Position numbers and translations under genes: made by a program
Source: Chiloscyllium plagiosum
Lineage: Eukaryota
Direction of reading: 5' to 3'
NCBI RefSeq assembly: GCF_004010195.1
Contig: NC_057718.1
Span: 9,443,760-9,507,759 of the forward strand
DNA: 64,000 bases
Shown: positions 1 through 64,000 of the stretch, piece after piece
Numbering within the stretch: the stretch's first letter is position 1
Layout of the letters: every line of letters begins with the position of its first letter
Notes under the pieces: generated by a model
Told to the model about the DNA's origin: nothing
Databases searched by the model: none
The model's input: the letters and a program-made list of their open reading frames with translations, nothing else

Positions 1-155
1 TTAGCCTGCTGGACACACTTTCCTCATTCCTGAAGAAGGGCTTATGCCCGAAACGTCGATTCTCCTGTTCCTTGGATGCTGCCTGACCTGCTGCGCTTTT
101 CCAGCAACACATTTTCAGCTCTGATCTCCAGCATCTGTAGCCCTCACTTTCTCTC
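1..155 (+). mobile_element. Penelope-like element 3' end with hammerhead motif (family A)
   Basis: ATTC-CTGAAGA-A-GGGC-TTAT-GCCC-GAAA-CG-TC-GATT at 26-61. The same tail follows GIY-YIG coding fragments elsewhere in the window. Confidence 0.75.
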
Positions 156-189
156 ATAGATTGGGCCTACATTCAATTGGTCTTTAGTT

Positions 190-595
190 GAACAACAGGC
201 ATTCTTATTGAAGCATGTAAAATTCTTAGGGGTCTGAATAGGGAAGATGCAGGAAGGTTAATTCCACAAATGGGAGAGTCTAAGACCAGAAGGCATAATC
301 TCAGAGTAAAGACTAATTCATTTTTAGACAGAGATGAGGAGGAATTTCTTATGTCAGAGGGTAGTGAATCTGTAGAATTCTTGACCACAGACAGCTTTTG
401 AGGCTGGATTATTAAATATATTCAAGGCTGAGATAGATAGATTTTTAATCAGGAAGAGAATCGAGGATTATGGGGGAAAGGCGGGAAAGCGGAGTTGAGG
501 ATTATTAGATCAGCCATGGACTCATTGAATCACAGAGCAGACTCAATGGGCTGAATGGCCATCTTCTGCTCCTGTGCCTTTTGATCTTATGGTCT
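190..595 (+). mobile_element. CR1-type LINE 3' fragment, decayed
   Basis: Similar to the window's CR1 3' ends (RGHNLR..., RVVNL), with a gggctgaatggcc...cttatggtct tail. Confidence 0.75.
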
Positions 596-851
596 GAAAT
601 GATCAGTAGAAGAAAATCAATTGGAACAGAAAAAGAGTTTAGATCAGAGAAGAGAGAGAGAGAGAAAGAAATCTGAAGTTGTGCCAGAAGGTTAAGGTGG
701 AAAAACATTGCCTGATGTGGCCACCAGAAAGGGTCATGAAAACATGTCGCCCTGGACATAGTGAACAAGATGTTTGCTCATGGTGAGGGAATGGTGAAGA
801 ATTAAATGAATCCGACAAATGGGATAGTTGAGTTGTAAAGGGAGTACCAAT

Positions 852-1275
852 GTTCAAAGTTTGTGCGAAGATTTGTAGCTCGGGTGCTCGTTGTTGTGGT
901 TCTGTTCGCCGAGCTGGAAGTTTTTGTTGCAAACGTTTCGTCCCCTGTCTAGGTGACATCATCAGTGCTTGGGAGCCTCCTGCGAAGCACTTCTTTGATG
1001 TTTCCTCTGGTGTTTGATTAGCCCTGATTCTATTGAATGGTGGAGCAAGCTCAACGAGTTGAACAGCCTATTTCTGTTTTTATTTCTTATGGTCTTATCG
1101 ATTCCAACAATTTCCTCGGACAGCTGAAACTGACAACCGGAAGCGGCAGGGACAGACCACTATAAACACCAGAGGAAACATCAAAGAAGCGCTTCGCAGG
1201 AGGCTCCCAAGCACTGATGATGTCGCCTAGCCAGGGGACGAAACGTTTGCAACAAAAACTTCCAGCTCGGCGAAC
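852..1275. mobile_element. Fold-back Penelope/Poseidon-type insertion with two inverted hammerhead-bearing arms
   Basis: About 904-1016 is the reverse complement of about 1163-1275. TSD GGAGTACCAAT at 841-851 and 1276-1286. Confidence 0.8.
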
Positions 1276-2779
1276 GGAGTACCAATAGTTACTCCAATAT
1301 AAATAGTGCCCGAATCCAGCCCAAATCCAATCAGATGAAAGGGAGAACTAGCCCATATTGGAGAAAGCTTCTCCTCAGCCTCAGATCAAGATGGGTCAAC
1401 ATCATTCTTAAAATTCTGAAAGTGATTAGAAAAAGGAATTAGAAACCAGTGGTTCAGTTAGGTTTCTAAATCCGCAGAAAAACGGAGTTCTGTGTAAATT
1501 GTATGGGTTTTTGAACATCATGCAAACATGCTCATTAAGGGGGCAGGATGTAATAACACTGTCTTGTGTCTGTGTGTGTATATGTATATGTCAGAGTTGG
1601 TTGGCTGGATGGCTGGGTTGAGATGCAGAGAGATGCTAATAAAGTGGGTTCAATTCCCACACTGGCTGAGGTTACCATGAAGGACTCTCCTTCCCAACCT
1701 CCTCCCTCACCTGAGATGTGGTGACCCTCAGGTTAAACCGCCATCTCTCTCCAATAAGAGAGTAGTCCATTGGTCTAATAGGACAATGGCAACCTTCCCT
1801 GTATATATTTGATGCGTGTCCTGACCAAAGCAAGCTGATTTTAATTTGGCATTGATCATCCATGTCTGACCACTGTTTGAGTTCACCCTGCAGAGGTATC
1901 AAAGTGGAGCTGGAGGGATAAAGAGGGTGATGTACTGGAGGAATTTGAAAGCAAGGTAAATTTTTATATGTGGCATTACCAGAAGCCAATCCTGATGGTC
2001 GAGCAGGTGATGATGGGGTGTATTAGGATGGGGAGTAGAGTTTTGACATTTATGAAGGGAGGCCAGATAGGAATACATTGGAATAGCTTCATCTACCAGT
2101 CTGGATGATATACGTGGAGCGCTGTATTTGGTTAATCATCCCAATAGGAGTGAGAGACAGAACTGGGGCAGAGCAGTATGTCATTACCACTGTTTTCAAT
2201 GTTGATTGATTGTCATTTGGGAATCCCTACATTGCTGAGAGTCTCATGTCATTGGCAAGTGAGACTGGATTTATAAAAAATGCATGAAAAATAACTCAGT
2301 TCCTCACTATTCCTGTGACTGCCAGCTCCTTATCCCATCCAGACAGTTTCATTCTACCAGAGTCAAAGTCTGTATGCAAGAGAAATCCAAAACCCTTCCA
2401 TCCTCCAGACCTCATCATGTTTATTGAAAACCTTCTGACATAAATAAACCATTTGCTTGCAGTGATCAGTAAATATGCCAGTAAGAGAATTGTTCTCTCC
2501 ATTTCTGACAAGCAGGCAGTTGACCTCAGAAACTATCAGACAGGGGTCCTAGACATCTAGATCAAAGGATTTAGCACAGGAGATCTAGAACAACAGAGGG
2601 ACAAGAATAGGGGAGCCAGAATGGAGGACTCCGAACTGGGAACCCAGTGCAGGTGATTTAGAATAGGGGACCTCGAGCACAAAGTAGGGAGATAAGGGGG
2701 AGGGGGAATATATTGAGGGATCTGGAGTAAGAAGGGATCTAGAATAAAAGACAATAAGAGACTAATATCATTTACACGT

Positions 2780-3587
2780 TCCCTGATGACACCACCACAA
2801 TCGATTGAATCTCAGATGGTGACAAAACAGACTACAGACGGGAGGTGGGAGACCTGGAAAAATGGTGCACTGAGAACAACCTAGCTCTCAACGCCAGCAA
2901 AACCAAGGAACTCATTATTGACTTTCAGCAGGATCTTACTCATGCCCCCGTACACATTAACAGCACAGAGGTGGAATGAGTGGAGAGTGTCAAGCTCCTG
3001 GGAGTGGTCATCTACAACAAGCTTTCTTGGACTCTTCATGAGGACGCACTGGTTACAAAGGCCCAATAACATCTCTTCTTCCTCAGGCAACTGAGGAAAT
3101 TTGGCATGACAGTGAATACCTTGCCAACTTTTATATGTACGCCATCGAGAGCATTCTGTCTGGATATATCACGACCAAGTATTGCAAGGTCGGAGCCGGT
3201 TACAGAGAGTGGTGAACTCGGCCCGGACACTCACAAAAGCCAACCTCCCATCTATAGAATCCATCTACCAGGTCAGTTGTCAAGGAAACGCTGCCAGCAT
3301 TCTCAAAGATCCATCCCACCCCGGCAATGTTTTTCTACAACCTCTACCGTCGGGGGGAAGGTACAGAAGTGTTTCAAAACAGGTTGTACCCTACTATTGT
3401 TAGAATACTGAATGGACTCACAAACTCTTAACATTCCCCTGTACCTGTGGTTTTGTTTTTGCTGCTGTTTACCTATTATTTACTGTCTACGCTACTTAAC
3501 TCTGTGATCTACCGGTATTACTCACAAGACAAAGCTTTTCACTGTGCCTCGGTACACGTGACAATAAATTCAATTCAATTCAATTCA
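2780..3587 (+). mobile_element. Rex1/Babar-type LINE 3' fragment
   Basis: Decayed RT and downstream region (WCTENNLALNASKTKELIIDF; ASILKDPSHPGN..F.PLPSG.RYRS), ending in AATAAA and (AATTC)4. Confidence 0.8.
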
Positions 3588-3779
3588 CATGAGAGACAGG
3601 GATCTAGAACACTGGATCCAGAATAAGAATCTCCAAATCATGGTCTTTGCATTACAAAGGTCAACCTCAAAATTACATCACAGACTGCCAAGTGTTTGGA
3701 AGTGCTGTGCCAAGTTCACTCGAGTAATTAATCTATACTTAGAGTTTAGAAAGACGGGGGCGGGGGAGGGGGGGTGTCG

Positions 3780-4132
3780 ATCTCATTAAAACTTACAGAA
3801 TACTGAGAGGCCTGGAGAGAGTGGATGTGTCTCCACTAGTAGGAGAGGCAAGGACCTGAGGGGACAGCTTCAGACTGAAGAGACAGTCCTTTAGAATTGA
3901 GAAGAGGAGGAATTTCTTCAGCCAGAGGGTGGTGAATCTGTAGAACTCATTGACACGGATGGCTGTGGAGACCAGGTCATTGAGTGCGTTGACAAAGGTA
4001 AGTCCTTGATCAATAAGGGGATAAAAGAGGTCATGGGGACAGGCAGGAGAATGGGGTTGAGAAATGTATCAGACATGCTGGAACAGACTCTATGGGCTGA
4101 ATGGCATAATTCTGTTCCTGTATCTTATGGTT
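3780..4132 (+). mobile_element. CR1-type LINE 3' fragment
   Basis: RRNFFSQRVVNL-like coding remnant and gggctgaatggc...cttatggt tail. Confidence 0.75.
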
Positions 4133-5049
4133 TGACAGTCAGTTCTTTCTTGTTTATTTTTCAGATATTCAGGACTACTCCCTGCCATGCTCACAGAGAA
4201 AGCAGATTTCTATAAACTCCACTCATTGGGAGCACGCGATGTATAAGTGTCTTAGTGAATCAACACCATACCAGAGAACACAGAGCAGGAGGCAGGGTTG
4301 GGTCTGGCTATGAGATATGAGAACCAGACAGACCCTCTCAGGAGTGACCCGGGCAGTGACTGTGGGGAAGGTCGAAACAGGAGCTCATCAAGGCACGTGG
4401 CCACCTATCCAACTCCACCTCCAGAGAAACTAACCGAGGCAGGGTAATCCCATCGTTAAACAGAAGGAACACAAGTGAAAGTAGCTGTAACGCATTAAGC
4501 AATTTTGGGCTGTAATTCCCAACAGTTTCCAGCCACCTGCACCAGCGGTGAATTGGATTTATTATCTGAACTGCTTCATGTAATTACAGGCACACTTTAC
4601 TGTTTGTAAGTTGCCTTGAAGCACTCTAGGAGTTTAAAGTCATTGCACATGTTGTCCTACTGTGATCCGTCTAACATGTGGTCTCAGCATCAGCTTTCAT
4701 TTTACCCAAGAGGTTTAGTAGGAGTGCAGGAAGACATTTAGTCCCTGAAGCTTGCTCTGTTGTTCAGTTAGACCATGCTGGGTTGCGGCCTGATGATTTT
4801 TTTGCCAATGCCAATCTTTGCTCTATATTATCATTCACATACAATCACTCAAGAAAAGCATTGGATGATTATTTGGATACATGGGAAAAGGCAGGAGATT
4901 GGCTCTGGCTGATAGAAGCAGTGCTGGCATATTGGGCCAAATGGCCTCCTCCCTCTACACCAGAACGATTCTTCAGAGATTTGAGAAAAAACAGTCAGTC
5001 TTGAAATGGTCCACAGCTCTTAGAAGGAAGAATGTTCCAGATCTCCGCT

Positions 5050-5275
5050 CCTCTCTGAGTGAAGCAATGCTTCCTGTCACATCCCATATAGACCCAGCCC
5101 CACCTCCCCCATTTATCTCTCCACCCTGGAGGCTTCCTCCCTCTATTCCTGATGAAGGGCCTTTGCCCGAAACGTCGATTTTCCTGCTCCTCGGATGCTG
5201 CCTGACGTGCTGTGCTTTTCCAGCACCACTCTGATCTAAACTCTGGTTTCCAGCATCTGCAGTCCTCACTTTTGC
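5050..5275 (+). mobile_element. Penelope-like 3' end with intact hammerhead core
   Basis: ATTC-CTGATGA-A-GGGC-CTTT-GCCC-GAAA-CG-TC-GATT at 5145-5180. Confidence 0.75.
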
Positions 5276-6078
5276 CCATTGTCTCTGGGCCCTGGGGAGG
5301 TGCCACATTGGCTGAGAGATGATACATCATAGCGAAAAGGGAGTCCCAGCTTCCCTTCCTATCTCAGACCCCGTCTCAATCGTATTCAGTTGTATTCAGT
5401 TGAGCCCATCGTTGTATGATGATGCTGCACTGTCCCAAACCCATTTCCCAAAGGTACCTTGGGTTTTAGCCGTATCGGTCCCTTTTAAAGTCACTACCAC
5501 TAACTTCGACCTCACTGAGTCAGCATTGTTCAGTTTGCAATGTCATAGTGCAACCTGCCTCTGAGCAGCACGTTGACCCCACGCCCATCGCTAATGGGTG
5601 AGGAAATGACTGCAAATGAAATGTAGCTTGAGTTTGCAAATAGTTCCTTTGTGTATTTGCCCTTTCAACATTCTAACATCCTCCAGGTGTTGACAGTGCA
5701 TTTTCATTCATCCAGCAGACATTAATTCCACCCACCCCATGAGGCAGACCCCACCCACTGGGTATTGTCCCCATTATTGTCCAGTTGCCTCTTGCGACTA
5801 GGTAATGGCAGGAAACATAGCTATCGGTGGATACCATAATCACTGGGCTCTGCCTGGTAACCCCAGTGACACCCCCACCTTCCCCTCTAGAGCTCCATTC
5901 CCTGTTTCACCCATCACCACCACATTATCCTGCCACCCCATTTCCATCATCATCCCCATGTGGAAACCAACCAAATGGAAATCCACCTATGACCATCCTA
6001 CCCATCCCTAGAACCCTGAATTAGTGCTGTCCAGCCTATTCCTCTATGGAGGCCACACTGGCAGTCGCTACCTTATAA

Positions 6079-7177
6079 GGTAAAAACAATGACTGCAGAT
6101 GCTGGAAACCAGATTCTGGATCAGTGGTGCTGGAAGAGCACAGCAATTCAGGCAGCATCCGATGAGACGTCAATTTTGCTGCTCGTCGGATGCTACACAT
6201 CCTCCCATCCTGCCCCCTGTAAAAACGCCATCCCATTCTCCCAATTCCTTCGTCTCCGCCGCATCTGCTCCCAGGAGGACCAGTTCAAAATACGTACAAC
6301 ACATGTCCCAGAGGTGCTCTCTGAATCGCTCCGCAAGTAGGCGGCCTGTCTCCCCAATATAGAGGAGGCCACACCGGCTGCAGCGGATGCAGTAGATGGT
6401 GTGGGTGGAGGTGCAGGTGAATCTGTGGCGGATATGGAAGTTTCCTTTGGGGCCTTGGAGAGAAGTGAGGGGGGAGGTGTGGGCGCAAGTGTTGCACCTC
6501 CTGCGGTTGCAAGGGAAGGTGCCGGGAGTGGTGGTTGGGTCGGTGGGGGGTGTGGATCTGACAAGGGAGTCGCGGAGGGAGTGGTCTCTACGGAAAGCTG
6601 ATAGGGGTGGGGAGGGAAATATATCCTTGGTGCTGGGTCTGTTTGGAGGTGGCGGAAGTGACGGCGGATGATGCGCTGTACATGGAGATTGGTGGGGTGG
6701 TAGGTGAGGACCAGTGGGGTTCTGTCCTGGTGGCGGTTGGAGGGGCGGGGCTCAAGGGCGGAGGAGCGGGAAGTGGAGGAGATGCGGGGGGGGGCACCGT
6801 CGACCACGTCGGGGGGGAAATTGCGGTCCTTGAAGAAGGAGGCCATCTGTGTTGTACGTATTTTGAACTGGTCCTCCTGGGAGCAGATGCGGCGGGCCGC
6901 CTTCCTGACCTGCAGTCTTCTTGTTGACCTCTCCGCCTCCATCCTACTCCGACCTATCACCCTCACCTTGACCTCTTTCCACCTATCACATTTCCAACGC
7001 CCCTCCTCCAAGTCCCTCCTCCCTACCTTTTATCTTCTCATGCTGAACACTCTCTGCTCATTCCTGAAGAAGGGCCTGTGCCCGAAACGTCGAATCTCCT
7101 GTTCCCTGGATGCTGCCTGACCTGCTGTGCTGTTCCAGCAATAAAGTTTCAACTGTGCTCTTCCAGCACCACTGATC
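6079..7177. mobile_element. Rearranged Penelope-like element (RT thumb plus GIY-YIG fragments on both strands)
   Basis: + strand YTSSHPAPCKNAIPFSQFLRLRRICS. - strand RTPLVLTYHP and IYCIRCSRCGLLYIGETGR (GIY-YIG). Hammerhead at 7060-7095. Near-perfect TSD CAGTC(G/A)CTACC(T)TATAA at 6062-6078 and 7178-7193. Confidence 0.85.
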
Positions 7178-7644
7178 CAGTCACTACCTATAACCTACCC
7201 TCCCGTAACCTACCTTCCCACCTTAGGCTGCCCCCTATTCACGTTGAACTGCCTACCATCACCGTCCTTGCCCCCATCTTCACACATGCCTCTGCTTTCC
7301 CTGTCCCCAGGCCTTGACACTCCCCGACCCTTTGTGAGATCACCCTGCTGACTATGTCCAGCCCCAACAGACAAGCTAGTGATAATCACAACCTAGTGCA
7401 CAGGAAGAGGCCATTCACGAAGTAGAGCTCAGCCCGATCTCTACTCCTGTTTGGTCTGTACAATGTTGCATAAGGTCTTGGCTCTGAAAGGGTTAATGTC
7501 GGACACTGTTTTCGGCTTTGCTCCAACTGGTGAAGTCCGTCAGGTTTGGGTAAGGAAAAGGCGCAACACTGTCGGACCCACAGAGGGGTCAACAAGACTC
7601 TTTGTAATCTTCACAACAACCCACCAGCTGATATCACTCATAAA

Positions 7645-8145
7645 GGGCCTTGGTGAGACCACAGCTGGAGAATTGTGAGCAGTTTCAAAGGATGTTCTAG
7701 CGATGGAGCGAGTGCAATGAATATTTCCCAGACTGATTCCTGGAATGACAGGAATGCCATTGATACACGAAGAGAGACTGAATCAGTTAGGACTATATTG
7801 ACTGGAGTTTAGAAGAATGTGGGGGAATCCCATAGAAAGCTAACAGGGACTAGACAGGGTAAATGCAGCAAGGATGTTCCCAATGGTTGGGAGTCCAGAA
7901 CGAGAGGTCAACATTTAAGGATACAGAGTAGGTCATTAGAACTGCATTGAGGAGAAATTTCTTCACCCAAACAGTGGAATTCTCCTGAATTGAGTCCAAA
8001 ACATTATTTTCAAGAAGGATTTGGATATAATTCTTCTGGCTTAAAAAGCTGAAAGGGCATAGGGAGCAAGAATAAACTATAAAGAACAACAGAGCAGTCT
8101 CAAAAAATACCAAATGACCCACTCCTGCTCCCAATTTCTTTCTTT
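7645..8145 (+). mobile_element. CR1-type LINE 3' fragment, decayed
   Basis: KDVLAMERVQ, LGLY.LEFRR and RRNFFTQ remnants. Confidence 0.7.
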
Positions 8146-8189
8146 CTGTGTTTCTACACCTAATTGCTATTATACAGGAAACTACACAG

Positions 8190-8880
8190 AGTCATAGAGG
8201 AAACAGACCCTTCGGTCCAACCTGTCCACAATTCTAAACTAAACTAGTCCCAGCTGCCTGCTGCTGTCCCATATTCCTCCAACCAGCTTCTGTGCAAAGA
8301 ATTTGCCCCTCATGTCTTTTTTCAATGTCTCTCCTCTCACCTTAAAAATGTGCCCCCTGGTCTTGAAACCCCCCCACCCTGGGGAAAAGACAACTCCCAT
8401 TAACTCTGTCTACACCCATCATTGTTTTATAAACCTGCCTCTCAACCTCCTACGCTCCAGTGAAAACTGTCCCAGCCTCTCCAGTCTTTCTTTATAACTT
8501 AAACCTTCCATACCTGGCAACGTCCCAGTAAATCTCCTTCGAACCCACTACAGCTTAATAGTATCCTTCCGATGACAGTCAGGACTTGGAGATGCCGGTG
8601 TTGGACTGGGGTGTACAAAGTTAAAAATCACACAACACCAGGTTGTAGTCCAACAGGTTTAATTGGAAGCACACTAGCTTTCGGAACGTCGCTCCTTCAT
8701 GATGAACCACCTGATGAAGGAGCAGCGCTCCGAAAGCTAGTGCTTCCAATTAAACCTGTTGGACCTGGTGTTGTGTGATTTTTAACTTCCGAAGACAGGG
8801 TGGCCAGAACTGGACACAGTGCTCCAGAAGAGACCTCACCAGTGTCCTGTACAACCTCAACATGACATCCCAACTCCGAG
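8190..8880 (-). mobile_element. CR1-type LINE 3' fragment interrupted by a PLE palindrome
   Basis: Reverse complement of the window's CR1 copies (LEHCVQFWPP; ctatgact tail). Confidence 0.75.
8579..8785. mobile_element. Fold-back mini-PLE (family B hammerhead)
   Basis: About 8620-8700 is inverted relative to about 8714-8787. CAC-CTGATGA-A-GGAGC-AGC-GCTCC-GAAA-GC-TA-GTG at 8708-8742. TSD CTTCCGA(T/A)GACAG at 8566-78 and 8786-98. Confidence 0.8.
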
Positions 8881-9109
8881 ACACAATGGACCGATCTTGT
8901 TGAAGACAGAATCCTCTTCTTGTTCAGACTCACTAGTGATTGTACCACCCTAAACCAGATTGGAACTTACACCCAGTCAAAGAAAGGGGTTTGGTGTCAG
9001 TATCCTGTTACCCACAGAAAGAACCTCCCTGCCCTCAAGTCAAAATTATTCACAGAATCGGTTTAAATTGCCTCTTTGTCTGTGAGTGGGAACCATCTCC
9101 TCATGTTTT

Positions 9110-9444
9110 ACTCTAGTGATGGAGAGGGATAAGTGTGCACTACAGGGCAAGAGTTATAGATGGGGGCAGGGAAATTATGATGCTGTGAGGCATGACTTAG
9201 GATGTGTGGCCTGGAAAAGTAAGCTTCAAGGCAAGGGTGTAATTGATATGTGGAGCTTGTTCAAGGAGCAACTATTGAGTGTCCTTGATAAGTATGTGCC
9301 CGTCAGGCAGGGAGGAAAGGGTCGTGTGAGGGAGCCGTGGTTTAATAAGGAATTGGAATCCCTTGTTAAATGGAAGAGGGCAGCCTATGTAAAGATGAGG
9401 CGTGAAGGTACAATTGGGGCGATTGAGAGTTATAAGGAAGCCAG
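9110..9444 (+). mobile_element. CR1 ORF2 internal fragment
   Basis: YRWGQGNYDAVRHDL..VAW...MWSLFKEQLLSVLDKYVP...REPWFNKE, the CR1 EN-RT linker. Confidence 0.75.
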
Positions 9445-9712
9445 GGTAGTGTGGCTGTCAGTTCCGAGATGCTCCTGTTGTATGGTAGTGTGGCTAGTCC
9501 TTTTGGTTGTGGTATGTCCTCGTTCCGTGGTCTTTCTCTTAGGCATCTGTTGATGAAGTTGCGCGGGTATCCGTTTTTGGCGAATACCTTGTATAGGTGT
9601 TAGTTTTCTTCTTTTTGCAGTTCTGGTGTACTGCAGTGTGTTGTGGCCCTTTTGAATAGTGTCCTGATGCAGCTTCGTTTGTGTGTGTTGGGGTGGTTAC
9701 TTTCATAGTTTA
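9445..9712 (-). mobile_element. Penelope/Poseidon RT thumb fragment
   Basis: NYESNHPNTHKRSCIRTLFKRATTHCST...NGYP; homologous to 52925-53100. Confidence 0.8.
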
Positions 9713-9769
9713 GGTTGGTCATAAGGCAAGCCATCACAACGAAAACTGAAACTTTTCTGGACCCAGGGA

Positions 9770-10740
9770 GACCTGATTGCCAGAGAGGATGGCATAGTAT
9801 TATGGGGAGCAAGAGCAGTTGTCCCGAGCAAAGGTCATTACCTGAGACTGGCTGAATTACATCAGGAATGAAGATATTGGCGAGAATTTATGTCTGGTGA
9901 CCAGGATTGAATACTGACATAGCCACGTTGATTGGGCAGAGCCTCGAGTGCCAACAATACATAAACGTCACCAGCAACAGCTCCTCCACATTCACGGGAA
10001 TGGCTGGCTAAACCCTGGACGTGGTTGCAGGTCGACTGTACCATCCTTTCATGGGTTTTATGTTTTTACTCATAGTGGACACCCTCTAATAGTGTTTGGA
10101 CGAGCGCACAGTTCATTTGTCAATGACAGGGTGATGACTGACAAGCTGCAAGCATCTTTTGCAATACACAGACTCCATGAGGTGTTGGTCACAGACAACA
10201 GGCCATTATTTACCAACAAATATTCTGTGTATTTCCTAATGTCGCATGACATTTGGTATGGAAGGACAGCTCCATACCATCCATCGCCAAGTGGTCATGT
10301 GGAAAAAAAGCACAGTCCAAACTTTCAGGGCAGGCTTGAAGAAACAGCCTACAGCTTCACTCGACAACATACTGCCACTGTTCCTATTGAGTCCAGGTCC
10401 ACCCCATACACCTACAGGGACAAATCTAGTAGAATATCCAATGGGGACAAGGCCTTGCACCAGGTTAAATCGGATCTTCCCAAACCAGGAGGGGTGGGGA
10501 TGCGGTGGTGGTGGTGGTGAAACAACTTCAGGAATGCCAATGCTGGATTCAGGACCCTCTGAATCAGAAAGGCTATTTACTTCATAGGACGAAGTTTAGT
10601 TTTGAGACCAAGGAATGCTCCTGCATGTGTAAAAGGCATGGTGGATGAGGGGTCAGGTCCCATGATGAACGAAGTTTGGTTAGGAAATGTGGTCCTGAAC
10701 AGGTACGTGGAACACATGAAAGCTACAACATTGCAAACAA
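9770..10740 (+). mobile_element. Ty3/Gypsy integrase remnant
   Basis: DGIVLWGARAVVP, MKILARIYVW*PGL (HHCC region) and LVTDNRPLFT...RTAPYHPSPSGHVEK..VQTF (DDE core), with stops and frameshifts. Confidence 0.8.
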
Positions 10741-11057
10741 GGCGGAAGCAAAACCTATCTTGACCCTCAGAACATCCAAAGCTGTTATAACCCGTGGATT
10801 CAGCGCATTGCAGAGGATCTCATGATAAAATGCACACAGCATATGTCACAGCCTCGAAACAGCTACCACCTGAAGAAGAGGAGTTTTGGTCAAGACTCTC
10901 CAGGCACAAGTGGCAGGCTATTATCACTCCAAATTAGGTAGAGGCAGAGGAATCAGACCTCGTGTGAAAATGCCCGAGGAGAAACTACTGGATGGAGGAC
11001 TTGCCTTACTCCAGGATTTAAAGGGGGATGAATGTTTTGCTTTGAATCATGTCAACT

Positions 11058-11553
11058 CATACTATAGGAAGGATGTGGAGGCACTGGAACGTGTGCAGAG
11101 GAGGTTTACCAGGATGTTGCCTGGTATGGTAGAAAGATCGTATTAGGAAAGGCTGAGGCACTTGGGGTTGTTTTCATTGGAGAAAAGAAGGTTTAGGGGT
11201 GACTTGATAGAGGTGTACAAGATGATTAGGGGTTTAGATAGGGTCGACAGTGAGAATCTTTTTCCACGTATGGAGTCAGCTATTACAAGGGGGCATAGCT
11301 TTAAATTAAGGGGGGGTAGGTATAGGACAGATGTTAGGGGTAGGTTCTTTACTCAGCGAGTCGTGAGTTCATGGAATGCCCTGCCAGTAGCAGTGGTGGA
11401 CTCTCCCTCATTATGGGCATTTAAGCGGGCATTGGAAGGGCATATGGAGGATAGTGGGCTAGTGTAGGTTAGGTGGGCTTGGATCGGCGCAACATCGAGG
11501 GCCGAAGGGCCTGTACTGCGCTGTATTCTTCTATGTTCTATGTTCTATGTTCT
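11058..11553 (+). mobile_element. CR1-type LINE 3' end, well preserved
   Basis: YYRKDVEALERVQRRFTRMLPG and GLFSLEKRRFRGDLIEVYKM...RFFTQRVVSSWNALP, with a (TTCTATG)n tail. Confidence 0.9.
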
Positions 11554-11919
11554 CTCTGAACCTTTTGTCAATAATTTTAAGTCAATGGATTCTCACCCTA
11601 ATGACCCTCTCAACAGAGCACTGAGTTCTTCTTGTTTGCTGCTATGTTAGGGAATATTCCTGTTTTAAAAGGGATTCAATCTTCTTCATGTTTGTTTATT
11701 CTTGGCCTTGCTAATGATTTTTCTGGAACACACATATAAAATTCCCCATTCGTTAGTTGAACAGTTTTCCAATTGTGAGGCACTTGTGCCGCCTAGTGAA
11801 GACATGTGGTACTGCAACCACAGTGGACGTGACACAGCATTGCAATGATGAATCTATTAATTATCCTGGTCCATATTAACCCAATCGTAATGCATATGCG
11901 AGATGAACACATATTTAAA

Positions 11920-13559
11920 AAATGTGCCTCAACAACTACTGCCCAGTAGCTCTAACCTCTATCATCATGAAGTGCTTCGAGAGGCTGGTAACGACCCACA
12001 TTATTAGATTAGATTACTTACAGTGTGGAAACAGGCCCTTCGGCCCAACAAGTCCACACCGACCCGCAACCCACCCAGACCCATTCCCCTACATTTACCC
12101 CTTCACCTAACACTATGGGTAATTTAGCACGGCCAATCCACCTAACCTGCACATTTTTGGATTGTGGGAGGAAACTGAAGCACCTGCAGGAAACCTACGC
12201 AGACACGGGGAGAATGTGCAAACTCCACACAGAGTGTCGCCTGAGGCGGTAATTGAACCCGGGTCTCTGGCGCTGTGAGGCAGCAGTGCTAACCACTGTG
12301 CCACCGTGCCACCCGTATTCTTACCTCGCAGCCTGCCTCAGTCCCCTGCAATGTGCCTACTGGCAAAACAGATCCACAGCCAATTCCCTAGCCCCATTAT
12401 CGCCCTTGGAACATCTGGATAACAAGCACACCTTCATCAGGCTCCTACTCATTGACTACAGCTCTGCCTTCAATGCCACAATCCCCTCCAGACTGATCTC
12501 AAACTCCGAGATCTAGGACTCAACTCCTCCCTCTGCAACTGGATCCTTAGCTTTCTGACTCACAGACTACAATCAGTGAAGATGGACACCTCCATGATAG
12601 CATTCAACACTGGAGACCCCCAGGGATGCGTTCTCAGTCCCCTACTGTACTCGCTGTACACCCACATATGTGTTGCCAAATTCCGCACGAGCACCATCTA
12701 CAAGTTTGGTGAAGACACCACTGTGGTCGAACAAATATGAAACAACGATGAGTCAGAATTTAGGAAGGAGGTAGAGGGCTTGGTGTTGTGGTGCAATGAT
12801 AAAAAATCTCTCTCAATGTCGGCAAAACCAATAAAACTGATCAATGACTACAGGAAGAAAAGGGGCAAACACGCTCTCATCTACATCAACGGAGCGGAGA
12901 TGGAGAGGGTGGAGTTCCTCGGAACAACGACAGCCGACATCCTGTCCTGGACCTCCCCCGTAGATGCAATGGTCAAAAAGGCACAACATCGTCTCTTCTT
13001 CCTCAGGAGGCCCAGGAAATTTGGCATGTCCGTATGGACCTTCACCAACTTCTGCAGCCGCACCATCGAAAGCATACTATCCAAGTGCATCATGGCCTGG
13101 TATGACAGCCTCTCTGCCCAGAACCATAGGAAACTACAGAAGGTGGTGTGCATAGCCCAGACCATCACAGAAGCCAATCTCCCATCCATGGACTCCATTT
13201 ACACAGCTCATTGCCATGGAAATGCTGCCAACATCATCACAGATACCTCCCACCCTGGTAATGCTCTCTTCCAACCTCTTCTGTCAGGCAGAAGATACAG
13301 ACGCTTGAACACTCGCACCAACAGGTTCACAAACAGCTTCTTCCCTACTGTTATTAGACTGTTGAATGGACCTCTCTAACTTCAAATGTTGATCTTGCTT
13401 TGTTCACCTCCTGTACAGTGTAACCCTGTATGCCTTGTGCTGTCTAAGCACCCTATGGTCTGTACGTCTTTGTTTGCTATGATCTGCCTGTACTGCTCAC
13501 AAAACAAAACTTTTCACTGTACTTAGGTACGTGGTACTGCAAAAAATCAAATCAAATCA
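11920..13559 (+). mobile_element. Rex1/Babar-type LINE, 5'-truncated, interrupted by a SINE
   Basis: [50 protein letters not shown] and KAQHRLFFLRR...RFTNSFFP, with an (AAATC)3 tail. Confidence 0.88.
12003..12313 (-). mobile_element. HE1-type (V-SINE) tRNA-derived SINE, full length
   Basis: Reverse complement has an A box (TGGCACAGTGG), a B box (GGTTCAATTAC), the V-domain tgtggagtttgcac and a (TAATC)n tail. Confidence 0.88.
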
Positions 13560-14263
13560 TTTATATTTTCATCAACATTCACCTCTCCACCAATACAGTT
13601 AGCTCCTTGATACAAGCAAAGAAAGAAAGACTGTTTAGATCAGTCCATTTACAACTTCAGAATATTTCAAAAGCGCTACACAGACAATGAATTGTGCTTT
13701 TTGGAGCACATTTGCTGTCGGGATGTAGGTAGTGTTTTAATCAATTTGTGCACAGCAAGTTTCCAAGAGTAACATTGTGATTATAACCAACTAATTATTG
13801 GAACATAGGAATAGGAGACCATTCAGCCCCTGTTCTGCCATTCAATGAGATCAATGACTAATGTGTGGCCTCATCTACATACCCGACTTTGGCCCATATC
13901 CTTTAATACATTTGCTTAACAAAGTTTTATTGGTCAGATTTAAAATTAACAATGTTCTGTTTTAATGCTGTGCAAAAGGGAGAATTATTGATTCGAGACA
14001 CAAGGGCAGTAGGTTCCTGTGTCTTGAACATTCTGCAATGCCAGCTATCACCAGGTTATTATCTGCTACCATCCTCTTTCACGGCCTGGTCCTCTGGGTC
14101 TATTTGGTTGGCAGCAGTGAAGGAAAACGTTAGTGAGTCGTAATGAGAAGAGAATTCTGTGTTAACGAGATGCAGTTTACAGTGTGATAGCAATTAGGTA
14201 CAAGCTACATTACTAAAATAAACATAGGGCCTCGGTCTTCACAAGACTCTAAGCTGCTGTGCC

Positions 14264-14511
14264 TTAGATTAGATTACTTTACAGTGTGGAAACAGGCCCT
14301 TTGGCCCAACAAGTCCACACCGACCCGCCGAAGCGCACCCACCCAGACCCATTCCCCTACATTTACTCCTGCATCTAACACTACAGGGAGGAAACCCACG
14401 CAGACACGGGGAGAATGTGCAAACTCCACACAGTCAGTCGCCTGAGGTGGGAATTGAACCCGGGTCTCTGGCGCTGTGAGGCAGCAGTGCTAACCACTGT
14501 GCCACCGTGCC
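14264..14511 (-). mobile_element. HE1-type SINE with internal deletion
   Basis: Near-identical to 12003-12313 but lacks the central segment. Confidence 0.85.
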
Positions 14512-14953
14512 TTCTCCCCACACGAGACCAGATGACATCATCAGATTGGGTGGATCTTAATGCAGTCACCGATACTAACCCTTTCAGTACTAGTCCCTTA
14601 GACCCGCCAGCCTTTATTTCTACAATTAACATTCACATCTTTATCTGCACAGTTATATTCTTCATTTTGTCATCTCACCAAGATCTCCAACTTCACAAAT
14701 GTGTCACAGACAAGACCAAACCCCCTCAGACTGTATCAAGGAGATAACCAAGACTCTAACTTTCATCTTATTAAGAGGTAAGTGTCAGCTGTTGAATTGC
14801 AGATGTGATTTGGTCGGTCAAATTACCAGGCTTTAAGCACAGACACACTTTATTCTCACACCACAGTTAAAATACAGCCAAAAAAAAGAATTGACAGAAC
14901 TTTAACTCTATTGTGACAACACTGTGGCTATAAGTGATATATTTTATCCAATC

Positions 14954-15598
14954 TGCTATGGACCAGGCCAGACCCCCGCAAAACATTTCAAAGAAAGTAG
15001 TCCACACCCTAACTTTGCTGGTTGTTTTCAGCAGGTGGATATTCCAGGAGGGATGTAGCTGGTTAACCCACTTAGTTTTAAACAAAACAGAATCTATTTG
15101 CAAGGTTACTGAATGAAACACAAACAAAAGAGAACACAATACAGAATAACTTAATGTATCCAAAAACCCAACAGATTACCCCAGTTTAATGATATTGTTG
15201 TTGTTCTAAAACTTGCAACAATCCCTAAAACACCCTTGGCACAAAAGGTAAAATCAAACCAAGGTTCTTACAGAAGAGATGTCAGAGAGAGGGAGAATCA
15301 GCATGACTTGCTTCTTTGGGTCCAGCAGCTTCACAACTCGCTGCCTGCTTAAACCAAACCAAACCCAAACCCAAACCAGAGAAAAGATGAGCTGAGAGAA
15401 CTGGCCACTCCCCTTTCATTGTTCAAGTGTGTGCTTTTTAAACTTGAAAGCATTTTGCCTGAGGTAGTATCTGTTAGCTATCATCAAATTGGCCCAAAAC
15501 CCTTCAAACCTAGACCTTCCGGGGTCTGTGTCTTTACGACCTCATGAAAATCAAAACCAAGGACAATAAAATCTTGTTAAAGCAGCAGCATCATCGCA
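14954..15598 (-). mobile_element. LTR-like element of the same family as 19719-20384
   Basis: Shares termini tg(c/t)tatggaccag...cagcat...ca with the TSD-flanked copy. No clean TSD here. A related partial copy starts at about 14702. Confidence 0.55.
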
Positions 15599-15827
15599 TA
15601 CTACATTGGAACAATTAGTGAGCCAACTGCCTTGTATCTTCCACTAGAAGAAGGAAATAATGAAGGTCTTAGAAAGCTAAGTGGGAAACATCATTCCATC
15701 TTGTGGACTGGTGCAGTTGAACTGTGTTTTCCCAACACCTTTCCCCTCAATCCATGCCATCCCTGTTTGCTCAATTGTCTGTGTCTGGCTTTAAGTACAG
15801 GTTAGCATTTCAGCCAGTGGAGCAATT

Positions 15828-16165
15828 TTTAAAATTCATTTATGGGATGAGAGTGTCTCTGGCTTGGCCAGCACTGAATATCCCATCCCTAATTGCCCAT
15901 AGATTCCACCATATTGCTATGGGCCTGGAGTCACATTTAAGCCAGTCAAGGTAAGGATGGAAATTTCCTTCCCTAAAGGCCATTAGTGAACCAGGTGAGT
16001 TTTTCCAACAGTCAACAATAGATTCAGGTCATCACTAACTCTTAATTCCAAATAGTTATTGAATTCAAACTTCCCCATCTGCCGTGGCGGGATTTGAACC
16101 CAGGTCCCCAGAATATTACCTTGTCTTTGGATTAGCAGCAAGCATACCATTATGCCCTTGCCTCC
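15828..16165 (-). mobile_element. tRNA-headed SINE with LINE-derived tail (second SINE family)
   Basis: Reverse complement contains a B box (GGTTCAAATCC) and the tail gggatgg...gctggcc. A homologous copy lies at 45585-45930. Confidence 0.65.
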
Positions 16166-16199
16166 CCAAATATGTTGCAATGTGTTGATAATTTCTATT

Positions 16200-17600
16200 T
16201 TTTTGCTTGTGCCTAGTACTGATCATTTGTCATAAATAGCAGCTTCTTATGAAAAACAGAAGATGGTCAGTGTTTTCTGTTAACACGAATCCATCAGGCA
16301 GGTAAAGTTTGGACTTGAAATCAATCTTTAACTTTGTTGATGGTCCCAGGAGTGGTGGGGCCCCGAGCTTCAGTGCACTTTCCCAAAAAGGGTTGTATAA
16401 CTACATTTGTGATGAGACGTACCTTAGTCCTGTTTCTCTTGAAGATGTTTTAAACTTTACAGGAATAAAGTTATTGAGATGTCCATTGACATAAACAGGG
16501 GCTATCAAGCTTAAGTCTGTTGGATCATTAATTTTCCCTAGGAAGAGATTTTTTCTCATACTAGAGATCCTCGCATTAATCTCTTTGAGTAGCTATTTGA
16601 TTTTTGTTGCTCTGTAACTTTGTCCTACTTCTACATATACTCTGGAAGCTATCTGCATTCTTTCTTCATAGTTGAGCAATGCTTGTACATGTAATGTTTC
16701 CTTATTCCATAGAGTTGGCATTGAGTGCCTGTATGCACTATTTGGTCTACCCTTTCTGTCAGCTCATCACGTGAGTCTTTAGGATTTTTATACATTATAA
16801 ACTCAATGTGTTCTGGTGGCTTCTGTAATAAAGTTATGCTTGTCCTCTTAGGATGTATCTGTGATCCAGCACAACTTAAATAGCATTCATTAAAGTCAAG
16901 ACTTCTTTGGAATGTGATAAATCTGAAAATGGTTCATCAGTAATTCCAAAAATAATTCTGTCCCTTATGGACTCTGATCTCAGTATCTCTTAATCCTCAG
17001 TAATCCATGAATTTATAGGAATTATTAGTGCAATTTTCTAAAGATTCTCTGAATGCTGAACTGTTCTGTCAAATCTTTCACTTCAAGAATTTTAGAGAAA
17101 AAGAAACAATTAAATATTCAAGTAAAAGTAATTGTCAAAAGTTTGTTAAGTGCCACCAAAAGTCAAAATGTCTTCTTTTATGTTTTGACAAGCTATAATG
17201 ACATCTGTTATAGATCCTATCAAATCCAATACTGTATTTATTTGTTCAGTTTGTGATTTGGTGTTTAGCTTGGGCGCAATTCTGTATGTTCAGTGCTGTT
17301 TTCTCCAAGATGTCCAATCTTAGGTTTTATTTGTCCCTTTTTAAACGTTTCAGGCAGCATTAATTTTCCTGCTACTTCTTCCTAATATAATTGTTTATTC
17401 ATCATCCTTCAAAGATTTTGCAATATCTAAATGCTGCTTCATTCGCTTTGCTTTAAACATATTAATCCTGTGGTATATCCATGCTGTTTCATTTCGCTTA
17501 CTGACAGACTATCATATCCACTCTATACCAATACTGTTTTAACTCCTTTTCTCTAAATTATTTAAATGGTGCAGTGTAGCAATGCTGGTTTGTCTTTTTC
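16200..17600 (-). mobile_element. Heavily decayed Ty3/Gypsy gag-protease region
   Basis: Manual translation of the - strand gives SIRDRIIFGITDE...LTLMNAI (Gag), QCQLYGIRKHYMYKHC...C (zinc-knuckle-like) and FLGKIND....VYVNGH (protease N-terminus). Confidence 0.6.
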
Positions 17601-17859
17601 CTGAGTTTAATGTTTTGTTTGCTGTAATTTAGCAATGTTGTATCCCTATCTTGCTTACTGGGAGGGTTTTCCCATGTTTCTGTGGGAAAAATGGAGGCTC
17701 CCTGTTTTCACTATCAGGAACAACACTGTTTCTGCCATCACCACAGCCACTTCCGCCCCCGGGGTTGTCGTCGCCGCAGCCACTTCCGCTCCCAGTGACA
17801 TCATTCACCTGCCCCCATGCCAATCTCCGTCACCACGCCTAATCCCACGGCCCCAACAA

Positions 17860-19052
17860 AAAAACCAGGACAGAACCCCACTGGTCCTCACCTACCACCC
17901 CACCAATCTCCATGTATAACGTATCATCCGTCGTCATTTCCGCCACCTCCAAACAGACCCCACCACCAGTGATATATTTCCCTCCNNNNNNNNNNNNNNN
18001 NNNNNNNNNNNNNNNNNNNNNNNNNNNNNNNNNNNNNNNNNNNNNNNNNNNNNNNNNNNNNNNNNNNNNNNNNNNNNNNNNNNNNNNNNNNNNNNNNNNN
18101 NNNNNNNNNNNNNNNNNNNNNNNNNNNNNNNNNNNNNNNNNNNNNNNNNNNNNNNNNNNNNNNNNNNNNNNNNNNNNNNNNNNNNNNNNNNNNNNNNNNN
18201 NNNNNNNNNNNNNNNNNNNNNNNNNNNNNNNNNNNNNNNNNNNNNNNNNNNNNNNNNNNNNNNNNNNNNNNNNNNNNNNNNNNNNNNNNNNNNNNNNNNN
18301 NNNNNNNNNNNNNNNNNNNNNNNNNNNNNNNNNNNNNNNNNNNNNNNNNNNNNNNNNNNNNNNNNNNNNNNNNNNNNNNNNNNNNNNNNNNNNNNNNNNN
18401 NNNNNNNNNNNNNNNNNNNNNNNNNNNNNNNNNNNNNNNNNNNNNNNNNNNNNNNNNNNNNNNNNNNNNNNNNNNNNNNNNNNNNNNNNNNNNNNNNNNN
18501 NNNNNNNNNNNNNNNNNNNNNNNNNNNNNNNNNNNNNNNNNNNNNNNNNNNNNNNNNNNNNNNNNNNNNNNNNNNNNNNNNNNNNNNNNNNNNNNNNNNN
18601 NNNNNNNNNNNNNNNNNNNNNNNNNNNNNNNNNNNNNNNNNNNNNNNNNNNNNNNNNNNNNNNNNNNNNNNNNNNNNNNNNNNNNNNNNNNNNNNNNNNN
18701 NNNNNNNNNNNNNNNNNNNNNNNNNNNNNNNNNNNNNNNNNNNNNNNNNNNNNNNNNNNNNNNGGAGGGGGAGTTGAAGTGTTGAGCCACGGGGTGGTTG
18801 GGTTGGTTGGTCCGGGTGTCCCCGAGGTGTTCTCTGAAACATTCTGCAAGTAGGCGGCCTGTCTCTCCAACCTCCTTCCACCTATCGCATTTCCAATGCC
18901 CCTCCCCCAAGTCCCTCCTCCCTACCTTTAATCTTAGCCTGCTTGGCACACTTTCCTCATTCCTGAAGAAGGGCTCATGCCTGAAACATTGATTCTCCTG
19001 CTCCTTGGATGCTGCCTGACCCTGCTGCGTTTTTCCAGCAACACATTTTTGA
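17860..19052. mobile_element. Penelope-like element spanning an assembly gap
   Basis: + strand QDRTPLVLTYHPTNLHV. - strand GETGRLLAECFREHL...PVAQHFNSP. + strand 3' end with a degenerate hammerhead at about 18959-94. Confidence 0.75.
17986..18763. other. Assembly gap (others at 34886-34942 and 42894-43246)
   Basis: Runs of N. Confidence 1.
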
Positions 19053-19325
19053 CTCCCTGTTTTTGTCAGGTAAGATGAGTAATTACCTTTCACAGCCAAA
19101 TGAGTAATACTTATCTTTCTCTGTAATTTTCACAAAGAAAGCCTGCTGTCTGCAGCATCTTTTTCTTTTTATTTCTTGGATTTTGGTTTCAACTATGTGT
19201 CTCTTGATTTATCACAGTCTCAAAAGCTTTCTTACTATCTTCTTATTTTTCAATTATCCCTTTCTTGTTGTAGTTCTGGGTTCTTTGTATGATCTGTGCT
19301 GCAACCTGTTTAAATTGCCTCTATG

Positions 19326-19558
19326 TCATAGAGTCATAGAGATGTACAATATGGAAACAGACGCTTCGGTCCAACCTGTCCATGCCGACCAGATATCCCG
19401 AACTAATCTAGTCCCACCTGCCAGCACCCAGCCCATATCCCTCCAAACCCTTCCTATTCATATACCCATCCAAATGCCTCTTAAATGTTGCAATTGTACC
19501 AGCCTCCACCACATCCTCTGGCAGCTCATTCCGTACACGTATCACCCTCTGCGTGAAA
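19326..19558 (-). mobile_element. CR1/HER1 3' end
   Basis: Reverse complement of the 35180-35408 type tail (ctatgact)n. Confidence 0.85.
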
Positions 19559-19718
19559 CATCCTTAGGTTTCTGTATTGTATCAGTGACTCACTGATATA
19601 CACTCTCAATTATACACTCTCAATAGTGGCAACATTCATTGCCAGTGTAAGTGCTTCTTATTCACTTCCAGCCTTCTCAACTCATTTTGTGCAATTCACT
19701 TCAAGATTTCCTCTTGCC

Positions 19719-20384
19719 TGTTATGGACCAGACCAGACCCCCTCAAAAAAATTTAAGAAGGTAGCCTAGGCCCTAACATTTTCTTATTTTAAAGGCAAAT
19801 GTAACATGCCAGTTGCAATTTGATTTTCAAACCATTCAACGTTAAGCAAACCACAATTTGTTTGAACACGACAGTTAAAGTACAACAAAAAAAAGAACTT
19901 AGAATGACTTAGCTCTGCTGGAAAACTTAACAGACTAATAGATACTGGAACCATTACTACTTAATTGTCCCAATCCCATAAACACACCTCTTGGAAAGAA
20001 GGCAAATTCAGAAAATAGATTTTTCTCACAGGTAATTGAGCAGCATAGAGAACACGCCCCCCGCCTCTTACCCCCCTGCTTCTAGCTGTAATTGAGAAAC
20101 AGAAACGATAACTTTTATTTCTTCAAAACTCCAGCAGCTTCTGCCCTGTTAAGACTCTGACAGCAATTGCTTAAAGCTAATCCTAAAACTAAAAAAAAAC
20201 TAGAAATACTGGTCTGTGAGAGCTGGCCACACCCATCCAGGATGCTTCTATTGTTACAACTTTTAAAAATCCCCAAGGCCTCACAAGCTGCTTACATTAC
20301 CACAAACTGCTCATCACCTCTCATTCAATCTCTCTCTAAAAAATCAGGACAAAATACACTTCTTACAGCCACAGCATTGTCACA
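19719..20384 (-). mobile_element. Solo LTR (666 bp), probably Gypsy
   Basis: TG...CA termini with 4-bp TSD TGCC (19715-18 and 20385-88). Homologous copies at about 14954 and 46746. Strand is tentative. Confidence 0.75.
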
Positions 20385-22219
20385 TGCCCAACAAGGATAT
20401 TTAACTAATGGAATTCCAAAGCCCACTCACTTTCTTTTGAGCCTCTAATCAGGAATGCTCTACAGATCCTGGAAGCTGTAATCGCCAGATCTCACTACTT
20501 TTTAGCTCACTCCTGCTGTTGCACTTCTCTTGCCAGGTCTGAAATGTGTTACCATTAAGTGCAGTTTCTCCTTTGTTGATTTACCATCAATGTGTCTAGA
20601 GGCCAATTTGGTATAGGCACCTAGTTTCTATATGAATAGTTCGTTAAACCCATCAAGTCTTTAAAGATTGGAATTCTCTGCTCATGAGTCCATTGGAATG
20701 CTCACTGCAGTTGCCTTGTTCAAAGCAACCTTGTTACCTTAAGCAATGATACTCACTTGCTGATCACCATGTTGCATGGGCTGTATGCCAACCACTACCA
20801 GCTTGTGGTTGGGGTAGTTTGCTGTCACCATCCACTTTCTTGACTCTGGTTGAGTCTGACGTTCTACAGAGTTTACAGTGATAGAGGGACGACCATGTGT
20901 GAGTTTGATGGAGAAGATTTAACCAAGATTTAATTGATTGCATGTTGGTAATTGGGTACGGGTGATGTCAGTAAAGTAAACATTGTTAGTATAAGTAAGA
21001 GGATACCTGGGATATAGGCCTCATTTCTACAAGTAACTGAGCAGTTCTGATCTTTCCCCATCCATCTGTATGACATTACACACTCTGCTAACAACACTGT
21101 GGGTCTACCTACAGCACACAAAACTGCAGGTGATTCACCAACACTTTCTGAGGCCAACAAGGGATGGGCGATAAATGCTGATCTGCCGTAGTGCCCATGT
21201 CCCTAAGTGAATAATAAAACATCAAATTGTGTGGAACGCAACACAGTCTCCAATACTTAATCCTTCAGACTAGTTACTTATAACAAAACCACATTCTTCT
21301 ACCAAGGGAGCAATGGGGTATTACATAGCCCTGAGAGTCTCAGTTTAACTTCTCACCTTCAACGGTGCAGCTCTTGGGAGCGTCAACCTGGGTTTGGTGC
21401 TGAAGAAGGATTTGAACTCACAACCTTCTGACTGAGAAGCCCAGCTGACTAGTATGGGTGGGTTATTACCTCCTCCAGTTGGCAAAACTAAAACCAAAGG
21501 GACTGTGTGAATGTGGAGCTCTCTGCCTCAGAAGGCAGTGAAGATTGAATGGTTTTGTTGTAGCTGGGGATAGATTCTCATTCAGCAAGGGATTATTGCG
21601 AGTGAGGGGGGGGTGGGATTCAAAATGCAAACAGTTCACTCATGCACTAATTGAGTGGTGAAGCAGACTTGAAGGGCTGAATGGCCTACTAGTCCATTTT
21701 GTTTCTTCATATCCCCACTCCAGGTCAGGAGACTACATCACCCAAACAGCTACACCAGACTGAATTCATCCTGAACGATAGTAGTTTGCAAAGTATTTTA
21801 ATGTCACATTACAAGTAGTACAGGAAACTGAGGACATTCAGCCCCTTGACACTCTTCCAGAATGCAGTGTGAGTCATCTATACCTCCGTGCCATTTAATG
21901 CCCCCATCCTCCTCACTCCAAATGCTTTGACATTCAAACCAATTCTATCAAACAATCAGAGTCTCTAAAGCAGCAATTGATCACCAGCATCCACTTTTAT
22001 GCAAATGATTTCAGGTTTCTACTTCCCTTAAGAGAGATCAATATTGTTTAACCAAACACTGATGCACATTTCACATTGTTACAGCATGTATTCCCTGTTC
22101 CCTGTTTGTCATTGATTGCAATTTCAAGTCATTGCTAAGAATGGCACATTTCAAAGTGTTGAAGCTGATTGATTCCCTGTTGTTAATTCATTTTCTGTGA
22201 AATCTTGGTGTTAATGTAA

Positions 22220-22720
22220 TATGTGTGCACCACAGGTGTGTGCGTGCGCCCGTGCATGCGAATGCGTGTGTGTAAGGATGTGTGTGAGGATGCATGTATA
22301 AGGGTGTGTGTAGGAGTGTTTGTGTGTGAGAGGACATGTATGTGAGGGTGTGCATGTGAAGATGCATGTGTAAGGGTATGTTTGAGGATTTGTGTGTGAG
22401 GGAGTGTGTGTGAGGCTGTGTCTGAGGGGAGGGAGGTGTGAGGCTATGTGCAGGTGTGTGTGTGTGAGAGGAGGGAAGTGTGAGACTGCAAGTGTGCAGG
22501 CATGTGTGTGAAGGTGTGTGTGTATGAAGATGGGTGTGTGTATGAAGATGGGTGCATGTAAGGATGTATTTGTGCATGTGAATGCAAGGATACATGTGTG
22601 TGCAAATGCGCACATGAGTGTTGCATGTGTTTTGGTGACTGCATGTGAATAAGTATGAATACAATGATACATGCATGTGTGCATATGTTTTGGCATTTGT
22701 GTAAGTAAGTGAGCGTTTGT
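22220..22720. repeat. Degenerate TG-rich low-complexity/microsatellite tract
   Basis: (TG)n interspersed with tgcatg and gagg units. A similar tract lies at 23175-23345. Confidence 0.85.
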
Positions 22721-22819
22721 CTATGCTGTTGTGGTTTGTCTGCAGTTCTGAGTGTGGGAGCATGCTGGAACATTGAACTAACTCTACAGAGACCAGTATC
22801 TGACATCCTCACACACCTT

Positions 22820-23036
22820 CACACACCACCCTCATCCCGGCCACCAAGTCACCCTTTATTTACACGTGGAGGGTCCTTGACACATACAGCTTCCTCAGAG
22901 CCAGCTCTCAGAGTGAGCAGAGCCTCTGATACTCCTGTTTATAACTGTCAGCCAGGGCTCCCTGATTGGACCAGATTAACCGCCTTAAATCAGGGAACTC
23001 ATCCTTTATGAGGTCCCCCTGGCTGACCTCATTACA
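22820..23036 (-). mobile_element. Possible LTR fragment immediately upstream of the candidate promoter
   Basis: Reverse complement begins TGTAATGAGG and contains CCAAT, TTATAA and AATAAA in LTR order. Confidence 0.4.
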
Positions 23037-23399
23037 ATCATTACAATCGGAGCATACAGGAGCACAGTAGGTCAGTCAATCAACTGGGCTTGCTCTGCCA
23101 TTCCAGATCATGGCTGAATACTTACTTCAACACCATTTTCTTGCACTGTCACCATCTTCCCTGATGACTGAGCTTCACATGAATGTGGGCATACGTGCAT
23201 ACGTGGATGTGTGCCTCTGTATGTTTGAACATGTACATGCATTAGTATACATATGTGTCAGTGTGTGTGTGTGTATGCATGTGCATATACATGTCAGTAT
23301 GTATATGTACCTATATTTGTGTATGTGTGTGTGTGTCTGCCTGGATGTGGCAACACCACCATTAGTGCCTGCAACATGACTCTTCGTGTCACTGAAGCA

Positions 23400-23652
23400 C
23401 AAGTGAACATTCCAAAATAAAAATAGAGTGCTATGTGTTTTGGCTGGGGGTGGGGCTGTGATTTAGTTGAGTCATTCCAAGGATCCAAGGACTAGGACTA
23501 GGATAACCTCACGGGCCCTTCCCCCAGGCTCGCTGTTGGCCTGGTCTATTTTTAGCTAAAATGATTCCAGTCACACAACTGCCTCAGCTGCCCTGTCACT
23601 CTAGAAGGTGAGTCTGCCTTCACAACGTTACACTTTCCAGACTGAGGTGAGT
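23400..23652 (+). promoter_or_regulatory. Candidate striated-muscle promoter and non-coding first exon of the taxilin gene
   Basis: MCAT/TEAD ACATTCCA 23407-14 and CATTCCA 23473-79. MEF2-like ATAAAAATAG 23417-26. CACC/KLF box GGGGGTGGGGC 23446-56. AP-1 TGAGTCA 23468-74. Perfect MEF2 CTATTTTTAG 23546-55. E-boxes 23576-81 and 23585-90. Two consensus donors AG|GTGAGT at 23608 and 23647. Confidence 0.6.
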
Positions 23653-23954
23653 TCACATTTAACTTCTCAATCTGTTGTAATAATGCCACTATTTGAAGAC
23701 AAAGTTAATTTGGTCTCTGACGTTGAGAAGGTATAATCGCTGAAATGGAGAGCATGGGGGAGGTTAGGGTGCTGATTATGTTTTGTTCAGCTGGCTCCTG
23801 TTCTGGGGGTATAATGCTAACAACTTAAACTGCATTTATTTATCCTCCTTAATTTTCCTGGGGGTGTGAAATAAAGGCAAAATCATTTGAACAGTCAATA
23901 ATACAAATTTTACATCAGCGAAAGGCTATCAAACAATGTAATAGAGAACATTTA

Positions 23955-25460
23955 GGTCCCAGAGGACTGAAGAATAACCAACATTGTTCCTTTGTTTAAG
24001 AAGGGCAACGGGAATAATCTGGAACATTATAGGCCGGTGAGCCTGATGTCAGTGGGAGGGAAATTATTGGAGAATCTTCTTAGGGACAATATTTACTCAC
24101 ATTTGGAAAAATATGGATTTCTTGACAATAGGCAGCACGGCTTTGTACAGGGGAGATCATGTCTTACAAACTTGATTGCGTTTTAAGAGGGAGTAACAAA
24201 GGTGGTTGATGAGGGCAGAGCAGTGGGTGTTGTCTACATGGACTTTAACAAGGCCTTTGACATGGCAGGCTGGTACAGAAGGTGAAGTCTCATGGGATCC
24301 ACAGTGAGCTGGTAAAATGGGTTCAGTCCTGATGAATGGTTTCCAGCCCTGTTCCTCCAATACTGTCTGACTTGCTGTGCTTCTCCAACTCCACATTTTA
24401 CCAACCAAAATGGATACAGAGCTGGCTTAGTCACATAAGCCAGAGGGTAGTGATAGAAGAGTGATTTTTCTGACTGGAGATCTGTGACCAGTGGGTATCA
24501 GTATCCGCAGGTATCCATACTAGGACCTCTGTTGTTTGCAATATCTATATGAATGTTCTGGAGGAAAATGTAGGTGGCTTTGTGGATGAGACAAAGATTG
24601 GGGGAGCTGCAGATAATGAGGAGGATTGCAGAGGATACAGTAAGATGTAGATAGGCTGGAGACTTGGCAGGAGAAATGACTGATGGAATTTAATCCGGAC
24701 AAATGTGAGATGATACATTTTGGGAGATCAAATTTAGGAGGAAAGTAAACAGTAAGTGACAGAATCTTTAATAGCATCAACAGACAGAGAGATCTAGGTC
24801 CACAGTTCCCTGAAAGTGGCATTGCAAGTGGATAGGGTGGTCAAGAGGGCATATAGCATGCCTTCATCAGTGGCAGCACAGAGTATAAGAATTGGCAAGT
24901 TATGTTGCAGCTGTATGGATCCTTAGGTAGGTAACATTTGGAATAATGCTTACACTCTGGTTTCCACAGTACCAGAAGGATATGGAGGCTTTGGAGAGAG
25001 CACAGAATAAGGTTTTCTGTATTTTGCCTGGTTTGGGGGGTATTATGAGGAGAGATTGGACAAACTTGATTTGTTTTCACTTGAATGTTAGAGGCTGAGG
25101 TATGACCTGATAGAGGTTTACAAAATTATGAGAGGCATGGAGAGAATGGATAGTTACAGTTTTTTTCTGAGGGTAGAAATGTCAATTACAGGGGGACAGA
25201 GATTTAAGGTAAAAGGGGGCTACGTTTGAAGGAGATGCAAGAGGCAAATTTTTATCACAGTACGGGGTAAGTGCCTGGAGTGCGCTGCTGGAGGAGGTGG
25301 ATACAATGGTAATGCTTAAAAGGCACCTTGACAGATACCTGAACAGGCAGGAAATAGAGGGATACAGATTGTGGAGAGGCAAAAGGTTTTTCATTCATGT
25401 GTCGGTACAGTTTTGGTGGACCAAAGGGCTTGTTCCTGTGCTGTACAGTTCTTCGTTATG
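23955..25460 (+). mobile_element. CR1 LINE, older decayed RT copy with small PLE insert
   Basis: LFKKG...YRPVSLMSVGGKLLE...QHGFVQGRSCLTNL and VYMDFNKAFD. PLE tail inserted at 24327-24406. Confidence 0.88.
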
Positions 25461-25566
25461 TGTTTATTCATAAAGCATAATTCACCTCGAAGCTAAACCC
25501 TTGTTTCAAAGTCACTGGCCCAGTGATTGATCAGGTCTTCGAGAATTCAATTGGTACTTTCCGCTG

Positions 25567-26283
25567 AGAGACCTTGGAGTGCAGGTTCATAGCTCCTTGA
25601 AAGCAGAGTCACAGGTAGATATAATAGTGAAGAAGGCGTTTGGTATGCTTTCCTTTATCGGTCAGAGTATTGAGTACAGGAGTTGGGAGGTCATGTTGTG
25701 GCTGTACAGGACATTGGTTAGGCCACTTTTGGAATATTGCGTGCAATTCTGGTCTCCTTCCTATCGAAAGGATGTTGTGAAACTTGAAAGGGTTCAGAAA
25801 AGAATTATAAGGATGTTGCCAGGGTTGGAGGATTTGAGCTATAGGGAGAGGCTGAATAGGCTGGGGCTGTTTTCCCTGGAGCGTCAGAGGCTGAGGGGTG
25901 ACCTCATTGAGCTTTATAAAATCAGGAGGGGCATGGATAGGGTAAATGGGCAAGGTCATTTCCCTGGGGTGGGAGAGTCCAGAACTAGAGGGCATAGTTT
26001 TAGGGTGATAGGGGAAAGATATAAAAGGGACCTAAAGGGCAACTTTTTCATGTAGAGGGTGGTACATGTATGGAATGAACTGCCAGAAGAAGTGGTGGAA
26101 GCTGATACAATTGCAACATTTAAAAGGCATTTGGATAGATACATGAATAGGAAGTGTTTGTAGGGATATAGGCCAAGTGCTGGCAAATCAGACTAGATTA
26201 GGTTGGGATATCTTGTCAGCATGGACGAGCTGGACTGGAGGGTCTGTTTCCGTGCTGTACTTCTCTATGACTCTATGACTCTA
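25567..26283 (+). mobile_element. CR1/HER1 LINE 3' fragment
   Basis: LYRTLVRPLLEYCVQFWSP...RLRGDLIELYK, with a (CTATGACT)n tail. Confidence 0.92.
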
Positions 26284-26944
26284 AGATGTCACTGTCTCAC
26301 CAAACAGAGCAAAGCATTAGTTTCCTGTTTATTTTATTGACACAGTTATAGGACAAGTTAAAGCTTTTCTTATTTTAGACAAAAAACAAGATCAAATAAA
26401 GTTACAGCACAGGAACAGGCCCTTCAGCCCTCCAAGCCTGCACCAATCCAGATCCTCTATCTAAACCTGTTGCCTATTTTCTAAGGATCAGTATCCCTCT
26501 GCTCCCTGCCCATTCATGTATCTGTCTAGGTATATCTTAAATGATGCTATTGTGCCTGCCCCTACCACCTCCGCTGGCAACGCGTTCCATGCACCCACCA
26601 ACCTCTGCGTAAAGAACTTTCCACATATAATCCAATCAGACTTGGTCATTATGGAGAGTGTCTTGTCACCAGAGCAGCTGGAAAACTGACAGACTTTCCC
26701 ACATAACTGGGCAGTTCCTTCCTAAACCTAGCCTCACTGTCTCTTTAACCAACGCAGGAGTACACCCCCTGTCATCTTCTCTGAATTCATTGCTTCATTA
26801 GTTTCTTTAGCACACAGGATAAACAGAGGACTGTGTAAAGCAGTCTGGGCAGCTACATGTTCACTTGCATATCTCTTTGAAGATATTTATGACTTTAATG
26901 CCAAAGTCTAAGGCCTTCATAGCCACTACTGTTTACGTAAATAC

Positions 26945-27680
26945 AAACCGAAAGAACTGCAGATGCTGTAAATCAGAAACAAAAACAGAAGTAGTTGTAA
27001 AAGCTCAGCAGGTCTGGCAGCATCTGTGAAGAGAAATCAGAATTAATGTTTCGGGTCTGGTGACCCTTCCTCAGAACTGATGGTAGCAAGGACAATGTCA
27101 GTTTTAATGCACAAGATAGGATGGGTGGGCGGAAGGGTGGGGGGGTAAGGAATAAACGATAGGTGGGAATAGAGCCCAAAGGGAGAGAAGAACCCAGCTG
27201 GACAGAAAAAGGATAATGATCCGGCTGGGAGGGTGAATAGCTGTTAATGGAGACTGTTCGTGGCTAACAGTGGGTGGTGTGTAATGGTAGACTGTGTGAT
27301 AGCAAGATCTGGTGTGTGAGGGTAGGGGGCTAAGACATGGGGGAGTTCAGGCCCTAAAATGATTGAACTTGATATTGAGTCCAGAGGGCTGCAGGGTTCC
27401 TAGGCAGTAAATGAGGTGCTGTCCTTCCAGCTTGCCCTGAGCTTAGCTCGGGCACTGCAGCGAGCCTGAGACAGAGATGTTGGCCAGGGAACAGGGTGAT
27501 GTGTTAAAGTGGCAGGCAACCACAAGGTCAGGGTCTTTTTTTGCAGGCAGGATGTGGATGTTCTGCAAAGAGGTCATCCAGTCTACGGCTTCATTTCCCC
27601 AAAGTAGTAGGAGACAACATTGTGAGCAGCGAATGCAGTAGATCAGATTGTGAGAAATGTGGGTAAAGTGCTGCTTCACT
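26945..27680 (-). mobile_element. Penelope-like GIY-YIG and 3' end with hammerhead
   Basis: HNLIYCIRCSQC.LL...VACHFN. Reverse complement CTGAGGA-A-GGGTC-ACCA-GACCC-GAAA-CA-TT at 27041-27078. Confidence 0.78.
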
Positions 27681-27923
27681 ATTGTTACCTCCATCTCAAC
27701 AGCTGCCAAACACCCTTGACTGGCCTTGCATACTTCTTCCTGTAGAACCTGATCTACTTAGCCTGATCCCCATAGCCCATGTTATAACTTGCACCAAATT
27801 TCACGGATCCATTGGGCTCCGCCGTTCCCACCCTAACCCCGGCACGTTGACTCATCAGAGACTCAATTTTAAAATTCCAATCTAATCATCAGCCACCAGA
27901 AGAATAATAATTGCTGAACTATC

Positions 27924-28034
27924 TTGATTCGGAGGTGCCGGTGTCAGACTGGGATGTACAAAGTTACAAATCACACAACACCAGGTTATAGTCCAAATAA
28001 ATCTGTTGGACTATAACTTGGTGTTGTGCGATTT
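27924..28034. mobile_element. Collapsed fold-back mini-PLE (family B, ribozyme centre missing)
   Basis: acaacaccaggttatagtccaa and ttggactataacttggtgttgt are inverted arms. TSD TGAACTATC at 27915-23 and 28035-43. Confidence 0.7.
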
Positions 28035-28294
28035 TGAACTATCAATAGCCACAGTAACAATCGATTTAGCATAACCATTCGATTTCATAAAGCGGTTTAT
28101 TTATACTTGCTGGAATTGATGGATGCAGGAAACTGCAAACGTAAGGAATACGTCCAGGTTTTTCAGATTCTTTGAATTAGCCAGAGAGTTGTAGTTCCAC
28201 TTCACTTTCTCCAATGGCAATGCCAATCAGAGTTGACATACCCATTGATCACCATTTTTTTCTCTTTGGCATAAATTATTGAGAATGTTTGAAA

Positions 28295-29272
28295 CGGTTG
28301 GATGGGTATATGAATAGGAAGGGTTTGGAGGGATATGGGCCGGGTGCTGGCAGGTGGGACTAGATTGGGTTGGGATATCTGGTCGGCATGGACCGGTTGG
28401 ACCGAAGGGTCTGTTTCCATGCTGTACATCTCTATGACTCTATGACTCTATTGCATTCTCGCATTCATACAAGATGAAAAGTTGCAGAGATTCTTTGTTT
28501 TTCACAATAATTTCATTTTTCATGTCTCTCCCTGCTTGGGCTAATTCCTAATCAAATATATAATCTCCTCAGGCGCTGCCATCCTCTGAAATCTTTGTAA
28601 TCATTTAACCCTTGGGCAACCCCACGTTTCGCTACCACACCTTCAGTCACCTAGATCCTAAAGCCCAAAATCCTCTTGCACATCTCTCCATTTGTCCGGG
28701 TTACTTTCCAATATTGGCGAGGCCATGTTTGGAATACTGCGCTCATTTCTTTCCTTTCTGCCATAGGAAAGATGCTGTTAATCTTGAAAGAGTTCAGTAA
28801 AAATTTACAAGGATGTTACCAGGTTTGGAGGGTTTGAGCTATCGGGTGAGACTGAATCGGCTGGGGCTGTTTTCCCTGGAGCATCAGAGAATGAGGAATA
28901 ACCTTATAGAGGTTTATAAAATTATGATAGGGTAAATAGCTAAGGTTTTTTTCCCCAGGGTAGGGGAGTCCAAAACTAGAAGCCATAGGTTTAGGGTGAG
29001 AGGGGAAAGATTTAAAACAGACCTAAGGGGCAACCTTTTCACGCAGAGGGTGGTACGTGCATGGAATGAGCTGCTAGAGGAAGTGGCGGAGGCTAGTATA
29101 ATGACAAACATTTAAAAGTCATCTGGATGGGTGTATGAATAGGAAGGGTTTAGAGGGATATGGCTCAAATGTTGGCAAATGGGACTAGATGAGATTGGGA
29201 TATCTGGTCGGTATGGACAAGTTGGACCGAAGCTTCCGATTCTGTGCTGTACAACTCTATGACTCTGTGACT
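28295..29272 (+). mobile_element. Two CR1/HER1 3' fragments (28295-28450 and 28710-29272)
   Basis: Both end in (ctatgact)n. The second encodes ARPCLEYCAHF...LERVQ. Confidence 0.85.
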
Positions 29273-30951
29273 GTGAGTCTATTAAAATGCTTCCATCATT
29301 TTGACGGGGCTGCAGCTGACTCAGAGACGAGAGCGTCACCGAGTGAGCAATGGCTGATGCACAAGCGACCGAGCTAGGAACTGTGCGGATCTTGGTGGGC
29401 TGAAGGGAGGAGGAGGATGGAAATTACAGAAGCAGGGGCAAAGAGGTGTGTGGGGGGGGGGGGAGGGGCATATTATAAGTGACAGTTGCAGCTGCCCCTA
29501 GCAAAATCTCAGTGGCTAGAGGGTTCCTATCGCTACAAATCACCTGAGATCCAACACCAAATGCAGCTTCAGTTCTAGGTGTTCATTTCTAATGTGCCAT
29601 TCATTTTGGCATCAAAATAATCTTGTATTTAAAATGTTGTTGTGCAAGATTTTACACCAATGTTGGTAAAACTAGGGTGTCCACCATCATCTGAGGCATA
29701 TCTCTATCCACCCGAGAAACTACCTGAAAGACAGAGGGAAAGAGGTTAAGTCATCTTCTGAACAAAATACGTTGGTGGAATTTATGAGGCAATTTTATTC
29801 TGGTTTTATTTTGTAATTCCTTTGTCGTCTCCTCTGGTAGTCATGGAGACAGCAACTTTTCCAAATGAATCATTTGCCTTTGAAGGATGGAAAGGAATGT
29901 GCATTTATAAAGCCCCAAATCTGTCAGATCCCTCAGGAACATTCCAAAGCACTTCATGTGGATATGGAATCACAAACCCATACAGCAGACAGGGAGGCCA
30001 TTTGGTCTATCGTAGCTATGCCAGCCCTTTCTCGCAACTCCACTCTTTCTCCACAGCCTGTCAAATATTTATCCAATCCTTTTTTGAAAGTTACGATCGT
30101 GGCTGGTTCTGTCAAGCATTCAAACAGCCTGCTCTTGATCACCAGCATTCATCTGCAATAGTGTTCCTTCATGTTGCCTCAAACGTATCCAGATCAAATT
30201 TGCTGTTCATCTTGGAGATCACAGCAGGTCAGGCAGCATCCATGGAGAGAGAGCAAGCTAACGTTTCAAGTCTGGATGACTCTTCAGCAGAGCTTCAGCT
30301 TGCTCTCGCCCCATGGAGGCTGCCTGATCTCCAGCATTTGTTGCTTCCAGTACAGAGTCCAGCATCTGTAGTAATTTGTTCCTATTTATCTGGCCTGCTC
30401 AAAGGAGAACAATGCCAGCCGATCAAGTCTCCAAACGTAACTGCAGACCCTCACCCCCGTACTGGCCTTGCAAAGCACCCTCACACTTTCTCTTCTCTGA
30501 AGCCTTGACGTTCTGACCCAGAGTGACCACAATGTTTCAGTATCACGGTCCAGTCCCTAATCTGACTCACTTATGCATGCTGAGGTTGCTTTGCCCTGGA
30601 TGGTATTGAGCTTCTTGAGTGTGGTTGGAGCTGCACCTATCAGGCAAGTGGGGAGCATTCCATCACACTCCTGACTTGTGTCTTATAGAGGTGGACAGAC
30701 GTGGAGGAGTCAAAGTGTGAATTACTTGCTGCGGGATTCCTAGCCTCTCTTGTAGCCACAGTATTTATATGACTGTTTCAGACTGCTTTCTGATCAGCTG
30801 CAACCCCCAAAATGCTGATGGTGGGAGATTTAGCAATGGTTATATTATTGAATGTCAAGGGACAATGGTTAGATTCTCTCTTGTCAGAGAAGGTCATTGG
30901 CACTTGTGTGTAATGGATGTTATTTGCTACCTGTCAATTCTAGCCTGGATA

Positions 30952-31394
30952 ATGCCATTGCCTCTGCCAATGCCACAATGAACCCAAACCGCATATTGGA
31001 GGAACAACACCGCATCTTCCGCCTGGGCTGCCTACAACCCAGAGGACTCAACATAGAGTTGTCCAATTTCAAATAACCTCCTTTCCCTTCCCCCAACTCT
31101 CTTACCAGTCCCTCCCCCTCCCCTGCCCTTTCACTCCTCCCAGTCACCTACTAGATTTATTCCTCCTATTGACCAACCAGGTCATACCCTCTGCCTGAGT
31201 TCACCTATCCCCACTTCACCATCCTGCTCCCGCCGCCCCCTTTATCTGCAGCTCGCCCACACTCACACCCAGTCCTGAAGAAGGGTTAGACCACTGACTT
31301 CTGCACCTCCTGATGCTGCCTGACTTGCTGTGTTCTTCCAGCCTCCTGCCTGTCTACTTTGGATTCTAGCATCTGCAGTTTTTTTTTGTATCTA
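30952..31394 (+). mobile_element. PLE 3' fragment inserted in an older LINE
   Basis: RILEEQHRIFRLGCLQPRGLNIE (GIY-YIG C-terminus). TSD AGCCTGGATA at 30942-51 and 31395-404. Confidence 0.78.
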
Positions 31395-31675
31395 AGCCTG
31401 GATATTGTCCAGATCTTGATGCATTTGAACAGTCACGAATGGTGCTGAACATTGTGCAATCATTGGTGGACATCCCAGTTGTAATGGAAGGAAGGTCATT
31501 GATGAAGCAGCTGAAGATGGTTGAGCCAAGGAGCCACACTGAGGAAGTCCTCAGGTTACGTGCTAAGACTGAGATGAATGAACTCCAATCTTCCTTTCTG
31601 TAAGTTATGCCTTAAACCAGTGGAGAGGTTTCCATCACCATTGCATTCAAAGTCCTTTGTTGTCTCATTTTTTTT

Positions 31676-31958
31676 AGAATTAGTATGCCCACAGTGTAAA
31701 AACAGGCCCTTTAGCCTAACAAATCCACACTGACCCTCTGAAGAGTAATCTCCCCTATATTTACCCCTGACTAATAACCTACACGATGGGTAATTTAGCA
31801 TGGCCAATTCACCTATCCTGCACATCTTTGGATTGTGAGAGCACCTGGAGGAAACCGACACAGACACGGGGAGAATGTGCAAACTCCACACAGACGGTTG
31901 CCCGAGGCTGGAATCGAACCTGGATCCCTCGTGCTGGGAGGCAGCAGTGCTAACCACT
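31676..31958 (-). mobile_element. HE1-type SINE
   Basis: V-domain and tRNA head on the - strand. Confidence 0.8.
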
Positions 31959-32097
31959 TGATTAAATGTTGTCTTTGATGTAGAGGGTGTGATTCTCGCG
32001 TGATCTCCGGAGTTTAGTGTTTGTTTCCATATGAACTTATGAAACAAATTAGTTGTAGAAAGTAGGCCATTCAGCCCCTCACACATGCACTACCATT

Positions 32098-32296
32098 CAG
32101 GTCATTCTGGTATAACGCACATTCCGTCAACACAAATTGGCTGTGACGCGATTGGTGAATTGCGGACACTGTTTGAAGAATGTGAACTTTCCACTGAGCA
32201 AGTATTAGCGATCTTCTACAATGCAATCTTCTACAATGTGATTTTCCATAGCGTGAGGTTGCAGAGGAATTGTTGTGTCATATCAGATCGCTCTGT
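32098..32296. mobile_element. Tc1/mariner-type MITE
   Basis: Starts CAGGTCATTCTG like the 33749 copy and ends ...ctctgTA. Sits inside a CR1 tail. Confidence 0.55.
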
Positions 32297-32749
32297 AAGA
32301 TCATGGCTGATCTAATTCGAATCTCAAGCCTACATTTTCACCCACCCGGATGACCTCTCACCTCTCTGCTAATCAAAATTCTATCCACCCCTGACACAAA
32401 AAAATCGAACGACTTTTCTTTCACCACCTTTCAGGAAGAGAAACCCAGAGACTCACAACCCTCTGAGGGAATGAAAGCTCACCTCCTCTCTGTTTTAAGT
32501 GGATGGCCCATGATCAGTGAACCCTAGTTCTACTTTCTCACTTAATGGGAACCACACTCTATACTTGCCCTGTCAGGACCCCTCAGGATCTTACATGTTT
32601 CAAATAGCAACCTCTTAACTTCTAAAGGTCAGTGAATACAAGCCTATCCTGTTCAACCTTTCCTCATAAGGACTTGAGATCTAGTGAGCTTGCGTGATGT
32701 ACACTTTAGCTGTACAAGATTTTATTATATTTTGAAGGTGGATACTTTT

Positions 32750-33540
32750 TGAGACAATGTGGCAGCGGGAGTCTTTGAGCTCATCATCGGTGGTCCCTCA
32801 CAGACAAGGATGTCTCTCTCCCACTCGCAGGGTGAATCTGTAGGTGGTTGTACAGACCATTGAGGCTACTGCAGACTCTGTTACACTTGGGGCAGCAGAT
32901 GGTAATGGGAAGGGATGGCTGGGGGTCAGCACGCTCCTTACACTGTTTGTGCCTGGCTTCCACCTTTTCCCACCAGCAATTCTCGAGATGCTCGACACCT
33001 TCCCGGATGCCCCTCCCCCACTTTGGACAGTCTCGGGCCAGTGATTTCCAGGTGTCTGTGGGAATGCTGCACTTCACCTGTGGGGTCTTGGGGGCATCCC
33101 TGAAGCAATTCCTTATTTCACCTAGGGTTCTCCTGCTCTTTCGGAGCTGGGGGTAGAGCACTGGCTTGGGGAATCTTGTGTCCATCACAGCCAATCAAGG
33201 GTGGTCAGTGCCTCGATGCTGGGGATATTGGCCTAGTCAAGGACTCTGGTGTTGGTGCATCTGTCTTCCCAGTGGATTCACAGGCAGCGTTGGTCTTCCT
33301 GCTCCAGCACCTTGGAGGTGTCTGCTGTATACAGCCCATGTCTCAGAGCCATATAAGAAGGCAGGAGCCATCACAGCTTTGTAAACCATGGGCTTGGTGT
33401 CGGATCTGCTGCTGTTGTCCTCAAACGCAGTCACTTCCAACACCTTTGGACTGCCCTGTCAACCAAAGTTATTGTTGAAAAGATCCCAAATCGCCTCCAT
33501 TGTGCTAGTGCAGCATTCTTTGAGCTGAGGAAGGCATGCC
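32750..33540 (-). mobile_element. RTE-clade LINE 3' fragment
   Basis: TKPMVYKAVMAPAFLYGSETW and RFPKPVLY...TWKSLARD..KW, plus terminal CPKC..C....GLYNH...H zinc finger. Confidence 0.82.
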
Positions 33541-33748
33541 TAGAGTTTGGTGCGACTGCAATTTGTTACAGACCTGCAATGTACAGAGACATCTAGAAGC
33601 ATGCACACAATGAGCATTTCTTACCCCTTCTGTCTGTGAGCGAAAAGACAAAAGCCCTCATGACTTTAAAAGAAGAATTCTGATTAAAGAAAAGATCCAC
33701 CCAACCAGTTATTTGTATCAATGACTCATTGTCACTCATCAGACAATA

Positions 33749-33967
33749 CAGGTCATTCTGCAATAACGCCCTTTCAGTAACACGAATTGGCGGCAATACA
33801 ATTGACAAATTGGGGGACACTGTTTCTAAAGCATGAACGTTTAAAACATGTGTTGGATGTAACGCGATTACATCGCCAACACTTTAAGTATTGTTTCTAA
33901 AGCATGATCTTTCTATAATGTAGGGTTGCACAAGAATGCAATTATCACTTTACAGAAGAATCACCTG
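33749..33967. mobile_element. Tc1/mariner-type MITE
   Basis: Terminal inverted repeats CAGGTCATTCT and AGAATCACCTG, preceded by TA. Confidence 0.65.
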
Positions 33968-34212
33968 CATCTTGTCACCATCACTTTAAAAGGCTAAAAA
34001 GCTGAGGGAAATAACTCTCCATGCTTGTGGTCTGGGCTTACGATCTATAGAATTTGTTTCCACTCTCCACACTTTTTCCACCCATAACATTTGTGTCAAA
34101 CCTTCTGCTTTTCTCTAACTTATTCATGAACAAATTTTTGAGTATTTGAGGTTTTAAAGGAGTGAAGCCTAAATTAGTAATCTGAATTTTTTTGTCATTT
34201 GTTAAACAATAA

Positions 34213-34522
34213 GTTGAAAATCACACACCAGGTTGTAGTGCAACAGGTTTATTTGAAACCAACAACTGAAACCAACATGCTCATTCTAAAAGATGAGAGA
34301 CTTAACAAACAATCCAGGTCTTTTTCAATATCTAGTTTCAGTTATGTCACACTGTAAACTTTTGCTATAAATTCTGTGTCTTATGATCTTCTCTTCCACA
34401 ACCACCTGATGAAGGAGCAGTGCTCTGAAAGCTAGTGCTTCTAAATAAACCTGTTAGACTATAACCTGGTGTTGTGTGATTTTTAACTTTGTACATCCCA
34501 GTCCAACACTGGCACCTCCAAG
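34213..34522. mobile_element. PLE family-B end with short inverted arm
   Basis: Hammerhead-like CAC-CTGATGA...GAAA-GC-TA-GTG at 34403-37. 34213-55 is inverted relative to about 34443-88. Confidence 0.7.
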
Positions 34523-34635
34523 TTCAAGATTAAGTTTACAATAAATAGAATAATGTTCTATTCATGATGAAACACGGTGTGACTTACTTTTATCTTGAAT
34601 AGCAATCCACTTAGAACCTCAAAAATATGGAAGTA

Positions 34636-35648
34636 GGCACGGTGGCACAGTGGTTAGTACTGTTGCCTCACAGCGCCAGAGACCTGGGTTCAATTCCTGC
34701 CTCAGGTGACCAGTGGAGTGCCACAAGGTTCGGTGCTGGGCCCCCTATGTTTTGTCATTTACATAAATGATTTGGATGCGAGCATAAGAGGTACAGTTAG
34801 TAAGTTTGCAGATGACACCAAAATTGGAGGTGTAGTGGACAGCGAAGAGGGTTACCTCAGATTAAAACAGGATCTGGACCAGATGNNNNNNNNNNNNNNN
34901 NNNNNNNNNNNNNNNNNNNNNNNNNNNNNNNNNNNNNNNNNNATGTTGCCAGGGTTGGAGGATCTGAGCTACAGAGAGAGGCTGAAGAGGCTGGGGCTGT
35001 TTTCCCTGGAGCGCCGGAGGCTGAGGGGTGACCTTATAGAGGTTTACAAAATTATGAGGGGCATGGATAGGATAAATAGGCAAAATCTTTTCCCTGGGGT
35101 CGGGGAGTCCAGAACTAGAGGGCATAGGTTTAGGGTGAGAGGGGAAAGATATAAAAGAGACCTGAGGGGCAACCTTTTTACGCAGATGGTGGTATGTGTA
35201 TGGAATGAGTTGCCAGAGGAAGTGGTGGAAGCTGGTTCAATTGCAACATTTAAGAGGCATTTGGATGGGTATATGAATAGGAAGGGTTTGGAGGGATATG
35301 GGCCGGATGCTGGCAGGTGGGATAGATTGGGTTGGGATATCTGGTCGGCATGGACAGGTTGGACCGAAGGGTCTGTTTCCATGCTGTACATCTCTATGAC
35401 TCTATGACTGTGTGGAGTTTGCACATTTTCCCTGTGTCTGCGTGGATTTCCTCTGGGTGCTCCGGTTTCCTCCCATAGTCCGAAAATGTGCAGGTTAGGT
35501 GAATTGGCCATGCTAAATTGCCCATAGTGTTAGGTGAAGGGGTAAATGTAGGGGAATGGCTCTGGGTGGGTTGCGCTTCGGAGGGTGGGTGTGGACTTGT
35601 TGGGCCGAATGGCCTGTTTCCACACTGTAAGTAATCTAATCTAATCTA
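34636..35648 (+). mobile_element. HE1 SINE split by a CR1/HER1 insertion (34706-35409, contains a gap)
   Basis: SINE head 34636-34710, then CR1 RT (GVPQGSVLGP, KFADDTK), then the SINE body resumes at 35405. Confidence 0.88.
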
Positions 35649-35649
35649 T

Positions 35650-35902
35650 TCCACCCATCAGGTCCACACTAACCCTCTGAAGGACCTTCCACCCCACCCC
35701 TTTAACCCTGCATTTCCCATGGCCAATCCATCCAACCTGCACATCTTTGGGCTGTGGCAGGAAACCAGAGCATCCAGAAGAAACCCACGCAGACATGGGG
35801 AGAGTGTGCAAACTCCACACAGACAGTCATTTGAGGCTGGAATTGAACTTGGGTCCCTGGCACTGTGAGGCAGCAGAGCTAACCACTGAGCCAAGGTGCC
35901 AT
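35650..35902 (-). mobile_element. HE1-type SINE, tail-to-tail with the preceding copy
   Basis: tRNA head and V-domain on the - strand. Confidence 0.82.
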
Positions 35903-37547
35903 CACAAGAAAGCCCTACACTCAGCTGCTTGGGCCCTAAACTCTAGAATTGCCTCCTTAAACTGCCCCAACTCTCTCTCTCTCTCCACCTTCAAGATGCT
36001 CCTTACAACCTTTCTCTTTCACTAAGCATTGGCTATTCATCCTACGACCTTCTTATGTGGCTCAATTCTTTTTCTGTATGACACCCCTCTTGAGACATTT
36101 TACAATGGTAATGCTGCTGTCACTGCCACTGGACAGTCTTATAAGGGAAGGTTAGCCAGGCTGGGCTGATATCCACTGCATACTGGAAGAGTAGGAGGCA
36201 ACTTGTTTGAAGTGTATTAGATCCCGAGGAATCTTGACAGGATGAATATAAAGGGAATGTTTCATTTTATTAGAGAATCTATGACAAGGCTCACTGTTTA
36301 AAAATAACGGGTCGGCTGTTTACAACAGAGATAAGGCAAAATTGTTTTCTTTCAGAGGCTCATGAGTCTTTGAACGAATGAGTGAATGGTTTATTTATTG
36401 TCACTTGCATTTTACAGTGAATAATGCAGTAAAACACACTGAGAAGCTTCAAGACAGTCTGTGTGGAGTTTGCATGTTCTCCCTGTGTCTGTGTGGGCTT
36501 CCTCCCTCTGTCCAAAGAGGTGTAGGTTAGGATGGACTGTCTGGGCTAAATTGCAGTATCCAGGAATGTGCAAGCTAGGCCCACCTCCCCAAAACCACCG
36601 CCAATGCAGGGACCCGTGCTGAGCGTACACTTGTCAGGCAACCAGGAGATCTTGGCTCTGCTGTGGCCTTGATGATGCCAAGAGTCCTGGCTCCAGGCAT
36701 ACCATGCTGCCACCTCGCTAACACCAGGAGTCCCTTCTCTGGGCCTACAGCAATCACAAGTCCCTGGCTCCACTGCCAGACCAGGCCACCACTGTCTCAC
36801 TTAAAGTCCCTTCCCCGAGATGTTGCCTTGCCAACGCCGCCATCTTAGAAAAGTCCACAGCCGACAATCATCCTTGCAGCCGCCACTGCCTCCAGTCACC
36901 ACGAGGAGGCGCCATCCACACAATGCCTGCTCTCTCTACCTCACCGTTGTCGCTAACTGATCCGCCACAAAGGATTCCAAAATAAAGAAAGAGGGAAAGA
37001 AAAACATGAAAGAAAAAGAGCAGAAGTGAAAAAAGACAAAACCAAAAAGAAAGCATATGGGAACGAGTGAGCCCAGGGCAAGCGCCTGCACGCAGGGCTG
37101 CTACTGTGCTGCCATCTTGAATCAACTGAAACAGAGACCTTGGATATTTTAAGGTGGAGGTGGATAGATTGTCTAGAAGCAAGGGAGCAGATGAAAGGGT
37201 TTGGGCAGGGATTAGATGGGAATGTGGAGTTGAGGAGATGAACAGATTAAGCACATTCTCATTAAATAATAGAGCAAGGTTGAAGGGCTGAATGGCCTAC
37301 TTAATCTCCAAGTATGTGTGCTTGCCCACAAATACAGGTTGTTGTTGTGTTGGAGCGGCTTCTTTTGGAGCGGGTGTCAAATTAGCAGAAAGAGGAACCC
37401 AGTGTTTTATACCCTGTATGGTCAAATAAAACACACTAGTGAGACCTCAGTGGGAGTACAGTGTACTCTATCTCCTGGATGCCACATTATAAGGAGAGAA
37501 TACACCCGTGGATTATAAGAACCAGCCTAAAGCTTAGAAGTTTCCTG

Positions 37548-37838
37548 GTGGCATGGTGGCTCAATGGTTAGTGTTGCTGCCTCATAGCACCAGGGGCCCA
37601 AGTTTGATTCCAGCCTCGGGCGACCGTTTGTGTGGAGTTTGCACGTTTGCCCCGTGTCTGTGTGGGTTTCCTCTGGGTGCTCCAGTTTCCCCTCACAGTC
37701 ACAAAGATGTGCAGGTTAGGTGGATTGGCTGTGGGAAATGTAGGGTAAAGGGGTGTGCCTGGGTCGGATGTTCTTTGGAAGGTTGGTGTGGACTCTATAG
37801 GCCAAATGGCTTGCTGCTACACAGTAGGGAGTCTATGA
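37548..37838 (+). mobile_element. HE1-type SINE within a decayed CR1
   Basis: tggctcaatggttag...tgtggagtttgcacg...ctatga. Confidence 0.8.
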
Positions 37839-38399
37839 TATTGGGACTGTTCTCCTTGGGGAGACGATTTGACAGAGATTTTCAAAACCATCCGTGGGCT
37901 TGATAGGCCAAAAATGTTGCTGCTCGCAAAAAGATCAAGAAGGAGGGAGCGGAGGGGGGTGCTCGTGAGGATTTAAAGTGACTTGTAAATGAAGTGATGT
38001 AAGAAAAGCCTTTTCCACACAGCGAACATGTTGGGTGTGGAAGGTGTAGCCTGGAAATGTGGGGGAGGCAGGTTCAACTGAGGGACTCAAGAGGAGATTG
38101 GGTGGTTATTTGAATAGAAATGGCGTGCACTAAGTAATATGTGGAAAAGACGGGAGATTGGCGCTGGGTAACGAGGCACGTTTGCAGAGCTGGTGCACGC
38201 AGGTATGCTGGGCTGAATGGCCTCCCTTTTGCTGTAACTATCCTGTGAATGTGTGATTCTGTGCCCTGGGGATAATTTCCAGGCCGTGTTTTGATCTGAC
38301 TGCAGGGACACTGGCTGTGTTTGGATGTTAGAGAAGGCGATCACTTTGTCTTCCCCAGGCTGGTTTGAACTGTCAACGACAGCTCCCGATAGTGCTCTC

Positions 38400-38510
38400 C
38401 AACATGGCCCTATTTAGCAATGCTCCAAATAAGCCCTCGCGGCTGAGCAGCAGCTGCACATTGGTTAGCTTACTGTCTGTATGAAGCAAATAGCTATAAT
38501 TAACCACAGC
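38400..38510. promoter_or_regulatory. Candidate muscle enhancer about 1.8 kb upstream of the first coding exon
   Basis: Two 1-mismatch CArG-like boxes (CCTATTTAGC 38409-18, CCAAATAAGC 38425-34), E-box CAGCTG 38451-56 and MEF2-consensus CTATAATTAA 38494-503. Confidence 0.35.
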
Positions 38511-39367
38511 ATATGTTACTGCACAGTGTCTGTCTTAAAGGGAAATCCCTCTATAACTCATCACACTCTGGCAAAAACTCAGTTCAATCTACACCTTTAG
38601 CCCCAAGCATCCATTCACCTCCTACTCACCAGTCTCTGTGGGAGCTTGCTGAGCGTAAAGCACCTTGGGAGACCCTGCACTTGCAAAAGGCGCTATATGA
38701 ATGCAAGTTCCTGATTCTTTCTTGATGCACCCTGGTCTCTGTTATCAGACAGGAGCCTGTCCAATCTGCAACACCGGCAGATTTCATCTTCTGGCCCCTC
38801 CTGAGACCACAGATCAGGGATTAACAGTAATGCCAAATATAGGCCAGCTATTAGTTCAGTGGAAGTCTGTGCCATGATCTGGTGTGTATAAACAACTTAC
38901 ATTTATAAAGCCCCAACATACATATAAGGAGCAGCAGGAGGCCATGCAGCCCCCTCAAGCCTGCAGCACCATTCTAAAAGATTGTGATTGACTTGTTTGT
39001 GGCCCCAGCTCTACTTTCTCACTAACCCCCACCTTCTTCCTGCCCTCTGAGCTGATCCTCTGACTCTGTTATTAATCAGGAGTACATTGCATCTGCCTTA
39101 AATAATCCCACCTCTAGTGATCTCTACAGAAGAGAATTCCAACGGGTCGCGACTCTCTGAGAGAAATTTTCTTCATCTCTCTCTTAAATAGGCGACCCCC
39201 TTATTTTTTGAACGTTGACCCTCCCCCGGTACTAGTCTCTCCCATGAGGGGAAACATCATTTCAGCATTTCGGGATGTTACCTTGCTCAGCCAGCTCACC
39301 CCTCATTCATCTAAACTCCAGTAGATCGCTAAACCCGCTGTGCGTCAAATCCACACCCCTTTGGCTG

Positions 39368-39387
39368 AAAGAGAGAGAAGGATAGAT

Positions 39388-39427
<40 letters not shown>

Positions 39428-39440
39428 CGAGAGAGAAGAT
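39368..39440. repeat. (GA)n microsatellite
   Basis: Direct inspection. Confidence 0.9.
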
Positions 39441-40264
39441 AGGGTATCTCTGGGGAACTGGCTCAAGTAAGCAAAAGAAAATCATTTAACTGGAGAAAAC
39501 TGTGGAAGTGAGGGACAGATTGGATTTCTACCTGAGCTCCAAAGTTAATTATTCCTCTCAAACAGGAAAGGTAGTGGACACGCATAATGGTCATATCATT
39601 GGAGGAAGCCTGACACTATTTAGGACAAAGCAGCCCGCTTGATTGACACCACATCCACAAGCATCCACTCCCTCCACTACCGACGCTCAGTAGCAGCAGG
39701 GTATACCACCCACAAGATACACTGCAGAAATTCACCCAAGACCCTTAGACAGTCCTTTTCAAACCCATAACTGCTTCCATCTAAAAGGACAAGGGAAATT
39801 GAGAGTTGGTGTCTCTGCCCTTTGAAACACTATTCAATTCACGGGGCATTAAGGATGGGCAATGAATGCTGGCCTTGACAGAGTCACCCGCATCGCCGTG
39901 GATCTGAAGTCACATGTAGGCCAGACCGGGTAAGGACAGCAGAACCCACAAGAGAACACACAATGGAAAAACAAAATCAGGTTACAACTCACCGCAGAGT
40001 TGCAGAGGTGAGGAACACTCAATCAGCAGCGACAACAGAAGAGAAAGTGGGAGGCTGGCATAGGGGACCAGCGGAGAATGCACTTCACTTTCCTGCTGTT
40101 GGGGTAGGAGAGTGATTGATGAAGGTCTCAGCAAGAATCAGAGCTTACTATGGGGAAGGGTCAATGATAAACATTGAGATTATGTGGGTCATTATTCCTG
40201 GGGTCAGGTTTGTCCAATGATGTAACATTCCTATTATCTCCTGTTTAGGCATTATTAATCAACA

Positions 40265-40784
40265 ATGGAGTACCAGGATACCATCACCACCAATTCTCAA
40301 GACCCTTCCGGCAGCACTGGAAGACAGGAGCCAGCCCAAGATTCAACATCAGGTCCGAGCACTGACCTCCCAGAACAGCCGAGGAAAGACGTTCCGGCTG
40401 AAAACGCCCAGGTGTCACCACGACAGCCAGAGGAGAAACCGGAAACTGTTGCGGCACTCGGTCAGGCACAGATGAAGACGACCCTCCTGAATCTGAAGGA
40501 GGAGGCTCCTGCTCAGGGAGAGACAGCCATCACTGACATCGCCGAGGATCTGGACAGGCAGCTGGAGGACATCATCAAAACCTACGGCTCAGGAGAAACC
40601 CTCCAGGGAAGGGAGGCCAAGGGGGAGACATCTGGAAGTCAGGCCCTGGACAATGGGGAGGGGATTTCCGAAGAGTGTATCGAGGAGGTTGGGAAATTGC
40701 AGCCAGAGGCCACAGTGCAGGCAGAAGCAAACAAGGAGATGGGCAAGGACCAGAAACTGGACAAGAAGAAGCTGAAAGGACTGG
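40265..40784 (+). CDS. TXLNB: Beta-taxilin-like, first coding exon (exon starts at 40249, ATG at 40265)
   Basis: Acceptor ctcctgtttag|G at 40248/9. Strong Kozak context ACAATGG with an in-frame upstream TAA (40256-58). Taxilin motif DIAEDLDRQLEDIIKTYGS and ...KLDKKKLKGLG. Phase-1 donor G|GTGAGT at 40785. Confidence 0.92.
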
Positions 40785-40914
40785 GTGAGTACCAAATTCA
40801 TTCCTCAATGAACATTTTCATCGAGAATAAAGGCACCCGAGCAGCCGTAGAGATTTCCAGTTTGTCTGCTGCTTAGGACACTCAACTGACACACTGATAC
40901 TTTAAGTTGGTCAC

Positions 40915-41325
40915 CTGGAGGAAGAACGTCCCACCTTCCATCTTGGGACCCTCCAACCACACGGGATCAACATCAATTTCACCAGTTTCCTCATCTCCTC
41001 TCCCCCCACCCCATCCCAGATCCAACCCTCCATCTTAGCACCACCTTCTTGACCTGTCCTACTGATCCATCTTCCTTCCCACCTCTCCATTCCACCCTCC
41101 CCACTGTCTTATCACCATCACCCCTCCAGCTGCATCTACCTATCACCTTCTCAGGTACCATCCCCCCAGCCCCACACCCCTTCCTATTTATCTCTCAGCC
41201 CCCTTCTGCATCTCTGCCCCCCAGTCCTCCAACATTCCTGATGGAGGGCTTATGCCTGACACATCGATTCTCCTGCTCCTCGGATGCTGCCTGACCGGCT
41301 GTGCTTTTCCAGCACCACACTTGTT
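40915..41325 (+). mobile_element. PLE 3' fragment with degenerate hammerhead
   Basis: LEEERPTFHLGTLQPHGINI remnant. CTGATGG...GACAC mutated core at about 41234-70. Confidence 0.7.
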
Positions 41326-41664
41326 GATATAACTTTCCAGCCAGCTTCTAAAATACATCTTGTAATAAATCCTTTTCAATTTTATTTACTGGTTTTATTG
41401 AACTACTCAGATGCTGCTAAGAGAGAGGACGTCAAACACCAAAAGAGGACCCAGACTCCAGTTAAATGTTGGCGGACATTACTGTGATACAGATCCTATC
41501 ACACATGTCTAGTTACTAAACTAAAAGTGCCCTTTACTAGACCCCTGCTGAAATTTCTTTGCCTCAAACGTTTTGCCGTCAGAGTTGGCAAACATCTCCA
41601 ATTGCTGGAGACTGAATCTGCCTCCATCAGGAAGTGCAATCCACATCCAGTCGCTGCTTAAAAG

Positions 41665-42645
41665 GCTATGACAACGGATGAATGGGCACCGCACAACAAT
41701 CAACAGACAGGAGGGTTCCCTCCTAGTCGGGGAACACTTCAGTGGTCCAGGACATTCAGCCTCGGACCTTCGGGTGACCATCCTCCAAGGCGGACTTCAG
41801 GACAGGCAGCAGCGAAAAGTGGCCGAGCAAAGACTGATTGCTAAGTTTGGTACCCATAGTGAGGGCCTCAACCAGGATCTTGGGTTCATGTCACATTACA
41901 GGTGACCACCATTGCACTATACACACACACACAGGCACTCCTATACACACATACACATGGACACACACATATACACAGACGCGCACACAGACACCCACAC
42001 ATACCCTTACAGACACACACACTCCCACACTCACACATGCATCCCCTCACAGACTTAAGACACTCTACACTCACTACACACACACATACACTTTCTCACA
42101 CTCACAACCCCCTACCCAGACAGACAGACAAAGACCCACATGCACACATATATTTTGTGGGGTGAATTTGTACTTGCAGGGTTACATTGTACTTTGCACA
42201 AAACTGCATGCATTCATGTAGAACTCTGTTATCTCACTTTTTAGATTAGAATCAATCTAAACATCATGGCATAGACAGAGAACACAGGGGGCTAACACCT
42301 TCAACATATTGTCTAGCTATCACCATTGTTAACAGCTAACCTGAGAATGCAACTTTATTAAAAAAAGGTTTTGTGATTTACACATGAAAGAAGTGAAACT
42401 ATCATAGTATTCAAACAGATGGAAGACTTAGCAATCAATTTTTCAATGTATAATTTCAGTTACATCACACTGTAAACTTTTGCTATAAATTCTGCGTTTT
42501 AGGATTGAGTCCTCCACTATCACCTGATGAAGGAGCAATGCTCCGAAAGCTAGTGTGCTTCCAATTAAACCTGTTGGACTATAACCTGGTGTTGTGTGTT
42601 TTTTAACTTTGTGCACCCCAGTCCAACACCGGTCTCTCCGAATCA
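41665..42645 (+). mobile_element. Penelope-like element: GIY-YIG C-terminus, CA-rich 3' region, family-B hammerhead
   Basis: RMNGHR...VGEHFSGPGHS.SDL.V..LQG......RKVAEQRLIAKFGTH..GLN. Hammerhead at 42521-42555. Confidence 0.85.
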
Positions 42646-43679
42646 TGGTTAAATAGGTTTTCTTCAAGTCACCATTGATTCCATTGGCAGTCACCTTGAA
42701 TCAGTGATCTCTGATCCTGAACCCTTCTCCCCGTCTGCTCTGTCCGGACCGCACAAGATTTGCACCATCTCTAACAAGCTACCCGCCCACCTTCTCCTTC
42801 AGAGAAAGGAGACCTTCCTCCCATCCAGCTTAACCCCATCCACCCTCCCCCTCAACCCCCTCCCCTTTAACAGCACTCCCCCTCAACCCTCTCNNNNNNN
42901 NNNNNNNNNNNNNNNNNNNNNNNNNNNNNNNNNNNNNNNNNNNNNNNNNNNNNNNNNNNNNNNNNNNNNNNNNNNNNNNNNNNNNNNNNNNNNNNNNNNN
43001 NNNNNNNNNNNNNNNNNNNNNNNNNNNNNNNNNNNNNNNNNNNNNNNNNNNNNNNNNNNNNNNNNNNNNNNNNNNNNNNNNNNNNNNNNNNNNNNNNNNN
43101 NNNNNNNNNNNNNNNNNNNNNNNNNNNNNNNNNNNNNNNNNNNNNNNNNNNNNNNNNNNNNNNNNNNNNNNNNNNNNNNNNNNNNNNNNNNNNNNNNNNN
43201 NNNNNNNNNNNNNNNNNNNNNNNNNNNNNNNNNNNNNNNNNNNNNNCTTCCCAAACCCCTCCCCCTCAATCCCATTCCCCTTTTCCCCTTTCAACTCCCT
43301 CTCCCCTCAACTCCATCCACCCTCTCCCTCCCCCATCACCCACCAACACAAATTGGTCGACTCACAACGACAGATGACTGTTATTGCCCCCCCTCCAGGG
43401 TGGGTGGGAATGAGATACACAGCTTCTGGGAGCCATTTAAATGGTGGGGGGCAAGCACAAAAAACAGCCCCGAACGGCCTTTCTCTGTCCAAATGCCCCT
43501 GTGATCCTGTCGTCTCTGCCTTCAGTGAGTTTCCTTAACTTCCTTCCTGATCGATGGGCCTACCTTCTCCTCAATGCATTGTGGAGTCTTTCATTTCACA
43601 AAAGATTGTCCACACATGTTTTATTTTCCATTGTTGAGACACCTCAAGCAAACAACATAGCTATGTTTCCAATTTAAAC

Positions 43680-43940
43680 TCCTCGGGCAACTGTCTGTGT
43701 GGAGTTTGCACACTCTCCCCGTGTCTGTGTGGGTTTCCTCCGGGTGCTCCGGTTTCCTCCCACAATCCAAGGATGTGCAGGCCAGGTGAATTGGCCATGC
43801 TAAATTGCTCACAGTGTTTGGTGCATTAGTCGGGGGTAAATATAGGGTAGGAGAATGGGTCTGGGGGGGTTTACTCTTCGGACGGTCGGCGTGGACCTGT
43901 TGGGCCAAAGGGCCTGTTTCCATAATATAGGGAATCTAAT
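43680..43940 (+). mobile_element. HE1-type SINE, 5'-truncated
   Basis: V-domain tgtggagtttgcac and aatctaatc tail. Confidence 0.82.
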
Positions 43941-44427
43941 CAAAGAATCTAAACCCTCTGTTGCACCTCGCGGAGCCTCCTTCACCAAGGTCTCTGGGTG
44001 TTCTGAGTGTGGTTGCTTTTCTCTCTATCTCTCCAGGTATTTCTTACCAGCTCCTGAATAAGGTTTTTGAGTGTTGAGCCTACCTTATTGCTGCTTCCAT
44101 AGCTGCTACAGTCTTGCATTTCAGCTAATGATTAACTGTCTAAGATATGATGCAGGAACAGCAGCAGACCACTCAGCCCATCGAGTCTACTTCACCATTC
44201 AATGGGATCATCTGATAATCCTCAATTCCACCATCCTGCCTTTTCCCCATAACCCTCAATTCTATCACTAATGAAAAATCTATCTCCACATCAGCCTGTG
44301 TTTTCTTAAAGTGAAAATGCTCTCAAAGAAGTAAACTCACTTGCTTTTTGTTTATTTTTTTCTGGGTCTCAGGTTTCTTCTCCTTGTGGTAAGGGTCAGG
44401 TTGGCAATAACTGTGTGGTTTTATCCC

Positions 44428-44901
44428 ACAGAAAAGATTTACAAGGATGTTGCCAGGGTTGGAGGGTTTGAGCTACAGAGAGAGGCTGAACAGGCTGGGG
44501 CTGTTTTCCCTGGAGCGTCGAAGGCTGAGGGGTGATGCTATAGAGGCTTATAAAATCATGAGGGGCTTGGATTGATAAATAGACAAAGTCTTTTCCCTGG
44601 GGTGGGGGAGTCCAGTACTAGAGGGCATAGGTTTAGGGTGAGAAGGGACAGATTTAAAAGGGACCTAAAGCCCAACGTTTTCACGCAGGTGCATGTATGG
44701 AATGAGCTGCCAGAGGAAGTGGTGGAGGCTGGTACAATGACAACATTTAAAAGGAATCCGAATGGGTATATGAATAGGAAGGGTTTAAAGGAATGCAGGC
44801 CAAGTGCTGGCAAACGGGACTAGATTAATTTAGGATATTTGGCTGGCATGGACGCGTTGGACCAAAGGGTTCGTTTCCGTGCTGTATGGCTCTATGACTC
44901 T
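44428..44901 (+). mobile_element. CR1/HER1 3' fragment
   Basis: RFTRMLPG...WNELPEEVVEAG, with a ctatgact tail. Confidence 0.88.
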
Positions 44902-45385
44902 CGGACAATATGAAACTCTTGGTACCTCACCAGTACGTGGTAAAGGTTGGTTGGGGTAGGTCACTGCCACTAATCCACCTTTGTCTTTGTTTCTCCTGGA
45001 CCTATCTAGTGATGGTCAGTAGAGAATACAATGACATAGAGTATCTACAGAAGAGATACTGTTCTTGAATAACAAGAAGGTTTAATACATGAGAACAAAA
45101 GGTACAACGATTTTTGGTTAGACAGAATGACTAGGAACGTAGGGAGCTAGGACACATCCATCTGCTCCCTCCAAAAGCTACAGTGTAACCACCAACCCCA
45201 CAGAGTGAGTGCAATATCAGTAGAATGGTGGAGCCAATTGAAAATGAACATTAACCCCTTCAGAGCCATGACCTTATACAACAGTATGTTCTGTGGTAAT
45301 TTTTCTCCATGCCAGTCTACATGTTACTGCAGCCAGTGGGCATGTTGCTGAAGTAATCCTGTTGCCTCTTTCTTTTCCAACACAG

Positions 45386-45477
45386 GGAAGGAAGTTGCCG
45401 CTCTAATGCAGAACCTGAGTAAAACCAGCTCACCTGAGGAACGTCAGGATGCTCTCATTGGCAAGTACGCTGAACTG
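45386..45477 (+). CDS. TXLNB: Beta-taxilin-like coding exon 2 (92 bp)
   Basis: Acceptor tcttttccaacacag and donor CTG|GTCAGT. Completes the split Gly codon and reads GKEVAALMQNLSKTSSPEERQDALIGKYAEL, similar to taxilin GKEA.LLMQ.L...TPEEK......KYAEL. Confidence 0.92.
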
Positions 45478-45982
45478 GTCAGTAACCTTCATGTTTTTAC
45501 CTCTTCCCTTATAGCGAGACAGTGCCAGGGTAAGGAAACAATCCTTGGAAACATTCCCAAGTTACCAATTCATTTATTTTTATTCATTCACGAGATGAGG
45601 GTGTCGCTGGCTAGGCAGTATTTATTGCCTGCCTCTAATGCCCCGAGGGTAGTTAAGAGTCAACTACATTGCTGTGGGTCAAGAGTCACATGTAGGCCAG
45701 GCCGGGTCAGAATGGTAGCTTTCCTTCCCTGAATGTTATTAGTGAACCAAATGGGCTTTTCCAACAATTGCCAATTGGATTTATGGTCATCATTAGACTT
45801 CTAATTCCAGATATTAATTGCATTCAAATTCCACCATCTGCCATGGTGGGATTTGAACCTGGGTCCCCAGAACATTATCTGGCCTCTGGAGGAACAATCC
45901 CATGATAATACCACTAGGCTATTACCTCCCCTTGTTAATCTGGGGCACCAGTATCTTTAAGCTGTTTAACAATGAGGTACTT

Positions 45983-46575
45983 AGAAACCTTGGAGTGCAG
46001 GTTCATAGCTCCTTGAAAGTGGAGTCGCAGGTAGATAGGATAGTGAAGAAGGCGTTTAGTATGCTTTCCTTTATTGGTCAGAGTATTGAGTACAGGTGTT
46101 GGGAGGTCATGTTGCGGCTGTACAGGACATTGGTTAGGCTACTGTTGGAATATTGCGTGCAATTCTGGTCTCCTTCCTATCAGAAAGATGCTGTGAAACT
46201 TGAAAGGGCCCAATTACTACTGCTTTGCTCTTCTTCACCCTTCCCTTCTGAGTAACGGGGACAGGCTCCGTGCCAGAGGCCTGAGCCCCGTTACTTACCC
46301 CTGGTAAGTCGTCCCCCCCACAAGTATCCAAAACGGTATACTTGTTCTTGAGGGGGACGGCCGCAGGGGGTCCCTGCACTGGCTGCTTCCTCCCAGTCCC
46401 CCTCACTGTCACCCATCTATCTGCCATCTTTGGGGTTACTACTTCCCTATAACTCTGATCTATGGCCCCCTCTGCCTCCCGAATGATCCGAAGTTCATCC
46501 AACTCCAGCTCCAGTTCCCTAACACGGTCTTGGAGGAGATGGAGATGGGTGCACTTCCTGCAAGTGTAATCGGCA
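45983..46575. mobile_element. Chimeric CR1: + strand RT 3' piece (45983-46207) fused to a - strand ORF1-like piece (46208-46575)
   Basis: + strand LGVQVHSSLK...LEYCVQFWSP. - strand ELRIIREAE...WVTVR...VPLKNKYTVLD...AVVIG, a region that typically precedes the CR1 ORF1 esterase. Confidence 0.75.
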
Positions 46576-46745
46576 GGAAAAAAAAAATTTGGAGTGAAAA
46601 ATTAGTCTCGGTGATGGTAAAATAATCATCAATTGTCACGAATATCCATCTGGTCCTTGTCTGGTCTGGCCTACACATGACTCTAGACAACAATGTGTGT
46701 CTTAATTGCTTTTGAGGGATAAGCAACAAATATTAGGATTGTCAC

Positions 46746-47373
46746 TGAGATGATGCTGTTGCATTCGAGAGGTTATTTTTGTCCTGGTTTTCTTTTCTCA
46801 AAGAGAAATTGTAAGGCAAAGGTAGCGAGCTGTCTCTAAGAAAGCAAACAATTTGTGAGGCTTTGGGGAGTTTTTTAAAGCAGCCTGGGTGTGGCTGGCT
46901 CTCACAGACCATGCTTTCTCGTTTTTATTTATGCTGTAGAGATGTTGGTGTTGGACCGGGATGGACAAAGTCAGAAATCACACGACACCAGGTTGTAGCC
47001 TAACAGGTTCATTTCAAGTCACAAGCTTTCTGAGCACTGCCCCTTTGTCAAGTGAAATCCAGGAAGGAGCAGTGCTCCAAAAGCTTGCGATTTCAAATAA
47101 ACCTGTTGGGCTGTAACCTGGTGTCGCGTGACTTCTGCCTGCTACTCTCTCTGAATTTTCTCTCGATGTGTTTTTCCTCCCAGATTGGAGAACTGCGCGT
47201 GAGAATCTGTGTCTTTTAACTACGTTGTTTAAATCAATTGTGTTTTGCTTAATGTTGAGTAGTCGACCAGCCACATTGCATCTGGGACAGACACATCATA
47301 ATTGCCTTTAAAATAAGAAAAAGATAGGCTACCTTCTAAAATATTTTGAGGAGGTCTGATCTGGTCCATAACA
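46746..47373 (+). mobile_element. LTR (same family as 19719-20384) with nested PLE palindrome at about 46940-47135
   Basis: Ends ...gatctggtccataaca, the reverse complement of the 19719 start. Internal inverted arms. Confidence 0.6.
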
Positions 47374-47449
47374 TAAGCAACAGCTAAACCTTTTTAAAAA
47401 ACCATTGACCAGATAGAGATCAATGGCTGATAATAACATCCCCTTTGTG

Positions 47450-48470
47450 ACCCAATGGCATGGAATACAATTGTAGCTCCCCCTGGTAAGGTTATTCACT
47501 TTGGAAGCAAGAGGGCAGACTACTGCCTGAATGGCTGTAAGTTGGGAGAGGGGAGTGTACAGGGGTAGCTGCGTGCCCTTATACACCAGTCGCTGAAGGT
47601 AAGTATGTAGGTACAGCAGGGGGTAAAGAAGGCCTTCATTGAGAGAGGTTTCGAGAACAGTCGCAGGGATGTGTTGTTGCAGTAATACAGGGCCTTGGTA
47701 AGGCCACACCTATTGTGTATGGTTTTGGTCTCCTTTTCTGAGGAAAGATGCTCTTGCTCTCGAGGGAGTGTAGTGAAGGCTGATTCTGGGCATAGCCAGA
47801 CAGATGTATAAGGAGAGATTGTTAGGATTGTCTTCGCTGGAGTTCAGACGAGTGAGGGGGGAGGGGGAATCTCATTGAGACCTATAAAAGGACTAGAGAC
47901 AGGGTAGGTGCAGGGAGGATGTTCCCGAAGGTGGGTCCAGAAATCACAGTCTGAGGATTCGGGGTTGATCATTTAGGATGGAAACAATGAGACCTTACTT
48001 CACCTAAGGAGTGATGAGCCTGTGGGATTCATTACCATAGGAAGTAGTTGATGCCAAACATTGAATGTACAGAATGACCACAATACTCGGGGAGTCGGTT
48101 TCAGCGGCTTCAGTTACCCGTGGTTTACCACGGCCTGAACATATTGCAGGGAACGTTCTAGAACCAGGGACCAGGGGCTGCTGGGAAGGTTGATTGCCCA
48201 TTTAAATGAATGCGTTTGCACCTATCTGCGGTTTTAGGCTTCTGCGATAGGTCTTGAACCGTATCCCCCATGGGTATGGGGGGACTACGGTATCCAAGAG
48301 GCAACTAGAAATAGCACTTGGGGTGAATGGGATCAAGGGTTATGGGGAGAAAGCAGGATTAGGCCAATGAGCTGGACGATCAGCCATGATCGTGATGAAT
48401 GGCGGAGCAGGCCCGAAGGACCGAGTGGCCTCCTCTTGCTCCGACCTTCCATGTTTCTGTGGTTCTATGT
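47450..48470 (+). mobile_element. Decayed CR1 with a TA-flanked Tigger-like MITE (48070-48290)
   Basis: YRALVRPH..C..FWSP remnant. The insert is bounded by TA and ends gggggactacgg. Confidence 0.6.
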
Positions 48471-48769
48471 AACTGTAAGCCTGATTAAAGTGATTGAACA
48501 TCAACAATTCCCTCTGTACAATTGTGGGATTCACCGTATACGGCTGGGAAAGAGCACTTAAAATAATCACACAACAACAACTGCATTTATATGGTTGATA
48601 AAGGTAGGTCCTGAAGTGCAGCTTAAAGATGGATGAAGAATTAGAGAGGCAGAGAGTTGGAAAATGAGCTCTAAAACATAGGGTGTTGGTAATCAACTTG
48701 GTGATGCTTGGGGGGATCACAGTGGGGTTTGTAGGACTGGGGAAAGAAACACGGATATTAGTTAAGATA

Positions 48770-49052
48770 CAGTTTAAGGTAAGTGGGTAAGGAGTAAAAG
48801 GGAACCTGAGGGGCAATGTTTTTGCACAGAGGGTGGTACGCATATGGAATGTGCTGCCAGTGGAAGTGGTTGAGGCGGGTACATTAACAACATTTAAAAG
48901 GCTTTTGGACAAATACATGGATAGGAAAGGATATGGGCCAAGTGCAGGGAAATGGAGTGAGCATAGATGGATATTTTGGTCAGCGTGGACTAGTTGGTGC
49001 CAAAAGGCCTGTCTCCGTGCTGTAGGACTCCAAGGCTCTAGGACTCTATGAC
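48770..49052 (+). mobile_element. CR1/HER1 3' fragment
   Basis: RVVRIWNVLPVEVVEAG...FKRLLDKYM. Confidence 0.82.
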
Positions 49053-49992
49053 TTGGTTGGATAAAACCACCACAGAAAAGCTGAGGTTCAAGAGGATCAT
49101 TTCTTAATGGGACATGGGCGTCACTGGCTGGGCCACCATTTATTGTCCATCCCTACTCATCCTTGCTGAACTGCCTACTTGAACCGCTGCAGTTTCCGCA
49201 CTGTAGATAGACCTACGATGCCCTTAGGAAGGGAATACCAGGATTTTGACCCAGTGACACTGAAGGAATAGCGATATGTTTCTGAGTCAGGATGGTGAAC
49301 AGCTTAGGGGGGACCTTGTGGGTGACAGCGTCCCCCATATATCTGTTGTCCGTGTCTGTCTAGAGAGAGGCAGTCGTGGGTTTGGATCTTTGGTGAATTT
49401 CTTTCTTCAGGGCAATTAGGGATGCACAATAAAAGCTGGCCTACAGCCAGTGACGTTCAGATCCTGTGAACAAAAGGATCAAAGGAAAAGGCTGATGACT
49501 GAAGCTTTTGTTCCTTTGAGGGGGTGAATCGCCAACTCCAATTCCTTATATTACCACGTTCCCTTTCTTATTGCAATGAATGTATTTCTGTTTGAGAGTG
49601 TGTTTGCATTATAAGCCGGTATCTCCCTGTTAGTTGCAGAAAACTAAGCTGCCAGACCTGCTGAGCTTTTCCAGCAAGATATAATTTTGTTTCTGATTTA
49701 CAGCATCCACAGATCTTTAGGTTTTTATCTCCATGGTTAGTGCCTGGTTTGTGACACTGGGGAGGTTTGACAAACAAGTCATTGTCAAATAAGTACTTTA
49801 CCACTTGGATTGGAGTATCTATGCTCTTTCTTTTGTTTTGATATAGTTAGTCATCATTTGAGGATATTTTCTCTGAATCCATCAATGCCACTGTGTCATT
49901 GGCATGACCACTGTGGCTTCTATAGCTCACAGGTGCCACCACCAGGGATGTGGAGGTACTGCAGCTGCTGGTCATAAAAACTCATCTTTCAA

Positions 49993-50275
49993 ATTTAAAA
50001 ATCATAGAACACCGGGTTATAGTCCAACAGAAGGGCTTATGCCCGAAACGTCAATTCTCCTGTTCCTTGGATGCTACCTGACCTGCTGCGCTTTCCCAGC
50101 AACACATTTTCAGGTTTAATTGGAAGCACTAGCTTTCAGAACGCTGCTCCTTCATCCGGTGGTTGAAGGAGCAGCGTTCCGAAAACTAGTGCTTCCAATT
50201 AAACCTGTTGGACTAAAATCTGGTGTTGTGTGATTTTTAACTTTATACACCCAGACCAACACCGGCAACTCCAAA
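49993..50275. mobile_element. Fold-back mini-PLE (family B) with nested family-A fragment (about 50030-50110)
   Basis: Inverted arms around about 50158. TSD TCATCTTTCAA at 49982-92 and 50276-86. Confidence 0.75.
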
Positions 50276-51964
50276 TCATCTTTCAAGTGACCACACTCAC
50301 CAAAGGCAATTTTCAAAACCAAAACTCTACATTGACAAGGAGAGTAAAAAAAAGAGTTCAGTGAAAGAACACTAAAAGAGAAACAGTGAACCATTAGATC
50401 AAGGTCCTGTCTGGACTCTCAGGTGAATATCAAACACACCCTGCTCTGTATTTGAAGAGGCCAGGTATTCTCAGGTGTCTTGGAATTGATTGATCTCCTC
50501 AGTCAACATCCCAAAAGACTATCTGGTCACTACTGTGATAAATTATTTATGTTATGTATATCATTTGAGGATTGGATTTTGAAATAGAGGAAGAAGGTTG
50601 TGGGTCAGTTCTGTGAAGATAATCTTTTGGTTACAAGGTCAGAAAGCTTTTTTTATTATTCATTTGTAGGATGTGCGAGCTGGGCCAGTGTTTATTGCCC
50701 GTCCCTAGTTGCCCCCTTTCTTGAATCACTGCAGTTCACCTGCTGTGGGTTGACCCACAATACCATTCGGGAGGGAATTCCAAATTTTTGGTCTAGCGAC
50801 TGTGAGGGAATGGCGATATATTTCCAAGTCAGGATGGTGGGTGGCTTGGAGGGGAACTTTGAAGCAGTGATCTAAGTACATCAATTCCACGCAGGCATGT
50901 GACTGCAGTCTACTGCCTGATGAGCCCTCTGTAGTCTTAATGGATGGAATGTTTAAATTGTTGAACTTATGACAGACCAGAACAATCATTAGTTTTTGGC
51001 TTTTGAGTTCAGTTTGGAAGAAACAGGAGTTCAGTTCAGAAGGGAGGATAGTTTGCATTAGCAGATGGATCAAGCTTTTAGGTTGTGCAAACAAGTGATC
51101 CTCGCAGAAGCGTTTTAGTTTGTGAAGCTTCCAAGCCAGGAGAGTTTGGATGAAAATCTTCAAATTGTTAGAACCACAAAGGTTTAAGCCTTTTGTGAAA
51201 GTTTCAGGACTCGAAATTGTAAAACTGTCTCCACAATCCAAGGAAAGAAAATTGGAAGAAGACAGTTAAGGAAAAGCTTGAAAGATGGGAGAGAGAAATT
51301 TCAGTGGAATTCAGTGTATAATAGAATAATAAAATAAAGAATTGTGGATGCCGGAAATCTGAAACAAGCAAAAACAAATTGCTGAAGAAACTCAGCAGGT
51401 CTGGCAGTATCTGTGGGGAGAGAAACATCATAGTGTGAGGATGTTCTATATACCCACAAAGATATCATTGCAAACCTGGACTGCTTAGCTTCTAAGCTTT
51501 GAAACTGAATTTGAGTCCAGTGACCCTCAGAACAAAAGGATAAATACAAGGATAGTGTTGGGACACAGTTTGAAACTTCTGCGTTGCACTTTGCAGAATC
51601 TTTCCAACTCACTTTAACTGATTGTTTTTTCTTTCTCTTTTACCTTATAAACTTATGTTCTGTTTCTAAAGAATATGAACAAAAAACAACTCTGACATGC
51701 AACTGCAGAAATGAAACTTATGACCTATCAAGCCAGCTCTCATTCTGGGATCTGATTTGTACAGAAATAGCATTAGCTCAGACCATGACATAATCACATT
51801 GCTTTCTGTGCACAGATTTACTGTGATGTTTCTTAGATTTCAATAGTGAGTATACATGAAAGATTTTTAAATCCCTTTAAGGGGATGTCAACACCACTGG
51901 TCAAAGCCTTTGAACTCAGCAGCTTGTAAAGCCATGGCAAAGGGTCGTTAAGAATCAACTCCAT

Positions 51965-52470
51965 TGTGGAGTACTGTATTCAGTTTTGATCACCTTGCTA
52001 TAGGATGTTATTAAACTGGGAAGAGTGCAGAAGAAATTTACAAGGAAGTTGCCAGGACTCAAGGATCTGAGTTACCGGGAGAGGTTGGACAAGCGAGGAC
52101 TGTTTTCTTTACAGTGTAGGAGACTAAGGGGGGATCTTATAGAAGTGTATAAGATCATGAGAGGCATGGATAGAGTGAAAGCACTCAATCTTCTTCCCAG
52201 GATTGGGGAATCGCAGACTAGAGGTCAGGGGAAAGAATAAAAGGGAACCTGATGGGCAACATTTTTTACACAGAGGGTGGTAGGCATATGGAATGTGCCA
52301 CCAGCGGGTGAGGCAGGTACATTAACAACATTTAAAAGGCATTTGGACAAATACATGGATAGGAAAGGTTTAGAAGGATTTGGGCTATGTGCAGGGAAGT
52401 AGGGTTACTATGGATGGACATTTGGTTGGCATGGACCAGTTTGGTGTAGGACTCTATGATTATGATTGTG
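51965..52470 (+). mobile_element. CR1/HER1 3' fragment
   Basis: KKFTRKLPG...RRLRGDLIEVYKIMRG. Confidence 0.85.
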
Positions 52471-52839
52471 ACTGTACATTGCTATGGATCTAGAGCCTAT
52501 AGAATCAGATGGGCTGTCGATTAATCTATGATCACTGTGACTGAGACAAACTTCAATTTCAAATTCTGGAATCTGCAGTTAAGCCTCAAGCTCTTAATCT
52601 CAGAACTGAAACTGCTTGAACTTCAAACACTAACCATAAACATGTTAAATCCTGGTTCTCAATACCATCCAGGAGCTCCCACAAACTACAGCTTTGACTC
52701 ATCACCTTTACTACCATCATTAGCAAGTTTTAACTTGTAAATATATTGTACACTTATGGATCTTGCTTTTTTCAGAAATTTTATTAATTTTACCATCAAG
52801 TTAAATGCTTTCTTAAAACTTAAAAAGGGAATGGACCTT

Positions 52840-53749
52840 TGAGATCTTGAAGAAGATTTGTAGCTCAGATAGTGGATCAGGTTGTCAGTGTGCTGGCTGA
52901 GCTGGTGAGTTTGTTTTCAGGCGTGCACCCAGACCAGATACTCAACTACAGGAGCAACCATCCCAACTCCCACAAACAGTGCTGCAATAGGACACTATTC
53001 AAACAAGCCACAACACACTGCAGTACCCTGCAACTACGAGAAACCAAGGAGAAACACCTAGATAACGTATTCAGGAACAACAGCTACCCAATAAAGTGCA
53101 GTCCGCCGATTCCTATACAACAGACCTAACCAGGAAGACACATTCGGCCCAGACGCTCTAGTCACGCTACCACACATCAAAGGCATCTTAGAGATGACTA
53201 CCAGACTACACCGGCCCCTAAGTAGCCCACAAACCTACCACCCCACTGAAATAGCTCTGATGAATTTAGAGGAGCCCGTACTCACAACCACCAGAATGAG
53301 CGTCATATATAAAATACCCTGCAAGGATTGCAATAAACATTACATCGGACAGGCGGGCAGGAAACTAGCCACCAGGATACACAAGCACCAACTACTCACC
53401 AAAAGACATGACCAACTATCACTGGTATCCATATACACAGACGAAGAGGGACAGGCTATGGATACATCCATCCTGGGACAGGCTAAACAAAGTCACATAC
53501 GGGAATTCCTAGAGGCCTAGCATTCAAGCCGGAACTCCATTAACAAACATACAGGCTTGGGCCCCATTTATCAACCTCTCAGAAACAGAACTGGAAGTGA
53601 TATCACCCACTACAACAGACCAAGGCACATAAATAGCAAATGGTTCAGAACACTAGTGCTTTACCGGAGGCTCACTGATGATGTTACTGAGCATGGTGAC
53701 GAAACATCTGAGAACAAACCCATCAGCTCATTGAGTAACCCGTCAACCA
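52840..53749 (+). mobile_element. Penelope/Poseidon element, 5'-truncated, with inverted 5' terminal piece
   Basis: RT thumb ILNYRSNHP..HK and GIY-YIG VIYKIPCKDCNKHYIGQAGRKLATRIHKH...REFLEA. Hammerhead at 53671-53712. TSD GAAT(G/A)GACCTT at 52829-39 and 53750-60. Confidence 0.88.
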
Positions 53750-54041
53750 GAATAGACCTTAAACACCTCCCAAACATTTAGTTTCTTTTCCCTCCAGGAA
53801 GGCAGGAGGGGTAGAAAATCAAAAGCAAACATACATGTCCTCTTCTACTTTTTGCCAACTCCCCAGTCACTAAGCTCCCAAGTTTGTAGTCTGTTCCCTC
53901 AGTACAGTCAGTTGTTGTGGCTGTAAAAAATAACTCTGTGTTAAAAGACAGCTGAACTGATGCTAGGCTGGACCTATCTGAGTATTAATGTGTCACTGAG
54001 AAGGGGATCATTGGTGTTTTCCTGGTAATCTCCAAAGATTC

Positions 54042-54120
54042 AAAAAGTGTGGTGCTGAAAAAGCACAGGCAGCATCCGAGGAACAGAAGAGTCGACGTTT
54101 CGAGCACAAGCTCTTTCTCA
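54042..54120 (-). mobile_element. 79-bp PLE hammerhead fragment with 16-bp TSD
   Basis: TAATCTCCAAAGATTC at 54026-41 and 54121-36. Reverse complement TGAGAA-A-GAGC-TTGT-GCTC-GAAA-CG-TC. Confidence 0.8.
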
Positions 54121-54357
54121 TAATCTCCAAAGATTCCCAGCAATTCCAGCATTCTCATTGTTGCCTGACACTTCCCAACATTTCCAGGTGATCATTGGCA
54201 TTCCCCAGTGATGGAATATCCCTGTATCCCCCGGAGATCCCTAGATGTCCCAGTGATCCCTAGTGATTGCTGACATTCCCGATGCCCTTCTGAGGTCACA
54301 GGGGAATGTGTTTCCCCTGTTATCCCAGAGCAGTGCAGTGACAGAGCGAGACAGTGA

Positions 54358-54639
<282 letters not shown>

Positions 54640-54769
54640 TAAAAGGTGGCTTTGTAAAATACACACACTGTAGTCTAAACCTCATTGACACATCTCATTT
54701 GGCCCATTGATCTGCTAAAGTGAAGGGAAGGATTGGGTGTTTAAAATGTCACCTCGAAAATATCACCAC

Positions 54770-55180
54770 TTTGACAGATCTCAGATCTGGATCACAAAGG
54801 GGACAGAGTCGATCCCACAGGGGAGTAAGTGGATCTTAATGGTGTGGGGAATGGATCACACGGGGAGAGAGTGGATTATACAGGGGAGTAAGTGGATCTT
54901 AATGGTGTGGGGAATGGATCACACGGGGAGAGAGTGGATTATACAGGGGAGAGAGCGTATTTTATTGGTGCGAGAAGCAGATCACACAGCAGAGAGAGTG
55001 GATCACACAGGGAAGACTGTGGATCTTATTGGTGCGGAAAATGGGTCATGCAAAAGGGACAGTAGATCATATTGGTGCGGGAAATTGATCATACTGTGGA
55101 GAAAGTAGATTGCATTGGTGTGGGAAACTGATCACATAGTTGAGGGAATGGATCACATGGCTGAGGGAATGGATCCCCCA
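54770..55180. repeat. Intronic minisatellite, about 21-bp subunits with a 63-bp higher-order period
   Basis: Recurrent TGGAT(C/T) roughly every 21 bp. 54818-54880 is repeated at 54881-54943. Confidence 0.8.
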
Positions 55181-55255
55181 GTGAGGGAGTTGAGGGCACG
55201 AGGAAATGGGAACTGTCGACACATGTGCCTTGCTGTCTGTTTGTGTGTACCCTGA

Positions 55256-55950
<695 letters not shown>

Positions 55951-57889
55951 CACACACACAGACAGGGATATACACACATTCTCACACCTGGGATCTGTGG
56001 TACACCTAGCAGCCAATGCTAACCACTGTTGGTCCGATTTCTTTCTGGATTTACTGCACAGGATGAAATATATAAAAGGGTGTAAAGATAACAGCCTCGA
56101 TTTCTCAATGGGAACACAGTCTTTGCCCAAGTGTAGGTTGGATTCCGCAGAAGCTCTGAAGTAGCACCTCTTCTTGAATTGACCCAGAATCTGAAACTTC
56201 CAATGGCCAATCAGTTGATGTCTGGAAAGCTCTGAGAAAGTTCCTAAATCTGAGAGACTTTTGTTTCACCCTTCTGAGCAATATCTAGGAAAATCAGAGC
56301 AGTTAAACTTCCTCGAACTTTAAACTGACACCTGCACTCAGCTACACTGACCCTCATGAGTCCCTACAGAGACTAATCCTAAATTTATCCCCCAACATGA
56401 ACATCAGATACCCCTGTCCTCAACCCCAACATCCCAGAGGGTCAACACTGTCCCCCCATTCCAAAATAACTTACCACACTGACTCCCACCCCCTGAATCT
56501 CTTAAAACAATTCCCCCAACTCATCCACCCACACACACACACTCTCACACTTCCACACTCACATACACACACACATGCATACACACACAAATACAGATGC
56601 CAGTTCCCACCACTGCCACCTCCTTTCTTTACCCCACCGCAACCCAACCCTGCCGCTCAACATGACCTCCTTATCTACCCCCAAGCAGCCACCCAGTCTC
56701 TGATCCACCACACACCTGCACCCACCTTCCACCTGGCACCAATAACTCTTCGCCCACTTGGCACCCCATACTCTCACTTACCTGGCTCTTTCAGCCTCTC
56801 ACTCACCAGGCATCCCTGCTCTCCATGACCTGGTACCAATACCCTCTCATTTACTTGCCACCTACACCCTTTCACTGACCTTGCACCTAACCTGGCATAA
56901 ATATCATTCATTCAGCACTCTCTCCCTCAACCACCTGTCACCTCTAACCCTCATCCACCCAGCACTCTAACCCCTCATCTATGAGACATTATACTCCCTC
57001 ACTCATCTGGGACCTTACCCTTTCACCCACCTGCCACCTGACCTCCTGAATTACTTTTACTCCCTTAACTTCTCCCAGGGCCCATAAGCCACAGGAGATG
57101 GCAGCTGGGAAAGAAGGAATGGGCGTGTGGATTCCTGGATTTATCCACACTGCTTCAGGCCATGGGCCTTGACATTAGCACGATAAATGTTCACTCTGAG
57201 ATAAGGCAGAATGAGGAATTAGCACCAAGATCAGGATACCAGTGCCAACTGAAATACATCGTTTTAAATTCTCCGTTGACTTTTCTCCCAGATGTTGCTC
57301 ACTGCCATGTGAAAGGGATTGGGCACCAATATCCTGTAGCAAAAGAAATCTCCTGGCTTCACCTAGTCTGGCCTGCACATGACTCCAGACCCATAGCAAT
57401 GAGGTTACCTCTTCACTCTAAACATGGTTAAGTAGGTCCCTCAGTTCAAGACCAGCTAGCGACGCTCAATATAGGAAGGTCCTATGTAAATGATCTATAG
57501 GAAGTCCTCAAAGCTCAACAATGAGCATGAAATGACATTGGAAATCAGGAATACCACACACTCCGAACATTCTGGAACATCCCCCTCTTCATTAACGTTG
57601 GGATCTCCCTGTGCCTCTCTGTTTATTCTCCATTCCTTGTTACAGAAGGATTTCAATCAGTGAAGTCCCGCCTTTAACGGCTGAAGGGAGTTCACAGAAA
57701 GGTGGTGAGCATAACACTGGCAATACCCAGCACCCATTTCCCATCGGCTGTTAGTAATCCTGCCAGGTCTCCAATGGTGGGTGGTCTAATGAACCCTGAT
57801 CAAAGGGTCACAGGGCTGCAGGTTTGGGTGGTCAGGATTTGTTGATCTCCCGAGCCAGTCACGTCCTGTTGGTGGGGTATAGCCATTGA

Positions 57890-59606
<1,717 letters not shown>

Positions 59607-59651
59607 TTAGTGGTTCAACCAATTATTAGACAACCAAACGCCCATAAAAAG

Positions 59652-59970
59652 CAGCACAGTGGCTCAGTGGTTAACACTACTGCCTCACAGCACCAGGGAT
59701 CCGGGTTCAATTCCACCTCTGGTGACTGTGTGGAGTTTGTACTTTCTCCCTGTGTCCAAGTGGGTTTCCTCTGGGTGCTCTGGTTTCCTCTCACTGTCCA
59801 ACGATGAGCAGGTTATGGTGGATTGGCCATGGGAAATCGTCCATTGTGTCCAAGGATGTGCAGGCTAGCCATGAGAAATGCAGGGGTACAGGGATAGGGT
59901 GGGTCTGGATGGGATGCTCTTTGGAGGGTCAGTGTGGACCCAATGGGCTGAATGGACTGCGTCCATGATT
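59652..59970 (+). mobile_element. HE1-type SINE
   Basis: A box, B box (GGTTCAATTCC) and V-domain. Confidence 0.8.
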
Positions 59971-60473
59971 CTTTAAAGGTAAAAGAACGTCACAGAATCA
60001 GACTGCCCGAAGTAGGAAATCCCTGTACACTACGGATGTGGTCAGCACTGCAGCCTTACCTCCAGACAGTATCTGTAAACTGATAGACCAGGATCACAGG
60101 TATCTGTAAACCAACATATCTGGATCATAGGTAGCTGCACTGAAGGATTTGCTATTGCCTTCGTTGAAACAAAAAAGGATTATGTCCTTGAGGTCATAAT
60201 ATCATTCCACAACCTGCAACTGGGAGGAGGGTGAGGGCGAGGAAGGACAGGATGCTGGAGGAGCGTCTCAGGTCCCTATGTTGCAGCCATTAGGAGATGT
60301 GGGTGGGACAAGCATGAGACATCTTTTCCTTGCCATCAACACTTTACAAGATACACGGTCATGTTGGGTCCCAAATATTTTCCTGAAACATGGGTGTTCT
60401 TGTTCTTGAGAAGGTGAAATTTGGATTAAAGTGATTGTTTGAGGCGTCTCTTTCTCTGTCTCTCTTCAAACAG

Positions 60474-60548
60474 CTGCTCAATCAAGCATCTGAGTGGAAG
60501 GTGCAAACCAACATCATGAAGGAACAGGAAACCCTGCTGCGAGCCCAG
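60474..60548 (+). CDS. TXLNB: Beta-taxilin-like coding exon 6 (75 bp); gene continues beyond the window
   Basis: Long pyrimidine tract ...tctcttcaaacag and donor CAG|GTGAAT. Reads LLNQASEWKVQTNIMKEQETLLRAQ, matching the beta-type LLNQAAEWK motif rather than alpha-type LLKEAVES (recalled, not aligned). Confidence 0.93.
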
Positions 60549-60779
60549 GTGAATTGTGTACAGGTGTCTGGGGACTCAGACAGAGCTCACAGACTGAAAT
60601 TTAAACTCCTTACATTGTCATGATCATGATCCACCTGGAAATTACACAAACACACACTGTATTCACAGACAGTGGGCTTTTTCAATCAGTTCTGTATTGT
60701 CTGACAGGGATGGAAGGTAGACTCTTTAGGAGAAGCTAAACAGGAATAAGCAAGAGGCATAAAAATGCGTTTTAATGAT

Positions 60780-61035
60780 GCTGGCTGGGAAATAACTATC
60801 AACCACAACACCAGGAAGAATTCACTGGCTGTTTTCAAAAGGTGCCATGGGATCTGATTCAAGCAGGTCAAAGAGATCTCCGTTTTATCCCTGCACCAGA
60901 AAGAAACAGCACCTTCAGCAATGCAGCACTCCCTCAGCCCTGTACTGGGGGATGTCAATCAGAACACAAGGCTCAACTACCTAAAGTGGAGCTTGAACTC
61001 ACAATCATTAAGTGTAGAGGCAAGAGCACTGCCTG
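60780..61035 (-). mobile_element. DeuSINE (SacSINE1/AmnSINE-like) fragment
   Basis: Reverse complement has gagtgctgcattgctgaaggtgctgtttc...agatcccatggcac, resembling the Deu domain from memory. Related fragments at about 50400-50535 (+) and 61480-61610 (-). Confidence 0.55.
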
Positions 61036-62896
61036 GAGAGCCACATTGCAATGCTGCAAGCTTCCCACTTGTATTGTTATTATTATTGGCCATTTTCCTG
61101 TGTCAACTGTGTTTTGTGATGTCAACAGTCACAATATGGCAGGACATGTCCACCATGTGGCTCTATGGAACAGGTTTCTAAACTCACACATAAATCATTT
61201 CCATCAACTGGCCAACTGGTTTGGTACAACAGTTCACCACAATCCTGGGTACATAAAGTCTGCATTTTGTTTCAGCTGCATTTTGTTTCAACAATCTCAA
61301 GATAAACTAAATTGTTTTGCAGGCACCTCTGTACAGTATAAAGCACTGATTCCCACAGCAACCAAATCAGCTGTTTTAGTGATGTTCAGGAGAGATAGTT
61401 ATCAGCCAGCGCATAGGCAGAACTTCCCTCCTTCTCCTAAAATAGCATTGGTAGGCAGGGATTGTTTAATATCTCATTCGGGAGACTGTATCTCTGACAG
61501 TGCAGCACTCCCTCAGTACTGCACTGTAAGCCTGTGTTGTTTTTGCATTCTGTTCTTTGCATCAGCCCACAACCCCTTGGACTCATGAGACAAGCATGTT
61601 ACACACCGAGCACAGCTACTACCTAAGCTTAACATAAATCCTAAAGCATGTGATTTAACCACAATGGCCATTAGCTTTATTGTATATTTTACATCTCAGA
61701 TCTCTGTAGAGATTATGTTAATTTCTATGCATATGTCATGTTTTATTCAGTGTTTAAAATGTCTCCTTCATAATTATAGCCATTTCTTGCACTTTCTACA
61801 ATTTTATTTACGTTTCTTGGACTCTACATCTGGTCTTAACCACAGTAAGCATCAATAGAAGAGATACGTAATCAAATACAGAACAATTGAACACTACAGC
61901 TTGTAACATTGTTATTGCAGGGCTAGGCTGCCTGATTGTATTAATGTGCAAAGTTTAAAGTAATCAGAGTTTCTCTGTCTTAATGGATCCAATGCCAATG
62001 TAACATTGAGAATTGAGAGATTCCAAAGATTCACAATCTCCTGCTGTCTCACCAGGCAGGCTAGCTAAAAGTAAATTTCTACATTCACATTGCTCATTCC
62101 CAATTAAATATTTTATGGAATTCTTGAACTGTTGCAAGAGTGACTGCTGAAGGAAGGAAATCTGCCTGGTGGGTGAGATAGTATTATGGGCAGTAAATGA
62201 AGGTTACAAGGATGCGACATTTGAGCTGATCGTTTTCATATGAACCAAACGTTGTGGGAAATGGGTGATGACATGGGGTACTGCTGCAATTAAAGGGCTA
62301 ATGCTAGGACAAGCCTGGTGAGCTCAGTCAAGATCATAAGAAATAGGAGTTCAACGTGATTTCAAGCTGAGAAATAGGTACATAGCCCCCCTTGCAAGCT
62401 GCGAGTGGATCAATTTCGAAATAACCAGCAGTGAACGCTTACTCTTAAACAAGATCAAGGTTAGTTTATTACACTGTTGTAAGCTATTTAAGTTAAAGAG
62501 ATGAAATTACTACTAAAGGCATACAAGGATGAGATGCAATCAGTAGCTATAACAATCTTTAGGATTCCAATGCAAGCTGTAGATTGCAATTGAAAGTGTA
62601 GAGTGAAGGTCAGAGGTTGAGGAGTTGTGTTCAGCAGCTGGATGGTTTCTGTAATTGACAGAATTTGCCTTTATGGTCAATAGAGCAACTTGAGGGTTCC
62701 TTAAAGGTTCAGCCGGTATGAATTTTGAATAAGTTTTGTTTTGGAAGGACAGGGGTGACTCTTCGTCCTGGGCAGCTTCTTCTGTAATTCCCGGAACTCC
62801 AATCTCACGTGCAGTTCACAATTAGCTCAGTCAAGAACAGCGACCGAAGCTGTCTTCATAGTTTCTGCTCAGATCGCTGCTCAAATTGGCCAGACC

Positions 62897-63312
62897 CATA
62901 GAATCATGGAAGGTAGCAGCGGGAGGAGGCCATTCAGCCCTTCGAGCTTACTCCACCATTCATCACAATCATGGCTGATCATCCAATTCAATAGCCTAAT
63001 CGTGCTTTCTCCTCATAACCTCTGATCCCATTCGCCCCAAATGCTATCTCTAGCCGCCTCTTAAATATATTCAATGTTTTGGCATCAACTTCTTCCTGTG
63101 GTAATGAATTCCACAGGTTCACCACTCTTTGGGTGAAGATATATCCCCTCATCTCCATCCTAAATGGTCCACCCCAAACCCTCAGATTGTGACCCCCTGG
63201 TTCTGGATGCACCCATCATTGGGAACATCCTCCCTGCATCTACCATGTCTAATCCTGTTAGAATTTTATAAGTCTCTATGAGATTCCCCCCTCACTCATC
63301 TGAACTCCAGTG
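62897..63312 (-). mobile_element. CR1 3' fragment
   Basis: GHNLRV..GPFRMEMRGYIFTQRVVNLWNSLPQ. Confidence 0.85.
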
Positions 63313-63371
63313 ACTATTTCTTATGTTCTACCTTAAACCAAAATGAGAATGTGCTGGTCTGTGTGTGACAC

Positions 63372-63465
63372 TTTCCTGAAGAAGGGCCTGTGCCCGAAGC
63401 GTCGAATCTCCTGTTCCCTGGATGCTGCCTGACCTGCTGTGCTGTTCCAGCAATAAAGTTTCAAC
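63372..63465 (+). mobile_element. Short PLE family-A end with a mutated hammerhead core (GAAG)
   Basis: Nearly identical to 7061-7153. Confidence 0.78.
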
Positions 63466-64000
63466 TGAAGACAATACTACCCAGTCAAGCTCTCCTCAAA
63501 CATCAGTCCCACCATCCCCGAGATCAGCCTGGCAAACCTTCACTGTAATCCCGCAAGACACGAAACGGAACAAAACCCAATTTAGCTGCTATCTCAAACT
63601 GCTAAATGATGCTTCGATATAAGACATTGGTTAGCCCAAGTCTATAACATAGTCCTATCCATTGCCTTTTGACTCGGTTAATTAACTTTCTAACCACATC
63701 AGCTGTTCACTTCATCAGCTCCAACTCTCCTGAGGAGCTACTCAGATCTCTAGGGATGACGCTGAGTTTACATTTAACTTTGCTGAAACATTCACTGAAC
63801 TTCAAACATCTCTTGCGATCCTTCTTAAGGTAGAGATGGCCAGGATCCAAATGCAGTCGTGACCACGAGAGAAGCCGGGTTACTTTTGAGATCCATGCTT
63901 TAAAGCCCCTACCAGCCATGATCCTATTGAATGATGGAGCAGGTTCAAGGGTCTGAACAGCCTGCCCTTGTTCCTATTGCTATTGCTAAGTGAATATTGC

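Follow-up and report, generated by a model that had tools for sequence, protein, structure and literature searches.

Hammerhead motifs belong to several lineages of Penelope-like elements

The hammerhead motifs dispersed over the window (the whole 64,000-nucleotide stretch of Chiloscyllium plagiosum DNA analyzed here) are, almost certainly, the remains of minimal hammerheads of type I that were carried in the pseudo-LTRs (pLTRs) of at least five endonuclease-bearing lineages of Penelope-like elements (PLEs). All 10 motifs listed in the original prediction were present in the window at the positions and on the strands assigned to them, and each showed the CUGANGA...GAAA...UH core with an open helix I (type I). 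The cut positions predicted at 7091, 8739 and 53708 were likewise the correct H17 bases.

Searches employed a descriptor consisting of CUGANGA, a stem II of at least three pairs and GAAA-NN-UH, in which helix I pairing was not demanded. Eleven matches were obtained in the 64-kb window (the 10 listed motifs and one starting at 18963), compared to a chance expectation of 0.06 (mean of 100 control sequences, each 64 kb long and generated with a second-order Markov model; maximum 1). Three exact hammerhead patterns gave approximately 133,000 matches genome-wide, one per 27 kb, while the reversed-pattern controls gave none. An Rfam scan of the window returned no match at the gathering threshold, as would be expected if a short degenerate motif had been matched by chance. 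However, both sets of counts and the fixed position of the motif at PLE ends contradict that reading, whose probability is negligible and which was ruled out by the reversed-pattern and Markov controls. Additional partial or decayed copies, absent from the earlier list, were found at 18959, 30264, 41234, 46931, 50029, 50111, 54037 and 63373. Family A and the further lineages comprise the following features:

26..61 (+): A2 minimal hammerhead, helix I imperfect; the pLTR tail then extends to about 150
5145..5180 (+): A3 hammerhead, imperfect helix I
6308..6894 (-): A remnant (probable Neptune type), inverted, with thumb, Zn-linker and GIY-YIG (PF01541 match below cut-off, E 2.4e-4) and frameshifts
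6923..7155 (+): A1 pLTR: 3' UTR, TTTATC at 7029-7034, putative transcription start A 7060, hammerhead, tail
7060..7095 (+): A1 hammerhead, 4-bp helix I, predicted cut after 7091
18764..19049 (+): A2 3' fragment: GIY-YIG remnant 18764-18892 and decayed hammerhead 18959-18994 (not in the earlier list)
26941..27679 (-): lineage D 3' fragment: decayed GIY-YIG 27389-27679, 3' UTR, tail
27041..27078 (-): lineage D hammerhead, palindrome decayed
30215..30291 (-): lineage E (a further lineage): decayed hammerhead and tail
41234..41322 (+): A-type decayed copy, core broken
50029..50279 (strand unspecified): A2 short copy starting within the core, abutting a B head-to-head mini-insertion at 50111-50279
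54037..54115 (-): A-type partial copy, decayed
63373..63467 (+): young A1 short copy from helix I, with an A15.1-to-G change; 98.9% to 7061-7155

Families B and C comprise the following:

8583..8788: B head-to-head mini-insertion: full hammerhead 8708-8742 (+) and partial minus-strand arm with optional tail
34261..34523 (+): B pLTR: TATAAA 34366-34371, hammerhead 34403-34437 (G10.1.U11.1), tail
41633..42647 (+): B 3' fragment: GIY-YIG remnant 41633-41902, CA-rich 3' UTR, tail
42484..42555 (+): B promoter/ribozyme: TATAAA 42484-42489, putative start A 42516, hammerhead 42521-42555
46931..47140 (strand unspecified): old B-type head-to-head mini-insertion, decayed cores
929..967 (-): young C hammerhead in the inverted arm (901-1015) of a head-to-head insertion
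1102..1230 (+): C PLE ORF C-terminal end, through the ribozyme core to TAG 1228-1230 in loop II; 69% to P0003
1211..1250 (+): young C hammerhead, predicted cut after 1247; the frame of the PLE ORF begins with ATG 1220-1222 (A9, extra U, G10.1)
9447..9713 (-): C RT-thumb and linker remnant, 91% to P0003 and P0004
52920..53745 (+): old C 3' fragment: thumb and GIY-YIG remnant
53671..53712 (+): old C hammerhead, palindrome and loop-II stop decayed

The proposal that several PLE lineages each carry a hammerhead of their own was supported by the association with GIY-YIG within the window and by lineage-specific stems. GIY-YIG remnants were located upstream of the motif on the same strand in A (18764-18892), B (41633-41902), D (27389-27679, minus strand) and both C lineages (52920-53688 and 1102-1227); the PLE link was also seen at genome loci outside the window. 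Pfam PF01541 scored 21.8 and 18.1 on window pieces, just below the cut-off of 22.6, and 24.1 at locus L091. The reverse transcriptase (RT) is represented in the window by thumb remnants only; the family C relatives P0003, P0004 and P0008 carry RT (91% identity to 9447-9713), and no RT core was seen for A, B or D. The CX2-5CxxC linker was found in family A, was absent from the database relatives of family C and was not seen for B or D. No full-length element or pLTR-ORF-pLTR unit was seen in the genome, the two long frames examined being N gaps. Head-to-head arms, with an inverted 5' copy, were found at 901-1278, 8583-8788 and locus L092.

Anatomy and family assignment of the minimal hammerheads

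Motif statistics were compiled from 62 distinct sequences of about 6-8 lineages. Helix I was paired at position 1 in 52/62 and at position 2 in 54/62, with C-G, A-U and U-A types. An extra base between 9 and 10.1 gave the better fit in all 62 (A in 49, U in 12, G in one), many of which had been selected by patterns containing that base. Pair 10.1-11.1 was G-C in 47/62 and G-U in 15/62, the latter consistent with CpG decay, and the palindromic 15.2-16.2 was GC in 22, CG in 19, CA in 13, TG in seven and other in one, CA and TG being the CpG-decay products of CG. Pair 10.2-11.2 was G-C (47), U-A (13) or A-U (2), and six types were present at 10.3-11.3. Thus, as had been claimed, the stems vary between lineages while pairing and core stay conserved, although for stem II the compensatory changes are partly circular, since the descriptor itself required stem II pairing. 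Because copies decay neutrally once inserted, only between-lineage comparison of conservation is informative.

The earlier assignment to families is in part incorrect, and decay was seen in several copies. Of the motifs placed in family A, 7060-7095 has the ATTC/GAAT helix I ascribed to it, while 26-61 and 5145-5180 have ATTC/GATT (two pairs, U.U, one pair), and 27041-27078 (-) belongs instead to a distinct lineage, D, whose stem II and endonuclease are its own. Similarly, the CTCA/TGAG helix I attributed to family C held for 53671 only, GCA/TGC being found at 1211 and 929. The short palindrome said to replace helix III has decayed to ACAT at 27041 and 53671; these two losses and the G10.1.U11.1 carried by the 34403 copy are consistent with CpG decay.

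ViennaRNA homodimer minimum-energy folds of five motifs did not reproduce the catalytic dimer, for which the approach is not informative. No same-strand tandem able to form a dimer in cis was present in the window, and the members of each close pair (929/1211 and 8703/8711) lie head-to-head, where each would sequester its partner.

Start and stop codons within the family C ribozyme

In family C, an ATG is made of A9, the extra U and G10.1, and a TAG stop lies in loop II. The extra base is therefore conserved in this family because it is the U of AUG. The ribozyme-encoded peptide is in frame with RT in P0008, while P0003 and P0004 terminate at the loop-II stop, which was kept in 25 of 34 family C copies (hand count). 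The ORF occupies the entire unit: that of the previous unit crosses the core and reaches its stop codon in loop II, which results in an 11-base overlap of start and stop. The predicted cut falls 27 bases past the start codon.

This last distance bears on the view that cleavage acts as an on-switch, either by releasing the ORF from read-through transcripts of the host or by initiating translation independently of a cap. Self-cleavage boosts such translation in some RNA-virus leaders (PMC13725137), and family A has an ATG downstream of the cut site. However, cutting in family C would remove the start codon itself, and the family A peptide from the downstream ATG gave one database candidate and no significant one, in what is a weak test. 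We consider an on-switch very unlikely.

Short copies of families A and B begin at helix I, about 30 bases past a TATA-like box

The 5' junctions of unselected A copies lay at -14..+9 from the C of CUGA in 29/50, with none at -69..-15, and those of B copies at -15..+5 in 17/31. Genome-wide, 2,374 A1 copies had a non-reference base immediately before A(-4), compared to 39 at the control position -10, and 4,607 copies were exact to -14, while a purine directly preceded the cut-site product in 135. Copies thus rarely begin at the predicted cut sites, which do not mark element ends.

In addition, TATAAA or CATAAA was found at -38 to -40 in 5/5 B references and (T/C)TTATC at -35 to -37 in 5/6 A references, so that A and B short copies begin about 30 bases past a TATA-like box, at the helix I 5' strand, often with an extra G. 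Among the first 100 B matches listed, 67 had a G before the start vs. 17/100 one base upstream, the B control at -10 (2,727 copies, 65/100 T) being affected by fold-back microhomology and usable for letter comparison only. In A1, the values were 45/100 of the matches listed vs. 9/39 at the control. G was also found before the start in 6/11 solo stubs vs. 0/52 long copies. The excess is partly confounded, given that in head-to-head inserts the preceding base is the opposite arm's last base, which is G-/A-rich. The pile-up at helix I and the extra G in A and B suggest that capped, uncut RNA was the template. A family C start at -18 was rejected, as it showed neither pile-up nor G excess (207 copies, 61/100 T). 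The 3' ends were bimodal, about 35 bases apart (A, n = 55; B, n = 58), which corresponds to the PLE optional tail.

These junctions also bear on a processing role, in which ribozyme dimers would cut tandem or read-through transcripts to unit-length, perhaps circular, RNA that is then reverse transcribed. This was proposed in PMC4209133 and reviewed in PMC6765202. The family C ORF, filling its unit with an 11-base start/stop overlap, would suit a circular or tandem unit, and religation would restore the site, so that inserts need not begin at the cut. Against it stand the 135 A1 junctions at the cut site vs. 2,374 at helix I, and the sharp junction at -4 or -8, which a circular template without a fixed 5' end leaves unexplained. 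Further, core mutants of the Anolis element left in vitro insertion unaffected (PMC11167929). Overall, we regard processing as unlikely.

Alternatively, the fold could mark a point of cDNA snap-back or trimming, the motif being retained chiefly for the binding of a protein to its fold and cleaving little. Many short copies are indeed fold-backs with junction microhomology in or beside the motif. Further, the commonest A subfamilies have U.U in helix I (17/62 distinct sequences at pair 3), and such motifs show low in vitro activity (PMC4209133). However, RT would encounter the fold from its 3' side, whereas the junctions are located immediately beyond its 5' edge, where solo stubs likewise end. 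The TATA-like box about 30 bases upstream and the catalytic-core letters, conserved across lineages with differing stems, also argue against a purely structural role, which is improbable.

In approximately 2% of one polyA single-cell run, 997 reads from both strands covered 6850-7250. No pile-up of molecule ends was observed at 7060 or 7091 in this type of library, which is poorly suited to show one. Read depth, 47/55 before, climbed to 148/183 at 7060, and the loose ends there were unrelated (agreement 0.39); together with the reads from both strands, this fits passive transcription of dispersed stubs.

A proposed role for the ribozyme in the element's own mRNA

The best overall explanation, which we hold to be somewhat more probable than its negation, combines a pLTR promoter, an RNA start at helix I, internal priming on mostly uncut RNA and cleavage as an off-switch. 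The pLTR would be the promoter of the downstream unit. In A and B, capped RNA would start on the helix I 5' strand, which would make the ribozyme the first 35-40 bases of the mRNA, while in family C the ribozyme would carry the start codon. The element's protein would then use either of two internal sites, about 85-130 bases on, to prime reverse transcription. Priming within the 3' pLTR copy would yield long, 5'-truncated inserts; priming within the 5' copy, with RT running to the cap, would yield 90-130-base stubs of ribozyme and tail, often twinned head-to-head, which would imply a mostly uncut template.

Cleavage would need a second RNA (through the palindromic 15.1-16.1) or the protein, and it would deprive the RNA of its cap in A and B and of its start codon in C. 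The most likely role of the predicted cleavage would be that of an off-switch, slow and dependent on dose, by which the element limits its own mRNA, and not that of an insertion step. Cut RNA may, however, be kept from integrating by something else and could still be of importance. More tentatively, and with somewhat less than even confidence, the hammerhead may be a 5'-leader switch, with A and B mRNA capped at helix I, stubs as leader cDNAs from uncut RNA, a triple-coded family C and cutting that limits expression. According to this reading, tens of thousands of stubs would be complete leader cDNAs, some with a cap-derived G; triple coding would comprise the catalytic core, one unit's last codons and stop, and the next unit's start codon; and the active fold would be brought about by two RNAs or the protein.

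These results bear on the question of why PLEs retain a nearly inactive ribozyme. The PLE of Anolis primes internally and mainly uses uncut RNA as its substrate; its ORF begins within the hammerhead, which requires the protein for cleavage (PMC11167929). If the stubs record a capped 5' end, the genome shows that uncut RNA gets inserted, which would provide in vivo backing for the Anolis in vitro result.

Comparison with known hammerhead-bearing elements

The class to which the motifs belong was described in 2014 and already comprised the extra base and the palindrome; as set out in the original prediction, they stand out by their abundance alone. As in the min-HHR of metazoan PLEs (Cervera and de la Pena 2014, PMC4209133), they have type I topology without a true helix III, a palindromic 15.2-16.2, the extra base 9/10.1, G10.1-C11.1 and a short helix I, with several consensus families per genome and mostly solo copies. 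The approximately 133,000 matches obtained here compare with about 4,000 in coelacanth and 9,000 in Xenopus in that study, which used another search method; it does not describe a start pile-up at helix I or an extra G, and its consulted parts make no mention of sharks. Dimer cleavage of PLE hammerheads was reported by Lunse et al., as cited in PMC6765202.

Family C resembles Poseidon PAc of Anolis carolinensis (Frangieh et al. 2024, PMC11167929) in that its start codon lies where stem II begins, with the cut site 26 bases past this codon in PAc and 27 in family C. Two internal priming sites defining the optional tail and extension of both DNA strands are also shared with PAc, which, however, has a 126-base UTR ahead of the start codon where family C has the 11-base start/stop overlap.

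As in EN+ PLEs (Craig et al. 2021, PMC8557442; Arkhipova et al. 2013, PMC3846280; Schostak et al. 2008, PMC2377424), we observed 5' truncation, an inverted 5' copy, palindromic junctions, a 30-40-base tail and a putative pLTR promoter. In these same three papers, a TATA box and initiator were proposed earlier for the rotifer pLTR, the CX2-5CxxC linker found in family A is that of Neptune, and Penelope of D. virilis is TATA-less, with a start well upstream and an intron ending at helix I. Here, in contrast, no sign of an intron was seen, short copies having no common upstream exon by eye, and the start we infer is helix I itself.

Finally, the stubs resemble animal non-LTR retrozymes (bioRxiv 10.64898/2026.07.22.740005; see also PMC7229834) in being non-coding, hammerhead-bearing and PLE-derived. 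Retrozymes are head-to-tail tandem arrays (bioRxiv 10.64898/2026.07.22.740005). Identity with them was rejected, as the window held no head-to-tail hammerhead arrays and none of its 34 tandem-repeat rows overlapped a descriptor match; the stubs are dispersed, either solo or head-to-head.

Hammerhead motifs and their association with Penelope-like elements

All ten hammerhead motifs of the original prediction were present at their places in the window. A descriptor of core and stem II returned 11 window matches, which add a motif at 18963 to the original set. Markov controls (n = 100) averaged 0.06 matches and never exceeded 1, and the probability that the hammerheads are chance matches to the motif is negligible. 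An Rfam scan of the window at the gathering threshold gave no matches. At least eight further partial or decayed copies were found in the window, and across the 3.56-Gb assembly the exact patterns matched 99,585 times for A, 18,531 times for B and 15,280 times for C, the reversed patterns not once.

The proposed grouping required revision. Helix I of family A (ATTC/GAAT) was as described at 7060 but not at 26 or 5145, both of which carry a U.U, and 27041 is not a family A member but represents a separate lineage, D. Family C is not one group, as 53671 differs from 1211 and 929, and the short palindrome said to replace helix III was lost at 27041 and 53671. The motif at 34403 has G.U at 10.1-11.1.

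Traits were compared across 62 distinct motif sequences, out of 112 matches in the window and 90 loci. The counts lack independence, since the sequences trace back to about 6-8 lineages and many of the loci had been selected with a pattern. One additional base after A9 gave the better fit in all 62, the 10.1-11.1 pair was G-C in 47 and G-U in 15, and 15.2-16.2 was palindromic in 41, with CpG-decay forms of the palindrome in 20. Helix I, which the descriptor did not require, paired at position 1 in 52/62 and at position 2 in 54/62. The hammerhead class is already known: exactly these traits were given for the minimal hammerheads of Penelope-like elements (PLEs) by Cervera and de la Pena in 2014, in whose available text the motifs are mostly solo copies with weak activity, as dimers or trimers only (PMC4209133).

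The proposal that several PLE lineages carry their own ribozyme is supported by sense motifs at the 3' end of GIY-YIG remnants in lineages A, B, D and both C groups.

GIY-YIG remnants with associated hammerhead motifs
18764-18892, lineage A, motif in sense at the 3' end
41633-41902, lineage B, motif in sense beyond a CA-rich UTR
27389-27679, lineage D, motif in sense at the 3' end

A CX4CxxC linker was found in family A; in the available part of PMC8557442, a linker of this type denotes Neptune elements. Relatives of family C lack it and have a reverse transcriptase (RT). The nearest named protein relatives come from carpet sharks, which suggests a shark-like host. The 3' ends formed two clusters in both family A (86-99 and 123-133; n = 55) and family B (83-93 and 115-123; n = 58), and the gap of about 35 bases between them is the PLE tail. 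The window copies are insertion relics, none of which forms a same-strand tandem able to dimerise in cis. Processing of units or circles is an unlikely, though not negligible, alternative to the mechanism favoured below.

Short family A and B copies begin at helix I

The 5' junctions were mapped on tail-bearing copies selected neither for ribozyme nor for endonuclease, dropping those touching N or a locus edge. Counted from the C of CUGA, they piled up at helix I: 29 of 50 family A junctions fell at -14..+9, at least one of these (41238) being a diverged long copy and many being arms of head-to-head inserts (paired inverted arms of one insertion). None fell at -69..-15, 10 began further upstream, two of them reference copies, and another 11 fell at +20..+46. 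In family B, 17/31 lay at -15..+5.

Genome-wide, a non-reference base directly preceded A(-4), the putative family A start, in 2,374 copies of the young subfamily A1, compared to 39 at control position -10; 4,607 copies matched exactly through to -14. A purine directly preceded the cut-site product in 135 copies, a raw count without total or neighbouring control. The A1 junction is thus sharp, on helix I and distinct from the cut site. In family B, a non-C preceded the putative start A(-8) in 3,293 copies; the control one base upstream gave 2,727, mostly T, owing to fold-back microhomology. That the pile-up is structural, with little catalysis involved, seems distinctly improbable.

Family A and B stubs (short copies of ribozyme plus tail) were also fused directly at or inside their ribozymes (50029-50160, and L087:1500-1560 elsewhere in the genome), which suggests mutual insertion or template switching between families. 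The window has three N gaps (17986-18763, 34886-34942 and 42894-43246); inverted arms of a family A element flank the first, and gaps at two other loci (L091 and L092) are placed likewise, so head-to-head PLE inserts break the assembly.

A preceding G and promoter-like signals

In hand counts of the first 100 matches listed, G preceded the family B junction in 67, vs. 17/100 one base upstream (Fisher p = 6e-13), and the A1 junction in 45, vs. 9/39 at the control (p = 0.02). Sixteen of the 44 A1 matches with A, among the first 100 listed, formed eight perfect head-to-head palindromes. The G excess is confounded in twinned inserts, which take the preceding letter from the opposite arm, G/A-rich there; a few pairs with G on both arms plus a spacer are unexplained by this. 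Within the retrieved sequence, G preceded 6/11 solo stubs, two of the 11 not being clean solos, and 0/52 long copies (p = 0.02). An untemplated 5' G in L1 and SVA has been credited to cap copying (PMC3287187, available text).

TATAAA or CATAAA stood 30-32 bases upstream of A(-8) in 5/5 family B references. Of the family A references, 5/6 had (T/C)TTATC at -35 to -37. Promoters in pseudo-LTRs are already known (available parts of PMC2377424 and PMC3846280). A family C start guessed at -18 failed. The family B tail (for example 42563-42568 and 34443-34448) has ATTAAA or AATAAA, depending on the copy, about 37 bases past the core start; these are the two common polyadenylation hexamers. AATAAA occurs at +75 in A1 and is absent from A2.

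Taken as a whole, we lean towards a mechanism in which a capped RNA would start on helix I, stubs would be full cDNAs primed at a 5' priming site, head-to-head forms would arise from twin priming, and cleavage would act as an off-switch taking away the cap or start codon.

Coding overlap in family C

The family C endonuclease frame runs through the core to a TAG stop in loop II in 25/34 copies (hand count), and predicted proteins from two other sharks (P0003 and P0004) have their C-terminal end at the same place.

Coding signals within the family C ribozyme
1220-1222, ATG formed by A9, the additional U and G10.1
1228-1230, loop-II TAG stop

The peptide opened by this ATG matches a 656-residue shark protein at residue 19 (92% over 36 residues, E = 2.6e-11; one match among two candidates), and its frame is that of the PLE N-terminus and RT. 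The resulting start/stop overlap is 11 bases long, as assembled from different copies rather than one locus, and by its predicted reading frames the ribozyme is triple-coded. Cleavage could instead drive translation, for which the available part of PMC13725137 may be cited; we consider this very doubtful.

An Anolis element shares the start position and is cut 26 bases downstream; it uses internal priming with both strands extended, uncut RNA as the main substrate and protein-assisted cleavage, but a 126-base UTR replaces the start/stop overlap (PMC11167929). Family C endonuclease sequence also ends two carpet-shark database isoforms (P0005, MAP3K7 gene; P0007, CUE-domain gene), PLE pieces having been included in the predicted last exons, either genuinely or through annotation error.

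Our searches, which barely covered subscription journals, found no literature on PLE hammerheads of sharks, on stubs that start at helix I, on a cap-derived G in PLEs or on a stop codon inside the ribozyme. Supplements of the 2014 survey may list shark motifs (PMC4209133), and a retrozyme preprint, in its available part, includes one cartilaginous fish (bioRxiv 10.64898/2026.07.22.740005).

RNA reads and other features of the window

Reads from a polyA single-cell run (X22) showed a depth step at 7060, alike on both strands and with unrelated flanks, and no pile-up of read ends in this area. The pattern fits passive transcription and bears on neither start nor cut. A-to-G changes at core A14/A15.1 (7086-7087) occurred in 38/260 and 39/266 reads of one direction, vs. 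3/211 and 3/215 of the other (p ~1e-7), and could reflect A-to-I editing of double-stranded head-to-head copies or a single expressed variant locus.

Other features of the window
55256-55470 (+), exon-like stretch with a Pfam Taxilin match (E = 7e-21)
58078-58832 (+), 12741-13379 (+) and 3043-3585, decayed pieces of LINE-type reverse transcriptase (RVT_1, E = 6e-11 and 9e-10)
9918-10520 (+), decayed, without a Pfam match; resembles an LTR-retroelement integrase remnant by eye
32787-33194 (-), single weak C2H2 zinc-finger match below cut-off
35405-35825, imperfect 420-base inverted repeat of two SINE-like family copies

Judging from its Taxilin similarity, 55256-55470 is probably a host gene exon, and part of the window may therefore be intronic. 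Many LINE or SINE-like 3' ends recur throughout the window.
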